From NCBI GenBank assembly GCA_050273025.1, contig CP158635.1, positions 15,624,001-15,688,000 of the forward strand: a stretch of DNA of 64,000 nucleotides. Direction: 5' to 3'. The translations under genes were made by a program, and so were the position numbers. Below are positions 1 to 64,000 of this stretch, piece by piece (positions within the stretch are counted from its first letter, which is position 1; each line of letters starts with the position of its first letter). Under the pieces are notes generated by a model, which did not search any database, was not told the DNA's origin, and worked only from the letters and a program-made list of their open reading frames with translations. The DNA comes from Cenococcum geophilum. Taxonomy: Eukaryota.

Positions 1-430
1 CTACTTTTCCCTTAGGGTAAGGTAAGCTTTACCTATTTTAATATAATGTTAACTATATAAGCAAACTACTATAGAGTTATTATTAAGCAGTAGTTCTAGC
101 GGCTCGCTTTAATAGTCTAAAAGATCTACCTATATTAAGTTAGACTTACGTAGACCTTTATTAAGGGTTTTTTAACTAATTAGAGCTAATATATAGTGTT
201 CTAGCTCTAAGCGGTAGCAGCCTTTTATCTTAAAGATATTAATAAGTCGGAGAACTTTTTCCTAATTAAGGGTCTGAGCTCCTTTAACCTTCTAATACTC
301 AAACTTTAAAAATAATAAGCGGATCTTTATATCCCTATAAAAATAACTCTATTTCTTATTAAAAAGAGATAAGTTACACTCTAACTTAGAATCTATTGCC
401 TTTAACTTTAGCCTTTCTAGGTATATTAAA
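1..430 (-). pseudogene. DUF3723-family gene, 5' part (runs off the left edge); Starship auxiliary gene
   Basis: The minus strand at ~290-175 reads GAQTLN*EKVLRLINIFKIKGCYRLELEHYILALIS. De-RIP this is ~LDQEKVLRLVDIFEIEGCYRLEPEHHVSALIS, the typical DUF3723 N-terminal motif. It is followed by EPLELLL..IVVCL. The start is approximate. Confidence 0.75.
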
Positions 431-899
431 GCATTTTCTAGTTAAAATAGGTTTATTTTATTTTTATTATAATATATAAATAGCTTTTTTATTTTTTTAT
501 ATCTGTTATATTATACTATATATAATAATATATACCTTTAGATTAGGGGTTTACCAGTCTCTAGTAAAATATTAGGTTACTAATAACTAATAGGTGGTTT
601 AAAAATAGTAGAAAAGATTATAAGAAATTAAGAGATCCTAACGCCTATCTATGTCCTATTTATAGCTTATTTCTATCCTTTTACTCTATAATATCTATCT
701 ACTAGAAGCTTAGTAGAAGTTACCTCCTTCTAAGGATCCTGCTGTTATTAGCCACTTTCTTATAGCTATTCCTGTCCTATCTAGAAATAGAAAAAACGCC
801 TCTCTTTCTTTCTTTATATAAAATAGTTTTTATAGAGAGAGAGAGGGTCCTAGTTGCCTTTATATCTTCTCTCTCTCTATAAATAGCTTTTTTTGCCTT

Positions 900-2678
900 A
901 AATACTAATATTATTAAAACTATTCTGTTATAAAGCTAATATAAAGATTCCTATAAGAGTATAACGCCTAAACTTAGCTATATTTAAGTACTCTTATATA
1001 CTTACTAAATAAAGTAATAAATTCTTTTCTACTTAATAATTATATCTTATAAAAACCACGCTACGTAGCTATAAGTGGCTAGATCTACTAGCTTTATAAT
1101 TAATAACACTTTTTAGCTAGGCTATATTATTTAAGCCTTACTAAACCCTACTTTATAGACGCTGAGTTTACTTCTATTCCTAAATAAAAGGAGTAAAAAT
1201 ATTGCTTTACGGCAGCTATTTCTATATAATAACTTTAAGAGGCACAGCTCTAAGGGAGTTTTAAATATCTAAATTAATATATTTTTGACAGCGTATAATA
1301 ACCCAATTATCTTTATAAATGGTAATTTTACTAGCGCTGTCCTATCTTACCTAGCGCCTATATCCTACTATAAGAGCACCACTTATATAGTGGCTTGGCA
1401 GCCCCCTAGCGGACAGTTAGTTATTAACGCTATATTTACTTATATTATACTACCTTTTATTACAGTTCTTACCGTATTTATTAATAACTTTAATTCTATT
1501 AAATAAATTCTTACCTTTTTTAAATAATGGGCTAATATTAGTAGTTACGCAGGTGTCCTCCTAAGGACTAGCCTTAGTTTAATTGTTATTTCTTTATAAA
1601 AGAATATAACGAAAGCTAGAGCCGTTTACACAAGTGCTTACACTATAAAGATTTTCTTATAAATTGCCGTGTTTAAGATAGACGGCTTTTTATCTCCTCT
1701 AGCAGGCCATAGGCCTTTAAAGAAGGAAATACTAAGATAAGTTAACGAGATTAGATATCATTTACGGCTTAAATACCAATTATTTACTACGCATTACCTT
1801 AATACGCTCTATTAGGCAGCGCTACTATATATAGCTATAACCGCTATAGAGCCCTTTAATATTATTTAAGTAACTTAAAAGTATTATATATATAAGGATC
1901 TTAGTAGTTATATAAAAACCATTATAAAGCTTAGGAGGGAGGGGAAGATCCTTTATAAAGACGTTACTAAGTTTATCGCATTAAGTATTTTAATAGATGT
2001 ATATCCTCCATAAGTATATAGTAAAGTCACCTTCTTTATACTATTTCTTTTAACTAACTATTTTACTAGATTTTGTACTAAGGCAAATTTACCGTTTACT
2101 ATATCGATCTGCATTTATTTATATATTATTAAAAGTCTTTAACGAAAGTATAGGAGAGTATTAGAGCCGCTAAGCTAAAAAGCATATCTATAGTCTTTTT
2201 AAATTATTATAAAATATACCTTTTATAAAAGCCTAAGCTCTAGATATTCGTTTATATTAGGCCTATATTAAAACAAATAAGATATACCTATTCTATTACT
2301 TTTAAACTCCTTAGTATATGCTTAGTTATGGCCACACTATTTATAACATCTACGTTTAAATATTTAGCGATATAGTAATAGGAGTAGAGTATAAATATAC
2401 TATTAATGCCTATATTCTCTGTAAAGCAGTTTTATCTATAGGCTCTCTAACTATAAAGCTAAAGCCGCCTACTTATAGTATCCGTATCCTTAGAATTAAT
2501 AGTAGTAGTATAAGAGGCGTAATACCTCTAGAGTTCCTTTTACAAACCTAAAATTTATTTAGGTCCTGTATTATCTAGGACTTCTTTAATATAGTTATTG
2601 GTATAAGCTCCGGTAAGTAATCTATCTATTATTTAATACGGCGCTTATAAAAATAGGCGACCTAAAAGCCTTACTTAT
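900..2678 (+). pseudogene. Patatin-like phospholipase (PLP), 5' part, interrupted by the Copia insertion
   Basis: 2462-2612 reads KPPTYSIRILRINSSSIRGVIPLEFL...DFFNIVIGISSG, i.e. de-RIP IDGGGVRG and GTSSG (glycine loop and nucleophile Ser). A Cys/His finger relic (P*YMLSYGHTIYNIY) lies at ~2310-2355. ORF 1285-1506 is a fragment of the N-terminal region. Confidence 0.88.
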
Positions 2679-2852
2679 TGTCGGAACGTTAATCATATAA
2701 CGTGGTCACGGGACCACGTAGCGAGGTTAGCTAACCTAACCTTGGAGCAACCCCTTACTTCTAGTAAAAACAAAACAACTACTAACTTCAACACCGCATA
2801 CGTACCACTACAAGTAATATTTATGCACGTTGATAAAGCGAGTATACCGACA
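2679..2852 (+). repeat. 5' LTR of Copia-1
   Basis: TGTCGGAACG...TACCGACA, with short terminal inverted repeat TGTCGG/CCGACA. Matches 8875-9048. Confidence 0.97.
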
Positions 2853-2889
2853 CTAATTAGTAGACGTACAGATTAGGAAATACGCAATA

Positions 2890-3260
2890 GCAAAGCTTAA
2901 AACTACGCATTAGCTTAACTGCTAACGCGTTAGATTGTAGAGCTATCGCCCTATTTTAGTTAAAGGAGAAAGCTACGTTACCCTTAAAGCTCGAGACCAC
3001 GTATTAGCTTGCTAATACGTTAAATCGCCTAGAGGACCCTTAAAGCTCGAGACTACATATTAGCTTAATTGCTAACGCGTAAAATCGCCTAAAGAATTAT
3101 ATCTTTACTTAGAGAGAGCTACGTTACCCTTAAAGCTTAAGACTATGTATTAACTTAACTGTTAACGCGTTAGATCGCCTAGAGGACCTTAAAGCTTAAG
3201 ACCACGTATTAACTTAACTGCTAACGCGTAAGATCGCCTAGAGGACCATATCTTTGCTAA
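2890..3260 (+). repeat. Degenerate tandem repeats (~55-80 bp) in the Copia-1 5' leader
   Basis: Recurring taaagctcgagaccacgtattagcttaactgctaacgcgttagatcgcctagaggacc unit, about 5 copies. Confidence 0.85.
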
Positions 3261-3409
3261 GAATCGTCTTTAGTCTTTAGTCTTTAAAAACTATAGATTT
3301 ATTAAGGGGACACGCACACACCCTTATACCCTTACCTTTATACCCCTAACCTTAACCTTAACCTTAACCTTAACTTTTAAACGACAACTACCCTTATATA
3401 TAAAGACAC

Positions 3410-6400
3410 GATAATATAGAAATTGACTAAAAGGAAAGAATTGCTAAATACGGCTACGGAATCGACTTAGAGACGGCTATAGATAACAATCTAGCGGAGT
3501 ATATAGAGACTAAGATGCACTTATATACACGGTATAACCTTATAAACTTTTTACTATGGACAGTATATTAGAAAGACTTTAAAGACTTTACACCAGAGCT
3601 CTTTAAATAAGTACGATCCAAAACTAGAGCGGGAATCTATAACTACCTAGTTAAGAGAGGAGTATACGTTGTTAAGCAAGATAAGAGGCATACCCTTAGC
3701 AAGGTACTAACGGACATCGCTAATAAAAAAGAGTTTCATAAATAAATAAACAAGGAGCTTATCGCGGCCCTTATAGAGGTAAAGCTAATAATTACAACAA
3801 CTCTATAAGACCAACTTAATTCGACCTTAAATAAGCTTGCTATACCTCCAGCCCTACCACTAAGTACTCCACCAACTCCACCAGCTATTCCAGCCGCTGT
3901 ACCACCAGCTATTCCAGCCGCTGTACTACTAGCTACTCCGATTGCTGCACCACCAGCTACCCCAATCGCAGCACCGCCAGCTACCCCGGTCGCTACCCCC
4001 ACTACCCCTACTACCCCCCCCAGATCTACTCCGATTACTACACCGCCAGCTACTCTAATCACTACCCCTACTACCCCCGCTACCCCTCCTAATCCTTAAT
4101 CCTCTAATTACAACCAAATCTACGCTCTTATTAACCAACTGCTATAGCTAAAAGAGCAGCAACTGTAGCAGCTATAGCAACCGCAGTAGCCATATATACA
4201 TATACTACCCAAACTAGCTATGCCTAGCGTAGAGCAAGGACCTAAGCAAGAATCTAGATATAATAAGGAGGTAGCTATAATTACAAAGATCTATATAAAC
4301 AACCAAAAGTACAATAAAGTTAATAACAGCTTTAACTTTAAGCTAACTATCTTCTATAACATCTATAAGAGATCTAGCTTACCACTAGAAGGCTATATAG
4401 TGGCATTCCCTAGCATACTAAAAGGGCTTGCTTAGGACCACTACTATAACAGCAACCTTAAGTTAAAACCTTTTACTAAAGCCTGTAACCATATACGACA
4501 GTTCTTTAAAGGGCCAGAATACTACTATAAGAATCTTATAGAGTGGAACAGTATAACCCTCTAAGAAGTTATAGATGAGAACCCTAACAAGTTAATCTAT
4601 TAGAACTTCCAACTACTTATAGATAAGCTGCTAAAGTAACACTACGGACTACACCTAGACTTCCGTATAAACCGCATTCTTATAAATAAGCTAGTTACTG
4701 CTTGCTAGGGAGTACTAGTATACCGTATTACTATTTCCAACCCTTTAAAAGACCTCTCTTAGTTAATTAGTAAGCTATAATCCTCTATTATTACGTAGGA
4801 AAAAGAACACCCCCTATAGGCCTTAATAAGATCGTCTCATTAAGCCTTCTTTACGGATTAACGCTATTACTAAAATAACTAGAATTAAGACTAAAACACT
4901 AATCACTATAGTAGCAATTGCCCCTATAGAACTAACGGTAGACTAAAGGCCAAGTACTACGTCTGCAAGAAGGAGGACTGCTATTTATAAAAATATATAG
5001 AGGAGGAGCGTAATCGGTCCAGAGATGACTATAAGAGACGTTTTATTGATATTAAGGGCCGTAATAAGGGCAACTTTGACAACCACTTTAAATAATACGT
5101 CGCCATCTGCGAAAGAGATAAAGAGGATAACTTAGACTTTAAAGCCTACACATACGACGCTAATAACTCTAGAAGCAATGCCGGAGAACCTAACAATAGT
5201 TCTACCTATATTACTACCTTTAGAACACTTACTACAGAGAAAGCAACCTCTATAAGCGTAAAACTAGCCAATAAGGCTTATACACACCTGCTTATGGTTT
5301 TAGAACTTACCACGAAGTTCACCACGGAACCTTATACGGAGACCAACCCATTTGCCTATAATACGGCTATAGCCACAGCGTTATAATATACCTTAACGGT
5401 CTTTATAGGAATTATAATTAATATAGGTGCTTCGCGTAAGTCTATAGCTGGCTACGGTCAATTCTAAGCTTTATAGGCCGTAGATAAGTCCGTAAGTCTT
5501 AATACGTTAACTAAGAGCTAAGTAACTATCTAATTCGGGATTAGAGCCTCTACATCTATCGGAACCATAGACGTTAACAGCCCTATAGGCAAGGTATAAT
5601 TCCATATCATTAAAGCAAATACTCCCTTCCTACTTTGCTTAGCAGATATAAATAGACTCTATATTAAATACGATAACCTAAAGGACGTTATTATTACTCG
5701 CACTAAAAGGGTGCTAGTAGTTAGACGATTTAGCTACCCATTTCTCTTATAGAGCTTCTCCTTATAGTCTTATTTAGTCGAGTCTTTTAATATAAACCCT
5801 TGCTACTTAACTAACGTAGAACTACAACGTCTACACCATTAATTTAGTTACCCGTCAGTTAATAAACTGCAAAAGCTTCTTAATAAGGCTGGCTACGGCT
5901 ATAACACTAATAGATCCGCTATTAAAGAGCTAACTAGACTCTACTACTATTGCTAGAAGTATAGCAGATCTCTAGGTAAATTTCGCTTCACCCTATAAGA
6001 CGACATTAATTTTAATTATAATATCATCGTCGACATTATATATATTAGCGGCTCCCCCCTACTATACGTAGTTAACGAAGCAACTCAATTTTAAGCTAGT
6101 AGATAGCTATAAGATATCAGCGCCAAGCACACTTAGGACACTCTACGGATGTACTAGATTAATAGCTACTTAAGACCACTAGACCTAATCACCACAAACG
6201 CCAAGAAGAACTTTATTAGTAAGGAGTTTAAGCACTACGCTACTACTATAGGAGTAACTACAAAGTCAGTTCTAGTCAAATTACACAATTCTATTAGAAT
6301 GGTAGAGCGCTACTATGGTCCGCTATGACGAGCCTACTAAATCATTACGACTAAAATCCCTAAAATTAGTAAGGAGATAGCCCTATAAATGGCCTTTAAA

Positions 6401-8600
6401 GCTATTAATAACACGGCTAGCCTAGAAGGCCTAGTCCCTATACTCCTAGTCTTCGGAGCCTACCCCCAAATGGTTAAATTAGATACGCCATCACCTTCAG
6501 TTATATAGCGAGCTGCGGCTATTAAGAAAGCAATAGTGGAAATCCAGAAGCTATAAGCTAAACGACAGATTACTAATGCTCTTAATATGCAAAACGGACC
6601 ACAAACTAACGCCATTTATGGCCTCCCACCCAGTTCGCCTATCTTAGTCTAGAGAGAAGGCAATACTAGCCAGAGTGGTTATTAGGATAGGCCACACACG
6701 CTACTTGCCGTCGACGGTAAGACCTATACCGTAAAGCTACCAAATAAGCCTATAACCTTTCGCTCTACGGTCGTAAAACCTTACCTACTAGACCTATAAG
6801 ACCTAGTTAAACCACAAGAGCCTGTTAAATTAGCTAAACCAGTACCTTTATTAGCTAAACCTCAATCGTTACCTAAAGCCAAACCACAGCTACCGCTAAA
6901 GCGAGGCAGAGGTCGCCCCCATAAATACCTATTGCTTACGGCCATCGCAGACACAGCTACTATAGACGCTACGATAGATACAGGTGCTTTTACGGGTGAT
7001 ATTATAGATATTACTAATATCGCTATCTACTTACAGAATAATGATAACACCTAATTTAGCGCTTTATAACAAAAGGAGGTCACAGGCCTACTTAAGAAAG
7101 GCGTCTTTAAGATCATTAAGCTACGCGATATACCAAAGGGGGTCAAACTCTTTAACTTACGGTTTATTAATAAGATCAAGAATAAGGGAACCGATAAAGC
7201 CTTTAAGAAATCACGACTTATTATACAGGCCTATAATAATTTAGAGAAAAAGCTAGTCCTTACTTAGTTACTAATAATTTAACGGGTTAGCCAGCGGCTA
7301 ATTCTCTGTATCGCTGCTATGCTACCATAGACACAACTCTACCTCCGAGACATCTCACAAGCCTATATCTAGTCCACTACGAACCTAAACCGCGAGTTCT
7401 ACGTATAACCACTATATAAGCTAAATAAACAATTAGGAATTAATACGGACTCCATTCTAAAGGTTATAAAGCCACTTTATAGAGTACCTAAAGCTAGAAA
7501 CCACTAGTTTAAGACCTACCATTTACACTACGTTAATTAGCTATAAATAAACCAGTCTACGTACGACCCTTACTTACTCTACAGCAATAAGCCTTTTAGA
7601 ATTATTGGCCTATAGACTAACGATATACTGTTCCTTACAGATAATACCTTTATAGAGGCTAAATAAAGCAAACTATATAAGGCCAAATTTATGGCTAAGG
7701 AGCGAGAGTAATTAACTACTAATATACCAATTAAGTTTAATGGAGGACTTATTTAATTAATATAAGATGGGAGTATTACGCTAACGCAAAAGCGCCAGTG
7801 TAAGAACCTTAGTGTGGTTAACACTACGCTAGTAGACAGCACTAGCTCTAGAGGAGTTACGCGTAGCCTGCTTATGTTAAAGGACTAGTATATTGCTTAA
7901 CGCGCCAGAGGAGCCTATATTGCCTTAGTCTGCTAGCTAGAGGCCTTATTTAACCTATCCTTTACTACCTAGGTAATTAACCTAGTTAAAGACAATATAA
8001 AGAGTCTTAATAAGCAATTAAGCTAGTAGATTAAGAACGCAAATAGAGGCCTAAAGTTTGTTAAGCTAGACGTTAATACTTTATAACTCCTGGTATTTAC
8101 GGACGCTTCCTTCGCCAATAATAAGGACTTATCTTCGCAAATTGGCTACATACTTATACTAGCAGACGCCTTAAATAAGGCAAATATCGTTTACTAGTCC
8201 TTAATTAAGTGCAAAAGAGTCACTAGGAGTATATTAGCCTTAGAGTTATACAGCATAGCGCATAGTTTTAATATAGGCGCTATAATTAAATCTATGCTAG
8301 ATAAGGTCTTATAGGTTAACTTACCACTCGTTTTCTGTACTAATTTAAAGTCTTTATATAACTGTCTTATCCGACTAGGAACTACGCAAGAGAAACGCTT
8401 AATAATTAATATAATATGCCTTTGTTAAGCTTATAAACGAAGACAGATTACTAAAGTTAAGTAGATTAATGGAGATACTAACCCTACGGACGCTATAACA
8501 AAGGGTAAGCCCTATACGGCACTATTATAGCTTATTAACACAAATTAAGTTAAATTATAGGCTGTAGGGTGGGTTAAGCAAACGGATTCGACTTTAGTTT
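3410..8600 (+). pseudogene. Copia-1 gag-pol polyprotein (many RIP stops)
   Basis: Zn-knuckle relic YYVCKKEDC at ~4955. Protease IIINIGAS (IDTGAS) at ~5411. LQRLHH*FSYPS (RLHxxFGHPS) at ~5822. Integrase core HNSIRMVERYYGPL at ~6285. RT LYLRDISQAYI*S and LKVIKPLYRVPKARNH* at 7340-7510. RNase H VFTDASFANN at ~8094. Confidence 0.93.
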
Positions 8601-8684
8601 AGCGTTAGCGCTAGTACTAAGCGAGCCAATAGCGATTTTCCATCCCGGGGATGGAAAATCCTAATTAGTTAGCAGAAGTTAGGT

Positions 8685-8787
8685 TCGGTAGAATTTGGCA
8701 GAATTCGGTATTATGGCAGAATTCGGCAGAATTTGGTAACATGTCAGAATTTGGCAGAATTTGGTAATATGGCAGAATTTGGCAGAA
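8685..8787 (+). repeat. Short tandem repeat (ggcagaatt(c/t) with ggtaacat-type spacers) upstream of the 3' LTR
   Basis: About 8 copies of the cagaatt core are directly visible. Confidence 0.85.
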
Positions 8788-8874
8788 AGTTGCTATTGCG
8801 TATATACTACAAATAGCCTAGAAGTAGACTTAACTTTAAAGTATAGATTAGTCTTCTTTTTAGAGTTGCTCTAG

Positions 8875-9048
8875 TATTGGAACGTTAATTATGTAACGTG
8901 GTCACGGGACCACGTAGCGAGGTTAGCTAACCTAACCTTAGAGCAACCCCTTACTTCTAGTAAAAACAAAACAACTACCAACTTTAACACCGCATACGTA
9001 CCACTATAAGTGATATTCGTGCACGTTGATAAAGCGAGTATACCGACA
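8875..9048 (+). repeat. 3' LTR of Copia-1
   Basis: TATTGGAACG...TACCGACA. Collinear with the 5' LTR, and the differences are transitions. Confidence 0.97.
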
Positions 9049-10550
9049 CTTATATTTCTTTATGGATAGGACGTTACCTAATACAGCGAAACATTTAACT
9101 AAACCCTTACGCAATTTTTTAAAAGCCAAAGGCCTATATCTAAGTCATTCCTCTTACGTTTACGCGGTTATCTCTATATATAGCTTTTAGACGGTTAGTA
9201 TAACGCTATAGCTTTAGAAAAATACTTTAAAAATATCTTTAGGCTAATAAGACGCTTAATAAATCCGATAGCTTCGGCTTACTTAGGTATAAAGGTAGCC
9301 GTAACAGCTACCAATATTTTAGACGTGGTACCTTTTTTATTTTCTAATTACAACCCTTCCGCAGAAAAGACGAGTGGTTTATTTAATAATAATATTAGTA
9401 AAGTAAATAATATAACTAAGGCTTTTAGTAGGCTATAAGTATACTAAACCAAAAGAGAATAGTATTAAAGAGATTCTATATATCTGGTAAGCGTAAGTTA
9501 ACCTTTAATAAACTAGGCTTCTTGCGCTAATTACTAAATAGTACTAGGGCTACCTCTACCGCCCTAGTATATATATTTAAAGCCCTTTAATCTTCTCTTT
9601 TACTACCTACTAATTAATTAATAAGGTTATTCCGGGCTGTAAAACTAAAATTATTTAGCGCCTTTTAAAATAGGAGATTAAAGCACAATAATTTAATAAG
9701 CCTTAGACTTTGCGAGAGTTGTTATATTTAGTCTAAAGACTATAGGGCTAATATAGTCCTATTTCTTAGAACTGGCACTATAGAGAGCTAGTCGCCTTAA
9801 GCTCCACATTTTAGGCATATCTTTAATAATAGGTTTATTCTAAGACTCTATCAATTATAGCTTTCTTTTTTTAATGGCGAAAGAATATAGAGGGATTTTA
9901 CTGTATACTTAGACGACAATTTAAAAGTGAACTACTTTCGTTTTAATATAAAGCTAGAGGAATCGATGGCCATTAATAATACTTTAATTATGGCTAAGTT
10001 ACGGGAGATAGTATAGATACAGCCTTACGGAGCTGCGGAGCGTCAAAGATTAGTCCTATTACTCTTAGCTTTATCCTTTTTTTTTAAGCTGGACTACACC
10101 CTAAAATTTAATATAGGATTTTATAGATATAAGGGATCAATTTGCTACCAAAACCAAATTAGCGCAATTACCGACATGATTAGTCGCATATTCCCTTTAG
10201 CAATAGAATTTATTACTAATTTAGTTACCCTAGCGACCTTTAAGGGTGCTTAAGATATTTATACCTTATGCCTAAGGTTTAGGAAACCAGTAGTGTTTTA
10301 TATAAGACACCCTTCTAAAACTATTATAATATACCTTAGAGTAAACAAAGACATTTATATTAGAATTAGTGGGTTTCTATAAAGTATGTCCTAGTTTATT
10401 CGGCAATAACAACTTAATACTCCTTTTAGTGTTCCTAATTATAGTATACTTAGATTAGTTGCTTGCTCTTACTATTATATAGTAAAGGTTTCTTTAAAAA
10501 GACGTTTTAGTTCCCTAGGAGATACTATATAGAAGTAAACACGACTCTAA
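9049..10550 (+). pseudogene. Patatin-like phospholipase, 3' part
   Basis: The frame resumes after the TSD. TRATSTA (ARATSAAP) at ~9543. AF*NRRLKHNNL (FQDGGLKHNNP, catalytic Asp) at ~9660. IVLFLRTGT (IVLSLGTG) at ~9753. C-terminal ISGFL*SMS*FIRQ*QLNTPFS at ~10365. Confidence 0.88.
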
Positions 10551-10816
10551 TAGTTATAAAAATATCTATAGCAATTTACCTATATTATTTTTCTATTTTT
10601 AAAATTCAAATTTATTATAAAATGGGTGTATTAAATCTTATTTATATAAAATTATATCAAGAATAAATGTCTATTTATTTTCGTAATAAATTAGGCTAAG
10701 CTATAAATAACCTTAGTAAAAATATTTTGGAGCACGGCTTACTCTAAAGCACGGCAAATTTAAGCGTAAGGAATATTTCCCCCTATTTATTAAAATCCCG
10801 TAGGGGATTTAAAGCT

Positions 10817-10980
10817 ATACTCTAGAATAACCCGTGCTTTAGAATAACCTATACTTTAAAATAACCTATACTCTAGAATAACCCATACTCTAGAATAACC
10901 CGTGCTCTAAAATAACCCGTACTCTAAAATAACCTATACTTTAGAATAACCTATGCTCTAAAATAACCCATACTCTAAAA
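10817..10980. repeat. 17-bp tandem array, 9 full copies plus a partial (consensus ~GTGCTCTAGAATAACCC)
   Basis: Units counted directly. Two inverted copies of the core (GAGCACGG/AAGCACGG) lie just upstream at ~10727-10756. Confidence 0.95.
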
Positions 10981-11479
10981 GAAGTGCTTTAGGAATATTA
11001 TTCCTCTAGTATTCGCGCTTAGCATCTAATGTATTTCTAGTATAAAATTTATCCTTAAAGATAACCTTATATAGCTCTTAAATGTAAGGAACTAATGCCT
11101 TATAGATAGGGTCCGGAAATTAGCTCTACTAAATCCTTTTACTAATAAGTCCCCTTAATTATATCTTCCTCTAAAATCAATTATATCTAAATTATAGATA
11201 GCTTTTAGTATTAATAATAAAGATATAGATTAGCAATATAGAGCTAAGGGTATTCTTTATAGATATTTAATATACCATCCTTTACTTTACCCGCCACTAT
11301 AATAGAGAAATACATTACTTTATACTTAGAGGTTAGTACTAAAAACTTAAATAAATAACTATATTTTACTAACAATAATAACTATATTTCCCAATAAATT
11401 ATTAAGGGTAGTAGTAAAGTAATACTAAAGGCAAAGTAAGGGGCGGCTCTAAAGGGAAAGGACCTATTTCTCTTTTAAC

Positions 11480-14400
11480 TTATTTCTAGAATTTAGCTCT
11501 AGAGACCGCCTAATAAGTAGGGAAAGTTGTTTAGGGGAATTTCTATAGTATAGGATCTGTTTTTTTCGCGCCTAAGAACTACTAGGAATAACTATTCTCT
11601 AGCATTTAATATAGCTCCTAGTCTCGCTTTAGGATTAAAGGTAAAGTTTAACAATTAAGGAAGGTTATTTAGAGGAACTTCTATAATATAAGACCCGTTT
11701 TTCTTACGCCCTAGAATAACTAGGAATAATAGTTCTTTTAAATTGGTATTAGAATTAAAAGTAGAGTTTAATAGCGGTTTTCGGGTGCGGCAATTATGTA
11801 TAGGGGATAACTTATATATAGATAGGGAATAGTAAGTCCACTAGAGATAATGCTTTATAGCGCGCTTTAAGTTTAACTAACCGCCGATAGGCGTTAATAG
11901 TTACACTATATACTTATAGACATTATTACCCTCGCCTTTATTATCTATGTCGCTACTATTGTTATTATAATTTTCGGCTTTAGCTAAATCGTTAGCAGGA
12001 TTATAAAGAACTTAATTTAAATAGTTACTAACCTTATTATAGGGTAGTATAGTGTTACAGGGAGAGAAGTACTAAAGGAAAGGGCTAGTAGGTTGCGCAG
12101 TAGAGGCCGCCTAGTTATTAGTATAGTTATAGAGGTTAAGGATAAGACTAGGAGAAAAGGTTTTATAAAAAAGTAATTTTTATTACTTTATAGGCCTAAG
12201 GTTCTTAAAATTATTAAAGCTATAATTAATATTTTTTAGTTACTTAAGCTAATTAAGTCTCCGCTTCTTTAATATTAATAATATACTTCTTAAGTTTGTT
12301 TTCTTACGCCCACCCTTATTAGCTAATAGGTTATCTATATTTATATTTATTAGTCTAGGGTTATAGTAATCGCAGTCTTTATAACTTACTAGCGCCCTTT
12401 ACTTTCCTAGCTTTTAAAGACTCTTAACTAGTAACTAATATTACGGGTTCCTAACTAAGCTGCGAAGTAGTTCTATTATAACGGCTATTAGCTAAGTTAT
12501 CGCTGTCTAGTAATATAGGTTTAGTATAGCTGCATATAGGTATATAGAAGAGCTCTTTTAACGCTTCTAATAAGGGTAACTTATTATTATTATTACTGCT
12601 ATTATTTCTATAATCTTTAGCTTCTAGGTCTAAGTTAGCTATATTATCTTTAATAACTATTAGATCCGCTACTACTTATTAGATATACACAGATACTAAA
12701 AAATAATAGGAAAGTGCTAGGATAAATTACCTTAACTACTTCCCCTACTACCACTTATATCGTAGATATCTTTATCCTCGCTATCCCTGTTATCCTTATT
12801 ATTATTCTTCTTATAATTATATTTAAAATCTATAGACACTTTATTAGGCGGAATATTTAAATTAAGGCCCTATATAGAGTAGAGTACCTAAGAGTAGCAA
12901 AGCTTAATACGCCTTGGGATCGTCTTTTAGGTAAAAATAAGGTCTATTAGACTTCCTCTAAAGTATACCCACGCTTATTATTAGGGCTGTAGGTTATATA
13001 ATACTACTAAGGGGCTTTTAGCTTTTCTTAAGTAGTAGTATAGAAATTAATTAAACGAAATTTCTAAAGAGAAACAGTGTTCGTTGCTATTACTTAAGGG
13101 GAATTACAGGATTTTAAAATACGCGCTAGTCCTACCTTTACCGCTAGCTTTCGCCTATAGCCTAGACTTCTTAACTAGCTAAGGCATCTAATATATGCCG
13201 TTTATAGGGTAAAGGTCTATAATGGCCTAGACCTACTACCTAATTAATACCTTTAGCAAATTATAGTTAGAATAGCGCCCTACCTACGCAGCTAAAATAT
13301 TTAGCTCTAATAAGGCCGTCGTATTGGTATTTCTTAATAAATGGCAGCGCTAACGTATTTACTCCAACCTAATAGAATTAATCTCCCGTATTAATTGTTA
13401 GCTAAATATAAAGCCTAATATATATACGCGTCGCTAGATATCTATAACAGAAGAAAATAGTATCCTTATTAGTGGTAAGCGGAGCCCCCTAATACTAACT
13501 ACTCTGATACGCCTACCGCCCGCATTAAATAATCTAGACCTACTAGCAGCGAGCGGGGCTCTTACTTTAAGACGCCTACTATATATATAATTATCAAATA
13601 ATTTAAGTATACTAGTGGCTCCCTACTAACCCCTCCGCTATTAACACACCTACCCTCTTATATTATTAAGTAATTTAAACCTACTAGCAGTAAGTAAAGC
13701 TCTTAAATACTAATCGCTTTATTACTAGTACGCCTACCGCCTATATAATTAAGTAACCTACTAGTAGTAAGCGGGACCCTCTAATGCTAATTACTCTATT
13801 ACTAGCACGTCTGCTAGCTATACTAAGTAATTTAAACCTACTATATAGCGAGCGAGGCTCTATTAAGTGACCCAAATATATTAATAGTAGGCGGTATAGA
13901 ATACTGCGTAATACTTACCCTTCTAATATAGACTGGCTAGTATTAATCCTTTATAGTTATATACTCTAACCTAAAAGACTAGACCTTTACCGCTTAAACG
14001 TTTTGTAAGTAGTAAGGTAGCTAAATAGTCCTTTACGCCTAAGTCTATAGACTATACAGTATCCTTAAAATGCCCGTTTTAATACAACCGTATAAATAGA
14101 TAGGTATGCGTATATAGCTACCTAAAAAGCTACTTATAAGGTCTAGTTCTAATAGCCTAGTAGGGTATAGTCGCTTAAATATTTAGCTAGGTTTTTACTA
14201 AGTAACTTAGTAGCATATCCTTATAATATAGGTAGCTTTGACTATTAGCGGACACTAAAGCTATTAGCTCTATACGATATATCCTAGGAAAAAAGAGCGC
14301 GTAATTAAATTATATAACGTATGCTTAACCCAGTAAAGAAGGCAGGGCGAGGTAGTACGCCTATCTATCCCTACCTAGGAAGGGTATATAAACGACTACG

Positions 14401-14700
14401 GAGTAGTCTTAATTAGGAATTAAAAGGAGAAAGGTAAGAGAGAAAGTAAAATTGTAAGGATATATACGCGCTAAAAGGACAGAGGTAGCACTAAAAAAAC
14501 TTAATAAGCATTAGAAAGTTGCTAATACTAAAGGCTAAAGTTAGGAGAGGCTAAAGGAAAGGCCGTAATTAACTATATTAATTATTAGTTAAAGATATAA
14601 AATAGATACTTATATATATATTAGCGCTAAGGGGCGAATATATTTTAATGCGACGGTAATGAGTAATAAGAAGAGGGGGAGGCGCGGTATAAAAAAAGAT
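11480..14700 (-). pseudogene. Unknown-family gene, copy A (paralogue of 52050-55433)
   Basis: Collinear nucleotide blocks are shared with 52050-55433: gaaaggccgtaattaactatattaattattagt (14557 vs 55287), agggctagtagg..agaggccgc (12081 vs 52675) and cgcttctttaa (12323 vs 52886). Confidence 0.75.
13470..13862. repeat. Degenerate ~65-80 bp tandem repeats inside unknown gene copy A
   Basis: Recurring acctactagcagcgagcggggctc...acgcctaccgcc...aagtaatttaa unit, about 5-6 copies. Confidence 0.75.
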
Positions 14701-14949
14701 AAGGATAAGAAGAAAATAAGGCCCTTTAAGGTAAAGATTGGGGGTCTTAACGGAGCTAAGGTTCGCTAAGTTCTTATAGACTAACCGCTCCTTACTAACA
14801 AATTCTCTACTTTATAGGGGATAGCCGTATATACGTACTTTCCCTACCCTATAACCAAATTCTACTATAGGGCGTCTAATTTATAAGATAATCCTTATAT
14901 AAGACAAACTTCGCGAATATTATCTCCTCTACATTACTATCTTTTAGCT

Positions 14950-17821
14950 AACTTTTACTTTTAGAGCTATTTTTCTTTCTTAAAGGAGGCAAGTAAAAAA
15001 TAATAAAATTTAGCTTAAAAGATTATTAATTAATTTTTATTTAATAATACTAGACTAGCTAGTACTATAGTTCCACATTAATATCTATTTCCTTTTTTAT
15101 CGCTCTAATCTTTACTAGTATTTAATTTCTTCTCTTTTTACCTATTTTTATATCTTTTTCTATCTCTATATATAATTCGTTAAGCCCTCCTTTTAGTATT
15201 TCTAATATACTGTCCTCTAGATATTTATACTCCCCTAAACCATTAAGAAACCCTTTTAACGTTTCTTTAGTATTTTATAATGCAATTTTAGGATCTCTAT
15301 ACCCTATTAATATTAGAACTACTTTAGTACTACTATACTAGAACTTACTTAGATTTATTCTTTTCTTTTCCCTATTCTTTTTTTTCTTTTTTTTATTCTC
15401 CTTTTTCTTCTTCTCCTCTTTATTCTTTTTCTTCTTTACCTTTTTTTTTTTCTTCTTCTCCTTTTCCTTTCTTTCCTTTTCCTTCTCCTTTTCCTTCTCC
15501 TTTTCCTTCCTTTCCTTTTCCTTCTTTTTCTTTTCCTTTTTCTTCTCCTTCTTCTTTTTCTCCTTTTTCTTATCCTTTCCTTTCTTCTCTTTTTTTTTTC
15601 TTTCTTTCCCTTTTTTTTTTAGCTTTCTTTTCTTTCCCTAATTCTATTAGCTTCTTATACTTTACTACTAGGGAATTTTCCTTACCCTTTATTGCTTCCC
15701 CGTCCTTATTATCTTCTTTATTATTCTTATTATCCTTATTACCTAAGTTATCTAAGTTATCTAAGTCGTTTAAGTCGCTATTCTCTTCTTCCTCTAATAA
15801 TTTATCTAATAAGGAGTTATCCTTATTATCCCTAAAGGAGGACAAGCCTAAGTTATCCTTATTGCCCTTATTATCTAAATCTAAGTTACTATCTTCTTCC
15901 TTCTCTAATAACTTATCTAATAAGGAGTTATCCCTAGAGGTAGAGTTATTAGAGTTATCCTTAGAGGAAGATAAGTCTAAGTTATCTAAGTTATTCCTAA
16001 AGGAAGATAAGTCTAAGTTATCTAAGTTATCTAAGTTATCCCTCTTTTTAAATTTCCTCTTACTTATCCGCTTCTCCCCCCCTATTAGCATCTATTACTT
16101 TCTAGTATATTTTAGTATACTATTAGGCTCTAGTTACTTCGCCTTCTTCTAATACCCCTCTAATTCCCTATTAATAAGTCCTAATCCGTACTTATTGTAT
16201 AATACGGTCCTTAAAAACTACCTCTTTACGCCCTTTACCTTAATATATATAGCCGTAATTGGTATATTAGTGTAATAGGGTGCGTTATTTTAACTTTTAA
16301 GAAGACATAACCTTTTAGGCTTAATTCTCTATCCATTAATACTATACCTTTAATAGTAATGCTTATAAAGGGGACATCCTTAATATACTTCTTTATGCCT
16401 TTTATAATTAGCTTAGAGTATTTATCCTTATAGATTTGTAAAATCCCCTTACCGAATCTTCCGCTTATAATAAACATATACCTTTTATAACCGTTAAATA
16501 TCTTTAGATGCTAGATTAAGAGCTAATAGCCGCTATAACTTACCTTTTACTAGCCCCTAAGCTACTACTATTAGCTATTTAACGAGACTTAACCTCGCTT
16601 CTTTGTCGCTGCTAAAGGTTTAAAAGTTTTATTAGTGTTATCTTTAGTAGCCTTTATATAATCCTTCTTTTTTCCTTTCTTCTTCTTTACTTCCTTTTTT
16701 CCCTTCTTCCCTTTCTTCTTTTTCTTCTTCTTTTTCTTCTTTTTTTCCTTCCCCTTTTTCTTCTTCCCCTTATCTTTCTTAGCTTTTTTCTTCTTTATAA
16801 ATAGGTCCGATTATAAAACGCCTACTACTCCACCTACTATTTTTTAAGAATATTATCGTTAAGAGTAAGGGTAAAAGGAAGAAAGTTTAGAAGATCCTTT
16901 CTTTATTCTCTATACTAAGCTACTAGTAATTTAGTATTAATTATATCTAGGTAGTTTTTCGCTATCCCTATACCAAAATTATCTAGTTCTCCTTTTATTA
17001 TATATATAAGTATATTTCTTAAATCCTTTAGTAATAGAAGAACTGTCCTATAATAAACAGTGCCTAAGAGTTTATAGCAGTTATATACTTTATTATATTT
17101 AATAGCTTCTTAATTTACTTTTCTTAGGTTATTAAAAGTTATAGAGTTATCTCTAATAACACCTCGCCAAAAAATAGGAACTAACTTTTTATTTTAGTGG
17201 TTAGTATAAAATTCACTAACTTAATTAGGATTAAAATTATTATCTTTTATTTCTTAATCTCCGTCCTTATCTATTGTTAGATCTTATAGCGTAGTTAAGG
17301 ACTTACTACGGCTAAACCCATTATTTAGCTCTGGCCTCTTTATACCTTTTTTTTTACTACTAGAAGAATAGTTAAAGTTAATTAAACCCTTCTTAGGGGT
17401 CCAATTCTTTATTTCTTTAACATATTCACTTAGAATATTAAGTTTTTTAGCAACGTTTATAATAACTATACAAAAGTTAGTCGTATATTATATATATATT
17501 AAACTCTATACTTTAAAGAGCCTTATCGCCATTATTTACGCCACTCCGCTTTAGATATACTTCCTATACTACCTTCCGCCATACTTATATTTTCTAAATA
17601 GGACTTAGGTTGTCGCCCTTCTTAAGTTAAATAAATTTTAGTAGACTGGCATCGTTATCACTCTACTTAAGAATTTTGTTAATCTTATTCTGGCGTATTT
17701 GGTTTTCTTATTTAGGTTTAGCTAGTTTTTTAGCCCTATCTCCCTTTCTCTATTACTTCTTTTAGAGATTATTATTAGGGAATAGGGTCGCTTATAGAGT
17801 AGGGGGCGCGCTATTAGCCAT
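14950..17821 (-). pseudogene. Unknown gene with Lys/Glu-rich and Asp/Ser-rich low-complexity tracts
   Basis: ATG at 17821 (MANSAPPTL...). Purine-rich KE tracts at 15350-15640 and 16660-16800, and a DN/SD tract at 15700-16050. ORFs 15570-16091 and 16235-16477 are pieces of it. Confidence 0.55.
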
Positions 17822-20800
17822 TTTTAATAAATTAACGCTAGTACCTAATAATAAATTTCTAAAGATTTAAATAAAAGGAAACTACCCTTTTATATTTACC
17901 TTAATTATATATAGTGGCATATATTTAGACTCTAGTAATTATATATAGACACTACTATATATAATTTATATCTATTTTAGTAAATTAGGAGGAGGTATAG
18001 GCCTTAAAACTAAGGTGGCGTTTTATTAAACATAGGGTAGTATTAGCCCTTTTAATCACGTTTATATAGAGGGTCTTAAATATACTTAATACGTAATTTA
18101 AATTAAATAATTTACTATCTATAGAAGTTGCCTTTATTACTTACATTGCTAGCAAATCACTATATTATTTAAAGACACTATATTACGGCTAGTTTTAAAG
18201 CATAAAGTAGGCAAATATAGAATTTTAAACTATATAAAGAAATATCTTCTAAAGCCTCCCCAACCTAACTAGGATATTAAATCGAGTTAACTAGGATCTA
18301 AGTCAATGGGAAATCTTATATAAAGGCGAGGTATAAAATACCTAAAAGAGTCTCTTAAGCCATCTCATTATCTAAATATTACTGGATTTGCACCTACTGC
18401 AATAAAACAACTACTTTAAGCTTAGCGATCCTCGCTTATTTCCTTTTATTCTCTAAAATAATATCTTATATTTTAAATAGCTTATCGGATTAATTTTATT
18501 CCCTAATATCTTAAAATATCTTTCTAAGTCGTTTAGCCGTCGCGGTCACGCGACTTAATTACTTTTAGTAATTATTAAGCCTCCTTTTTAACTCTTTTCT
18601 AGCTTTATAGGCTTCTTATTACTCCTTACGTTTCTAATTTTAAATCTAGGAAATTGCTATCCGATTATAAGAAACTTAAGTTTCCAGACTATAAATATAT
18701 TATATTATCTATTGCTCTTTAATAAAAAAGTCCCTAAGGAAGTTCTAATCCGAGCGCCTATTATATATCTTATAGTGCTAGTAATATCTAGGGTCCTATA
18801 ATTATTAATACTTAAGTAGTTTTTTTCTACTAGAGGTATACTACTAAGCCACAGCACTAGCTTTTATCCTTATAGTTAGTATAATAGGTTGCGTTATTTA
18901 TATTTCTAGAGTATAATACAATTCTAGAATAAAGGCTTCCTATACTAGTATATAAATCAACATTTTAATTATAAACTACTGCTAATTATAGGTTATGTCC
19001 GTTTTATTATAGTATGCAGGAGAGGTATAAGCATATATTACCCTAGCACAACCGCTAAGCGCTAATTACTTACCATTAAAAGAAAAATCTGTATATACGC
19101 GTACATTTCTACTAAAATTACTATTAAATACCGCCTGCCTTAAAATCAAAGAGCCACCCATTCTAAAATTATATACAGCGCTAGATAAAACCATTTTATG
19201 CCACCCTACTATTAACGTTGCTACTTTACTAACTTAGAAGGGAATGGAATAATAATATAGTTTATACTAGATCTAGCTTGTGCCTCCTTACTAAGTTAAT
19301 AGCTATAGGTGCGTAAAACTATAGGGGTTAGGGGAGGAAAGGTAATTCCTAGTCCTATATTCTGTATTAAACCGCATAATAAGTAAAAAGTTAGGAGTCC
19401 TCTCTACAATTTACCTACCGTATCGGTAGCCCCTTTTTAGTTTACTTACTTATATCTAACCTTATAGCTACTCTATAGGCATGGGAGGAGATCTACTGTT
19501 TAAACTTTTTTAAACTTTTAGTTCTTCTTAGGATTTCAGTTCTTCTTAGGATTTTAGTTTAGGCGTTTCTACTATAACTTAATTACTAACTTTATTTAAG
19601 GTAAACCGGTAGTCTTTCCGTTAAAGGCTGTTATAAGCTTAGACTAGGAGAAAGGGGGTAATATAGCCCGGAGTTTATAAAGAAGGTTTTTATTATCTAG
19701 TAACCAACCCTCTAACTAAGTAACAGCCTTTATAGTAGATAACTTTATAGGTAATAAGTTAAGAAAATAAGGGGTTAAATTATAAGCATTTTAAAGGACG
19801 GTCTTTTAAATCTACGTTCTGAATTAAATAAATATTAATCGGTAAGTTTTTAAGCTAATACTAGAATACTAACGGAATAGTAGGTAGTAAAGAGCGGCGT
19901 AGGCGCAGTAGGTAATAATGGACCATATATATCTGCTAATTAGCTAGCCACTTTATATAGCTCCTAGTATAACTAGCTAAACGCTTTACACGTATTAGCT
20001 TCTAGAGAATAATCACCAGAACTAACTCTAGAACTCGCACCTATAGCATTACTATCCGAAGTTAATTAGGCGTTTTACGCCTATAGTATTACCGGACTCT
20101 TTATATATTATAAAACACCATAATTAATCGGGCGCTCCGCGAAGTTCAACCGTTAGCTAGATTGCCTTAGACGCTCTACGCTTACTAAGCGCTAGGGTTT
20201 TTAACTTAAGGCAGTATTAACGCTAAAAAGATACCTAGCTTTATAATTACTTAAAGATAAAGAGCACCTACGCAGCAAGACTAACATCCTTTTACTTAAA
20301 CTCTATTAATCCTTTTCTACGAGGCTGTATCCTACTATAACTAGCTATAACTCTCTAGCGGATAATAAATACTAGGAGAGAATTATAAATAAAATTCTAG
20401 AGATAGATTAGGGTTCTATTAAAATCGATCCTCTTAACCTTAATAATATTTAGTTTTTAAACAACCTAGATATAGCTATACTGTAACACTCTAATATATT
20501 TTAGTAACCTTTTAGCTAGGGGGCTATACTAGAACAGCTGCAGCCTAATTAAGGAGACTAGAATAAGTAAAGATGTTAGCCTAATTTAGATCTGGGCCTT
20601 ATATGCATATATATTAGCCCGGAATTATTAGCTAAGACCTATATATTAATAGGTTTTAAGCTATCTAACGTCTATATACTGGCATAAGAGCTTTAAAAAA
20701 AGTAAGTTTTAGATTATTAAGAAAAATTACTTTACTAATATTGCTTAGATAAGAGCTAATAGCTAAGTAGGTAAAATTAGATAGATTACATCTTTATCTA

Positions 20801-22999
20801 AACTAATTATTAATAACAGACGGCTTAATTATCTTAACAATTATATAGCCGAGATGCAAGTATAGGCATTCTCTATTAGTGCAAGAATTAGGGAGTTAAA
20901 GGAGGCATTAAATAGTGGAAGTAATGGTAGTGAAGGTTGATAATTGGCTAGGTACCGAAATTTAGCACTAGATATTCTAATAGAGTCTTAATATATAGCT
21001 TTTATAGTACTTTTAAAAACTTATTAATCCCTTATTTATATTGCGAAGCCTTTTCCTAATAATAAATAGCAGCTTTCCTTATTAAACGGCATTTCCGCTA
21101 TAGTTCTATAATTTTAATATTTAAATTACTAAGCCCTTTATTAACTCCGTTGCTTTTTTACTACTTTCTTCTAGCTTCTATATTCCGTAGTTCTCTTATA
21201 CCTAACCCTTAACTCCTAATTTTATGGGTTAGATATCTATAGGAATTAAATTCTTTCTAGAAACTATTAGCTTATATTAAATAGTATTAGTAGTTTTATA
21301 CCTCTATAGTTTTAGTTCTTATAGCTCTAATAGTGTTTCTAATACCTAAGCATAGATCCTAATACGCTATAATAGAATGTTTGCTTAAGTGTTTTTTAAA
21401 GAGGTGTTATTTCTTAGGGGTTAGCTGCTATTAGTAAGGGTTATTATCTCTAGTAATAAGCCTTACTTCGTTTAGGGAAATAACTATATTAAGCTTATCT
21501 TCTGCTTACAGCCTAAGTAGATTACTTAAAATAAAAAGATGGCTAATATACTTAAATATTACGCTAATTATAAACGGCACCGCTGTCTCTATCGTGCTTT
21601 ATTTTCCTAGTAGAGTTTTAGAGAAAAGTTTGCAATTATATATAACTATACTAAAATTAAAATTTCTATTTTTAGTATCTTAATTCTCTTATAACTTTTA
21701 CTTTGAGTAAAAAAGTGCGCTAGAAACCTCTTTATATACCTTATATAGAACGCGATTAATACTCCCTTTAGGGTTATTTCTTTATTAACTATAAACTTAG
21801 GTTTTTATAGTAAAATAACCGCTCTCTTTACTTTCCACTAAAATATAGCGTCTAACTTAAGTGTAGTATATATAATGCTAAATAGATATGCCGGTTAACC
21901 AGTATTAGCTTTATAGAAAGTCTACTTTATCTAACTAGCTCGTCTAAAGTTTGCTAAAGTAGCGGCAAGCTATAGAACTTGCTTTTATTAGATGCGACCT
22001 ATTATATAGGGCACGGCATAGCCAGTTTAAAGAATGGCGTATTATAATGAAAAGTTATTAGGAAATAGACCCCGCTTTTCTAATACTAAACCTATAGGGT
22101 AAGCGGTAGCAATATAGGTATAATAGTCTATACCCAATTTTCCAGCCTAGCATTGTCTTATTATTTATAGCAATAGTAACACTATACGGGCTTTATTATG
22201 GCCTTATTAATTCCTTTTAGTATCTTAGTCTAGCTTAATCTTAAAATTTTTATATTATGTCTCGTAGGAATAAATCTCTTAAGTCCGCCAAATTATACTA
22301 GGGGTAGTCTTCGCTTTATAGGCGTAGCGGGTTTATATACTGCAATATAGAGCTAGGCTATTAAAGACTACTAAAGTGGCTATAGTAAGGTTAAACTTTA
22401 TCATTTTACGTGTAGAGGTCGGGGTATTTACATTATCTAATTATTCTATATACTACTTCTATCTCTTTAAAAGTTAACTATTATATAAGATTTGCCTAGA
22501 GCCGCTAGGGCTAGTATATATTGGCATTATAAAAGCTTAGTAACCTTAAAGCTAAGGAAGCAAACGCTATCCTATCTATTTAATTTAGAATTAATCTTTT
22601 CTAAAAATGGAAAAAGTCCTAGCTACTTTATACGGCAACTCTTTTATACAATCCTAACGCTAAGTAATTTAGATCCTATATCTTAGCCCTTTTGTAGGCT
22701 AGCTATTACTAGGACAATCTAGGAAATTTTACGTAATTATACCTTAATGCAGCTTCTAAGATTAAGGTATAGGGCCTATACGCACTTACTTCTCTCCCAC
22801 GCCTAAGAATAATATTATAATAGTTGCGGTTATAGCAAACTCTCTTAAACTTACTTAAAGCTTTTAAACGCTTAACTTAAGTACACATAGTCCCCTTTAT
22901 TATACCCCTATTAGCATTAATTTAAGCACAGTCTACCTAGCCTAAAGGGCTCTAACTTAGGTTAATCATTATAAAGCTATAGAAAATTATCTCTTGCCT

Positions 23000-24150
23000 T
23001 AAGCATACCAGCCTTAAACATGCTAGCCTTAAGCGGAAACGTAAAAAAAGTGCTAAACTTTTAGCACCTATAAAGGCTAGAAGAGATAAAGCTAGAGAAG
23101 AGCCTAATAATAGACTAAAGGAGTCTTATAAATATTAGGAGTATATAGGTTCTAGCCAATTTAATACTATTAATATAAGCCATCTTATATAAATAATTTA
23201 AATAATTATAAAAAGAGATCTAGCCTTATAGAAAATTGGCTATTTTAAAGTCTCGGTTCCGCTAGACGCGCTCTTTACTTACTTAAAATCTATAGAAGGC
23301 TAAATTATAGGGAAGTATAGTGCCCCCTTAAACTTTAATTATGCGGCTTATACAATACGGCCTTTACGCACTAAGGAGGTTATAGACTATGCTATATGCA
23401 ACCTTATATACTAGGCGTCTTCCAATTAATAAAAAGATAAGTTTAGGATCCTAAGGATTCTTTTTTATTAACCGTCTACCGCTATAAACCTATTTTACGC
23501 TACCAAAATCTAAAACAAAACCCTCCCGTACTTAATTTACCCTACCTCTACTAGCGGAAAACGGGAAACAATTAGCTTAGGTAGTAAGTTACTTCTTAAC
23601 TATAGGACTTAACTTAATAAGACAAAGGTAAAAATCCCTAGGATACATTTACTATACGCATATATTAGTAGTTCTTAGAATACGCCGGCAACTATATATA
23701 TAGAAGATGCTAGACTTAGCTCTATAAATCTTGTTTACGCTAGAGCCCCTAAGTCTTAGTTAATAGTCTCCCCTAACAATACGTACTAGTTAGAAGATAG
23801 AATTAAGGAGGTTTTTAGCTTTTAAAAGCGAAAATTAAACTTTAAGGTGCAGAAGTTAGCCTACTTCTAATTTATCCGGTATATAGATCTTATACTATAT
23901 AAGGAGTTACTTAATCTCTAGTATATTCGCTATAAAATTACCTATTACTAGTCTAGGGAAATGGTTATTACGTTGCCGTATATATACTATTAAATTTTAA
24001 ATAATAGAGTTAATATTGCTAAAGCTATTAACTTCGCACTTAAGGAGGACTAGGAACTTCCTCCTAACTATTGGTTCTATAGCAAAAAATATAGCTAGGC
24101 TCCTATTACGGAGAACGACCTTAGTATTATTAAAGGCGGGCCGCCTAAGA
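23000..24150 (+). pseudogene. JmjC-domain (histone demethylase-like 2OG/Fe dioxygenase) gene
   Basis: 23635-23775 reads IPRIHLLYAYISSS*NTPATIYIEDARLSSINLVYARAPKS*LIVSP, de-RIP IPGIHSPYAY...TMHxEDAGLGSVNLVYAGAPKSWL. It is followed by *SREMVITLPYIYY*ILNNRVNIAKAINFA (GEMVITLP..YHQ..N.G.NIAEAINFA). The gene may extend to ~26000. Confidence 0.88.
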
Positions 24151-27100
24151 GGTAGGTTAATTTATACGTAGATCTACCCTTACTAATTCCTTTAGCAGTA
24201 GTAACTACCCAAAAATTAGCGCCGTTCGAGGGAATTCGACTATCTTTACCCTTATAGAAGGAAGCGCTGACGTAGAGTATATCGCCCTATTGTTATCTAA
24301 AAAGCAACGCATTTCTTTAAACCCCACTATTAATATAAATATTTTAGACGCGTTACGTTATGATTTTTAATAATTAACGCCCCCTATTCTAATTCTATTC
24401 TCCCAATTTAATAATATAGTTATTACTTTCAGCCTTCTTCTTCTATCTATTATACGGACAATACAGCTAATATTTAACTATGTGACTACGCGTATTATTA
24501 TTAATTTATTATAGGAATCTTAGAGCAAGAGCGAATTAGTTAATTCTACCAATAGTAAGGTTAAGGATATTTATTGTATTCGTGCCTATATTTGAGATAT
24601 AAGGTAGGCTAAAAGTAGAACGCATAAAGGCGTCGCATAAAGGCGAATTAGTTAAGTCAAATTGCGGAAAAGCTTCGACTTCTATATCTAAGCTAAATTA
24701 GCTATCTTTTTAGAAAGGCGTAAAAAGAGCTAGCTGCGAAATAATGTCGTTCCTAGTAGGAAAGCCTAGGACTATATTTGAAATAACCTAATACTTAAGT
24801 TATTTAACAGAGATTAGAAAATTTTAAAAGGCACTAGAGATTCTGCCATTAGGATATTTAAGCATAACCTTAAGGTTAGCGCAATTCTTAAATTGTTCTG
24901 CTCCGTCTATAGTATTTAAATTTTATCTTTCCTCCCGACTATAGATGTAGAGCCCTAGCTTTGGTTTCTAAAAGTAAGCAATTACCTATAGTTAAAAGAT
25001 CTTACTAAAGCAATTGTGCTATTAGAGTAAGTCCTTAACTAATATCCATTTTAAGAAGCTAACTGGCTTAAAATATAATATAATAACAAAACGATAAGTA
25101 TAATTCTTCGTTAAGTAGCTTCTACTTCTCTAACCTAACCTTAAACGATTAGCTGAAATTAATGGCGATTTACTTAGTAGTAATATATTTTCAAATAAAA
25201 GTATATATCCTTTTACGGCGTAAGACGAGATTAGTAAATAAATTGCTACCTTAGCTATAGAGCAAGAACCACTTAATACTTTTTTTAGCTTTTTCCGTAG
25301 TAATTAAGGTAGTATTACTGTTCTATATAACTTAGGAGAAGCGTCTCTTCCAATTTATTCTACCCTCTTATAACATCACCACTATAGTTAGATGCTGCTT
25401 AGCGCTTTAGACTTCGGTATACCTAACGCGCCTTTAGTAAAACCTAAGAGCCTCCCTTACATTTAATAGCCCACTTTTATAGACCTAGGTATCCTTCCAA
25501 ACTACCTTATATTCGCGTCCTGTCTTAATTATCCTTTCCCCTATAATATTGTCAATCTCCTATTTATTGTTTAAGATTATTTTATTAATTTAGTTATATA
25601 TCACCCGGGAACCCTATAGGTAGGAATTTAGGTAGTATCGCTTTATCTAATTAGTGGCGGAGCTATTATACTTACCGTTATCTTTATTGTGCGGATTATA
25701 GGGGTTTAGATATAGACTAGTTAGTTTATTTATCTCACTCAGCCGGTATATACTCTTATTATCTAAGTCTTCTAGAGTAATTTTACCGCTTTAAACATCT
25801 AAAACGGCCTCGTTATTGTTAACCTAAGAAATATACATTCTAGATATTTTAGGGTAGGAGCTTTTTAGAAGATAATTCTAGACAATATTTCTTAATAAAG
25901 TGTTTAACGAAAAGTGGATAAAAAGAGGGTTAGAGGATATTTAGCGCTTATAAAGTTCTTATCTAGCTTTCTAATTCTAGAGCTAAGCTAGCTAATATAC
26001 ACAAATACAAAAAAAAAATATGCGAGTAGGGCGTCTAAAGATTAAAAGCCTAATCCTTAAGATAATTTTAGCATTCCCATATATATATCTCTAGCCATTA
26101 TTTTTAGAACTTAAGACTATATTTAATAAAAAATTTCTCCCTAAATTATAAAAATTAAAATGGCCCTTATACCCTAAACTTAACACTAAATATATATATA
26201 CTTCTCTTTTTTATTTTATGCGCGGTTATAGTAGTACACTATTAATCTCTAGGAGTAATTGCTAAGTAGGTAGATTACAGTTACTACAGAAATCTAGTCC
26301 TAATAAATTACAGTATTAATCAGTCTTTATTAATTGAAGTTGGGGCAGATATACCGGCAACTACGCCTAAAGGAGGCGAGCTTAAAGTAGACGTTAAGCT
26401 TAGCGTTAAGATTATCGCGACTATATCTCCTACTATAACTTCCTTATCGCTAATCCATACTATTTAAGTCGGTACTTAGGAAGATCTAATATTTTCCTTA
26501 AATTAAATATCTGTGCCTATTGGAGACATTATCTACTTTTAGTTTCTTAAACTAAACTATACTATATTATAATCCTCGCTTAAGAATCCGTACATACCTA
26601 ATAGGATTTTTAATATTAACTTTCTTTATTTTAACCCTAAAAACCGTATAGATAATATTATTTCCTTTTTTATCTAACATATAAGTCTATAATAGTTTTT
26701 CTGTAAATAAACGCTACTAGTTTTATATTACCACGCTAATATAGTCTTCGCTATTAACCCTAGGCCAAATATAGAAGAATTCCTTTATAATACTCGTCTG
26801 CTATAGTTTACCCTATAGACGAGCAGTATTATTAGACAGTTAACCACGAAACCGAATACTAGGAGTAGCCATTAGTAAGGAGGAATTACTAGCACTAGCC
26901 CAGTTAAGATAGCTAAAAGTTATTAAATACTAATATTATTTCCTATAAACCTAACTAACCTTAAAGGGAGTTATTGGATGGGAATAGGTAACGCTAGCAT
27001 CCCTAATAGTACTATCTTTTAACCTACCCTTTAGCCCTAGCCCTTAACTTAACTAGTAAATAGCGGGGGAATTTCTCTTCTACCTTTTACTAGTCTTTTT

Positions 27101-28779
27101 ATGTTATTAACTCTCGCTTTTATTTAGTAGTTTAGTGGGAATTTTATATTCTTATTTATATAGTCTAGTAAACAGAAGTCTTATTTATTTTCTTAGCCTA
27201 TTATATTATACTTTTCTAATAGCCTTGCAAATTTTATCTAAAGCGTTAATAATTTATAAGTTCGTTAATCTAATCTCCTAAACTCTCTTATAACCTCTTT
27301 CCAAGTTAACTTCCTTCTTACTCTTAAATTAAAAAGAAGAAAGTCCTGCCAATCTATTACACAATTCTAGAGTATTACGTATTTATAAGGGAATAGCATA
27401 GTCTAAGGCCGACAAGTTAGGTTCTCTAAATAGGGCTAATAAGCGTTTAACGGTTGACGAGACTTAAATAGTAGTTTAGAATAAAGATAAGTTTAAAAAG
27501 AGTTTAAAATATAACTAAGGTATAGAAGAGGATTATAGTATTTCTTTTTCTAAGTGGATCGAGAAGGCGAAGCTTAAAGAGATAGTGGGATAAGTAATAG
27601 AGGTAAAATTATTATAATTTTGGTAAAGTATAGATAGGAATTATATAACTTTTACTACTTTTAACTACAGTTTAAAACGTCTAACGTCTCAGAATAAAAA
27701 TAAACTTAGTTAACTCTATATATATATAATAATAAAAATAAAATATAGGGCATATATATACGTCCTTAAAAGACTTTAACTTAAAGAATTAATTAACTAC
27801 TTTACCTTAAAGATGTGCATTATTATAATATTTTTATTTAATCCAAATTATACTATCTAGAGGACTTTTAGGAAGATGCGTAATTAGATTTAAAAAATTA
27901 GAAGAGTAGATAACGCTACAGAATATTCTAAGCCACCACCTACCTATAGGTACTATTTTCTCCCCCTTTAACTTATATTATGGACTAATATATAACGGTA
28001 GCTATATAACCCTTAATGGGCTTAATAGTAGCGCATTAAGGCATATATCTAAAACTACTACTATTAATAGGGAAGGTAAAGAGGATACGCTAAATAGAGC
28101 TATACTAGAGGGAACTATACTAGAGGCGTTCTAGAGGGAGCTACGGCATAGGCTATACTAAGCCGCGTTAGATAAGGTTATATTAGAGGAGGCTAAGATT
28201 AGAACTTTAGTATAGAGCTAGGCTCTATATATTAATTTCTATAGGTTCTACCTTATCTTTCTAGTAATGTTAATAATTAAGTTAGGTTTAAAAAATAAAG
28301 CCAAAACTAATCTAAAATACAATTTTAAGGCTTAAACTAGTTATAAAATCGGTTAAACCAGATTAACTATAGTGTTTATTTACGTATTTTAGTGTACTTT
28401 TTGGCCTTAGTAAAGGCTAGCCCTATTTAGATTACAGCGCCCGTCCCTATAAGGTAGGTATTAGGAATATAAATAAGTTACCGTTATATATCGCCGCGGC
28501 ACTAGCGTAGCGAGGAGCCTTAAGCTCCTCGCCCTTTCTTAAGCAAGAGGAATATAGAATAATAATTATTATACTACCTACAACTTATAGATACGTAATA
28601 TTACCTTATATTACTAATAGTAGGGCTTAATAGGGGCTTATAATAAATATAATTCTAAAAAAAACCTATAAAAAAGTCTTTAGTATTTTATTTTTAAATA
28701 TAGATTTTGATTTTATATATAGGGATTTATTTTTAGATTAAAGAAGAAGTATATATACTTTCTTTATTCTTTTACTAAA

Positions 28780-30700
28780 ATATAACACTATAGAGATTGC
28801 TAAGATATATACTCTTGCCGCGGGCGGTATCCTTATAATATTCTATATTTTTAGGCTTCTATCTTTTCTCTCTCGTTTTAAATATCGATTAGTCTATATA
28901 TTTGTCCTTAACCATCTTATTTACCCGCGAATCTACTAAGGGTTATATTTTACTATACTACTCTCTAGGTACTAGGCCTTAATCCAAGCAATATACTGGT
29001 TAGGAACTATTATATGCAATATTCTTAGCGTATAATCTCTTTCTAATACTAGCTTAAGAGCTAGAATGCTTGCAATTATTAATTTTATACCTCTTTTTTT
29101 AGTAAGTCCCTTAGGCCTAGTAGCTAATATTATTAGTATATTATTACGGAGCTATACGCAGTTTTATGGCTTAATTGCTATTATAACTATAGTATAAAGC
29201 ATTTTCCACTTTTTAGTTATTTTAGCATAGCGGAATTTTTCTTTTAAAAATTCTAGCCATTTAACCGGATTTTTGGTTTATTATAATCTAAATATTTTAG
29301 AAAGTAACTAAGATATATTTAGGCTTTTGTCTTATTAACCCAGCTTATACTTTTCCCTTGCGTTTAAAGGTTCTGCTATAAAAATTTTCTAAAATCTTAC
29401 TATACTCTTACAGTCTTTATAGGGCTTGTAATATTATAATATATAAATCCCAGCACTGGCCTTAATCGAATCTATCCTATTACGGCACTTAGTCTCCTTA
29501 GAATAACGATAGTGCTTTATACCTTATGGATACTTTACCGTAATATCTGGTTTAGGAAATTAGGAGTAAATACGGTGTTATAGCACCTCTTAGATACCTT
29601 ATACCTTTTAATTACGCTTACCCGGCTATTAGACTTCCGCGCTAGCTAGTATATTTAACTTTAGACCCCTAGTATAAGCTTCTAATCGTTTACGTAAACA
29701 CACCTATTTATAATTATATGGTGGAACGAAGATAGGATAGAGATTAATCTTCTCCTAAAAGAACATAGCCGACGAGGATTTATCTATAAATTAGTTTATT
29801 AAAAAGAAAATAAGTTCCTAAGCTGGGTTAACGGACCTTATAGATCACCTCCTAGGCTAGGTAACTTTAGAACGGTAATTCTAATAGCTAAAGGTATTAG
29901 AATTGCGGTACAGCTACTATATATTAGGGAGGTTCTTATAGGCTACTAAGATCGCACAATCCTTATAAGAAAAATAGTCTTAATATAGCAATACTATAAT
30001 CCAAGTAAGTATATACTAAATTCTGCTAGAGATTATAAGCTATAATTTTTATTTTAGGCTATAAAGACTAGGTAGTATAAAGAATAAATAAACTAATTAA
30101 GTTAGATAGCACTTTTATAAGTAAACTTACTCTAATTAGGCTATTAGTAGTCTAATTAACTAGGTTTTTAAAATTCTTTATTTTAACTTAATAAAGAAGG
30201 ATAGCCCGGAGATTATTGGAAGAAAGTCATCTATTAAAATTAAAAGAGGCTTTGCGAATATTCCTAAATTACTAGCTAAGCAATTTAAGTATAAAAAGGT
30301 GGTTAAGAGATTTAAGAGTAGGGAGGGAAGAAAGCAAGTTAAAAATAAAAAGGTAGTTAAGAGATTTAAGAGTAAGGAGGGGAGAAAGTAAGTTAAAAAT
30401 AAAACTATACAATTAAAGGGTCGGAAAGGAAGAAGAATAATAATAGGTGTAAAAGTAACTCTTCTACTTATATCTTATTCTAATAAATATAGTCTCTAGG
30501 AATGCCGGCATTTAAAACAAAATATAAGACTTTATTCTAGCCTATAGGGCGTATAGTATTAAGCTAGTAAACCTTAAGTTTTAACTAGTAGAGATATATA
30601 AGCTAACGCCATTATAAGCTAATCTAGAGGAATCACGATTACAAGCTTAGAAGGGAATTTTTAGGTATTAAGATTATAAGCTAAAATATATAGAATAAAT
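28780..30700 (+). pseudogene. Ferric reductase / NADPH-oxidase-like transmembrane protein (FRE); Starship auxiliary gene
   Basis: IYTLAAGGI at ~28805. NFIPLFLVSPLGLVANIISI at ~29081. FRAS*YI*L*TP...THLFII (GQYI..W.P..HPF) at ~29635-29715. VNGPYR..TVILIAKGIRIAVQLLYI (DGPYG..GIGIA) at 29827-29925. Confidence 0.88.
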
Positions 30701-30849
30701 AGAGGAATTGGAACTATAGTAAAAGCTTTAGAGGATTAAGAGGAAATAAAATTATATTAGATTTACCCTTGCCGCCTACCCCACTTCTTAATAGCTTTAA
30801 TATATAACAATAATTCAGTCGGCTTCCGATATCCCTTAACTTTAGCATG

Positions 30850-31600
30850 CTCCTAAGCTCGCCTTTTAGAGATCTATATACTCCTTTAAGGAGGGGGTTG
30901 TTCTAGAACTATAGCAGTTATAGAAATACTTTATTAAATTATTACGGTAAGCGCAACGTGGTTCTTAAGAGCGGCATTCTTTTTTTGTCCACCCTTAGGC
31001 TTTTTATAAGTTTTGGTAACCCTTAAGCGGTCCGCTATCGCATAGGCTTCGCTAGCATGCGTATTAGGACTTTGTTAACGCATTTAAGTAACCCTTCGCT
31101 TAAGGCGATTGCGTATTTATTATTAAGAGATTACTATAGGTAGAGGGCTTACTTCTAGATTCTTCTATCGGTTAATAGCTATCGGTTTTAAGCCCTAGCT
31201 GTTATCCTAAATACCCTTTACTTTCCACTACTCTGCCACTTTCTCTATTGCCAATTTCTTAATATCTAAACCGGTTTTGCCAAGTCTCCCTTTAATATAG
31301 TTATTATAAAACTGTTCTTCCTTATTAAATTAGTCTTAATTAAATTATTAATTAGGGCGTACTTAATAGGTATTAACGGCGTATATAGGCTTAGGGCTAG
31401 GGCTGTAAGTTAGCTCTTCTAAGTAATATAGGGGTGGTAAATTATTAAGAAGATACCGTTTATGCTCCAGATCTTATAAATTAATCGCTTTAAGGGTGCG
31501 TTAAATTTAGGTAAAAAAATATAATATTCTGGCACTTCCTAGAGGTAAATAAGATATAGGTAAAGGGATAGAATAAAGGGATAAAAGTAGGTAAGATACG
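30850..31600 (-). pseudogene. Unknown gene with a W-x3-GIW-x3-W motif
   Basis: The minus strand reads KKLAIEKVAE*WKVKGI*DNS*G, de-RIP EQWKAEGIWDDSWG. It is divergent from the kinase gene. Confidence 0.4.
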
Positions 31601-31699
31601 GGATTTAGGTAAGATAGCGCAACCCTAAGTAGCGAATATAGGGTAGGGACCTAAAGCGCCAGAATATAGCTACGGCAGCGTACTATTACGCCCGCTATA

Positions 31700-33600
31700 C
31701 TAGAACCGAGAACAATAACATTATAGCTTCTTCTAAAACAAATAACCTTACGCCTTATATAACCTACTCTTTATCTAGCTTTCTTACTACCTTAGATATA
31801 CTTAGCGTGTAAGATTGTATAAGCTTTATTAGTATAGAGATAATAGTACTATGCCGCTTCTTAGGCAGTACGGCGGCCATTATTATAGTAAAATTAACGG
31901 CACTACACTTAAATCTAGAAAGCTGTTTATTATTAGTCCTATAATAAGCTTTTCTAAAAATAATAAATTCGCAATATCTATGCCCTTAACTATTATTACT
32001 ATTTATACTAAAGCTAATAAATATAAAAGCAGAATAAGTAGTTTAAGATTTACTTAATTATTATCTAGTATCCCAATTGCCAGATAATGCCCTAAAACTA
32101 GATATTAGCCTACTTCTTAACTTACGCTCTTTAAAATATCTTACTATTATTAGATATTTAGATTATAATATAACGGTTTAAGAACCCTAAATCTCTAGGC
32201 TTTAATGCGAGTTCTATATTCTTTAAAGTAAAGTTATTCTTCTTTAAGACTATAGCAGTCAATACACCACCTAGGTCTTAGGGGCGCGTCCTACCCCCTT
32301 TAAGGCCGGTCGCAAGCGCAAGGTTATTCTGCTCTCTACTAAAAATACTAAGATTAAAATAGGTGGCATAGCTTTAACACTAGTTTAGTTTAAGTTTCTC
32401 TAGCATAGAGACAATATCCTAAAAAAGTTAGAGACCTAGCTTAGCAACTTATTTAAAAGGGTAGAGGACCCTAGGCTTACGCGGATAATTAAAGAAGTGC
32501 TAACCGTTCTACTATCTTAACGGATAATAAGAATCTATACTCCCGTAAAGGCACTAGGGATATAATATAAAACCCTATAGGACATTAGCAGAGGCCAATT
32601 TAGGGCGATTTTCTGAGCTCTTAATATAGATTCTAGTACGTATATTATAAAAAAGTCAATTCTATTAGATAAAGCCGATTTAATTTATATTAAATAAGAG
32701 GTTAAGACTATTACACGTCTTACTTATATACGTTTAATCTCTTATAACATATAGTTATAATAATTTTTATCTATACTAACTTTTTCTATAGATGTATATT
32801 GTTAAATATATATAGCATAAGATAACTACTAGTGCGATTAACATATTCACTAAACTTATAGATAGTTTATTAGATAATCTCCGCGGCTTAAGCAATGCCC
32901 ACTATTATCCTATTACCTTTAACTATATCCTCTACGCTCTCGACTATCTAGATTAGAATTTATTTATCTATTAAGACGTTAAACCTACCAACATTCTCTA
33001 TAAGGCCACTATTAGTGGCCATTACTTCTAGCTAGGGGATTTTGGCATCTATAATAAGGTAGCATCTATAAAAACGTATTATAGTATAAGCCTTTATATA
33101 GCACCAGAGGTTTATACTAGGGGGAGGTAGTTAATAAAGGCTAACGTCTAGTTATTAGCAGTTACTATATTTAATATAAGAGATAAGTATAGGTTCTATT
33201 TAAGATTGGAGGCTCTTTATATAAGATTAGATCTTAGGGATCTATCCTAGTAGGCATCCCAATAGGACGTATTTAATATTATTAGAGCCATAGTAAATAA
33301 GACACTATTTAAAGACTTAAAAGCGATGGTCGCTTTTAGTCCCCTATAACGCCCCTTAGCAACTTAGTTACTCCTATAAGCCTAGGAGTAACTTTAGAAG
33401 GCTGCTAAAGTCTAGGAGCCACCTTAGAAGAAACTAATTAATACTAGTATTAAAGTAAAAACTAAGATACCTGCTAAACTAGATATAGCACAAGTCGTAT
33501 AATAAGGGAGAGTTGGCCTATCTTTATAGGGTATATTAAAAGGTAAGGTTTAAAAGGAAGACATTTTACTATATTTTAGTTAAGAGCCATTTACCCATTT
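31700..33600 (+). pseudogene. Ser/Thr protein kinase (catalytic core ~32570-33400)
   Basis: DISRGQFRAIF (GxGxFG) at 32581. ALDYLD*NLFIY*DVKPTNIL (HRDVKPxNIL) at ~32935-33000. F*LGDFG at ~33030. YIAPEV at ~33095. The 5' boundary is uncertain. Confidence 0.9.
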
Positions 33601-33699
33601 TATTTAAATAGTTTGCTTCTATATATACTTATCCCTTATACAGTAACTAAGAACTATTCTATATTATTCCAATCTCTAAACTATTAAGGAACGTAGTCT

Positions 33700-34760
33700 A
33701 CTCGCGAATAGCATCCCAATTCCCTCTTAATAGGTATATTTTCCAAAGCTAGCCTTTTAAAGTGTTAAGCGATAATTTTTAAGGAATTTTAGAAGAGTTT
33801 CCTTAGTAATAGTCACTTACTAAAGAGTAAAAGACTTAAGGTATAGAAAGCGGACCCTCTTAGCAATGCTTTTAAGAATTAGAGGACTAGCATTACTAAA
33901 AAATTTAAAGAAAAAGCCTAAGTTAAGGACTTAGATATTTTCCGCAGCTAATAGGAAGTTTATAGCTAATTATATATCCCTTAGCTTTACGCCTTTCGGC
34001 AGTAGCTAAGGATAGATATTATTAGTGCGGATTATAATTTAAAGAGTAGTAAGGGTTTAAAAAGCTAGTCTTAAACGCTTAAATTACTAACCTAAAATTA
34101 TATAAAGAGCCGTAAGGTTAACTCTATTATCTAAAGTATTAATATTAAATTTAAATAGATCTAGCTTAAACTCCAAGATCGGGATAGGGTAAGTAGTTAG
34201 TGCAGTTAAAACGGTTTTAAAGGTTTCAATAACATCTATATCCTATTTAGCGGTAGTCTGCTAATAAATAGTTGTAATACCTTAACTAGGAGTTCGATCT
34301 AATAACTTAAGCCTATAGATTTTAACTTAATATAGGTTTAAAAGGTTGCGCAATATAACTAAGAGAATTGCACTTCTAAATCCTAACCTCTTAGCGTATT
34401 CTTAGTCGTTATATAAAATAGTAAACTAACGCTAATCTTATGTCATTGGAGGGTTATTATATAATTCTTCGCTTAATGGCCAGACCTAGAGGTCCTAGTT
34501 TTACTTTAGCCATTTAGTTCCAAATCTAAGAGTCTATAGGCGTTTAGTAAAGGGTTCTTATAAAATTTCTAGTAAGGTTTTAAGAGCTAGTTAGGAAAGT
34601 ATAAAGCGTTTAGTTATAAAGAGACCACCAAAATAGTCAAAGTAGTAATACTTAACTTGTTGGCATATAAGTTGGAAAGCCACTACCGCTTCTATAGGTA
34701 GGAAACTAAGTATTTTTTTAAAAAGTTTAATAGGTAGATTAACAATTATAATAAAATAGT
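33700..34760 (-). pseudogene. F-box domain protein
   Basis: The minus strand reads IVNLPIKLFKKILSFLPIEAVVAFQLICQQV, de-RIP LPVELFEKILSFLP..L.CQQ. It is followed by KRFILS*LALKTLLEIL*EPFTKRL*TL, typical of fungal F-box proteins. Confidence 0.7.
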
Positions 34761-35801
34761 TATTGTTTCTTACATTATTATACTAGAAGTCCCTGCTATT
34801 AATATTATATTATAAAAACATCTTTAAAAAAATAATAAGTTAAAAATAGATAAGTTAAAAATAATAGTATAATGGAATACTAAAGCGGCTTAATAGACGC
34901 CGACTGCGATCGCCTAAAGCGCCGTCTAGTATACACCTTAGGAAAAACCCTAAACCGTGCTAAGTACCCTCCTACCTACTTATTTTGGTATAAACTTTAC
35001 TAAAGGCGGATATATTTAATCCTATAAAGGTTAGAACGCTTTAAAGAAGATATCTTATAACCTTTATAATTTGTTCTTTTATCGGTAGCTATAAAGGCCA
35101 CTTAGCAGATATATATATAAATAGTTTCCCTTTATAGCTAATAAGAATATAAATATCTACATTATCAAGGCATTATAGCTCCTCCGCTTTTTTAAATACC
35201 GTTTCCCTTCTTTTACAAATTAGTTTATAAAGTTATTTAGCCTTTACCTTTTAAATCTTCGTATCTAGGTTTAGGTATAGTATTAAGTCAATACTAGTCT
35301 GTAATTTATACTGCTTATAACGCCTAGTGCTCTTCTCGCTCTCTATATTAGAATCTAGGTATTCTATAAGGCATATAGTAACAGGATAGTAGTATAGTAA
35401 ATAATAAGACGTAAGAACTAGGGTAGGTAGAAAGCGGTATACAAAGCTTACTTTAATAAGGAAGGGGGACTTAATAGATAAGGGTAATTTTATAAAAGAT
35501 AGATATAAAGCATAGAGGCTAAGGTATTAAGGTATATAATTTATAGAAATAAAGATAATAAAAATAGAAGTCTAAAAAATATATATATAATAAAAGCTTA
35601 GCCGCGAAGTTTAATATAATAAACCTTAAAGACGTAACACTTAAAATATAAAACAACCCTAGTAGTACTGCATATAGAATTAGGGCATAAAATTTCAGAA
35701 TTAGGGGGTAATTAATCAAAGTGCCGCTTAATATAATCCATTATCTTTATAGGTCGACACTATACAAAATAGTAATTAGGGTCTAGTAAAGATTTATCTT
35801 A

Positions 35802-36053
35802 AAGCTGCCGTGCGTAAAGGACGGCAGTAATACTTTAAGATATCCTCATTCTTAGATTATAGTACTCTTTTTAGCTTAAAGGTCTATTTCTAGTTTAGCA
35901 TTCTTATCCTTAGCATATTTAGCAGGAGCATTTTATAATTACTAGTTTAATAGATTTAAATTCTTTATATGCTCTATACAATATATAGTAGTAAAACTCT
36001 AATTACTACCTTACGTAAGCTACATTCTCACTTAGCCTAGTTACGTTATACTA
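35802..36053 (+). repeat. 252-bp inverted repeat, left copy (candidate TIR)
   Basis: Aligns end to end with the reverse complement of 51525-51776, and the differences are almost all transitions. Confidence 0.93.
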
Positions 36054-36492
36054 CGTTTCTATATTTAAAGACTAAGGTAATTATATAACCGTATCTGGGT
36101 TTTAGAAATAATTAGATAAGTAATTAAATAGTGCCGTCTTCTTTTAGTAATATAATTTTATCCAATTTTTAGATTCTACCGTTTATTAGCTAAAAGCTCG
36201 GGATTAGTTATCGCTTTTATTATAGTATATTATTAGGCCCTCGCCAAGTTATACGTAAGAGGCTTAGTAGGGGCTATTACGTATAGGCCGAATTCTCGCT
36301 TAACTTCCCTCTATTCTCCCTACCTCAATTATATATTTTAGAGTTTTAGCGAATACCTTATCCGACTAAGGATAATTCTAAGTCTAGACCTTTATCTCTT
36401 ATATAAGCGCCCAAATTATAAAGTAAGGAGAATTAAAATCCCTCCCTATTTGTTTCTAACATATATATATATAGGTATTATAACCATTACAG

Positions 36493-37390
36493 ATGCCTCC
36501 AATAGACTATACTATTCGTTACTTATATAGTTTAAACAGCTAAGATATAATAGGCGTTAAAATTACGGCACTAGTTGCTTATCTTAATGCTATTATAAAG
36601 TTCGCCCGGCCTACTAAGCTGCCGTTTATTAAGAGGGAAAAGTGCATCTACTAACGCCTTAGACAATATTATAATAGTATCCTTCGATTTTATAGGAGCC
36701 TAGAGGATGCCCTTATCCTATAGTATGCCTATAATAGTTCTATAAGACAGTACTTTACAAAACAAGCTAAGCCGGTTCCGCTACTACTATAACTTCGCTA
36801 GATTTAACAGATTATAGCTTTAATCGCTTTTATCTACTCTAAATAGGTACTATATAGGGATATTTCTTATAATAACGTTTTCCTTAATAAAGAGCTTAAT
36901 GCGAAGCTTGGCAACTTTGCTAGGTCATTAATTAATAGTTAAGCCCCTCTTATCTATTATAAGACCAGTTATAAGCACCCTAAGATTAAAGGAATCTCTA
37001 TAAAAAGTAAAGTGTTTACTCTTAGCTCTACCTTTTATAAGATAATAATAGGATTAAAGCCATATAAGGAGCTTTTAAATCAAGAAATATATAATATATA
37101 TTAAGGGAAAGTTTCCAAACCTAGCCGCTCTAGCTGCGTTTAATGATATTATTATTAAGTACTAGGCCTAAGATTATATAAGTATAGATAAATTGCTAGA
37201 GGATATATAGGCTAAAGGTATAATTTTTAGTTAGTAAGGTATTTAGTACTAATAACTTCCAGTTACTATCGGGTTAAGACTTATCACGTAAATTAATATC
37301 TCTACTATTCTTTATTCTACTATACTCCTAATAGCCCTTACTCTTATTCCTCTACTCCCTATTATATTTTAGGTAAGAAATTGTAAATAA
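36493..37390 (+). pseudogene. Fungal protein kinase-like gene (HGDISCNN / DFAGS type)
   Basis: ATG at 36493. VLYRDISYNNVFLNKELNAKLGNFARSLIN gives de-RIP HGDISCNNVFLDKELNAKLGDFAGSSID. SKVFTLSSTFYKIIIGLKPY gives SEVFALGSTFYEIMTGSKPY. Confidence 0.9.
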
Positions 37391-38649
37391 TAAGGCTAGG
37401 TAGTGGTATTCTTATATTATTAGTAAAGATCTAAGTTTTTTTTTTAATTTATACTTACCTTTAATTAAGGCGGACACTAGGGATATTCGCCCACTTTCTT
37501 TAATAATTTTATTATAATTACTTTACTATTTTAACCTTTAGCTAGTAACGCATCAGGGCAGAAATACCTATTAGCTTTAGCTCTCTAGCATTTATCCTAG
37601 CTACGTACTAATTAAATATGCTAAGCCGGTACCCTGCATTTACTATAGTAAAAGGAGTAGTTATAGTAGTAATATATTATATAGTTAACGATAAGTGTAG
37701 CTGGATTTAGCAAGAAGCTCTTATTTAAAAGGGAGAGTAGATTATATAAGAAGACTAGGTAATAGGAAGACTTATCCTTTTATACGGTCTTTATAGCATT
37801 TTACTATTACTTTAAGTAACAACAGGTCTACTAGATAAAGATACCATTCCTTATTAAAAGATATAAGGATTATCCCAAAACGGCCGTATATAGATATTTA
37901 TTGCCTATAAATCTATACGCGCGATCTCCTAAAAGCGGATGTTACTAAATCCATTTAATACGCAAACTTAAGCATTACTAATAAAGCGATCCACTACAGT
38001 GATTTAACTTTATTAATTTTCTTCTACTCTCTAAGGGGATAGCCCTAAACTAGATATATACAGTCGTTTATCCTTAAGGATTAGAAGGAGCTAAGAATAT
38101 AGTATATCTAAGCCTTTCCTAAAGCGTAGAGAATTGCCTTACAATATTAAAGTCTATAACGTCTTAGCGCTAGTTTAGTAGAGTTAATAGTATAGATCGC
38201 TTATTATAGCAGAGGATGGCATTAATTAGTTTCTTTTAGCGAGGTACTTCTACTACATTATAGCTCTCCTCTACAGCCGCCATTATCATTTATATTTTAT
38301 ACTCGCAGTCTTGCAAATTAATACAGCGCGTAGTTATCTATATCACTCTCTATAAACTAGCGTGCTACACTTTATTAGAAGCCCCCCTTTAGCCAACTAG
38401 TTGCCCTACTTACTTTAGCAAAGTTCTAACAAATTTTTAACAAAGTTTTAATAAATAGGAATCAATTAGGGCGATATATAGGCATCCGCAATACTAAGCC
38501 GCCGTTATTTTCAGTAAGGGTTAATACTACAGCTACTATAGGGCTGCTTAGTATAAATACCGTTAAACTTCTAACCAATTTCTAACTAACTTCTAACACT
38601 CTCTATAATACTACTGTTTATATTATAGCCCTTCGGCCATAAGTAATTA

Positions 38650-39490
38650 TAAAATCTGGCCCTATATAGCTAAAAATATCTCGCTATACACTATTAACTA
38701 TTACCGCGGCAATAAAGAAGCTTCTTAAGGCCTCTAAATTAATTGTATATTAAGAAGGTGTAAAGCTAAATAAAGGGAAGCGTATCTAACACGCCTTTGC
38801 ATTATTAGTAAAGCCACTAAAGGGCGCTTTAAAGACCGCGGAAAGACAGAATTATTATTAACAGTTTTTAAGGCAGGCCAAAAGGGTTAGTAGCCGCGAA
38901 ATAGTTATACTTTACGCCGTCGGCCTAGGGCAATCTTTAGTCGCTAGTATAAGGGATTATAATAGGCTCTTGCTTCCTTCGGAATTTAAAGGGCATAAAA
39001 GCGCTTATTAGTGCGATATCCTTAGGAATATAGTTAAGAAATACTCTATAAAAGGTATAGAAGACTATAATGCTCTTAAAGTTCTATTACTTAATCACTC
39101 TAGAAACCCCTATAGATCCCCTACTAATATAGCCGGCGTCACTTATAGGGGATATCTACAAGCTTACGGTTACCGACACTTAAGGCGTAGTTATATCCGA
39201 TTATCTTAGAGGCTAAATATACTTAACAAATATATATAGAGTAAAGTCTGCGCTATTTATTATAATTCCTATTTTAAGGGAGCTTAGCGACCATTTCGCT
39301 ATATAGCGTTAGTAAATAATATAATAAGTCTAAAACATATCCTACTTCTTCTTAATATACGCCAGCCTAGTAGATCCTATACTATAGTAATACTAATTAT
39401 TACTTTAAGGAACTATTACTATATATCCTTAGTCCTCTATTCTAACGCCGCCTTTATATTTGCTATCCCGCCTTTTATAGATTAGTATTG
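38650..39490 (+). pseudogene. Unknown gene
   Basis: Long RIP-punctuated frame KRI*HAFALLVKPLKGALKTAERQNYY*QFLRQAKRVSSREIVILYAVGLGQS; the family is not recognised. Confidence 0.5.
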
Positions 39491-40649
39491 CTCTAACATT
39501 ATTTTATATATCGACAATAATGGCAACAGTGCTATTTAGGGGGTTAGTTTGTATACTATCTAGATTTATCTAGTTAGGCGCCTTATAGTCGCCGCAATCA
39601 GTCTAAAGCTATAGTTAGATCCTACTATTATAGGCCTAGGAAGTTTTCTACCTCTTCCTTACACTCCCTTATAAGCGCGTCTTTTAAATTATCTTTAACT
39701 CTAGTTTTCCTAATTGTGCTAGCCATAGTATAGTAATTCACGACAATTAAAGTAAGTTATAATCGGTATCTTTATCGCGTAATATATATACTATTAGGAA
39801 GCCGAGCCTAAGGGCAGATTGTGGTAATAACTAATAGAGCTATTATACTAGCAATGTATAAGGTTAAGAGGAGGGTAGTTATATTATAGGCTTATAAAGA
39901 TAAAGAGAAACCAAGAAACTAAGTAAGAATTCTAGTAAGCTTCCTATAAATATTAAAGACGTTTTATAGATTTCTCTAAGGGAAATATAATAAATATACA
40001 AAGTTTAGTAAGAGGGGCTTTAATAAAAAGGTAATAAGGCGACGATATTATTATTAAGAGTGACCGTATTAGCTAAAACATTTTTAGGTAATAGGCGTTT
40101 AATACCTAACTAAAAAACTACGCTACCCTAAGTGGTTAGAGGGGTAAGAGTAATATATAACCCCGCCTAAGCCTATTTATTGCTATAAACCAACGTCTAG
40201 ATATCTATACTGCGCTCTACTTAATATATATAATAAAGAGGGGAGTAAAGCGGAAAGTATTTATATAGATTTTGTTATAAGATTATCTACTTAAATCTAT
40301 AAGCTAGGGAAACGCCTAACGCTAAGTATATTACTAGCTAGGAGCGGCTTTATTAAGGATTATACTTCTATTTACTCTCTTATATACCTCCTACGGGTAT
40401 AAAAAGCTAAAGTTTAGTTAAAGTCTAGTTAAAGTCTAATTAGAATCCGGTTAGAACCCGGTAAAAACCTAGTTAGAGTCCTATTAAAAAATAGCCGCAA
40501 ATTAGCAAATAACTAAAGTTTAAACCTTATCCTATACTTCCTTTAAAGCGTCTCTATTCCGCTATAATATACTATAATACACTAGGCGTATAGAGGCCGA
40601 GCTAAATAAAAGGAATACTCTAATCTTATTTATTAAAACGCCTAAACCA

Positions 40650-43600
40650 GCTCCCTAGCTTCCGTTATTAATTTAAACAGCAACCTACCCCTTTAGGATT
40701 AGAGCCGCGATCCCTGGTATATAGCGATCTCTTTATATATACGGCAGTAATATACCTATATATATACTCTAGCGTCTCCTAAAGGGGCACTAATAAAAAA
40801 CGATATTATTAGCTTCCTCCGCACACTTAGCTTATTACTAGTTTTATATATATAAGTAACCTCCTATGCTAAATACAAGGTTTCTATAATCTACTATAAT
40901 TCTATTAATTAAAGTAGTATATATATACTATAGATTCTAGAATAGCTCTAATATTAGAATCTATATATTGCCCATACTTTACCTAAATAGAAAATTATTA
41001 TTATTACCTTATAAAATATGCAACCATATTTAAATAAAGCTTAAATGCGGCTATTCTATTAATAGAGTAAAAACATAGTACCTAAAATATTGTAAGACCT
41101 GTAAATTATATCCTCCTAATATTATAGAAATATAAGCATAGAGATCTTCTAATCCACTCTAGGGTTATTACTTACGGCGTGATTTAGAGAGGGCTACCTG
41201 GATAAAAACTGCGGTAAGCTTTAAAGCAGCTAAAAATATTAGGCGATCGGCTTATTAAAATATATAGTGAACTGTTAATTAAAATTATAGATAAAGTAGA
41301 GGATATAATTTGCCTTTAAAACGAGGTTATTAAAGCTCTAAACGACGCAAATTCTTAATACTTTATTAAACTCCCCTATGGGAACCAATATCTTATAGCT
41401 TTCGTTCTCCTATTCCTAGCTAAGTAAAACTTAAAGATAATATCTACCCGGCTAAGTCTTTATCCTTATAACGCTGCAGCTTACGCTTTACCTGTTCCAT
41501 AGCTTCCTCTCCATTTTCCATCTTTTTAACTATATTTAATAGCACTTTGCCTAGCTTCTACAACCCATTTTAAAAAAAATCCTAAGTAGGGTAAACCGTC
41601 TCCTATATAGGGGGGAAGCGCTTAAAGTAGGGCGGAAATTAAATATGTCTAAGACCTATAAAACTGTTAATATATAAAAAGCCATATTATTTATAATATT
41701 TACCTTAACCTACTTAAGTTAGTCATCAAAGGAGATTCATTTAAAGAATTTTTAAGAAGATAGAGCATTTTTTATCCAAAGCCAATTATTCCTATTCTCT
41801 ACCTTACGTTCTACCTATTTAATTATTTCTAGCCCACCTTTTATAAGTATAAGATTACCCAAGAATACCATACGTTTAACTACTAAACTATCAGAATTAA
41901 ATATCCCTAAAAAGATATATTCGCCGTAATATAGGTGCGGGCCTTATTACTAGCACTGCCGTATATAGTAGAGGGTAAAAATATCTATAACCTATAGAAC
42001 TATTAGACTAATATAACTAAAGGGTATATAGTATCTTTTACCTTAACACTGTTATAATCTATACTAGGTTTATTAAAGCCCTATAGGAAATCTTAACAAG
42101 AAACTAAAAGACAATCTAGTCTAATAATTAAATTATCCTTTATAATTTCCGGTAGCTTTATTACAATATTATTCTTAAGGTAAAAGTGCTAGGTAAGGAT
42201 AACGATAGGAGTAAAGGTCTAGTGGCCTCTTTATACAGGACTAGAGGATATATATTTATATACACTCTAGGGCACATTCTCTTTACCTATAAATATTAAG
42301 ACAATTTCTATAAGTCGCCCGCACCTCTTCCGTAAGGCGCGTTAGTGTAATAACGGTTCTTAGGAACGGGCGGTATTATATAAGCCCTACCCTATTAAAA
42401 ATCAGCCCCACTAAAAAAAAATCAGCCCCTTTAAAGGGTCTTAATATCTATTTACTAATATATCCATTACTTACATCTTTCTTAGACTTATTATATCCGC
42501 ACTATAAATAGCTTCTAGTATAAATAGCAGATATTTAGATTACTTACGCGCCTTTCTATTAGTATAAAGCTAATCCTTATCCTCCTAAAAGGAGGATATC
42601 CCCTTCTATAAAATACCTAATAGTAAAGCAACGTCACCTTATATTTTACTATATATTAAGGTATTGCCAACGCCAGGTAGATCAGTAGTATACTAATGAA
42701 AAATATTTAGAAAGTCGCTAGGCAGTATACTACTAAAATCCTCTATACTACTAAAGACGCGGTCTCCGTCAAAAACCAATATCTAATATATTATAACAAT
42801 ATAAATAAGGAAATCTAGGCGAACCCTAGGGATAGCGCAGCAAAGGCTATAGTAATATTAGCACTTAGCCAGCTAAGTTTAGATAACGGTTTACCGGGGT
42901 TTAAGATTTCCATAAAATATAAATACCCTAAACTTCAGAGCGGTAATATAATAGGCGCACTTAATAATACGCCTTAATACTTTATAGGGAAGGGGGGTGG
43001 ATATACTTATATATCTATATAGGTCTATATAGCCGCAGCCTTATAGGAGCCGTCTAAGGCTATAGGTTCCTTAGAAGCAGAGTAGGAATAATATTAAAAT
43101 ATATAGGGAGTACTATATTGCGAATTCTGGTTTAGGTCAAGGCTTATTATATATAGAAATATAGGGTATAAATTAAGCTAGTTATTTATCACTATAGTAA
43201 CTAGCGGAGTAATTGGCTAGAGATTAGAATTTAAATTAAGAGGAATTAATAAAGGATCCGAATAGATTTTAGGAATTAAAAGGTTTAAAAGGGGAAGGTA
43301 CTTTGGAATTTAAGTAATAGTCTAGGTATATATTAAAAGGAATTAATAGTAGATCTAAGTAGATTTAAGAAATTAAGATAGGTTTAAAAGAGAAGGATAT
43401 CCTAGGGGTTAAGTAATAGCTTAGGTTAAGAGGGATTTCTAAAGGGTATAAGTAGATCTTAAGGATTAAGGTAGATCTAAAAGGTAATAGCATCTTAGGA
43501 AAATCCGAATAAAGATTAGCTAGTATAACTATACTATATTAGTCCCTTAAAGATATTAGAAATATTTAATTGGAACTCCTATTAGGGACGGCTTATGGAC

Positions 43601-44810
43601 TACTTATTTTAGATAACTCGCGCCTAGTACGTTTAGTATTAGACTGCTTAATAGTAATTAATCTTTTTATACCCCTAGGGTTTTAAATAGCGCTGCTAGC
43701 TTTAGGCTAACTTATAAAGTTAGTATTAGCACAATAGAGATATACATCCTTTAGGTTCCTCGCTAAGGGGGATAATTCCGTCCATTTCTAGCATTATAGT
43801 TATATTTCTATCTAAGCAATTAATATATTGAATTCTTTAGGTACTATATGCCTTTTAATACTATTATAGGTTAGTTATTAATTTAATAGAGATAATTAAA
43901 AACTAATATTATACTAGAATCTAGGTTATAGAGACTAATAAGTACTTTAGATTTAAAACAACTCCATTTCTAGCTAGCAATATTATTTAGTTTAAGGCGC
44001 TCTCCTTCTAATAGATAGGCTATCTCCCGTGCTAAAGCTCTAAATTATTAGCCCTTTTTAGGCCTATAACCTTCTTTCTTTAATTACTCCACCTTATTAT
44101 TTAGCATCTTAGATAAAACAGACTTTATTAACCTATAACTAACTACATTTTTGCCTACGTTAAGGACATTAGCTAGGTTATAAATTATTACCTAGTTATT
44201 AGCTTCTACTAGTTTAATATATAATTCCTAGAGGGCTTTAAGTAATCTACCCTTAGCCGGATTATAAAGCTTAAGGAACTATTCTAATTCGCAATTATCT
44301 AGAGACTAAATTTTCGTGCAAACTATAACTAGTTGCTCTATAGCTACTGGCAATAAATTCTAGTATTTTATAAGCGTAGTTTCTGCTTCCTTAAAGGTAG
44401 GGCTTCCTTTATAAAGTAGGTCTAGGCTTCTATTAGGAGGTAGAGTTCCTTATCTTTTAAGAATCCGGAATAATAAAATAAATTTAACTATAGCTTTCCT
44501 AGTCTTTAGATCTATAGGGGTTATTAAAGCCTCTAGAGCTTTTATAGCTTTTAGGGCTTTTATAGCTTTTAGAATTACTAAGGCGTTCTAGGGGCCTAAG
44601 ACTATTAGGGTTTTATTTAAGCTAAGCGCCTCTCTATAGTCGGTAGGTAAGGCCTTTAGAATTTTATCTACTACTCTTTTACAGGCTTTTACTGCTTCGC
44701 CTTTATTAGTAGAGCGTAGAAATTATATAAAAAGCTTAATCTTATTTAATAATAACTATTATCTATAAGTACCCCTTATAAGAGGAGTAATAGAAGGTAA
44801 ACCCATAGTA
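40650..44810 (-). pseudogene. One or two unknown genes, with internal ~95-bp degenerate repeats at ~43240-43500
   Basis: Protein-like minus-strand frames broken by TAA/TAG (e.g. KKMENGEEAMEQVKRKLQRYKDK at ~41530-41460). No family was recognised. Confidence 0.4.
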
Positions 44811-45045
44811 TAATAAGGACGGATAGTGCGAGCGAGCTATAACAGTATACTAGGAAGGACTGCTTCTCTATCCTATAATAAATAATAATTAGCTTTAGGA
44901 AGGAAAAGGCTATGGAATAGAATTACCATAGCGCTAAAATCTATTTTACTATACTTCTAAAGTAAAGAGGTATTTGTAATCCTATAGGCTAGCTAAACTA
45001 AGAAAAGAAGGTAATAGGGTGTAAGAGTAAGGGAAGTAGGAAACG

Positions 45046-45090
45046 TTATAGGGGATTATCGTTGCAATCGCAACGATAATACCCCTATAA
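45046..45090. repeat. Near-perfect palindrome (20-bp stem, 4-nt loop, one bulge)
   Basis: TTATAGGGGATTATCGTTGC-aatc-GCAACGATAAT-a-CCCCTATAA. Confidence 0.92.
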
Positions 45091-48000
45091 TTTTAACTTG
45101 GCGTATATTAGCCCCTCGCCTTATTATCCCTAAGACGCCACACTTTACTAAACTCTACTACTACGACTTATGCTCCTCTAAAGATCTATAATAGAAAACT
45201 AAATAGCTAATTAAAGTAAGGATTTGCAGCCGTTTCCCTAGTTAATTAGATGTAGCTTACCCGCTATTATAAAGTCTAGAAGCTCCTGTTAATTTCTTTT
45301 TAATAATATAATAATGCGTCCTATAAGAATTAAAAGCTAAAACGCCTTAATAAACCTAAGAATGCTTTAAATCTTAAGGGTATAAAATGGAGATAAGTAA
45401 TATATAAAGCTAATTTCGCCCCATTACTAGGGATATATAGTTGCCTTTACTATCTACTTTACTAGTTGCCTTATTGCCTTCTTCTATAGCTTTTATTTAT
45501 TACTTCCTTAACTTTACTATTTTTACCGCTCCTTTTAAACTATTCCCTAGTCTATCCTATTTCTGCTAGCTATTTATAGCCACTTTATTCTTTAATATAG
45601 ATACTACTTCTTTAATAATTAGCTCGCTCTTTTAAGCCGCAATTTGCTAAACCCTACTAGTCTTAGACTAGTATATTTAGTAGCCTCTTATAACTATTAC
45701 TAGTAGCTAGGATTAAGATTCGGGCTATAGTGTATTAACTATTAACCTTAGCCTAAGAGTAAGTGCCTTATTATATACTAATATTAATCTAAAGAGGGCG
45801 TCTTTAATTATATTAGAAAGCCATCCTAGATTAACTACTAAGCTTAAAACTTCTTTACGTTCCGGCACTTATTAACTTAAGGGTATATAAGGCTAGCAAA
45901 CGGAACCTCTAAAGTCGCGTCCTAGCACCGGCCTATTAGGGTATTAAATTACTATAGGCCTAAAAGACTAATAAACGGCAGGTATAGATCTGGGAAATCC
46001 TAACCGCCTAAAATACTAATAAGTCGCTTAAACACTTAATAATTTAATATTAAGTAAAATTCTCTACATCCACCTAGATAAAAGGACTATAGATAAACTC
46101 TTTTACTCCTTAATTTATTCCTTCTCTAAGTCTTAACGGGAGTTCCTTAATACTCTTTATAGAAAAACTAGAGAGTAATAAGTATAGGATATTATCTATT
46201 TACCTACTTTCCTTAAAATAATATATAACCACTCTAACGCATATACGTTTTAAGTATATTTAATATCTCTTATATAGTATCTATTCTAATTAAATTGCAG
46301 ACTATAATTTAGGGGAATCTCTAAGGTTTAGAGAACTATATTAAAGAAAGAGGCGTAGAGAATATTTTAAAGTAAAGGCTGCGTCTATCTATTATAGACC
46401 CTTAATAGTAGTTATTTGTATCTAGCTTAGGAAACTAAATCTTTTACCTTAACACCTTATCTTTGCATCTAATGGCATTTAGCAGCGTTAGGCTTATATA
46501 CATACATTCCTAAAGGTTAAGTATTAGGTAATACTAAGTAGACACAAAATGTATAATAATAAATTAGTATAATACGTGCGGTGATAATTCTTAGCTATAT
46601 CTACTATACAGAATCCTTTACCAGATTCTCTCTAAAGGAAGGGTAAAATAGTAATACTAAAGAACCTAATTCCGTTAGTCGGAGTAGGGGCTATAGCTAC
46701 TATATCTACGACGGTCCCAATAGCTCTTATCTAATTAATATTATAACTTCTTTGTACATCTTTAGGTGCTCCTCTTCTGCTACTAATTTTGCTTTCCTTC
46801 GCTCTTTCCTATAATAGCTACTTATTAAATTTAACCGCTTACGTATATAGATGTATTTCAAGCAACCTATATTATTATTTCAGCTTTTAAAACCTCCCTA
46901 TCTTTTAAGATTCGGAGACTATATTCTAAAGAATTCCTAATAAACATATACGACTTTTACGCAGTTAATTTTATTAATACGCTTCTTAGTTTTACCTTAA
47001 GGGTTTATAGTATAGAAAGCCTATATAATAAAAACGAAGCTAAGGTAGTTAAGTCACTATAAGCCAGGCAAGATTCGACGGTGCTAATTAGCGAAACTGT
47101 AATTTCTAGCGTCCTTATTATAAGTGGCCTAGAACCCTAGCCACTGCCTAAAGAGGGTATTTATATAGTACTACTATTTATCTAATATAAGTTTGCAAGC
47201 TAATAAAATGAAGGTATTTTTAATAGCCTCCTAAAGGGTATTAAAAATCTACGTTAAGATAAAAACCTAGATAATATTAAGTTTTATAAGGAAAAAACTT
47301 AAGCTAAGGGGCATTAGTATAGGTCTTAGGTTATAGGCTTAGGGGCGTAGCTAATTTTGTACTAGGTACTCCCAAAATTGCTAAATAAAAATCTCTACTC
47401 TTACTATATACGGGTCTTATTAGAAGTCTAGTCTAGGTAGAATACTTATTAAAATAGCAGTAAAAAAGCAGGATGAAGAGGGAAAGAAGATATAGGTATT
47501 AGCTATACTAGTAAGCTAACTTATTCTAAGGCACTTTAGGTTTAATATTAAGACCAAATTAATAAAAGGTCCGGTAGAGTATTTACACGGTTTTAGTGCT
47601 CGTAAACTATAGCGCCATATTATAAGCGTATAGCTAGGAGACGAAGATTAATACGGGGCATAATAATATAGAAAACTTGCAAGTTACCAGCTAAAATAAA
47701 AGATTTATACTTTTCTCTTTTTCTATTTAGCATTACCTAAAATTATAGATAGTATTAAATACTTAATTTAGTAATAGAATGGAGAAGGTAACTAACCCCC
47801 ACACGCCCTAAGTGCCTTCTTTAGTTATTTATCGCCTAAGGTTTAGGCGATAACTTATTAGGAAGCCGCTTAGTTAAGTCATTTAGCAGTAATAACATAG
47901 CATTTGCATAGCCCGCCTTATTTCTTAAGAATAATATTATTATAAGCTAGCCTACTCCTACTTTTATCTTTATTCTTTTCCATTTTCTTAGATATTTAAG

Positions 48001-51000
48001 ATTATAGCTCCCTTTAGCAGATTTACCTACCTTACCCTTACCCTCGTTATAACTACTTAGTTTTTACGGCATCTAAACCCTTTTATTATTAAAATAGCGT
48101 TATATAGTGCCTTTCTCTACTTACTTATTATTTTCTTCTAGGTAATATACCTCTTTAAAAAGTTAGCCGAAGATTCTAAGATCTAGCACGTCTAGCTTTA
48201 TTACATTAGTATTACTCTTAATTAGCATTTACAATTATAGCTTTAATAGAATTACCCTAAATACGCATTTTCTATTTAGCTATTAGGTTTCTAGTATATA
48301 GGCATAATTAGGATAGTAGCGCAAACCACTAAGACGGAAATTAAGGCCATAAGGTCAACTTTGACGTACAAAGCCCCCCCCCCTAATTTTAGCTATTAGT
48401 TTACTAATATATAATATAGTTACGCAAGCCTTGCATTAGCCATTTTTATAATTATATAACATTAAAAGTTCTATTTTTGGCATTAGAAAATAGTATAAAG
48501 TTAATCTTTTACTTTATAAGAAAATTATTTTTCTAGCTCATATAGAGCGTTAGGGAGGTTTTGCAATCTATGAAATAAATTACCCCTCTAACAACTAGGG
48601 AAAATGTAACTATTATTATTGACTTAGCTATTACACCTAGGAGCCCCAGCTTCTCTTACTTTTATAATATAGTAAGCAACTTCTAGTACTTTAACTCCTT
48701 ATAGCAACCCTAGGACTATTAGTATAAGAAAGATCTAACATATTAGCTAAGGGCTGCCTAAATCGTAACCTTATATAGTTCTTCTGCATATTCCATAACG
48801 TAGTAGAAGTATTAGGTGGGCTATATCTAGCGCAGCTACTAGAACCGGCAGCGTTTAGCTAAATAGTTAGTGCAACCCTAGAGAAGGTAGGAGAACTAGT
48901 CTTATAAAACTAAACTAATAGGGGTAATGCTAGTGGCGTTAGCCAAAACACTTAAATAACTTAAAATTCTCTATTTGCGAAACCCTGCTTCGCCACAACA
49001 TATTAGGACCTAGTAATTTTACTAATACCTATTTTTAAACGCTACCACGCATAATAGATATTAGGGCTAATGCTACTATAAAGTAGGTGCGGGATGCAGT
49101 TTAGTATAACCTAAAGCAGTAGTAGCGTTTCCTAGCAAGTATATAGGCCTAGGCTAAGGCGCCTTTTTTTAATAAAAATTAGTAGAAATTTACAAATAAG
49201 GAAGCTAGAAATATTATTATATCACAGCGCGGCTAAAATAATGTAAATTTACCTAAAAGGGAAAAAATTCTAGAACGCGTAAACGAAAAGCTAAGAAATA
49301 ATAGGTTAAATAAAGTAAACTAGAAGGCTATAAGCTAGCGTATACTAAAAGCTATTAAAAGTGCTACTAGTTAGTTTTAATATAAATATTATAACTAGTA
49401 CGTTTTTACTAAGTTATATTTTAGTTCTAAGGGATAAGAAATCCTAAGGGGAATTAACCAATAAACCTATTTAGAAGCTTCCGTGGGATCCTATATAAGA
49501 TAATATATAAAAATAAGTGGCGGGTGGTGCGTATAGGCGTATGGCTATACGGATTATTAAAAATAGGCGCTTAAATTAAAGCCTAATACAAGCAGTGCCT
49601 ATCTCGCCTCACGAAATTAGTAGTATATTATGCCCTAATTAACGTAGCTATGCCTTATACAAATTTATACCATATAATGCTGCTACCTATACAAGCAGTA
49701 CCTAAAAATATAGGACTTTTACTCTTCTAGTTACCGAGTTTCTATTACAAAATTAAGAATAGAATATCCTATATAGGCCGGCCGTCTTAGCGCAATCCTC
49801 TAAGCTCTAAGAACTACAGGAGTAGGCCTTACTATTTACTTCTTATATTTAAACGCTAAGCCATTCTATTAGGGTATAATAAGGTATTTAGGTATAAGTG
49901 CAACTAATAATAAACCTTATATACGAACTTCTACAGTATTTCTAAGTTATTACTATATTTTAATTTAACTATAGGCGTGTACGCCACGCGCTTTAACTTA
50001 TAGAGGATTTAGGCAGCCCTATATATAGGAAGCCGCTTAGTACTAGTAGCTCCGCCATGCTTCCCTTACAAAAATACTTACTTAGTATACTCTATTTCTA
50101 TTTCCTATAAATACTTTTCTTCTATAACTAGTAACGAAAATCCATTAATAACTTCCTATAGCAACTCCAAACTACTAGGCTACTAGCTCTATAACTAACT
50201 AAAGGCAAATTATACGTATTAGAGACTTATTATTAGATAAGGCTAGTAAGAGCATTACTAAGTCTTACGTTAGTAATATAATAAGCGACATCTAGCTTTA
50301 TCTTTCTTCTCCCCTTTTAGTAGATATTAATAAGGAACTAATACCTACTAAGCTTAATAGCGTTAGGGAGACGGTAATTACTACTAACTCTAGTGTTAAC
50401 GATATAATAACGAGTATTTAGCCCCATCTTTCTTACCCTCTAGTAGATATTAATAAGAAATTAATACCTCCTAAGCTTAACTCTCCTAGCGGTGTTAGAG
50501 CGACGGCAACTCCTTTTAGTATTAGCGCGCTAAGCTAACCCTCTCCCTCTTCTATAAATGCTACTAAGGACCTAACCTACCCTAATAATAATAATACCCC
50601 CTTTATATACTCTAGAGTAGAGGATAAACTTACTTAAAACTACTTTAAGGGGGAACTAAGCACATCCTTAACCCCTACGCAATTATCGCCAGTAACACTA
50701 GTCGGGGATTATACCCTTTAGCCGACCGTTTTTAGTTCGGCTATAGGAGCAATAGCTAGGGATAATATTATTAAGCATTTAAAAGTTTATATAAGTAACT
50801 AGTTTATATTCTTATAGAAGAAAACTAACCGCTATAAGAAATTTGTTACTACGTTTCGTAGAACGGCAAAACTTCATTTTAATAATTATTAAACGTTTAG
50901 GCTTAAAGCGGTATTAGAATATAAACGTTATGGTATAAAGATCATTTACTAGTTATTAGATAATCCTAAACTCCTAAAGTATATTAAGATAATCTATATA

Positions 51001-51524
51001 ACCTATAGCCCTACTAGTAAGTAGATACTAATAGGAATTTCTAAAGATAAAGATATACCGGTATTTACGTTTAACGGAGTAGTAGATAGATCTTATAATA
51101 ATTCTCTAAGGCGCTAGCGTTCTTCTATATGTATAGTATAGACTAGAATAAATAAGGGCAAAGAGGAGATAAGGATAGTCCAGTATCTATTACTAGGGGC
51201 GGTTATTATGTATACGTTAGATAAGGCTAAAAGAAATAGGTGGTCACTAAGATACAGTTTTGCGTTTATTAGTTATACAAAGGATAAGCGGTATAAAGAA
51301 GTCCTTAAAGCCATTAAGAATTATATACTAATAGATAGGATATTCGTACTAATCTAGCTATATAATGTATATTCGTTTCCCTATAGTAGACTTTCTTTAA
51401 TAATTAGGTGCTTAAAAGTTAGAATAGGATAAGTAAAAGGTAGGATATAAAGCTATTTATATAAGCCGCTATAGGAGATAAGCTAGGATGCTAAAGTGTT
51501 CTTAATTAGAGCGGCATTAAGACT

Positions 51525-51776
51525 TAGTATAACGTAACTAGGCTAAGTAAGAATATGGCTTACGCAAGGCGGTAATTAGAGTTTTACGGCTATATATTAT
51601 ATAGAGTATATAAAGAATTTAAATCTACTAGACTAGCAATTATAAGATATTCCTACTAAATACGCCAAGAATAAGAATACTAAACTAGAAATAGACCTCT
51701 AAGCTAAAAAAAGCACCACTATCTAAGAACGAGGATATTCTAAAGCATTACTACCGTCCCTTACGCACGGCAGCTC
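51525..51776 (-). repeat. 252-bp inverted repeat, right copy (candidate TIR)
   Basis: Ends ...CTACCGTCCCTTACGCACGGCAGCTC|TA and is the reverse complement of 35802-36053. Confidence 0.93.
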
Positions 51777-52049
51777 TACCCTTTACTTTTATAGAGTATA
51801 CCTATAGTAATCTAACCTTAGTATACCAGACGCGTCTTTAGTAAGACTTAAGGGCATCTTTGGAATTTAAAAGCCCGCTCTTATAAACCTAGGTAGGCTT
51901 CTAAACTACCTTATATTTACACCCTAACTTAGTTATTCTTTCCCCTAGAATATTATTAATCTCCAATTTATTATCCAAGTTTATTTTATTAAATTTATCT
52001 TTTTTAGCCTAGGTATAGCGCTTTATAGTAGGCTCTAGGTTTAAAACGT

Positions 52050-55000
52050 CGCTCTAGTTATTGGCAACGCTATTAGGGAATTATTAAGGAATAATATCTA
52101 GTATATATAACCCGTTTTCCTAGCGCCTAAAAGCTACTTAGATTAACTATTCTTCTAAATTAGTATTTAAGGCGGCTCTAAGTATCGCTTTACTATAATT
52201 AGAGTTAGAGGCTAAGTTTAATAGCGGCTTTTAGGTATAAAGGCGATTATATATAGGGGATCCAGCCTAATTATAATAATTGCTACTAAGCGCAGTGCTC
52301 CGGTCAGACGTGTACATAAATAAAATTAAAGGGGAAAGGTAAGACCGCTAAAGATAATACTTCGCAGTACGCTTTAGTTTTAATCTACTACTAACGGGCG
52401 CCAACGATTCTCGTCGCCCTATATACCCGTAAGCCTTATTACTCTTATCGCTATTGCTATTACTATTATCGCCGTCCCTAGCGTTGTCATCATCCGTATT
52501 ACCGCTATCGCCGCTTCTATTGTTGCAGTTCTCGGCCTTACCTTCATCCACAACATTCTCGCCGCCCTTATTATTATTATTATAATTATAGTCTTTAGCC
52601 AAGCCATTAATAAGATTATTAAGATTATCTTATAGCGGTCTAATATTACAGGAAGATAAAGATTACTAAAGTAAAGGGCTAGTAGGCCACGTAGCAGAGG
52701 CCGCTCGCTCCTTAATACAGTTATTACTACCGCTAAGGTTAGGGCTAGGAGGGCTAGGAGGTAAGGTTCTCCAGAAAGCTAGTAATCTTTATTACTTCCT
52801 AGGCCGTAGGCTCTCGCCACCCTCACTAATAGAAGTATTAGAGATATAATTAATATTATCTAGTTACTTAAGTTAATTAAACCTCCGCTTCTTTAACTTC
52901 TTAGCTCTTAAAGACTCTTAACTAGCGCTTACTAATATCCTAAGCTCTTACCTAAACCGCAAAGCGGTTCTAATATAATGCCCCTTAGCTAAATTATCTG
53001 TTTAACTGCTATCTAGCGTTAAAGGTGTAGTATAATTATACATAGGTATATATACCTCCTCTTATAGCACTTCTAATAAAGGCAGCTCTTTATCTTCTTT
53101 ATTATCCTTATTACTACTATTATTCCTATTATCTACTAATTATTAAATAAAGCCATTATAAATTAAAGGAGATACATATACTAAATTTATAGGGCATTAG
53201 TTAGTTATTGGCTTTACTAGCCTTATTAACTTTATTAGCTTTATTATTAGCGTTACTAAATTTATTGCCCTTGGTTTCCAGGTCCGGATCGGCTGTATTA
53301 TCTTTAATAACTATTAGATTTGCTACTAGTCGTTAAAACTATATATTTAAAACTACTAGGAAAGAGGGAGAGTAGTAGGGTAATTATTAGGATAATTACC
53401 TTAACTACTTCCCCTAGAGACTTAACTATTATTTCTATCCCTATCTTCCTTGTTGTCCTTATTATCCTTATAATACTTATTATAAGCTTTCTTATAATTA
53501 TATATACGGTCTATAGGCACTTTATTAGACGGAATCTCTAAATTAAGGCCCTAGGTGGAATAACATGCCATTAAGTGCCTAAGCTTTTAATACTTCTTAA
53601 CTTTTTAGGGGGAAAAGTGGTATTTTATACTTTATCTAAGGTATACTACTTACGCCTTTTTTAGAAGCTGTAGTTATATAATACTAAGACAAAGCTATCG
53701 ATTTTCTAGGGGGACTAATATAGAAATTATTATTATTAAGTAAAATTTTAGGAGGGATATAAAATGAAGATTGAGGTAGTGCCAGCATTATTACCGTTAG
53801 AGTTGCCGTTGCTTTATAGCTTTTAAAAGCCTTAAAGGGGGAATTATAGGTCTTTTTAAGTGCACGCCAGTCCTCTATTCGCCGCTAGCTCTTATCTATC
53901 GCCCTCTACCCCTTACCCCCTGCTTGGGCTTCTTACTAAATTAAAGCACTTAATACGTACGCCTCCGGCATAAGCTAGAGTAAATTACCGTTTATAGGGT
54001 ATAAAGGTTTATAAGGGCTTAAATATCTAGCGCCTAATTAACACCCTTAGTAAATTATAATTAAACTATATCCGCCCGTCTAAGCTAGCATATTTAGCTT
54101 TAATACAGCTATTATATCTAGCCCCTTATTAGGAGGCTAGTAGCGTAAATTCCCCACCTTTATCCCTTAGTAAAGGGTAGCGCTAATATATCTATTTACT
54201 TCCTAACAATACTAGTCCAGCTAATTCTCTACGCCGCTCGTATTAGTAGGAGGTAAAGCCCTACTTATACGTCCGCGTTACGAGCTATCTATAATAAAAG
54301 GAGGTAGTATCCTTATTAGTAGCGGGCGGGGCTCTTTAATACTAACCGCCTAGTAACGGATATGCCTGCCATTTGCACGGTAATTATATATATATCCATA
54401 AATATGCTAGGTAAAAGACTATATAGGGATACTTGCCCTCCTAATGTGGCTAGCTAGTGTCGGAGATTCCTACACAGTTATGCCACTATACTATTAATCT
54501 ATCGTGCGCTTAAAAGCTATAACCTTCTAATTTTAATCCAAGTAGTTCCTACTATAGCCCTATAGCTTAGAAGGCCAGATTATTAATTCTCCGCTTTACT
54601 GCTAAGTAAGGCAGCTAGAGCTAATAGCCCCTTAGCCCTAAACTAGTAGATTAAACGACGTTACTAAAACATCTATAGTAATGCAACTATACTACTAGGA
54701 AGGTATATATAGCAACCTAAGCAATACTCTATATAATGTCCGTTTAAATAATGCCTAATATAGCCCCGCACGGCGTAGTCGCTTAAATTAGTAATCCCTA
54801 GCTACTTTTCTGTTAAGTAGCCTAGTAGGCATATAAGTTATAATGTAGGTAGCTTTAGCTATTAGCAAACGCTAAAGCGGGCTATCTAACTAATAGTGTA
54901 TCCTAGGAGAGAAACGTAGGTTACTAAAATAAGTGCGACGTAAGCTCTTTTAAGCCCTTTAGGGGGCGATACGTATACCTATCCCTCCTAGCTTAGAAGG

Positions 55001-55433
55001 AGATATAGGGCTAAGTTAAATAAGACGATGGTGCTAACGCGGCTAACGCGGCTAATAACTGCGAAATTCCCCTAACCCCCTTCCCATAAGATGGTTGCGG
55101 GCTAGCGTTATTTAGGAGGCCAAAGGAAAAAGAGCGAAAGAAAAGAGGATTATAAAGGTATATACGCGCTCGCTAGACAAGGCCGCGCTAAAAGAGCTTA
55201 ATAATAATTAAAGCTATTGGTAATAGAGGCGTAATTAGAAAACTATAGTCGTCTATATATTAACGTAGAAGAAAGAGTTACCTATTAGAAAGGCCGTAAT
55301 TAACTATATTAATTATTAGTCTAACGCGGGGGAATAAAGGAATAAATAGGCTGGACGTGCATACGTATAAGCGCTAAGGGGACGGCAGAAATGCCTTAAT
55401 GCGACTATATCAGGGATTAGCAGCAAGAAGAGG
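52050..55433 (-). pseudogene. Unknown-family gene, copy B; 5' end interrupted by Copia-2
   Basis: Collinear homology with 11480-14700. Similarity (aagaagagg) runs right up to the LTR start at 55434. Confidence 0.75.
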
Positions 55434-55616
55434 TGTTAGATAATCTGTATTCTCTGGTGGCGTAGACCGTGCACGAGTCACGTGCACGGGGCACCTGCAT
55501 TGTAAATCTCTTTATCGTAGCTCGAGGGCCCTAGATCACAAAATAAACCTCAAGTCAAGATCATCAATCAATCAACCCATTTCATCAATAAATAGCTCTA
55601 TATGAGTTATCTAACA
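55434..55616 (+). repeat. 5' LTR of Copia-2 (183 bp)
   Basis: TGTTAGATAA...TTATCTAACA is a perfect 10-bp terminal inverted repeat. It is followed by PBS-like GTTATAAGCCC. Confidence 0.95.
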
Positions 55617-58600
55617 GTTATAAGCCCGGTCCGCCGACTCAAGAAGCTATTCAGCTATTACTCAATCATTTAAAGAAATTCTACCTCATCGTCAGACTCT
55701 GACCCCTTATCGTCAAGGACGCAGACCCTAATAGAAATTCTACCTTAATCGTCGCAGGACGATCCTGACGACAAAATACCATCTCAATTCCTCCTTTGCC
55801 TATTAGTCAAATGACTCCACTATTAAGTTCATTAACTATAATCATCCTCAATAAGCCAGAAGACTGGGAACAATGGCTATGGCAGCTCCGAGCCCTCGTA
55901 GATCAGCAAATTTGGGCCCACGTTAACCCAGCCATAGAAGCACCTTAAGAAGGTCTACTTGTGAAACCACCTTATCCAAAGGTTATAAATTTTAATAAGA
56001 ATGCAACCTTATATGCACAGCTCTCAACAAATTAATAGAAAGCGTACAAGAATAGCAGACGATACTACGACTAGGATATAAAGTATTTCCTAAGATAGGA
56101 AGATTATCTTTAACAGATCCGCACCCAGATTACGTCTACAGTATTAACTTAGAAGAAGCTACTGCTTGACCCTTCCCTTATAGTTAAGGAATGGCTAACT
56201 CGGTTAAAAGAAGACACTAAGCCCTTAAGGAACTTTATAATAAGGAAGGTATAGCTATAATACACAGATTCGCTTAGGGGTCTTAAGCAGGCAAAAATTA
56301 CCTAATGGCTCAACCGATGGGAGCATGTGATAAAGATGGCTAAGAAGTACGATTTTCCACAGATAACTAACGGGATCTAGCTAATGGACCTTGCGAATGC
56401 AATACGACCTATAAGCGAAACCTATTTCGTTCTGTATATAAAGCAGGCAGATGATACTAAAAAGGCTTACTTATTAGGATACCGCAAAGTAGCAATAGAG
56501 CTATGAGAAGCATTCCAAAACCTTTCCAAAGCCGTACCTACGACGGTAAGAGGGAGTGCATTTGACGTAGACTTTATAGGAGGATCTGAAGAGGATACCT
56601 CCGCTACTAAAGGTCTAAAAGGGAAAAGGAAAAGCTTACCTTGCAGCTAAAAAAGGGCAGGGACAAATTTAATTAAAGAAGAGACGTCTTTTTCTAAAAG
56701 GTCGAAGAACCTTAAATGCCCGGCATGCGATATAAGGGGGCATACTCTTCCTAACTGTTGGTACCTATTTAAGTGTAAAAGGCCTAAGGGATTTAAAGCC
56801 GTAGATATATATATAAAAAGGGTGCTGATAAAGGTAAAGCAGGACAAGGATCTAGCTACCTAAGTAGAATAACTTAAGCTTAAGAAAATAAATGCTGATA
56901 AAGCTTAACAATGACAGGACGAGAGTTAAGAAGTTAAGATTAAGGGAGAAGCTAATGCGATATTCCTAGAATCGTATTACACTGGTTAACTCTATCCACT
57001 AAAGCTATTAACTATTCTTGACTCAGGAACCACTCTCCACATCTTTAATAACCTCTCTCGTTTTTATAATTTTAAGAAAGCTCTAAGACACAAATACGTC
57101 ATCGCAGGTAGCTTAAAAGTCCCTATACTAGGCTACGGCGATGTTACTATCTAAGTTATAAAACCAGATAAGAGCAAGGGAATCCTATGTCTTAAGGACG
57201 TTGCCTTTTATACGGACTTTAATATAAATCTAGTGTCGTTCCGTCTACTTTAAAAATAAGGGTACTACTAGGACAATAAAGGAGATAACAATCTTCTTGT
57301 TCGAAAGGACGATATAATTCTATATTAAATAGAAGAATGTCATAGATAACAGACTATCGAATACGTCTAATTAGGAAACTTGAAATCCGTATTCAATATT
57401 AGCCGTCTAACGCGCCGTTAACGGAAGCGGATATCGTTAAGAGACGTTCGTCCAGATTTAAAAGGTAATGCACAACTATGGCATCTGCGTCTAGGTCATT
57501 TAGGACCTATAAGCCTTTATTATCTAGGTCTTAATGCCCTAGGAGTTAAGCTTTAAGGCCTAAAGACGACGGAATGTTAACATTGCAGTCTCGCCAAAAT
57601 TAAGCGTTAGGTCTTAAGAAGGTTCTTAAAATAGAAAATTAATAAACCCTATCTTAACCTCTATATTAACTGGACTAACCTTAAAGAAGCGTATGCCAGA
57701 TTCGTACAAGTTATACTTATCCACAATACCTTCTTAGGGAGATCCTTCCCGTATTTTATAACGACGTATAGCAAGGAGAAGGAGACACTATAAGTGCTTA
57801 AAGATTTCATTTAATAGATTTGTCTAAGGTATAACCTTAAAGTTAACACTATTAGATTAGACAACGAGCTTAGGAGAAGGAGAACCCTTAAATAGCTACG
57901 GGCCTAAGGGATTATATTTAAGCCTTTGGCGCTATATACCTAAGCACAAAACGGTACCGCCGAACGCTTAGGGGGTGTAATTATTAAGAGAGCACGTGTA
58001 ATAAGAATTGCTGCTAATCTACCACATAATCTATGGAACGAGATAGTTAACTGCGTAGTTTACCTTTGAGATCAAACACCACGGGAAAGCAACGGTTAGA
58101 AATCGCCATATAAGAGGTTCTATACCTTCCTAGCTAATAGAAGATTAAGAAAGCCGCAACTAGCGCACCTAAAAGCCTACGGCTATAGGGCGTACGCGAT
58201 AACGTTAGACACCTAGCTAAAAAAGAAAAGGCTGAGCAAGCTAGATCCGTAAGCCCATATCGGCTACCTCGTTAGCTATAACTCTACTAATATCTACAGG
58301 ATCTGGATCCCATATAAAGGTATCGTCATCTCTATAAGGGACGTTATCTTTAACGAAAAGATATTCTTTAACAGCAAGTAAACGGATATCTTAAAGGACC
58401 TATACGCTAAATTGGACACGCTAATTAAGAAGATTTAACTTCTTAATACCCTAACTAAGAATGAGGTTCTTTTAGAAGATAATAAAGAAGTATTTAAACC
58501 GTCAATTTAAGAGGAAGACAATAACGCTAATGAGCCTATTCGAACCTTTAATAAGTTAGCCGATTTTAAGCTTGTAAGAGCTCTTAAAGATGTATATTAT

Positions 58601-60761
58601 ACGCCACCTCCAATAAAAAAAGACGAAGAATCTCTATATGCCTTCTACGTTAAGTACCCTATAAGGTTAGATATACTAGATTAAGACATTGTCCAACAAA
58701 AAGGAGACGGGTTTAACACTTAGGGGGTGTTCAACGACTCGGTTAAAGACTTATTTAAGGAAGCCTATGATAATAGGTTTAAAGACTTTGTTACCAAAAG
58801 AATTACATTAGCCTATTACGGCGCCTTTTTGGCAGGACGGAAGTTTAACCTTAATAGTTGACTTAATAACAGCAAGCTAAAATTAGGCAGAATACGCAAT
58901 GTCAGATTATATAGGAAGAACTTACCTCCGCCACCTTAGTTAATCCGAGACCTTAATACGCACCCTCTTTGAGATCAGTTCCAAGAGGCTTAACGAGCCT
59001 ACCTCCAATCTCATTATTAAATGAGGTTATTTTAAGAAATAGATAAGAAGCATACAAGGGGATAGCAGGTCCTTAGCTTAATGTAGATCTTTATTTATAA
59101 GACGGATAAGTATGGGTTTCTCTAGAAATGTAAGGCATGTTTAGTAGTCTGCGGAAATTAATAGGCCCCAGGAGACCTACCTACAAGAGCTACTATATTA
59201 GCTAGTACAACCTTCCGAACCCTTATGACGATCACTGCAAAATTTGACCTAGAGACAACACAAATAGATGCAGTTAATGCGTTTGTCCATTGCGATCTCG
59301 ACGAGGTCGTCTATATAAAGCTACCGCTAGGGTTTAATAAAGGAAAGACAGACAAAGTACTGCGCTTAAGAAAGGCCCTTTACGGACTATAACGATCACC
59401 ACTATTATGGCAGAAGAATCTCACGAGCTCGCTAATAGAATTGGGTTTTAAAGAGGTACCCTAGGAGCCGTGTGTTATGCTGAAAGGTAGAATAGTCGTC
59501 TTCTTTTACGTTAATGATATTATCTTCTACTACCGTAAGACAGATAAGAAGAAAGCTTAAGAAGCGATTAAGGAGCTAAGTAAAGAATACCAAATAAGTA
59601 CCCTTGGCGAGCTAAAATGGTTCCTAGGAATCTATATACTACGCGATCGTAGCTAAAGGCTCCTATAGCTATCCTAGGAAGCCTATATTAAGAAGATAGC
59701 TAACTAGTATAAGATAGATCTTATAGGGCGTCTTCTAAATACTCCTATAGCAGAATCTAAACTCCTCCCTACTAATTACCAATCGATCCGTCTAACGCTT
59801 TTGACCCCTAATATAGACCTACTAGTCCGTCCTAAGTCCCTACTAAGAGAAGCAGCTTCTATAATGCTATATTAGAGAAAAATAGGTTTAATACTTTATA
59901 TAGCCACTATAACGCGTCCGGATATTGCTTTCGCAGTATTATAGCTAGTAAGGTTTAATTAGGACCCTAGCCAGGAGCACTATTAAGCGGTAGATAGAGT
60001 TATCCAATACCTATATAGCACGAGGGGCAGAGCAATCTACTACGGAAGAGATACGGAAGGAATAAATAGTAGAGGGAGAGATATAAGCGATAAAGGTCGA
60101 GACGACGGAGACGGTAGAGGTAAAGCGCAATTATTTATCTATGCTAGCAATACATCATTCGCAGATAACTCCGTTAACAGAAAGAGCTTATAAGGATATA
60201 TTATAAAGCTATTTAGGGGACTAATCGCATAGAGAGCGAATAAGCAGGATATAGTGACAACGTTAAGCACAGAAGCCGAGTTATTAGCCCTATCTTAAAC
60301 AGTAAAGGAAGCTATCTTCATTAGCAGGCTATTTAAAGCAATAACGTTACAGCTAAATGAGCCCTTAATTATTAACTGCGATAACACCTAAATACTCCGA
60401 CTAATTATAGAAGACATAGCAAAACTAATCACGAAGCTCCGACACGTTGATATCTATTAATACTAGCTACGTTAGGAATACGTAAGGAGACGAGTACTAT
60501 TTCGATGGACAGTAACGAAGGAGATAATCGCCGATGGACTTACGAAGGCCCTACCCAAGCAGAGGTTTTAAAGCTTCGTTAATATAATCGGGATAGTAGA
60601 TATTAAAGAGCGGCTAAATAAGGAGAAGCAACTAGAGGACCTATGGGAGAAGGTTAGGGTGAGACGGAAGGATTTAAATAAGATTATGGTTTATTTAACG
60701 CATTAACGGACACGAGAAGGTAGTTAGCTTCATCCTTAACCAGGTTGAAGCTAAGGAGGTA

Positions 60762-60799
60762 TATTAGATAATCTGTATTCTCTAGTGGCGTAGACCGTG
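60762..60799 (+). repeat. First 38 bp of the Copia-2 3' LTR
   Basis: TATTAGATAATCTGTATTCTCTAGTGGCGTAGACCGTG matches 55434-55471 with two G>A changes, then identity stops abruptly. Confidence 0.93.
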
Positions 60800-60979
60800 G
60801 TTACAGGTCGGCTAGGCCACGCTAAAAGGTCGGCCTACTATAAGCGCTAATGCACAATCCCTGTACAGGGCAGCCTTAACTCAAAATATAAAGTCATGTG
60901 GTCAACCGAGCCTAAATCGCTTATCCTACCACATAACTTACCTTTTAATTAAAATTAACTATTATAAATAACTAGTTAT

Positions 60980-61240
60980 AATATATTTAGAACATATTTA
61001 GAACATATTTAGAACATATTTAGAATATATTTAATATATATTCTAATTTAAAATACTTCTTTTTAGTAATAATTAAAATAAAAAATTTTAAGCTATAAAA
61101 TAGTATATTAGAGTTAAATATGGCTATAAAAGTAGATTAAGTTCCTAATATATTTTAACCTAGTTCTAAATATATTCTAATTTAGTTCTAATTTAGTTCT
61201 AATTTAGTTTTAATTTAGTTCTAAATATATTCTAATCTAT
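60980..61240. repeat. Opposed arrays of 11-bp repeats (ATATTTAGAAC)n and (GTTCTAATTTA / GTTCTAAATAT)n
   Basis: About 4 direct copies at 60983-61030 and about 6 copies in the inverse orientation at 61160-61235. Confidence 0.85.
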
Positions 61241-62139
61241 TTTTAAATATATCTAATTTAAAGTTCTTTTTATTATATTTATAATTAAAAATTATTTAAG
61301 CTCTTTAGGTACTAAATAAAGTTATATTTATTATATTAATTTAAAAGTATAAATATATATTCTTAGGCTAATAATATTAGTTCTTTTAAATATAAAGGGT
61401 AAAAAATATTATAAATACCCTTAGAATTTATAATGGTTTTTATAAAATATAAGGTCTAATATAAAGAGAGTAAATAACTTTTAATAAAAGTAAAATAGAT
61501 ATTTATAGATATAATATAAATAGGTATAAAACTAGTTTTAAATATGTTTAATATTTAAAAGAGCTATAATCTAAATCTGTATTATATTTTAAGTTATTCT
61601 TTATAAGATTTAAAAAAAAAATTTATATGGTATATTTATATTTTAGTATATATATAGTTTTTAGTTATAATAAAGCAGCTTAAACTACTACCTTAAACAA
61701 TTATACGGCAACTTAGCCGCCGTTTTTGGCGGTTTATAACGCCGTTTTCTAAGGTCAATTTGCCTAAAACCCCCCAAAACCTACGGCTGGTAGCCCGAGC
61801 ACTAAGGTTGTCCGGATTGCCTATATTAGCCTAGCGCAGGTGCAAATAGAGCAAGGCACCCTTGGCCTTTATTAGCGCTAAGGTACCCCTAGGTACGCCA
61901 TATACCTATTACCATTAGGCGCCAAAATAGGCCCCTTTAAATTTGGCTGGCTAGTATACTTAAGATAGCTTCGCCCTTACTTATTAACCATAAATAGCTA
62001 CCTATCTTCTCTTCTCCCGCTAGACCTGCCTGTTCTACTTACCGTCTACCTCGCTCGTCTTTAAGCATTTATTAATAGCAGCATTACACTAACCCTCCTT
62101 TCTTTAATAGATTCGCCGATAATAATATAATATATAACA

Positions 62140-64000
62140 ATACCTATTAGACAAATACTCTTTATCTAAGGAGAGTAAATACACAGATTTAAAAACTAAC
62201 GAAGCTAGTTCTAGTATAGACTTAACCGACGTTAATACCGGTAGTAATAATAACAATAATAATCGGGCATAGCTCCTCGCTAACGAAGACTACCCGCCCA
62301 AGTACTACCTTAAATAGCTTAATACGTTTAACAAAGTAAAATATACAAAGGAGGATTATAAACCTAGCAGTACCTATCTACTTAACTGCATTAAAGAGCA
62401 GTAATGCCAGTAAGCAGCCCATCTCTTTCCGTTTCCCTGCTATATTATACCACCCTAATAGCCCTAACATATGGCATAGATTCTAGGCGTACTTAGAAAA
62501 GGACCCTTAAAAGGCCTATATAACCGTCTCTCTTTACAGTCTCCATAGCTTTTTTAACTAACTGCTTAATTAACGCTAAGGGAAAGGAGGAAGAAGGCGC
62601 CGCGGGACTAAGGTATTGAGCTCCCTTAGGATATACTAGAAGGTCTACCACCTTATATATAAAAGAGCGACTAGTGCGAAGCTTAATAGTCAGTTAAATA
62701 GGAATATATATAAGGTAAGCGCATCCTAGCTGCTTTAAGATGTTGTATACCCTAGGCTTCGGACGTAACTAATTTTAGGGGTTAGGTGCTTAGAAAGCTG
62801 GCTAAGAAGTATAACTTAAAAAAGACGGGGCTAGAGAAGCCCTATATATATATAGAGGACCTTATAGAAGTGCTGCGGACAAACCTAATAACGACTAAAA
62901 AGAGGTACTCCTATAGACGCTATAGGATACTACTCCAGCTATATCTATAACTGGGTGGTTTTACTATAAATCGGCCCCAAGCCCTCCTTAATCTCTACTA
63001 TCGGCATATTAGGGTCACGCTACTCCAGGACCTAGAGGGTGGGCCCCACCGTATTTTACTAGAATTTATATTTAAATTTATAAAGGAGTACCTTAGTATA
63101 AAAGATATATAGGTTCTTAAAGTTTTATCCTTTCCTTTTAGTTGCTACTATTTATAACGTTATAAAATAAGTACTAATACTTACCTGCTAACTAGAAATA
63201 CCTTCCCTATTCCTAAAATTATCTACAACCTATCCCTTAGCTTTAGCCCCCATATCTTCCTTCTTAGTCTCCTTTTCGCTAATTAGGCGTTCATAGTATA
63301 TAACCTTACATCTCCTAAGAAGCTAAGCAAGTTTTATATTAAGCCAGGTCGTAATAAGCTACCATTACGGCTAAATCAGAAACTAGATAATATTCCTATG
63401 TTCCGCCGGTTAGTAAGGACTCTAAATAGCTAGACCATTTCTTGTAATAAACCTCTTCTATACTTTACCCTTGCACCCTAGATTAAAGGGCTTAGGAAGA
63501 TTACTGGCTTTACTCAGGTCTCTTACCTATATTCGCTTAGATATAGTACTAAAAAGGCATTTAATAAAAATAGTAAGCTCTGTTATAACCGGCCTTTCTA
63601 TTAAAAGCACTAAAGAGAAATATAGGTAACGTTAGCAAGACTATACAAAACCTAATAATGCAGTATGCCGATATACGAACGTTCTTAAGGCACTACCTAT
63701 CGCGACGTATTATAGTAGACACATAGGCAATTATCTAAGGCCTTTAGCCCTAAGATGTATTAATATGGGCCGCTTATACTATAAGCCGTTTAATTAATCC
63801 TTAATAACCGCGGCGGCTTATAATAGAACAATCTTTATTAGTTAACGATTATCCTACTATCCGTTCTCTGCTTAAGTAAAGAGAGTAACTTAAATGCCGT
63901 TTTAAAGGTAAAGCTATAAAACATCCAAAGTATAAGGCGCTTAATGGCGAAATTAATAGGGAAAGGTAATGCTAGCGGTATGTACTTTTTAAAGATATTA
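62140..64000 (+). pseudogene. DUF3435 tyrosine recombinase (Starship 'captain'), RIP-inactivated, intron-containing, truncated by the window edge
   Basis: EDYPPKYYLK*LNTF (HPPEYY). KPYIYIEDL..TTKKRYSYRRYRILLQLYL*LGGFTINRPQALL (catalytic Arg in NRP at ~62970). VTLLQDLEGGPHRILLEF. YSLRY at ~63530. QNLIMQYADIRTFLRHYLSRR (MQHA...HYL) at 63645-63705. Confidence 0.9.

Follow-up and report, generated by a model that had tools for sequence, protein, structure and literature searches.

Degraded Starship-like material in a RIP-mutated, AT-rich region of the Cenococcum geophilum genome

Relics and repeats along the window

The DNA considered here (hereafter the window) is a stretch of 64,000 nt, analysed as one strand, from the genome of Cenococcum geophilum (GCA_050273025.1, CP158635.1:15624001-15688000). 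Judged by the customary thresholds for RIP indices, all 32 of its two-kb bins carry the signature of RIP, with a GC content of 0.29-0.40, TpA/ApT ratios of 1.42-1.93, (CpA+TpG)/(ApC+GpT) ratios of 0.23-0.68 and a composite RIP index of 0.86-1.65. The same signature is present in every annotated feature, the composite index being 1.2-2.1 over the gene relics, and only four stop-to-stop frames of at least 100 aa exist in the whole 64 kb; gene relics were searched for in translated reads with in-frame stops entered as X. The initial annotation had ascribed RIP damage to positions 1-55433 (hereafter the block) and had regarded the block as the body of a giant mobile element of the Starship type. 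The damage is indeed there, and it continues past 55433 to the end of the window. Position 55433 itself does not hold as the end of an element, because it is the last base before a nested copia retrotransposon that has inserted at this place.

At the left end of the window lies a divergent pair of relics. The first (10-219, minus strand) is the N-terminal part of a DUF3723 gene, the remainder of which falls beyond the window's edge. Its assignment, already proposed in the initial annotation, is secured by a match to PF12520 in a 110-aa read (E = 1.6e-7, 30.8 bits against the Pfam cutoff of 22, profile positions 1-72 of 508), and the match is also seen in a 5000-aa read (E = 3.9e-5). The second relic, on the plus strand, is a gene for a patatin-type phospholipase (PLP), divided into a 5' part (1045-2638) and a 3' part (9052-10514). 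Pfam misses its patatin pieces, and the gene, likewise suspected from the outset, was identified through homologues only. A search with window positions 601-2700 yielded 318 matches at E≤1e-3, the best being protein P0049 (2.5e-58). The homologues are proteins of 805-1022 aa with patatin at about residues 470-730; this domain was found in 9 of the 14 homologues scanned, including all six of 938-1022 aa and one of 1802 aa, and none of those scanned has any other Pfam family at E≤0.001. The 5' part, which comprises a roughly 340-aa N-terminal domain without a Pfam family and the beginning of the patatin domain, corresponds to positions 4-526 of an HMM built from 15 long homologues and, in tblastn, to residues 2-512 of P0049. 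The 3' part resumes at the residue where the gene was cut, with HMM positions 525-629 at 9052-9369 and 653-959 at 9543-10514 (tblastn: P0049 residues 521-619 and 643-938). Stops account for 26 of the 537 codons in the 5' part and 42 of the 939 codons overall.

The PLP gene is interrupted within its patatin domain by a copia-type LTR retrotransposon (copia no. 1; 2677-9048, plus strand), on both sides of which it is colinear, with a perfect 5-bp target duplication (CTTAT at 2672-2676 and 9049-9053). The LTRs (2677-2854 and 8873-9050) are 93-94% identical and differ by 11 transitions, eight of them at CpA, and the RVT_2 domain is barely visible to Pfam (E = 0.0016). A second copia-type element (copia no. 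2; 55434-60930, plus strand, 3' end approximate) shows weaker RIP damage than any other part of the window (composite index 0.77) and retains gag_pre-integrs, Pol_BBD (E = 5.2e-9), SH3_retrovirus (E = 8.4e-15) and RVT_2 (E = 7.6e-28) domains, its LTRs starting at 55434 and 60762. By these features both nested elements belong to the Ty1/copia type. Copia no. 2 is followed by an AT-only spacer with 11-nt tandem arrays (60931-61670, GC 13.5%), which separates it from the region upstream of the recombinase gene described below.

Relics of several further genes are scattered inside the block. A JmjC domain of the KDM4/Rph1 type (23679-24035, plus strand) matches PF02373 at E = 1.3e-5 (26.1 bits, cutoff 24; E = 8.9e-4 in an earlier scan with longer reads) and 35 PDB sequences at E≤0.01, with Rph1 as the best (3.9e-7). 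Two protein kinase domains, both on the plus strand, also exceed their Pfam cutoffs. The first (32798-33169), extending from the catalytic loop to the activation segment, matches Pkinase at E = 3.7e-9 (36.8 bits, cutoff 31.7; E = 2.8e-7 in another scan) and 74 PDB kinases at E≤0.01, and the second (36637-37095) matches Pkinase at E = 2.5e-5, PK_Tyr_Ser-Thr with 28.5 bits (cutoff 23.1) and 398 PDB kinases at E≤0.01, the best being PLK4 (2.2e-9). The JmjC and kinase genes named in the initial annotation are thereby corroborated. The F-box gene it also listed is represented by a stretch on the minus strand (34657-34743) that does match PF00646, but below the cutoff (E = 0.0025, 18.1 bits against 20.5; E = 0.072 in another scan) and with no match in PDB. 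A relic absent from that list is an SRF-type (MADS box) DNA-binding domain (35119-35217, minus strand; PF00319, E = 3.3e-6, 26.9 bits, cutoff 26; E = 1.1e-4 in another scan), for which PDB gave no match at E≤0.01.

The six-frame Pfam scans comprised 5000-aa reads over 1-58202 and 2000-aa reads over 58001-64000, complemented by 700-aa reads at 16.8-23.1, 24.2-32.6 and 37.4-52.1 kb. The ferric reductase reported initially (PF01794, PF08022, PF08030) was recovered neither in these scans nor in targeted attempts, and the scans contained no match to a NOD-like receptor (NACHT with HET, SesA or Ank); the same scans miss patatin too, so that Pfam's silence is weak evidence. Between 9 and 55 kb they revealed no transposase or reverse-transcriptase domains, the two copia elements lying outside this interval. 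This, again, says little about the block, because Pfam is nearly blind at such decay, as its failure with the patatin pieces and its near failure with copia no. 1 attest. The window contains no Rfam families and no tRNA.

Self-matches within the window are few, and the block is nearly without internal repetition. The main exception is a direct repeat of about 3.2 kb and unassigned kind, present at 11518-14676 and 52074-55433; the two copies are 71.7% identical over 2593 aligned nt, with 533 transitions and 201 transversions, and the likeness of the second to the first ceases exactly at the start of copia no. 2. A repeat of about 480 bp is intact at 51513-51995 and elsewhere occurs as two halves (25410-25591 and 35800-36065) in opposite orientation, 10.2 kb apart, which hints at one or more inversions inside the block.

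Copies of the 20-40 kb stretch in public runs

The stretch 20001-40000 was compared with contigs of four public runs, pieces being counted at ≥80% likeness. All 30 bins of the stretch were covered in each of the four runs, by 3226, 4996, 11316 and 5929 pieces, with maxima of 10, 17, 36 and 27 contigs over one place. Transitions far outnumber transversions in all four; in run X1 they occur at 2895 and 102 places, respectively. The X1 pieces are spread over a wide range of identities (658 at ≥99%, 907 at 95-99%, 1166 at 90-95% and 495 below 90%). The gene relics are themselves multi-copy: at 33012 all ten X1 contigs differ from the window, and position 23777 is covered by 18 contigs of run X6. 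Only 1-3% of the pieces continue into unlike sequence, and it is from this small proportion that we infer colinearity of the copies over many kb, the contigs being only 200-500 nt long.

With its excess of TpA, its loss of CpA/TpG and several copies distinguished by C:G to T:A transitions, the sequence qualifies as a RIP-mutated repeat. The genes of the block had been described as seemingly single-copy, which is true in so far as the window has few self-matches but wrong genome-wide. The accompanying proposal, that the block existed in more than one copy and was hit by RIP, agrees well with the many transition-diverged copies over 20-40 kb. An explanation without any giant element would be RIP leakage, with single-copy core genes mutated as bystanders of neighbouring repeats. 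The low self-similarity of the window and the resemblance of the KDM4/Rph1-type JmjC and kinase relics to ordinary host genes would suit it, but it is contradicted by the diverged copies in every bin of 20-40 kb in all four runs, relics included, and by the presence of Starship hallmark genes, so we consider it extremely improbable.

The captain and the origin of the region

A RIP-damaged gene for a DUF3435 tyrosine recombinase, the "captain" of Starships, occupies 62135-64000 on the plus strand and is truncated by the right edge of the window. PF11917 matches it at 62852-63568 (profile 1-210, E = 6.7e-53, 180.6 bits) and again at 63625-63939 (profile 212-325, E = 5.4e-16), and all 17 homologues carry this family (best E = 3.8e-98), the nearest proteins being those of Pleosporales and other Dothideomycetes, with a best identity of 57%. 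A local HMM places its segments at 62165-62419, 62469-62717, 62783-63577 and 63604-63999, in reading frames 2, 3, 2 and 1 in succession. The 565 codons of the gene include 27 in-frame stops, which makes it a pseudogene, and the local HMM search found no second captain relic in the 64-kb window.

The captain points away from the block, which lies upstream of it. In the Starship layout as described by Gluck-Thaler and Vogan (2024, PMC11162782), the cargo follows the 3' end of the captain, whose start lies at most 7 kb, usually 2 kb, from the element's upstream boundary; captain position and orientation are said by Gluck-Thaler et al. (2022, PMC9156397) to be always conserved. Because the captain faces away under this layout, the block is not its cargo, and the gene, reading rightwards, would therefore head a neighbouring element extending beyond 64000. 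The initial annotation had placed the captain outside the window and had suggested searching for it together with second copies. Copies have been found, over 20-40 kb, and a captain lies inside the window and past the block, although, given its orientation, it is not the block's own.

Relics of DUF3435, DUF3723 and PLP genes thus occur together within 64 kb, all of them with stops and with RIP indices to match, and the PLP gene split by a retrotransposon. This combination supports the proposed Starship origin and makes the region Starship-like in a degraded ("derelict") state; as a genomic fossil it adds one more case to a kind already known. As to how it arose, we lean, with modest assurance, towards a graveyard of Starship material, situated in an AT-rich island that RIP has mutated and retrotransposons have invaded. 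In this account, a giant Starship-type element with cargo would have multiplied, every added copy opening all copies to RIP in sexual cycles; RIP would have converted C:G to T:A until all genes, the captain included, were filled with stops, and the copia elements may have landed in the wreck afterwards or meanwhile. The DUF3723/PLP block then most likely belongs to another copy, with its captain to the left of position 1. Any activity in the window is unlikely.

Several observations sit uneasily with such a graveyard. Its only visible captain cannot be the block's own by the layout given in PMC11162782, relics of ferric reductase and NLR genes were not found, and 10-36 or more copies are far above the values reported in PMC9156397 and fit ordinary repeat families, of which such numbers are typical, better. 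Moreover, in the Starship Voyager the DUF3723 and PLP genes are neighbours that stand far from the captain and have the highest numbers in the gene list (PMC9156397, table 2). If the adjacent pair is 3'-terminal here as well, one element may end just beyond it, at about 10.5 kb (at the outside 11.5 kb), and the rest would lie between two elements. We therefore weighed a scenario, possible though on the whole doubtful, of two unrelated derelict Starship ends flanking a block that is not cargo: one element, with a captain left of the window, would end at about 10.5-11.5 kb, the other would start with its captain at about 61.7 kb, and 11.5-55.4 kb would be either a segmental duplication mutated by RIP or old repeat families assembled into a mosaic, with gene fragments captured by them. 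The short distance expected between captain and upstream boundary (PMC11162782) indeed puts the start of the second element to the right of the block, and the copies of the 3.2-kb repeat bracket 14.7-52 kb. Against this, a mosaic of short families should break colinearity in more than 1-3% of the pieces, the block hardly repeats itself internally, and its recognizable domains are of host-gene rather than transposon type.

Alternatively, a single Starship may have been rearranged, its captain once heading the block and later being inverted or displaced by recombination between repeats. The three hallmark families within 64 kb and the split 480-bp repeat would accord with this, but the sequence provides no evidence of an inversion that includes the captain, the reported constancy of captain position and orientation (PMC9156397) speaks against it, and nested or neighbouring Starships are simpler; we regard it as very unlikely.

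Standard gene callers and Starship finders depend on a captain that is intact and on insertion sites that are clean, and therefore miss wrecks of this kind; the hallmark genes can still be recovered by reading through stop codons. If the block is truly Starship cargo, Starship copy numbers can far exceed those described, and RIP would turn Starships wholesale into AT-rich isochores, linking two usually separate topics. More speculatively, and in our estimation rather improbably, a Starship family or its cargo module reached tens of copies per genome in this Dothideomycete, was killed by RIP and became a main building block of its AT-rich isochores. Were this so, isochores would consist partly of giant cargo transposons with captured host genes (here a KDM4-type demethylase, kinases and a MADS-box factor), not of retrotransposons alone. 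Should the block turn out to be something other than cargo, we would be looking at an ordinary island of RIP-mutated repeats in which two dead Starship ends are found.

Comparison with isochores and known Starships

The AT-rich RIP isochores known from Leptosphaeria maculans and other Dothideomycete plant pathogens are described as mosaics built from a small number of retrotransposon and DNA-transposon families, and such compartments house fast-evolving genes in plant pathogens related to the present fungus. The window shares with these isochores the long blocks of about 30-35% GC, the many RIP-diverged repeat copies and the nested LTR retrotransposons, but its bulk, unlike theirs, carries relics of host-type genes along with Starship hallmark genes.

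PMC9156397 gives the name Starship-like to regions that lack target duplications but in which DUF3435 colocalizes with DUF3723, FRE, PLP or NLR; it also reports nested Starships and "Derelict" regions that have no captain. RIP-mutated Starship copies are to be termed derelict or degraded (PMC11162782). With such regions of Pezizomycotina, as presented in these two sources, ours has in common the association of DUF3435 with DUF3723 and PLP, the RIP-mutated, non-functional and transposon-invaded state of the copies and the lack of a target duplication demonstrable within the window; it differs from them in that FRE and NLR were not found and the sole captain seen faces away from the block. Nested Starships (PMC9156397) likewise present a second captain adjoining older material. 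Apparent copy number sets our case apart, with up to 10-36 contigs per place per run against 0-5 copies per genome in the table of PMC9156397. An individual Starship comparable to the window is Voyager of Macrophomina phaseolina, which carries a captain, NLR, FRE, DUF3723 and PLP and has degraded copies (PMC9156397). Voyager inserts into 5S rDNA, whereas the window has no Rfam family and no tRNA, and Voyager has 0-4 copies per genome (PMC9156397); the captain described here is nearest to proteins of Pleosporales and other Dothideomycetes. The two share the captain, DUF3723 and PLP genes, the adjacency of the latter two far from the captain, and the existence of degraded copies.

Decay and gene relics in the window

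The RIP decay that the initial annotation had described for window positions 1–55433 (hereafter the block, read there as the cargo hold of a Starship-like element) is borne out for that span, which is AT-rich and RIP-like throughout, but is not confined to it: the signature extends over all 32 two-kb bins to position 64000. GC content is 0.29–0.40 in each of the bins, and the dinucleotide indices (TpA/ApT 1.42–1.93; (CpA+TpG)/(ApC+GpT) 0.23–0.68; composite index 0.86–1.65) point the same way in 32 of 32, judged by the customary thresholds. The 64 kb contain only four stop-to-stop frames of at least 100 aa, and the longest stop-free frame is a polypyrimidine repeat. This frame (15328–16152; 274 aa) is an artefact of repeats and no gene; it lies inside a pyrimidine-rich low-complexity block (14700–17000) with a purine share of about 0.3 and CT-rich tandem arrays at 15362–15639 and 16667–16795.

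RIP creates stop codons without frameshifts, and we therefore translated the sequence in six frames with stops as X and searched the products with Pfam, using 5000-aa reads over 1–58202, 2000-aa reads over 58001–64000 and 700-aa reads over 16.8–23.1, 24.2–32.6 and 37.4–52.1 kb. Pfam scores of the decayed relics (gene remnants with in-frame stops) rose by 5–7 bits when the translations were shortened from 5000 aa to 110–340 aa. Choosing frames by stop density or by TGA-only frames was uninformative, because TGA is almost absent, and purine/pyrimidine codon periodicity gave only weak hints of frame: none of six pieces picked by it matched a Pfam family, yet one of them is the patatin-type phospholipase (PLP) gene according to homologue search. 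Transition-tolerant alignment scoring ran too far in AT-rich sequence and was replaced by stricter scoring with a shuffle control.

Four of the genes listed by the initial annotation scored over their Pfam cutoffs. DUF3723 (219..10, minus strand; 30.8 bits, cutoff 22) matches positions 1–72 of the 508-position profile and leaves the window to the left. A JmjC relic lies at 23679–24035 (26.1 bits, cutoff 24), a first kinase at about 32.8–33.2 kb (36.8 bits, cutoff 31.7) and a second one at 36637–37095 (PK_Tyr_Ser-Thr, 28.5 bits, cutoff 23.1). A sequence search of solved structures also matched these last three at E ≤ 0.01, with 35 sequences for JmjC (top Rph1, 3.9e-7) and 74 and 398 kinase sequences for the first and second kinase, respectively (top PLK4, 2.2e-9). 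The listed F-box, on the other hand, was not upheld, its stretch at 34657–34743 scoring 18.1 bits against a cutoff of 20.5. An SRF-type MADS box was found at 35119–35217 on the minus strand (26.9 bits, cutoff 26), and the MADS/F-box stretch had no PDB match at E ≤ 0.01. Both matches (MADS at aa 23–55, F-box-like at aa 181–209) fall into one minus-strand frame of 34501–35283, with about 130 codons between them; they may represent an odd domain pairing if both are real, or else two adjoining relics or chance.

The patatin domain of the PLP relic was invisible to Pfam, even in short pieces, but an exhaustive HMMER search with positions 601–2700 as the query retrieved 318 proteins at E ≤ 1e-3, the top match (2.5e-58; 38% identity over query residues 149–479) being a ‘FabD/lysophospholipase-like protein’ of Mytilinidion resinicola. 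Patatin was present in nine of the 14 matches scanned, including all six scanned of 938–1022 aa, where it occupies about residues 470–730, and one of 1802 aa; matches of about 340 aa cover the N-terminal domain alone and have no Pfam family. When mapped with a profile of 15 long matches and by tblastn with the top match, the PLP gene is colinear over 1045–2094, 2072–2638, 9052–9369 and 9543–10514, the profile breaking off at position 526 and picking up at 525 across a gap filled by a copia-type retrotransposon (copia no. 1, 2677–9048). The LTRs of this element are 93–94% identical, with eight of 11 transitions between them at CpA, and it is flanked by a perfect 5-bp target duplication (CTTAT). 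The homologue matches and the colinear map on both sides of copia no. 1 therefore establish the claimed PLP as real. It adjoins DUF3723 in divergent transcription, with the retrotransposon inserted into its patatin domain. Directly downstream of its end is a 17-nt tandem array (9.5 copies, 10817–10977), whose site would be the position of a 3′ element boundary if DUF3723 and PLP are terminal genes.

The claimed ferric reductase (FRE) was not recovered by the six-frame Pfam scans (5000-, 2000- and 700-aa reads over the ranges scanned) or by targeted searches, which is weak evidence of absence because Pfam misses the patatin pieces too. A hydrophobic stretch at 1.0–2.0 kb, considered as a candidate, proved by homologue search and profile to be the N-terminal domain of the PLP family, which resembles a membrane protein by eye. 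Another candidate, at 20.1–20.6 kb with HPFT- and GPY-like motifs, matched nothing in Pfam, PDB or a word-indexed protein search.

Repeats and copy number

Self-similarity within the window is low, and in this sense the ‘single-copy’ description of the block stands, but genome-wide the sequence is multi-copy. A 10-kb probe (20–30 kb) compared by sampled 31-letter words was matched in 20 runs from nine studies, with word shares of 0.60 in one run, 0.51–0.55 in a sample labelled as a second species and 0.11–0.20 in 15 further runs; no RNA run was among the matches listed. The share is low in most runs of the species, so the exact window copy may be absent or differently mutated elsewhere. Contigs of four public runs were aligned to 20001–40000 at a likeness of at least 80%, yielding 3226, 4996, 11316 and 5929 aligned pieces of all identity classes, with 30 of 30 bins covered in every run. 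The largest number of different contigs at a single place was 10, 17, 36 and 27, respectively, and these counts are a rough proxy for copy number with contigs of 200–500 nt. Differences from the window listed for one run (X1) comprised transitions at 2895 places and transversions at only 102. The alignments over this stretch support the proposal that the block DNA existed in more than one copy. Only 1–3% of the pieces continue into unlike sequence; colinearity over many kb is an extrapolation, because the contigs are so short. The gene relics share the multi-copy state: all ten X1 contigs at position 33012 (first kinase) differ from the window, as do 18 contigs of another run (X6) at position 23777 (JmjC).

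Similarities inside the window include one direct repeat of about 3.2 kb (11518–14676 and 52074–55433; 71.7% identity, 533 transitions versus 201 transversions), which does not continue further, with no likeness between 14.6–18.5 kb and 60.85–64 kb. The copies match no Pfam family; their purine/pyrimidine codon periodicity is alike in corresponding frames (+3 and +1), on the basis of which they may encode something. A repeat of about 480 bp occurs at 25410–25591, 35800–36065 (inverted) and 51513–51995. The two partial copies, 10.2 kb apart and in opposite orientation, together make up the intact copy at 51.5–52.0 kb, as would be expected from a 10-kb inversion that had one of its breakpoints in the repeat; one contig of run X2 links 25588 to 35797 on opposite strands and may merely be another intact copy. 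At a piece of about 180 bp (28440–28620), summed contig depth is about 40-fold that of the adjoining sequence (bin 28005–28671: 3012 versus about 70 in X1, 54066 versus about 1300 in X2), and some contigs omit exactly this piece. The piece resembles a small insertion of very high copy number, perhaps MITE-like, absent from other copies of the block.

A captain relic at the right end

The captain, i.e. the DUF3435 (PF11917) tyrosine-recombinase gene heading a Starship, had been expected outside the window. A DUF3435 relic does lie inside it, at the right end and beyond the block. Pfam detects it on the plus strand at 62852–63568 (180.6 bits, profile positions 1–210 of 418) and 63625–63939 (59 bits, 212–325), and a profile of twelve homologues resolves four pieces in frames 2, 3, 2 and 1 (62165–62419, 62469–62717, 62783–63577 and 63604–63999), the frame changes of which may be introns or indels. 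The relic is truncated by the window end, and 27 of its 565 codons are in-frame stops. Its 17 homologues all carry PF11917, the top ones being proteins of Bipolaris, Plenodomus, Clohesyomyces and other Dothideomycetes (57% identity over 55% of the query). The closest intact relatives are named ‘C2H2 finger domain protein’ in public records, and searches by name would therefore overlook them as captains. The captain profile, with all filters off, found no further DUF3435 relic in the window, including after the first copy of the 3.2-kb repeat.

Upstream of the captain are a 460-bp stretch of 43% GC, an AT-only spacer of 740 bp (GC 13.5%) and a second nested retrotransposon (copia no. 2, 55434–~60930). 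The spacer (60931–61670), which could be an AT-rich insertion target or decayed sequence, contains two mutually inverted 11-nt tandem arrays (60983–61033 and 61161–61236). Position 55433, given as the end of the block, is the final base ahead of the 5′ LTR of copia no. 2 and thus no boundary of a larger element; copia no. 2 also sits precisely where the likeness of the 3.2-kb repeat stops. Neither Rfam families nor tRNAs were found in the window, which therefore shows no 5S or tRNA target site.

Relation to published Starships

In PMC9156397, a Starship is defined by flanking target duplications and a 5′-terminal DUF3435 gene, the term ‘Starship-like’ applies where DUF3435 colocalises with DUF3723, FRE, PLP or NOD-like receptor genes but target duplications are lacking, and degraded Starships retain several such genes and no DUF3435. 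By these published rules, and judged from the window itself, protein libraries and public sequencing runs, the window qualifies as a Starship-like region in a degraded state. PMC9156397 reports that the captain invariably keeps its position and orientation, and also describes nested elements; PMC11162782 places the cargo downstream of the captain's 3′ end and the upstream boundary at most 7 kb, usually 2 kb, from its start. Because the one captain observed has the block on its upstream side, by these descriptions the block is not cargo of this gene. The simplest account would be at least two adjacent dead elements, of which one presumably enters the window from the left with DUF3723, PLP and possibly the block, while the other begins at about 61.7 kb; the block could either be part of the left element or be situated between the two.

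In table 2 of PMC9156397, DUF3723 and PLP bear the highest gene numbers listed for the element Voyager; if the genes of the window followed the Voyager order, the end of the left element could be at about 10.5–11.5 kb. RIP-degraded and captain-less Starship remains have already been published (PMC9156397, PMC11162782), the latter source recommending the name derelict or degraded for RIP-mutated copies, and the window is a further member of this kind. Its unusual feature would be copy number: PMC9156397 tabulates 0–5 Starship copies per genome and gives 0–4 for Voyager, whereas contig counts suggest ten to several tens for the sequence described here.

Follow-up and report, generated by a model that had tools for sequence, protein, structure and literature searches.

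A RIP-inactivated gene of a divergent KDM4-like JmjC family in Starship cargo, and its possible part in anti-silencing

Starships, in the parts of two accounts drawn on here (PMC10104507, PMC11162782), carry a DUF3435 captain near the 5′ end, a DUF3723 auxiliary gene and cargo of tens of kilobases, are bounded by a short TTACT repeat and an imperfect terminal inverted repeat, and are inactivated by RIP when multicopy. All of these features recur in the element described below. It differs from Starships as portrayed in those passages in that all nine of its JmjC-bearing copies are RIP relics. The same passages give TTAC(N7)A as the target of Hephaestus-type Starships; here an A at target +8 follows only 5 of 8 TTACT-type right ends, and 17 of 17 in a related TAAC end type.

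That JmjC domains occur among Starship cargo is already known from a published supplement. Table S7 of PMC11162782 lists JmjC as cargo of 33 Starships from seven genera (Fusarium, Colletotrichum, Fonsecaea, Ilyonectria, Lasiodiplodia, Macrophomina and Pyricularia) and JmjN in none. As in the family described here, the listed genes lie inside Starships, are without JmjN and in some instances combine JmjC with SET. The rows differ in being automatic annotations, likened to our family by annotation and not by sequence, and they fall into two annotation classes, perhaps two families. In the passages of that paper that were searched, JmjC cargo is given without comment; 'histone' was unmatched in its main text. 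The part of a preprint consulted here (bioRxiv 10.64898/2026.01.28.702382) describes Starship families as differing in H3K9me3 and H3K27me3 cover. A JmjC cargo gene bears on how giant Starships keep cargo and captain expressed despite heterochromatin.

The carrier element

The window (the whole stretch of 64,000 nucleotides that was analysed) comes from a 178-Mb fungal genome. The mobile region in which a first-pass annotation had placed a JmjC gene can now be specified: it is a 63.7-kb Starship that has that gene as cargo and is present with it in nine copies across the genome (Table 1). Two full copies are 90.9% identical over 63.7 kb and have sharp common ends and unlike flanks. A captain is the first 5′ gene and is present at the corresponding place for 7 of the 9 JmjC copies; the auxiliary gene DUF3723 was found in 8 of 9. 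Both ends of this large element bear a TTACT-type direct repeat and an imperfect terminal inverted repeat of ∼21 bp (∼17/21 matches, by eye). At the right end of the window copy the final ∼190 bp have been pushed away by nested insertions past 55433. Of the 40 left ends scored for this Starship family, 33 are without a JmjC copy and seven are paired with one. One of 15 cargo segments exceeded its Pfam cut-off; another possible cargo relic (28421..30042) has motifs that by eye may be ferric-reductase (FRE)-like, with no Pfam match.

Table 1. Features of the window and of the adjoining Starship sequence. Positions are those of the window unless prefixed C1.
Feature	Position	Strand	Basis or remark
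Starship left end	C1:15609918 (14.1 kb upstream of window)		Termini compared among copies
DUF3435 captain	C1:15611373-15612401 (∼12 kb upstream of window)	+	1.45 kb inside left end
DUF3723 gene	C1:15622598-15623584	-	Upstream of window
Starship body	1..55433	+	Collinear at ∼90-92% with two complete copies
Nested LTR retrotransposon	2679..9048	+	93% terminal repeats; TG..CA ends; 5-bp duplication; missing from other copies
RIP-destroyed JmjC gene	22,986-∼25,090	+	22 stops, all TAA/TAG
JmjC exon 1	22986..24151	+	Pfam, homology, nine-copy codon table; start codon not fixed
Iron-binding triad codons	23697..23990	+	His 23697, Glu 23703, His 23988; codon counts, 9 copies
Intron, 44 nt, GT-AG	24152-24195	+	CTAAT branch point; inferred from sequence in 9 copies
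Exon 2	24196..25090	+	Alpha-helical domain without Pfam name; matched part ∼24400-24975
Possible short exon 3	25155..25304	+	Low stop count in frame; uncertain, no clear canonical donor
Chromodomain-like segment of separate convergent ORF	25380..25601	-	Pfam Chromo E 0.031, 14.6 bits, under cut-off 25.1
Possible ferric-reductase-like cargo relic	28421..30042	+	Motif likeness by eye; no Pfam match
MADS/SRF-type DNA-binding cargo gene relic	34858..35526	-	Pfam SRF-TF E 3.7e-6
Paralogue of chromodomain-like segment	51780..51999	-	79% DNA identity; no Pfam match
Nested LTR-retrotransposon-like insertion	55434..60794	+	Breaks Starship right end
DUF3435 captain relic of a second, different Starship	62852..63568 (C1:15686852-15687568)	+	E 1.4e-52

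A second JmjC subclade resides in another, four-copy repeat of the same genome, bringing the family to 13 copies across two multi-copy elements. DUF3723 lies 42-72 kb downstream of the gene in all four copies; the two that were translated both contain stops. Upstream of the one copy examined no captain was found within 58 kb, and collinearity is hidden by nested repeats. A metagenome scan confirmed 4 of 85 stretches: two were distant and were dropped, and the other two, on short contigs, belong to the family, with no captain in the ORF lists of either (by eye).

Structure and decay of the JmjC gene

Read on the forward strand with stops as X, window positions 22986-24254 match Pfam PF02373 (E 2.5e-5, 25.1 bits; cut-off 24), while a control translation in the wrong frame matched 0 families; the JmjC gene annotated at 23000..26000 is therefore real. 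Exon 1 comprises a basic N-terminal stretch, a JmjN-like segment (∼23220-23260) and a KDM4-like JmjC core, and from ∼23110 to 24130 it is homologous to intact relatives, at E down to 1e-54. The HxE..H, GAPKxW and NxAEAxNFA motifs named in the first-pass annotation are not literal in the window copy and are recoverable across the nine copies. The triad of the window copy is Y-I-E...Y, both His codons (23697, 23988) now being Tyr; over the nine copies the first His survives in two, the Glu (23703) in eight and the distal His in two. The GAPKxW site is (R/K)APKS in every copy, its W retained in 2/9, and AEAINFA is intact in 2/9.

The region has the composition of RIP (TpA/ApT 1.65; (CpA+TpG)/(ApC+GpT) 0.43), and of 1463 columns that vary among the copies, 1422 show C/T or A/G differences. 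Stops interrupt the gene in all nine copies of the Starship. Exon 1 is nonetheless without deletions in 9/9 copies. Stops fixed in all copies number four in exon 1, versus ∼8 expected under independent RIP, and nine in exon 2, versus ∼7.5; pairwise correlation is low and transversions are mostly private. From the undeleted exon 1, these stop counts, the low correlation and the mostly private transversions we infer that the ORF was whole while the element multiplied to nine copies, each of which was then struck by RIP separately.

As it stands, the JmjC locus in the window is dead and, for a RIP relic, unremarkable. Three DNA runs from other isolates cover all 30 bins; C/T and G/A variants are numerous in them, and from their short contigs no JmjC allele that was clearly intact could be singled out. 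A word-indexed search with the RIP-damaged protein scored 0 of 1824 candidates.

The predicted intron links exon 1 in frame with ∼300 further codons. Against profiles made from relatives alone exon 2 scores 30.7-33.1 bits, with 0 of 1000 shuffles as high; this significance comes from iterated domain profiles only, in three of four seeds. Small or whole-tail profiles gave no significant match (E 0.15; 1/200 shuffles higher), and Pfam gave none. The helical domain is common to ∼50 of 96 relatives and is all-helical in the predicted model of one of them (P0077). A low-confidence model of the domain, used as query, had no Atlas match at TM >= 0.5, and matches to the JmjC part took up the wide PDB search. 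Further coding sequence, perhaps a fused domain, had been suspected at 24300-26000: exon 2 supplies such a domain as far as ∼25,090, but the sequence past ∼25,300 lies outside the JmjC gene and holds a separate minus-strand ORF, whose weak chromodomain match was seen in one of four in-frame versions tested.

A divergent KDM4-like family

The H-x-E...H triad is kept in 144 of 150 proteins retrieved: the homologues have not lost their catalytic residues. Using KDM4A numbering and residue roles that we take to hold for the family columns, the 2-oxoglutarate (2OG) residues are kept in 143 (Asn) and 147 (Lys) of 151 proteins, the methylammonium pocket in 142 (Gly), 141 (Tyr) and 141 (Asn), and the KDM4-type zinc site in 145 (Cys), 146 (His), 134 (Cys) and 130 (Cys). 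Position 288 is Ala in the family. At the position of KDM4 Lys241, on the other hand, the element has Ile; Lys is found there in just 10 of 151 proteins, four canonical KDM4s being part of the set. Ala at 288 is the KDM4D state (PMC3308871). Lys241 is needed for efficient demethylation by KDM4A, the K241A mutant binding peptide normally and demethylating poorly, and KDMs outside KDM4 function without it (PMC5969224).

The closest solved structures are KDM4D and KDM4A (KDM4A: Z 18.6, rmsd 2.5 over 202 residues), in agreement with the KDM4/KDM5-type signature read from the motifs at first pass. In trees the JmjC of the element falls outside the KDM4 group (five rows, SH-aLRT 91), a placement with few KDM4 rows and a flagged RIP bias. 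Pfam scans of 60 relatives found no PHD, Tudor or histone-reader domain. A SET fusion was found in five (four above cut-off) and an Ulp1-like fusion in eight (two above). JmjN was weak in three and above cut-off in none, unlike canonical KDM4s.

These sequence comparisons place the gene in a large KDM4-like family, a divergent one whose JmjN-like/JmjC core is joined to a helical domain instead of PHD or Tudor readers. Hundreds of divergent KDM4-like proteins with the helical domain seem not to be covered by the six fungal JmjC groups that one survey names. That the JmjC gene is Starship cargo drawn from such a family is close to certain.

Possible functions and related systems

The intact protein was probably an active oxygenase. 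More specifically, and as the mechanism we favour, it may have been a methyl-lysine demethylase dependent on Fe(II) and 2-oxoglutarate. It would strip repressive methyl marks, at H3K9 or H3K36, from the chromatin of Starships or of other accessory DNA, with the outcome that captain and cargo would remain expressible; the helical domain might provide targeting or oligomerisation. The JmjC protein would then be a useful yet dispensable accessory and no lasting shield against RIP. We put this forward tentatively: a histone demethylase relieving repression of accessory DNA is a serious possibility, somewhat short of probable, and an anti-silencing role of the Starship JmjC is plausible. In its favour we count the triad, 2OG ligands, pocket and zinc site kept in relatives, the KDM4A/D structures as nearest, the SET and Ulp1-like fusions, the second subclade in another repeat and the published JmjC Starship cargo. 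Against it stand the loss of Lys241, the 33 left ends without JmjC, the stops in all nine copies and in the two translated second-subclade copies, the captain-less ORF lists of the two metagenome contigs and a report of a cytoplasmic Pyricularia JmjC protein that may be Starship-borne, considered below. An H3K9 substrate is not predicted, because sequence selectivity in KDM4 resides outside the methyl pocket (PMC3308871). The broadest version, in which a widespread, undescribed clade of KDM4-derived demethylases with a helical targeting domain, repeatedly captured by Starships, would erase H3K9/H3K36 methylation on the element, seems to us unlikely.

The protein could instead have been an active 2OG oxygenase whose substrate was cytoplasmic or not a histone, ordinary host-affecting cargo with no role in the openness of the element. 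The missing Lys241 and the lack of histone-reader domains in 60 relatives are in keeping with this, as is the activity of KDM4A-C on non-histone substrates in vitro (PMC3308871). In Pyricularia two JmjC genes occur in one Starship (Table S7, PMC11162782). One of them may be MoJMJD3 (MGG_02032), which has been described as cytoplasmic. However, the KDM4 methylammonium pocket and zinc site are conserved, the fusions to SET and Ulp1-like domains suggest work on chromatin, and the basic N-terminal stretch of the element protein resembles a nuclear signal; we consider a non-histone oxygenase a minority prospect.

Slightly more doubtful still is a fast-evolving accessory gene of plastic regions, taken up by Starships through proximity and bringing no gain to the element. 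Such a passenger would suit the pairing of JmjC with 7 of 40 left ends, its listing in ∼33 of ∼585 catalogued Starships (PMC11162782) and the captain-free 58 kb upstream of the second-subclade copy. It fits poorly with the carriage of different subclades by two separate multi-copy elements in one genome, and with the retention of catalytic residues across strongly diverged members.

A non-catalytic or uncoupled protein might also bind methyl-lysine and oppose silencing by competition, turning over 2OG without efficient demethylation. Fission-yeast Epe1 offers a precedent for opposing silencing by competition, in the part of the source consulted (PMC7192584), and the family is without the Lys whose replacement in K241A KDM4A leaves peptide binding and hardly any demethylation (PMC5969224). 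The near-invariant iron and 2OG ligands, and the activity of non-KDM4 KDMs without Lys241 (PMC5969224), make this improbable. A misplaced copy or orthologue of host KDM4/Rph1 or KDM5 in a segmental duplication deserves almost no credence, for all that the best PDB matches are KDM4: intact host KDM4 and KDM5 genes sit at other loci, without a RIP signature and in separate clades, which contradicts that identity and with it orthology to a core gene, and the element copies have sharp common ends, different flanks and a captain.

The first-pass interpretation as a whole, that the element may have encoded its own chromatin anti-silencing factor, is thus partly supported. A demethylase acting on the element would, if real, be a fungal case of anti-silencing by an enzyme that a transposon encodes, and could account for the euchromatic state of some Starships. 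Counter-defence encoded by the element can be tested directly in a recurrent cargo family whose demethylase active site is intact. Should anti-silencing fail, there remains a large group of divergent KDM4-like proteins that carry an unnamed helical domain.

In comparison with KDM4/JMJD2/Rph1, intact relatives share the JmjN-like segment and JmjC fold, the triad, the 2OG Asn and Lys, the pocket, the Cys-His-Cys-Cys zinc site and Ala-288. The family differs in forming a separate fast-evolving clade that has lost Lys241, in a JmjN under the Pfam cut-off, in bearing a helical, Ulp1-like or SET domain instead of PHD/Tudor, and in being multi-copy and not single-copy core. With KDM5/JARID1/Jhd2 it shares the triad, the AEAxNF motif and the lack of a Lys241 equivalent, but it is without ARID, PHD and C5HC2, keeps the KDM4-type zinc site, and is farther away in trees and structure ranks. 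VANC of Arabidopsis is a transposon-encoded anti-silencing factor, a sequence-specific DNA binder and not a JmjC enzyme. The idea of an element equipped with its own defence against silencing is common to both, for the Starship JmjC as a proposal.

A JmjC gene as dead Starship cargo

RIP mutation extends across almost the whole window: GC is 33%, the composite RIP index stands at about 1 or higher in the majority of kilobases, and only four stop-free stretches reach 100 codons or more. The JmjC gene is a relic within this sequence: the frame at 22986-24254 (+) contains 22 stops in 423 codons, every one TAA or TAG, and matches Pfam JmjC with an E-value of 2.5e-5; a wrong-frame translation, searched as a control, gave no Pfam match. 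Nine copies are present in the genome (178 Mb, seven contigs, the window being on C1; nine of nine candidates scored). The eight others are 91-93% identical to the window copy, and 1422 of the 1463 variable columns in the 6 kb compared are C/T or A/G. None of the nine is intact (16-24 stops each). Both triad histidines are Tyr in the window copy; among all copies, His is kept in two of nine at each position and Glu in eight of nine, while one copy, with 16 stops, retains all three ligands. The iron triad that the first-pass annotation took to be recoverable can thus be read from the set of copies.

Collinearity of the copies reaches far outside the gene. The alignment of two complete copies spans 63,785 columns (90.9% identity) and breaks off sharply; a DUF3435 captain begins 1.45 kb inside the left end and stands at the matching place for seven of the nine JmjC copies; DUF3723 is present in eight of nine; and each end has a direct repeat of the TTACT type as well as an imperfect ∼21-bp inverted repeat. 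Given these features the JmjC-bearing element is a Starship, and the earlier placement of the gene in a mobile region stands. The same left end occurs at no fewer than 40 loci (40 of 79 candidates scored), only seven of them paired with a JmjC copy. Some of the 33 unpaired ends may be truncated. With so many related ends lacking a JmjC copy, the gene would seem to be dispensable.

Features of the window, the Starship and a second JmjC repeat (window positions unless a contig is named)
Feature	Position	Strand	Detail
Left end of Starship	14.1 kb upstream of window		
LTR element interrupting Starship	2679-9048		
Tandem array	8690-8787		28-bp unit
Tandem array	10817-10977		17-bp unit
Separate ORF	beyond ∼25,300	-	weak chromodomain match, E 0.031, one of four in-frame versions
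MADS-type gene relic	∼35.1 kb		
Paralogue of chromodomain-like ORF	51.8 kb		
Second insertion interrupting Starship	55434-60794		LTR-like
Second, different Starship	within 55434-64000		captain at 62852
Second-subclade JmjC, RIP-mutated	C5:10307521, C4:19502242, C7:4840614, C6:12071955		four copies

Several other arrangements were observed. Insertion of the LTR-like element, and then of the different Starship, took place ∼190 bp short of the right end. A related captain sits just beyond another copy (C3:21007257), a hint that Starships nest in one another close to the element end. At two loci, L085 (C4:13083931) and L091 (C1:32915465), a right end of this Starship family abuts a left end head-to-tail with a single TTACT between them, reflecting either a tandem insertion or the junction of an integrated circle. 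A second type of right end (L103-L119) has ∼566 bp in common with the Starship but terminates in TAACT, with A seven bases after TAAC in 17 of 17; the JmjC copy at C2:25.85 Mb seems to be of this type. Within the element, paralogous segments are direct (12070-13500 and 52660-54350, 74-87%) or inverted (35800-36056 and 51522-51778, 86%), the duplicated chromodomain-like ORF being among them, and long pyrimidine-rich repeats at 15327-16800, when translated from the minus strand, give low-complexity protein rich in Lys/Glu/Arg and Asp/Asn. Starship load is very high genome-wide: DUF3435 has at least 165 matches, from the 100 candidates scored out of 341, and DUF3723 has 85. Almost all of these contain stops, C3:7969165-7970527 having only one.

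A fused domain and a divergent KDM4-like family

A 44-nt GT-AG intron (24152-24195) links exon 1 in frame with ∼300 further codons. Exon 2 had no match in Pfam and no significant match to our first, small profiles. Iterated profiles seeded from relatives only (three of four seeds worked) gathered 50-53 of 96 C-terminal tails of relatives, and against these the column consensus of exon 2 scored 30.7-33.1 bits, a level reached by none of 1000 shuffles; individual copies are weak (E below 0.05 in four of nine; window copy 0.45). The domain, which has no name, is predicted to be all-helical in the model of one relative, P0077. The suggestion that coding-like sequence at 24300-26000 is a fused domain therefore holds for exon 2, whose domain is found in about half of the relatives compared, but not past ∼25,300, where a separate minus-strand ORF lies. 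On a metagenome contig (L146:1009-4691) a JmjC ORF adjoins a helical-domain ORF in a different frame, a split or spliced version of this architecture.

A full HMMER search returned 466 clusters at E ≤0.001. Named relatives among the best 150 of these come from Neofusicoccum, Macrophomina, Diplodia, Xylona, Sarea and Pleopsidium. Two trees, one of 166 rows and one of 68, place the Starship gene inside a divergent family, with KDM4 and KDM5, each including an intact host gene, as separate groups (SH-aLRT 91 on the separating branch; KDM4 rows are few, the backbone is poorly resolved and RIP copies are biased in composition). The gene is thus not the orthologue of a core host demethylase. The best structural matches to models of two relatives are KDM4A/D. 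PHD, Tudor and ARID domains were found in none of 60 relatives scanned, which gave Ulp1-like (eight, weak), SET (five) and JmjN (three, weak) matches.

Catalytic residues were compared in 151 proteins, including four canonical KDM4s, with an alignment to KDM4D and KDM4A numbering. The triad is intact in 144 of the 150 proteins that span it, so catalytic residues persist in intact relatives; the Asn and Lys that bind 2OG, the Gly, Tyr and Asn of the methylammonium pocket and the KDM4 zinc ligands are each kept in 130-147 of 151. Position 288 is Ala in 128 of 151, the state reported for KDM4D (PMC3308871). Lys241 is present in only 10 of 151, and is Ile in the Starship gene; KDM4A without Lys241 is reported to retain binding with demethylation nearly abolished, and KDMs outside the KDM4 group are reported to be without it (PMC5969224).

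A second subclade is represented by a RIP-mutated JmjC in a separate repeat. The helical domain is found in both copies tested (E 6e-7 and 1e-6), and DUF3723 lies on the same strand 42-72 kb downstream in all four. For the single copy inspected, the 58 kb on its upstream side contained no captain, so this element is called only Starship-like.

State of the gene during spread, and possible function

Deletions are absent from exon 1 in all nine copies and from exon 2 in eight. Under a beta-binomial model fitted to 521 polymorphic RIP sites, which predicts ∼0.4 fixed sites per polymorphic site, stops fixed in all copies number four in exon 1 (∼8 expected) and nine in exon 2 (∼7.5 expected). Pairwise correlations are low, ranging from -0.01 to 0.29; of the 33 transversions, 31 are private. 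Taken together, the data fit an ORF that was intact when the element moved, each copy then undergoing RIP independently.

The intact protein was probably once an active oxygenase. Its most likely activity would be that of a methyl-lysine demethylase, which might have eased repression of accessory chromatin, a step we put forward tentatively. That it specifically served the element as an anti-silencing factor, as the first-pass annotation had proposed, is a less likely further step; the presence of RIP in every copy is no refutation, because RIP acts before meiosis as a defence of its own.

Comparison with published Starships

Nothing on JmjC as Starship cargo was found in the full-text literature searched, which includes few subscription papers; one supplement of PMC9156397 gave no match, nor did 'histone' in the main text of PMC11162782. 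Table S7 of the latter contains 38 JmjC rows and no JmjN rows among ∼585 elements overall; by our count the 38 rows represent 33 Starships in seven genera, known from annotation and only possibly of the present family. An Aspergillus survey describes six fungal JmjC groups, one of them patchy and labelled KDM6B/JMJD3. Two Pyricularia papers report MGG_02032 (MoJMJD3) and MGG_02045 (MoJMJD8), the latter termed fungal-specific; MoJMJD3 is reported to be cytoplasmic. Their close gene numbering resembles the pair of JmjC genes in one Pyricularia Starship, and they may be that pair (PMC10412966; PMC11162782). The right-end target of our Starship may be akin to the TTAC(N7)A reported for Hephaestus (PMC10104507): A directly follows TTAC(N7) in five of eight right ends of the TTACT type.

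Follow-up and report, generated by a model that had tools for sequence, protein, structure and literature searches.

Where does a Starship begin when the gene that leads it, its captain, follows a broken retrotransposon? The question is raised by a stretch of 64,000 nucleotides of Cenococcum geophilum, called here the window, in whose numbering all positions are given. The initial annotation had answered it by placing the left boundary of a Starship in the 3' LTR of a Copia element. The region amounts to a pile of RIP-killed transposons, an ordinary decayed fungal transposon heap and, judging from the motifs compared below, the 5' end of the Starship probably lies some 885-890 bp to the right of the LTR break, at about 61685-61691.

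The retrotransposon is made of the following parts:

55429..55433, + strand: left target-site copy AGAGG, directly 5' of the 5' LTR; presumably one half of the Copia element's 5-bp target-site duplication
55434..55616, + strand: 5' LTR of the Copia relic, 183 bp, TGTTAGATAA...TTATCTAACA, read directly; matches 60762-60799
55617..60761, + strand: internal region of a RIP-degraded Ty1/copia element (Pfam scan, X at stops)
57014-57265, + strand: Pol_BBD (Pfam, E 3.4e-9)
58148-58369, + strand: SH3_retrovirus (Pfam, E 1.8e-14)
59081-59710, + strand: RVT_2 (Pfam, E 1.5e-27)
60762..60799, + strand: 3' LTR stub, the first 38 bp only, 36/38 identical to the 5' LTR

That the element is a Copia is borne out: in the Pfam scan of frames, the Pol beta-barrel, the integrase SH3-like domain and RVT_2 share a single + frame, with the integrase before the reverse transcriptase, as in Ty1/copia elements, and an LTR pair flanks them. 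The 183-bp LTRs with their TG...CA ends and the 5-bp target copy add to the likeness. An intact Ty1/copia element differs in two respects: here the 3' LTR is reduced to 38 bp, and RIP has destroyed the coding region (TpA/ApT 1.49 and (CA+TG)/(AC+GT) 0.66 over the internal region). AGAGG also holds as the left target-site copy, at 55429-55433: the homologous point in a related copy, paralogue A (11954-14683), which is continuous across the Copia insertion point, reads ...GAAGAGG and then GGGAGGCGCGG, uninterrupted, and serves as an empty-site proxy. The right AGAGG copy is absent from the window, as is the remainder of the LTR. The LTR pair, the one-sided AGAGG and the empty-site proxy together establish that the Copia element inserted into the repeated sequence paralogue B. 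This paralogue had been labelled an orphan gene, a label that finds no support: none of its six frames matches Pfam, none runs stop-free for more than 119 codons, and it is a RIP-mutated repeat with two copies in the window.

The 3' LTR stub follows a purine-rich tract, AAGCTAAGGAGG, and agrees with the 5' LTR up to 60799 (...GTAGACCGTG); the 2 mismatches in 38 bp are both G>A in TG context (55435/60763 and 55456/60784). Queried with the complete LTR, local BLAST within the window returns 60764-60799 (97% identity, E 3.8e-9), and the self-BLAST of the window pairs 55425-55471 with 60753-60799. From 60800 the sequence reads GTTACAGGTCGG, and the 5' LTR at the equivalent point CACGAGTCACG. In a RIP-aware semi-global alignment, 60800-60945 has no likeness to the missing 145 bp of the LTR (55472-55616) above controls (z 0.6): 257/1000 shuffles and 152/1000 random window pieces score at least as high. 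Local BLAST finds these 145 bp nowhere else within the window. The earlier reading of an LTR cut after 38 bp, with a switch to different DNA, is thus confirmed, and the break is placed at 60799/60800. The claim that it is resolved to the base has to be relaxed: two gapped alignments would place it a few bases further right. One, with an offset of 2 nt, pairs TACAGGTCG (60802-60810) with CACGAGTCA of the LTR at 5/9 bases, the other four differences being all transitions (empirical P = 404/20000); the other, with a gap of 5 nt and read by eye, pairs GTTA(C) with the LTR's GTCA(C). The break would stem either from another element that starts at 60800 or from a deletion or rearrangement.

The captain lies further to the right:

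62132..64000, + strand: RIP-degraded captain, a DUF3435 tyrosine recombinase, truncated where the window ends, 1.9 kb into the captain and near residue 531 of some 728
62159-62401, 62472-62717, 62786-63580 and 63604-63999, + strand: captain pieces (tblastn with six full-length Pleosporales homologs)
62852-63568, + strand: DUF3435 (PF11917), part 1 (Pfam E 9.4e-54, profile positions 1-210)
63625-63939, + strand: DUF3435 (PF11917), part 2 (Pfam E 1.3e-16, profile positions 212-325 of 418)

The initial annotation was right that a captain follows the break: this DUF3435 relic is on the + strand and reads away from the Copia element, that is, inward. With the six homologs, tblastn places its start at about 62132-62135, where the ATA at 62132 may be the mutated start codon; the main frame holds 47 stop codons. 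All 48 captain homologs that were found carry PF11917, and the top protein matches are Pleosporales captains at 53-57% identity. Table S4 of PMC11162782 was consulted for six accessions, which stand for four of the 48 matches: P0005, P0008, P0014 and P0015 all belong to fam05 and to the 50% cluster lenflu1_KAF2676861.1. Family 5 is Prometheus (Table 1, PMC11162782). P0005 (EMD84663.1) moreover represents the 90% cluster containing EMD65867.1, the captain of bipsor1_s03178, a Starship of Bipolaris sorokiniana ND90Pr (PMC11162782). By proxy of these four matches, the captain of the window would belong to the Prometheus family.

Two candidate boundaries precede this captain, the LTR break and a motif at 61685, and nothing with a Pfam domain stands between either of them and the captain. 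From 61691 the distance is 441 bp, and from 60800, 1332 bp; captains are usually within 2 kb of the Starship boundary (PMC11162782). The locus thus shows two of the marks of a Starship: it has a DUF3435 captain, and this captain is the first 5' gene, reads inward and lies about 2-7 kb or less from either candidate boundary. The DNA in question is laid out as follows:

60800..60945, no strand: unique 146-bp stretch replacing the rest of the LTR, GC 46%, matching no RNA family, starting GTTACAGGTCGG
60946..61684, no strand: low-complexity block, 13.5% GC, with oppositely oriented tandem arrays of 11-bp units
60983-61033: tandem array ATATTTAGAAC x4.6, 11-bp unit
61161-61236: tandem array TAGTTCTAATT x6.9, 11-bp unit, in opposite orientation to the ATATTTAGAAC array
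61685..61704, + strand: proposed Starship 5' terminus, with DR-like CTACTA (61685-61690) and TIR-like CCTTAAACAATTAT (61691-61704)
61705..62131, + strand: leader from the proposed terminus to the captain, GC about 43%

The 5' end of bipsor1_s03178 consists of the direct repeat ttacta and the TIR tcttaaacaatcta (tcttaaacaat), 520 bp upstream of its captain (Table S7, PMC11162782). These 17 bases match the + strand of the window once, at 61685-61701, with 15/17 identities; at both mismatches the window has C and bipsor1_s03178 has T. Such a match is expected 0.12 times per window on both strands (12/100 shuffles matched, 128 kb), and with a chance of about 0.002 on one strand over 2 kb. The TIR of a different fam05 element, used as a control, has 0 matches in the window at up to 3 mismatches, and the motif is in no other row of the examined part of Table S7. 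GC rises from about 13% to about 45%, with a step from 10-15% to 37-55% exactly at 61680-61740, coinciding with the motif, and the distance from motif to captain, about 441 bp, is comparable to that of relatives: bipsor1_s03178 has 520 bp, and 365 bp are given for the Starship Sanctuary CS10, whose captain starts at base 366 (PMC12506042 supplement). One base to the left, ACTACT (61684-61689) fits 5/6 positions of ATWHCT, the 6-bp direct repeat flanking Sanctuary (PMC12506042, section 9). Read by eye, 61694-61703 (TAAACAATTA) is the reverse complement of the 3' TIR of bipsor1_s03178; this 3' TIR has 15 matches in the window for 14 expected, which is chance level, the window excluding the 3' end of the Starship. 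The leader has no Pfam domain in any frame and no second copy within the window; over 61685-62134 the two RIP indices are 1.85 and 0.70. The boundary rests on a single 17-base match to a single relative in an automated starfish annotation, whose strings are assumed to be in element orientation, as the contiguous match and the Tmar_Starship1 row of Table S1 suggest.

Since the direct repeat and TIR of the closest characterised relative match at 61685-61701, together with the GC step, the DNA of 60800-61684 is less likely to be Starship leader than to be flank or another element. The identification of the LTR break with the left boundary of the Starship, and with it a start at 60800, is consequently not supported: the motif, the relative-like captain distance and the sharp GC step are all at 61685. 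The AT-rich block 60946-61684 is likely the Starship's flank or target. Nowhere else in the window does GC fall below 18% (300-bp windows), and PMC11162782 reports that Prometheus-family insertions are mostly in AT-rich sequence, often within transposons, a tendency with which a flank of 13.5% GC agrees.

One may nevertheless keep the 5' end at 60800, inside the Copia 3' LTR, with 60800-62131 as leader throughout, the missing LTR part past the element's other end, and the 61685 motif as a conserved sequence inside the element or a former boundary. We consider this doubtful. The LTR breaks cleanly at 60799/60800 with unrelated DNA after it; the captain, 1332 bp off and inward, is inside the published 2 kb; four fam05 elements of Table S7 span 464-7489 bp to their captains; and PMC11162782 reports Prometheus Starships inside class I and class II transposons. 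A 22-nt unit, 60791-60812, is repeated at 60813-60834 (16/22 identical, empirical P about 0.03): it spans the break and could mean that the element's end resembles its target. Finally, TTACA begins at 60801 (TTAC(A), 60801-60805), directly at the LTR break, and TTAC is the core of the relative's direct repeat TTACTA. Against these points are the relative's direct repeat and TIR 885 bp further in, the conserved captain distance and the composition step; also, no TIR-like TTAAACAAT follows 60800.

The TTAC at the junction, to which the initial annotation had drawn attention, is indeed at 60801, and its value as evidence of a Starship boundary is weak. TTAC has a frequency of 0.00725 per position and TTACA of 0.00086, and the chance of finding them within 3 positions of a random point is about 0.02 and 0.003, respectively; the intact 5' LTR, a proxy for the empty site, reads CCGTGCACGAGTCACG, with GTGCAC at the site and without TTAC, as had been noted, although published Starship models derive the 5' direct repeat from the target; and the looked-up captain matches are of fam05, not of fam01 or fam02. 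TTAC/TTACA is the listed direct repeat of Hephaestus elements (fam02, which includes HEPHAESTUS_Pvar) and of the Phoenix type element (fam01), and that of the fam05 reference element Afla_Starship2 is GTAGTT. A TTAC(A) directly at the break does recall Hephaestus 5' ends. However, the Hephaestus target is TTAC(N7)A (Urquhart et al. 2023, PMC10104507), which is missing from the proxy empty site, a better-supported terminus is elsewhere, and the captain relatives that were looked up are fam05; we therefore reject membership in the Hephaestus family.

If the Starship does not start at 60800, something else broke the LTR. Ends that combine TA with a CAGG-type sequence are typical of the Tc1/mariner superfamily, and the lead here is of that kind: TA at 60802-60803 is followed by CAGGTCGGC, and the octamer AGGTCGGC occurs again 22 bp on. 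A different mobile element, with its left end at about 60800-60804, would have cut the LTR, and the Starship would later have landed in its AT-rich interior. This is compatible with a Starship end at 61685 and would account for the LTR break. Local BLAST gives 60800-60945 no similarity to anything else in the window; the inverted 11-bp-unit arrays of the AT-rich block, with 94-nt arms 70% complementary, are foldback- or MITE-like; and active Tc1/mariner elements with TA duplications are described in related fungi (PMC12506042). Yet the Pfam scan of 60800-62131 has no transposase domain in any frame, no matching inverted terminus lies within the window, a TA at this point of the LTR requires both the 5-nt gap and a prior C>T, and the repeat statistics are marginal (P about 0.03). 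We hold such an element to be unlikely.

Another view makes the break the end of a deletion or rearrangement in decaying repeats, the 61685 motif possibly a chance match and the captain a stranded fragment. The whole 64-kb window is RIP-type debris, with TpA/ApT of 1.4-1.9 in every 2-kb bin, its sole stop-free frame longer than 119 codons is low-complexity sequence, and fragments and nested pieces are common in it. We nonetheless judge this view quite improbable: the chance of about 0.002 for the motif takes place and strand into account, the motif coincides with the GC step, and TTACA at the joint is not expected from a random deletion end. Very improbable, finally, is that both ends are real, the ancestral 5' end being the Sanctuary-like motif at 61685, and a copy having been mobilised from 60800 (TTACA) with 885 bp of former flank, inverted 11-bp arrays included, to enter the Copia LTR at a site like its own 22-bp terminal repeat (TAGACCGTG...) and not at a TTAC core. 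A Starship would then have redefined its boundary, choosing its target by longer homology.

We thus return to a Starship that would start at 61685-61691. The whole account, to which we give somewhat better than even chances, would run as follows. A Ty1/copia element inserted into paralogue B; a later event broke its 3' LTR behind base 38; and about 885 bp to the right is the putative 5' end of a fam05 Starship akin to bipsor1_s03178 and Sanctuary-like elements. This end would consist of a short direct repeat that derives from the target (CTACTA or, shifted leftward by one base, ACTACT), the TIR core TTAAACAAT, a leader of about 440 bp and the inward captain. In the published Starship model, the captain inserts the element by recombination at a short sequence similar to the element's own end; the landing site would be extremely AT-rich DNA, the niche reported as preferred by the Prometheus family. 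The LTR break, the captain with its identity and orientation, and the placed match to the terminal motif are shown; that the motif is a real boundary, and the order of events, we infer. With a captain full of RIP-type stop codons, the Starship is now inactive. Several observations speak against this boundary. It does not explain the LTR break, for which a further event is required, and the TTAC(A) core shared with the relative's direct repeat is at the break. The 13% GC block, unique in the window and adjoining the captain, could belong to the element. For one relative from the same 50% captain cluster, starfish places the boundary 2739 bp ahead of the captain, so a leader of 1332 bp is not out of range.

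Among known systems, two B. sorokiniana Starships resemble the element of the window. Sanctuary, which carries ToxA (PMC12506042), has a captain with DUF3435 and a C-terminal C2H2 finger, and matches of the window captain are named "C2H2 finger domain protein"; the likeness is one of published descriptions, and the copy in the window is dead. The 3' direct repeats of Sanctuary and bipsor1_s03178 differ (ATACCT and tttacta), and the strain of bipsor1_s03178 is not mentioned in the Sanctuary paper (PMC12506042). Compared with bipsor1_s03178 (Prometheus, fam05; Gluck-Thaler & Vogan 2024, Tables S4, S7), the window element is RIP-degraded, with 53-57% protein identity and 47 main-frame stops, and is known from its 5' part alone, the first 2.3 kb. 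That part is where the resemblance lies: the captain of bipsor1_s03178 shares its 90% cluster with P0005 and its 50% cluster with all four checked matches, it reads inward from a few hundred bp inside the element, and the 5' direct repeat and TIR agree with 61685-61701 at 15/17 bases.

The right end of the window carries, on the + strand, the relic of a Starship captain, a DUF3435 tyrosine recombinase, as the initial annotation had proposed. The DUF3435 profile (PF11917) matches at 62852-63568 over profile positions 1-210 with E 9.4e-54, and resumes after a frame change at 63625-63939, over profile positions 212-325 of 418, before the gene leaves the window. When six full-length homologs are aligned by tblastn, residue 9-22 falls at 62159-62171 and residue ~531 of ~728 at 63999, in four pieces consistent with introns. 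The first of these positions puts the start of the captain near 62132-62135, at an ATA that may be a mutated ATG. The main frame contains 47 stops. The six queries match 62156-63999 only and revealed no second captain relic in the window.

All 48 protein hits of the captain are DUF3435; 47 have a source name, and those named are ascomycete. The best, at 53-57% identity, belong to the Pleosporales: Bipolaris, Plenodomus, Ophiobolus, Alternaria and Pyrenophora. For 4 of these 48 hits, represented by six accessions (EMD84663.1, EMD96332.1, KAF2844244.1, KAF2844076.1, KAF2844126.1 and KAF2685708.1), we consulted Table S4 of Gluck-Thaler & Vogan 2024 (PMC11162782), which lists every one as fam05, in the 50% cluster lenflu1_KAF2676861.1. 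In Table 1 of the same paper, family 5 bears the name Prometheus; fam01 corresponds to Phoenix and fam02 to Hephaestus.

The surrounding 64 kb consist throughout of AT-rich remains of repeats marked by repeat-induced point mutation (RIP): GC per kb ranges over 24-42%, and every 2-kb bin has a TpA/ApT ratio of 1.4-1.9 and a (CA+TG)/(AC+GT) ratio of 0.23-0.68. A single stop-free frame exceeds 119 codons, in a low-complexity stretch at 15328-16152, and the window likely holds no working genes. There are no tRNA genes in its 64 kb, and an Rfam scan of 60500-62300 gave nothing above noise (top match mir-957, E 0.78); we thus see no 5S rDNA target. The long frame, of 274 codons, lies within tandem repeats at 15324-16797 that are strongly C-skewed (GC skew -0.54 in 15001-16000), and copies at 15324-15635 resemble 16625-16797. 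A direct repeat pair of 182 bp, at 2676-2857 and 8872-9053 (93% identity, 6.2 kb apart), probably represents the LTRs of a second retrotransposon.

To the left of the captain lies the relic of a retrotransposon, whose domains were found with Pfam in frames read with X at stops:

55429-55433, AGAGG, directly before the 5' LTR
55434-55616, 5' LTR of 183 bp, TGTTAGATAA...TTATCTAACA
57014-57265, + strand, Pol_BBD
58148-58369, + strand, SH3_retrovirus
59081-59710, + strand, RVT_2

The three domains lie in one + frame, which identifies a Ty1/copia element. It sits at the end of paralogue B (52569-55433), one of two copies of a repeated sequence. The other copy, paralogue A (11954-14683), aligns to B and runs on across the site of insertion (GGGAGGCGCGG...). 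It can thus stand as the empty site of the Copia element, which is indeed nested inside a repeat. The host repeat had been called an orphan gene, a label that finds no support: none of the six frames of paralogue B matches Pfam or stays open for long. The two copies, ~60-70% identical and both heavily mutated by RIP, form a repeat family and not an evident gene. A fragment of a shared element sits immediately left of paralogue B, and two repeat pairs end in that area, one inverted (35800-36056 and 51522-51778, 86%) and one direct (25417-25668 and 51821-52075, 72%). The 5' LTR is weakly marked by RIP, with TpA/ApT of 0.79 and (CA+TG)/(AC+GT) of 1.30, indices that are noisy at 183 bp, unlike the Copia interior and all surroundings, which are strongly RIP-like.

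The 3' LTR begins at 60762, behind a purine-rich tract, and up to 60799 it shares 36 of its 38 bases with the 5' LTR (BLAST E 3.8e-9), the two differences being both G>A in TG context. From 60800 onward the sequence is unrelated to the LTR, so the 38-bp agreement followed by a switch stands as first reported. The missing part, 145 bp (CACGAGTCACGTGCACGGGG...TTATCTAACA), has no second occurrence in the window; sensitive blastn with it, and with the continuation of paralogue A (14684-15400), returned AT-rich low-complexity noise only. We rejected 60800-60945 as a diverged remainder of the LTR: its transition-forgiving alignment to the missing 145 bp has a z of 0.6, and 257 of 1000 shuffles and 152 of 1000 random window pieces score no lower.

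The initial annotation took this break for the Starship boundary, resolved to the base. The sequence TTACA is indeed present at 60801, where the chance of finding TTAC within 3 positions is ~0.02, and TTACA ~0.003; TTAC is also the core of TTACTA, the direct repeat (DR) of the Bipolaris sorokiniana Starship bipsor1_s03178. The break is clean and less than 2 kb from the captain, an AT-rich block, unique in the window, directly adjoins the captain, and a relative from the same 50% cluster has its starfish boundary 2739 bp upstream. A 22-nt unit across the break (60791-60812, TAGACCGTGGTTACAGGTCGGC) recurs at 60813-60834 with 16/22 identical bases; three of the six differences are transitions, and an equally good tandem match spans ~3% of sampled window positions (P ~0.03). 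This unit, and a 9-nt transition-tolerant match to the LTR after a 2-nt offset at the break (P 0.02), are not counted as evidence. However, direct repeats TTAC, TTACA and TTTACA are tabulated for Hephaestus elements and the Phoenix type element, and Afla_Starship2, the reference element of fam05, has GTAGTT; the motif is thus one tabulated for other families. Moreover, the DR and terminal inverted repeat (TIR) of bipsor1_s03178 map to 61685-61701, at a GC step ~441 bp from the captain. The initial claim to have resolved the boundary to the base at the cut LTR is probably mistaken, and we consider a boundary at 60800 unlikely.

The captain of bipsor1_s03178 (B. sorokiniana ND90Pr, ~187 kb) is EMD65867.1 (Table S7, PMC11162782), which belongs to the 90% cluster represented by EMD84663.1, one of the best hits of our captain (Table S4). 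The 5' end of that element consists of the DR ttacta (KB445641.1:1628578-1628583), then the TIR tcttaaacaatcta (1628564-1628577). The DR and first 11 TIR bases have a single match in the window, at 61685-61701 on the + strand, CTACTACCTTAAACAAT, with 2 mismatches, both C for T. At this threshold (<=2 mismatches), 12 of 100 shuffles contain any match over the whole window and both strands (mean 0.12), which scales to a chance of ~0.002 for the 2 kb that precede the captain on the + strand. A GC step from 10-15% to 37-55% coincides exactly with the motif. The TIR of a different fam05 element, used as a control, has no window match at <=3 mismatches, and the motif appears in no other row among the rows of Table S7 examined. 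The 3' TIR of bipsor1_s03178 has chance-level matches only in the window; the reverse complement of its core equals 61694-61703. The leader, 61680-62134, has no other copy in the window, and among the literature matches listed for the junction and terminus strings there are only unrelated primers. Two copies of the word CTTAAAC, at 61679-61685 and 13 bp on at 61692-61698, flank the DR-like TACTAC at the proposed terminus. With moderate confidence, we would place the 5' boundary at ~61685-61691, on the basis of one short match to one automated starfish annotation, assuming strings in element orientation. A 3' end of the Starship would be expected to show an inverted repeat of the ...ATTGTTTA type and, with it, a short direct repeat.

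With the boundary at 61685, the stretch 60800-61684 would be flank of the Starship. It contains the following:

60800-60945, unique stretch of 146 bp, GC 46%
60946-61684, low-complexity block, 13.5% GC; no other block of the window is under 18% GC
60983-61033, 11-bp array ATATTTAGAAC x4.6, in opposite orientation to the next
61161-61236, 11-bp array TAGTTCTAATT x6.9, in opposite orientation to the preceding

The two arrays (60949-61262) form 94-nt arms, 70% complementary and 126 nt apart, and look foldback- or MITE-like. There is no second copy of 60800-60950 in the window, and positions 60859-60870 hold a 12-bp palindrome, CCCTGTACAGGG. Insertion sites of the Prometheus family are reported to be mostly AT-rich and often within transposons (PMC11162782). 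If 60800-61684 is flank, the LTR break requires a separate cause, which could be a deletion or another element starting at 60800; a lead for the latter is the TA that precedes CAGGTCGGC, together with the recurrence of AGGTCGGC 22 bp on.

RIP-degraded Starships (PMC10104507) and Starships in AT-rich, transposon-rich DNA (PMC11162782) have been described before, and the region is an ordinary further case of a RIP-killed Starship in transposon debris, of little biological weight. What it offers is chiefly a lesson in method: a Starship boundary cannot be called from a familiar 4-base motif and a nearby repeat that breaks off cleanly, and the terminal repeats of the closest characterised relative of the captain shifted the likely boundary by ~885 bp. 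Protein homology through stops, together with short terminal motifs, still allows dead captains and their ends to be located, which is relevant to the annotation of RIP-rich Pleosporales; the starfish survey counted zero tyrosine recombinases in one such genome.

The proposed terminus can be compared with published B. sorokiniana Starship ends. The motif lies ~441 bp from the captain start in the window; the captain of bipsor1_s03178 ends at 1628063, 520 bp inside the element (PMC11162782), and that of Sanctuary CS10, at 366-2961, has a spacing of 365 bp (PMC12506042). The flank bases here, ACTACT, agree at 5 of 6 positions with ATWHCT, which is reported for Sanctuary as a 5' direct repeat derived from the flank (PMC12506042).
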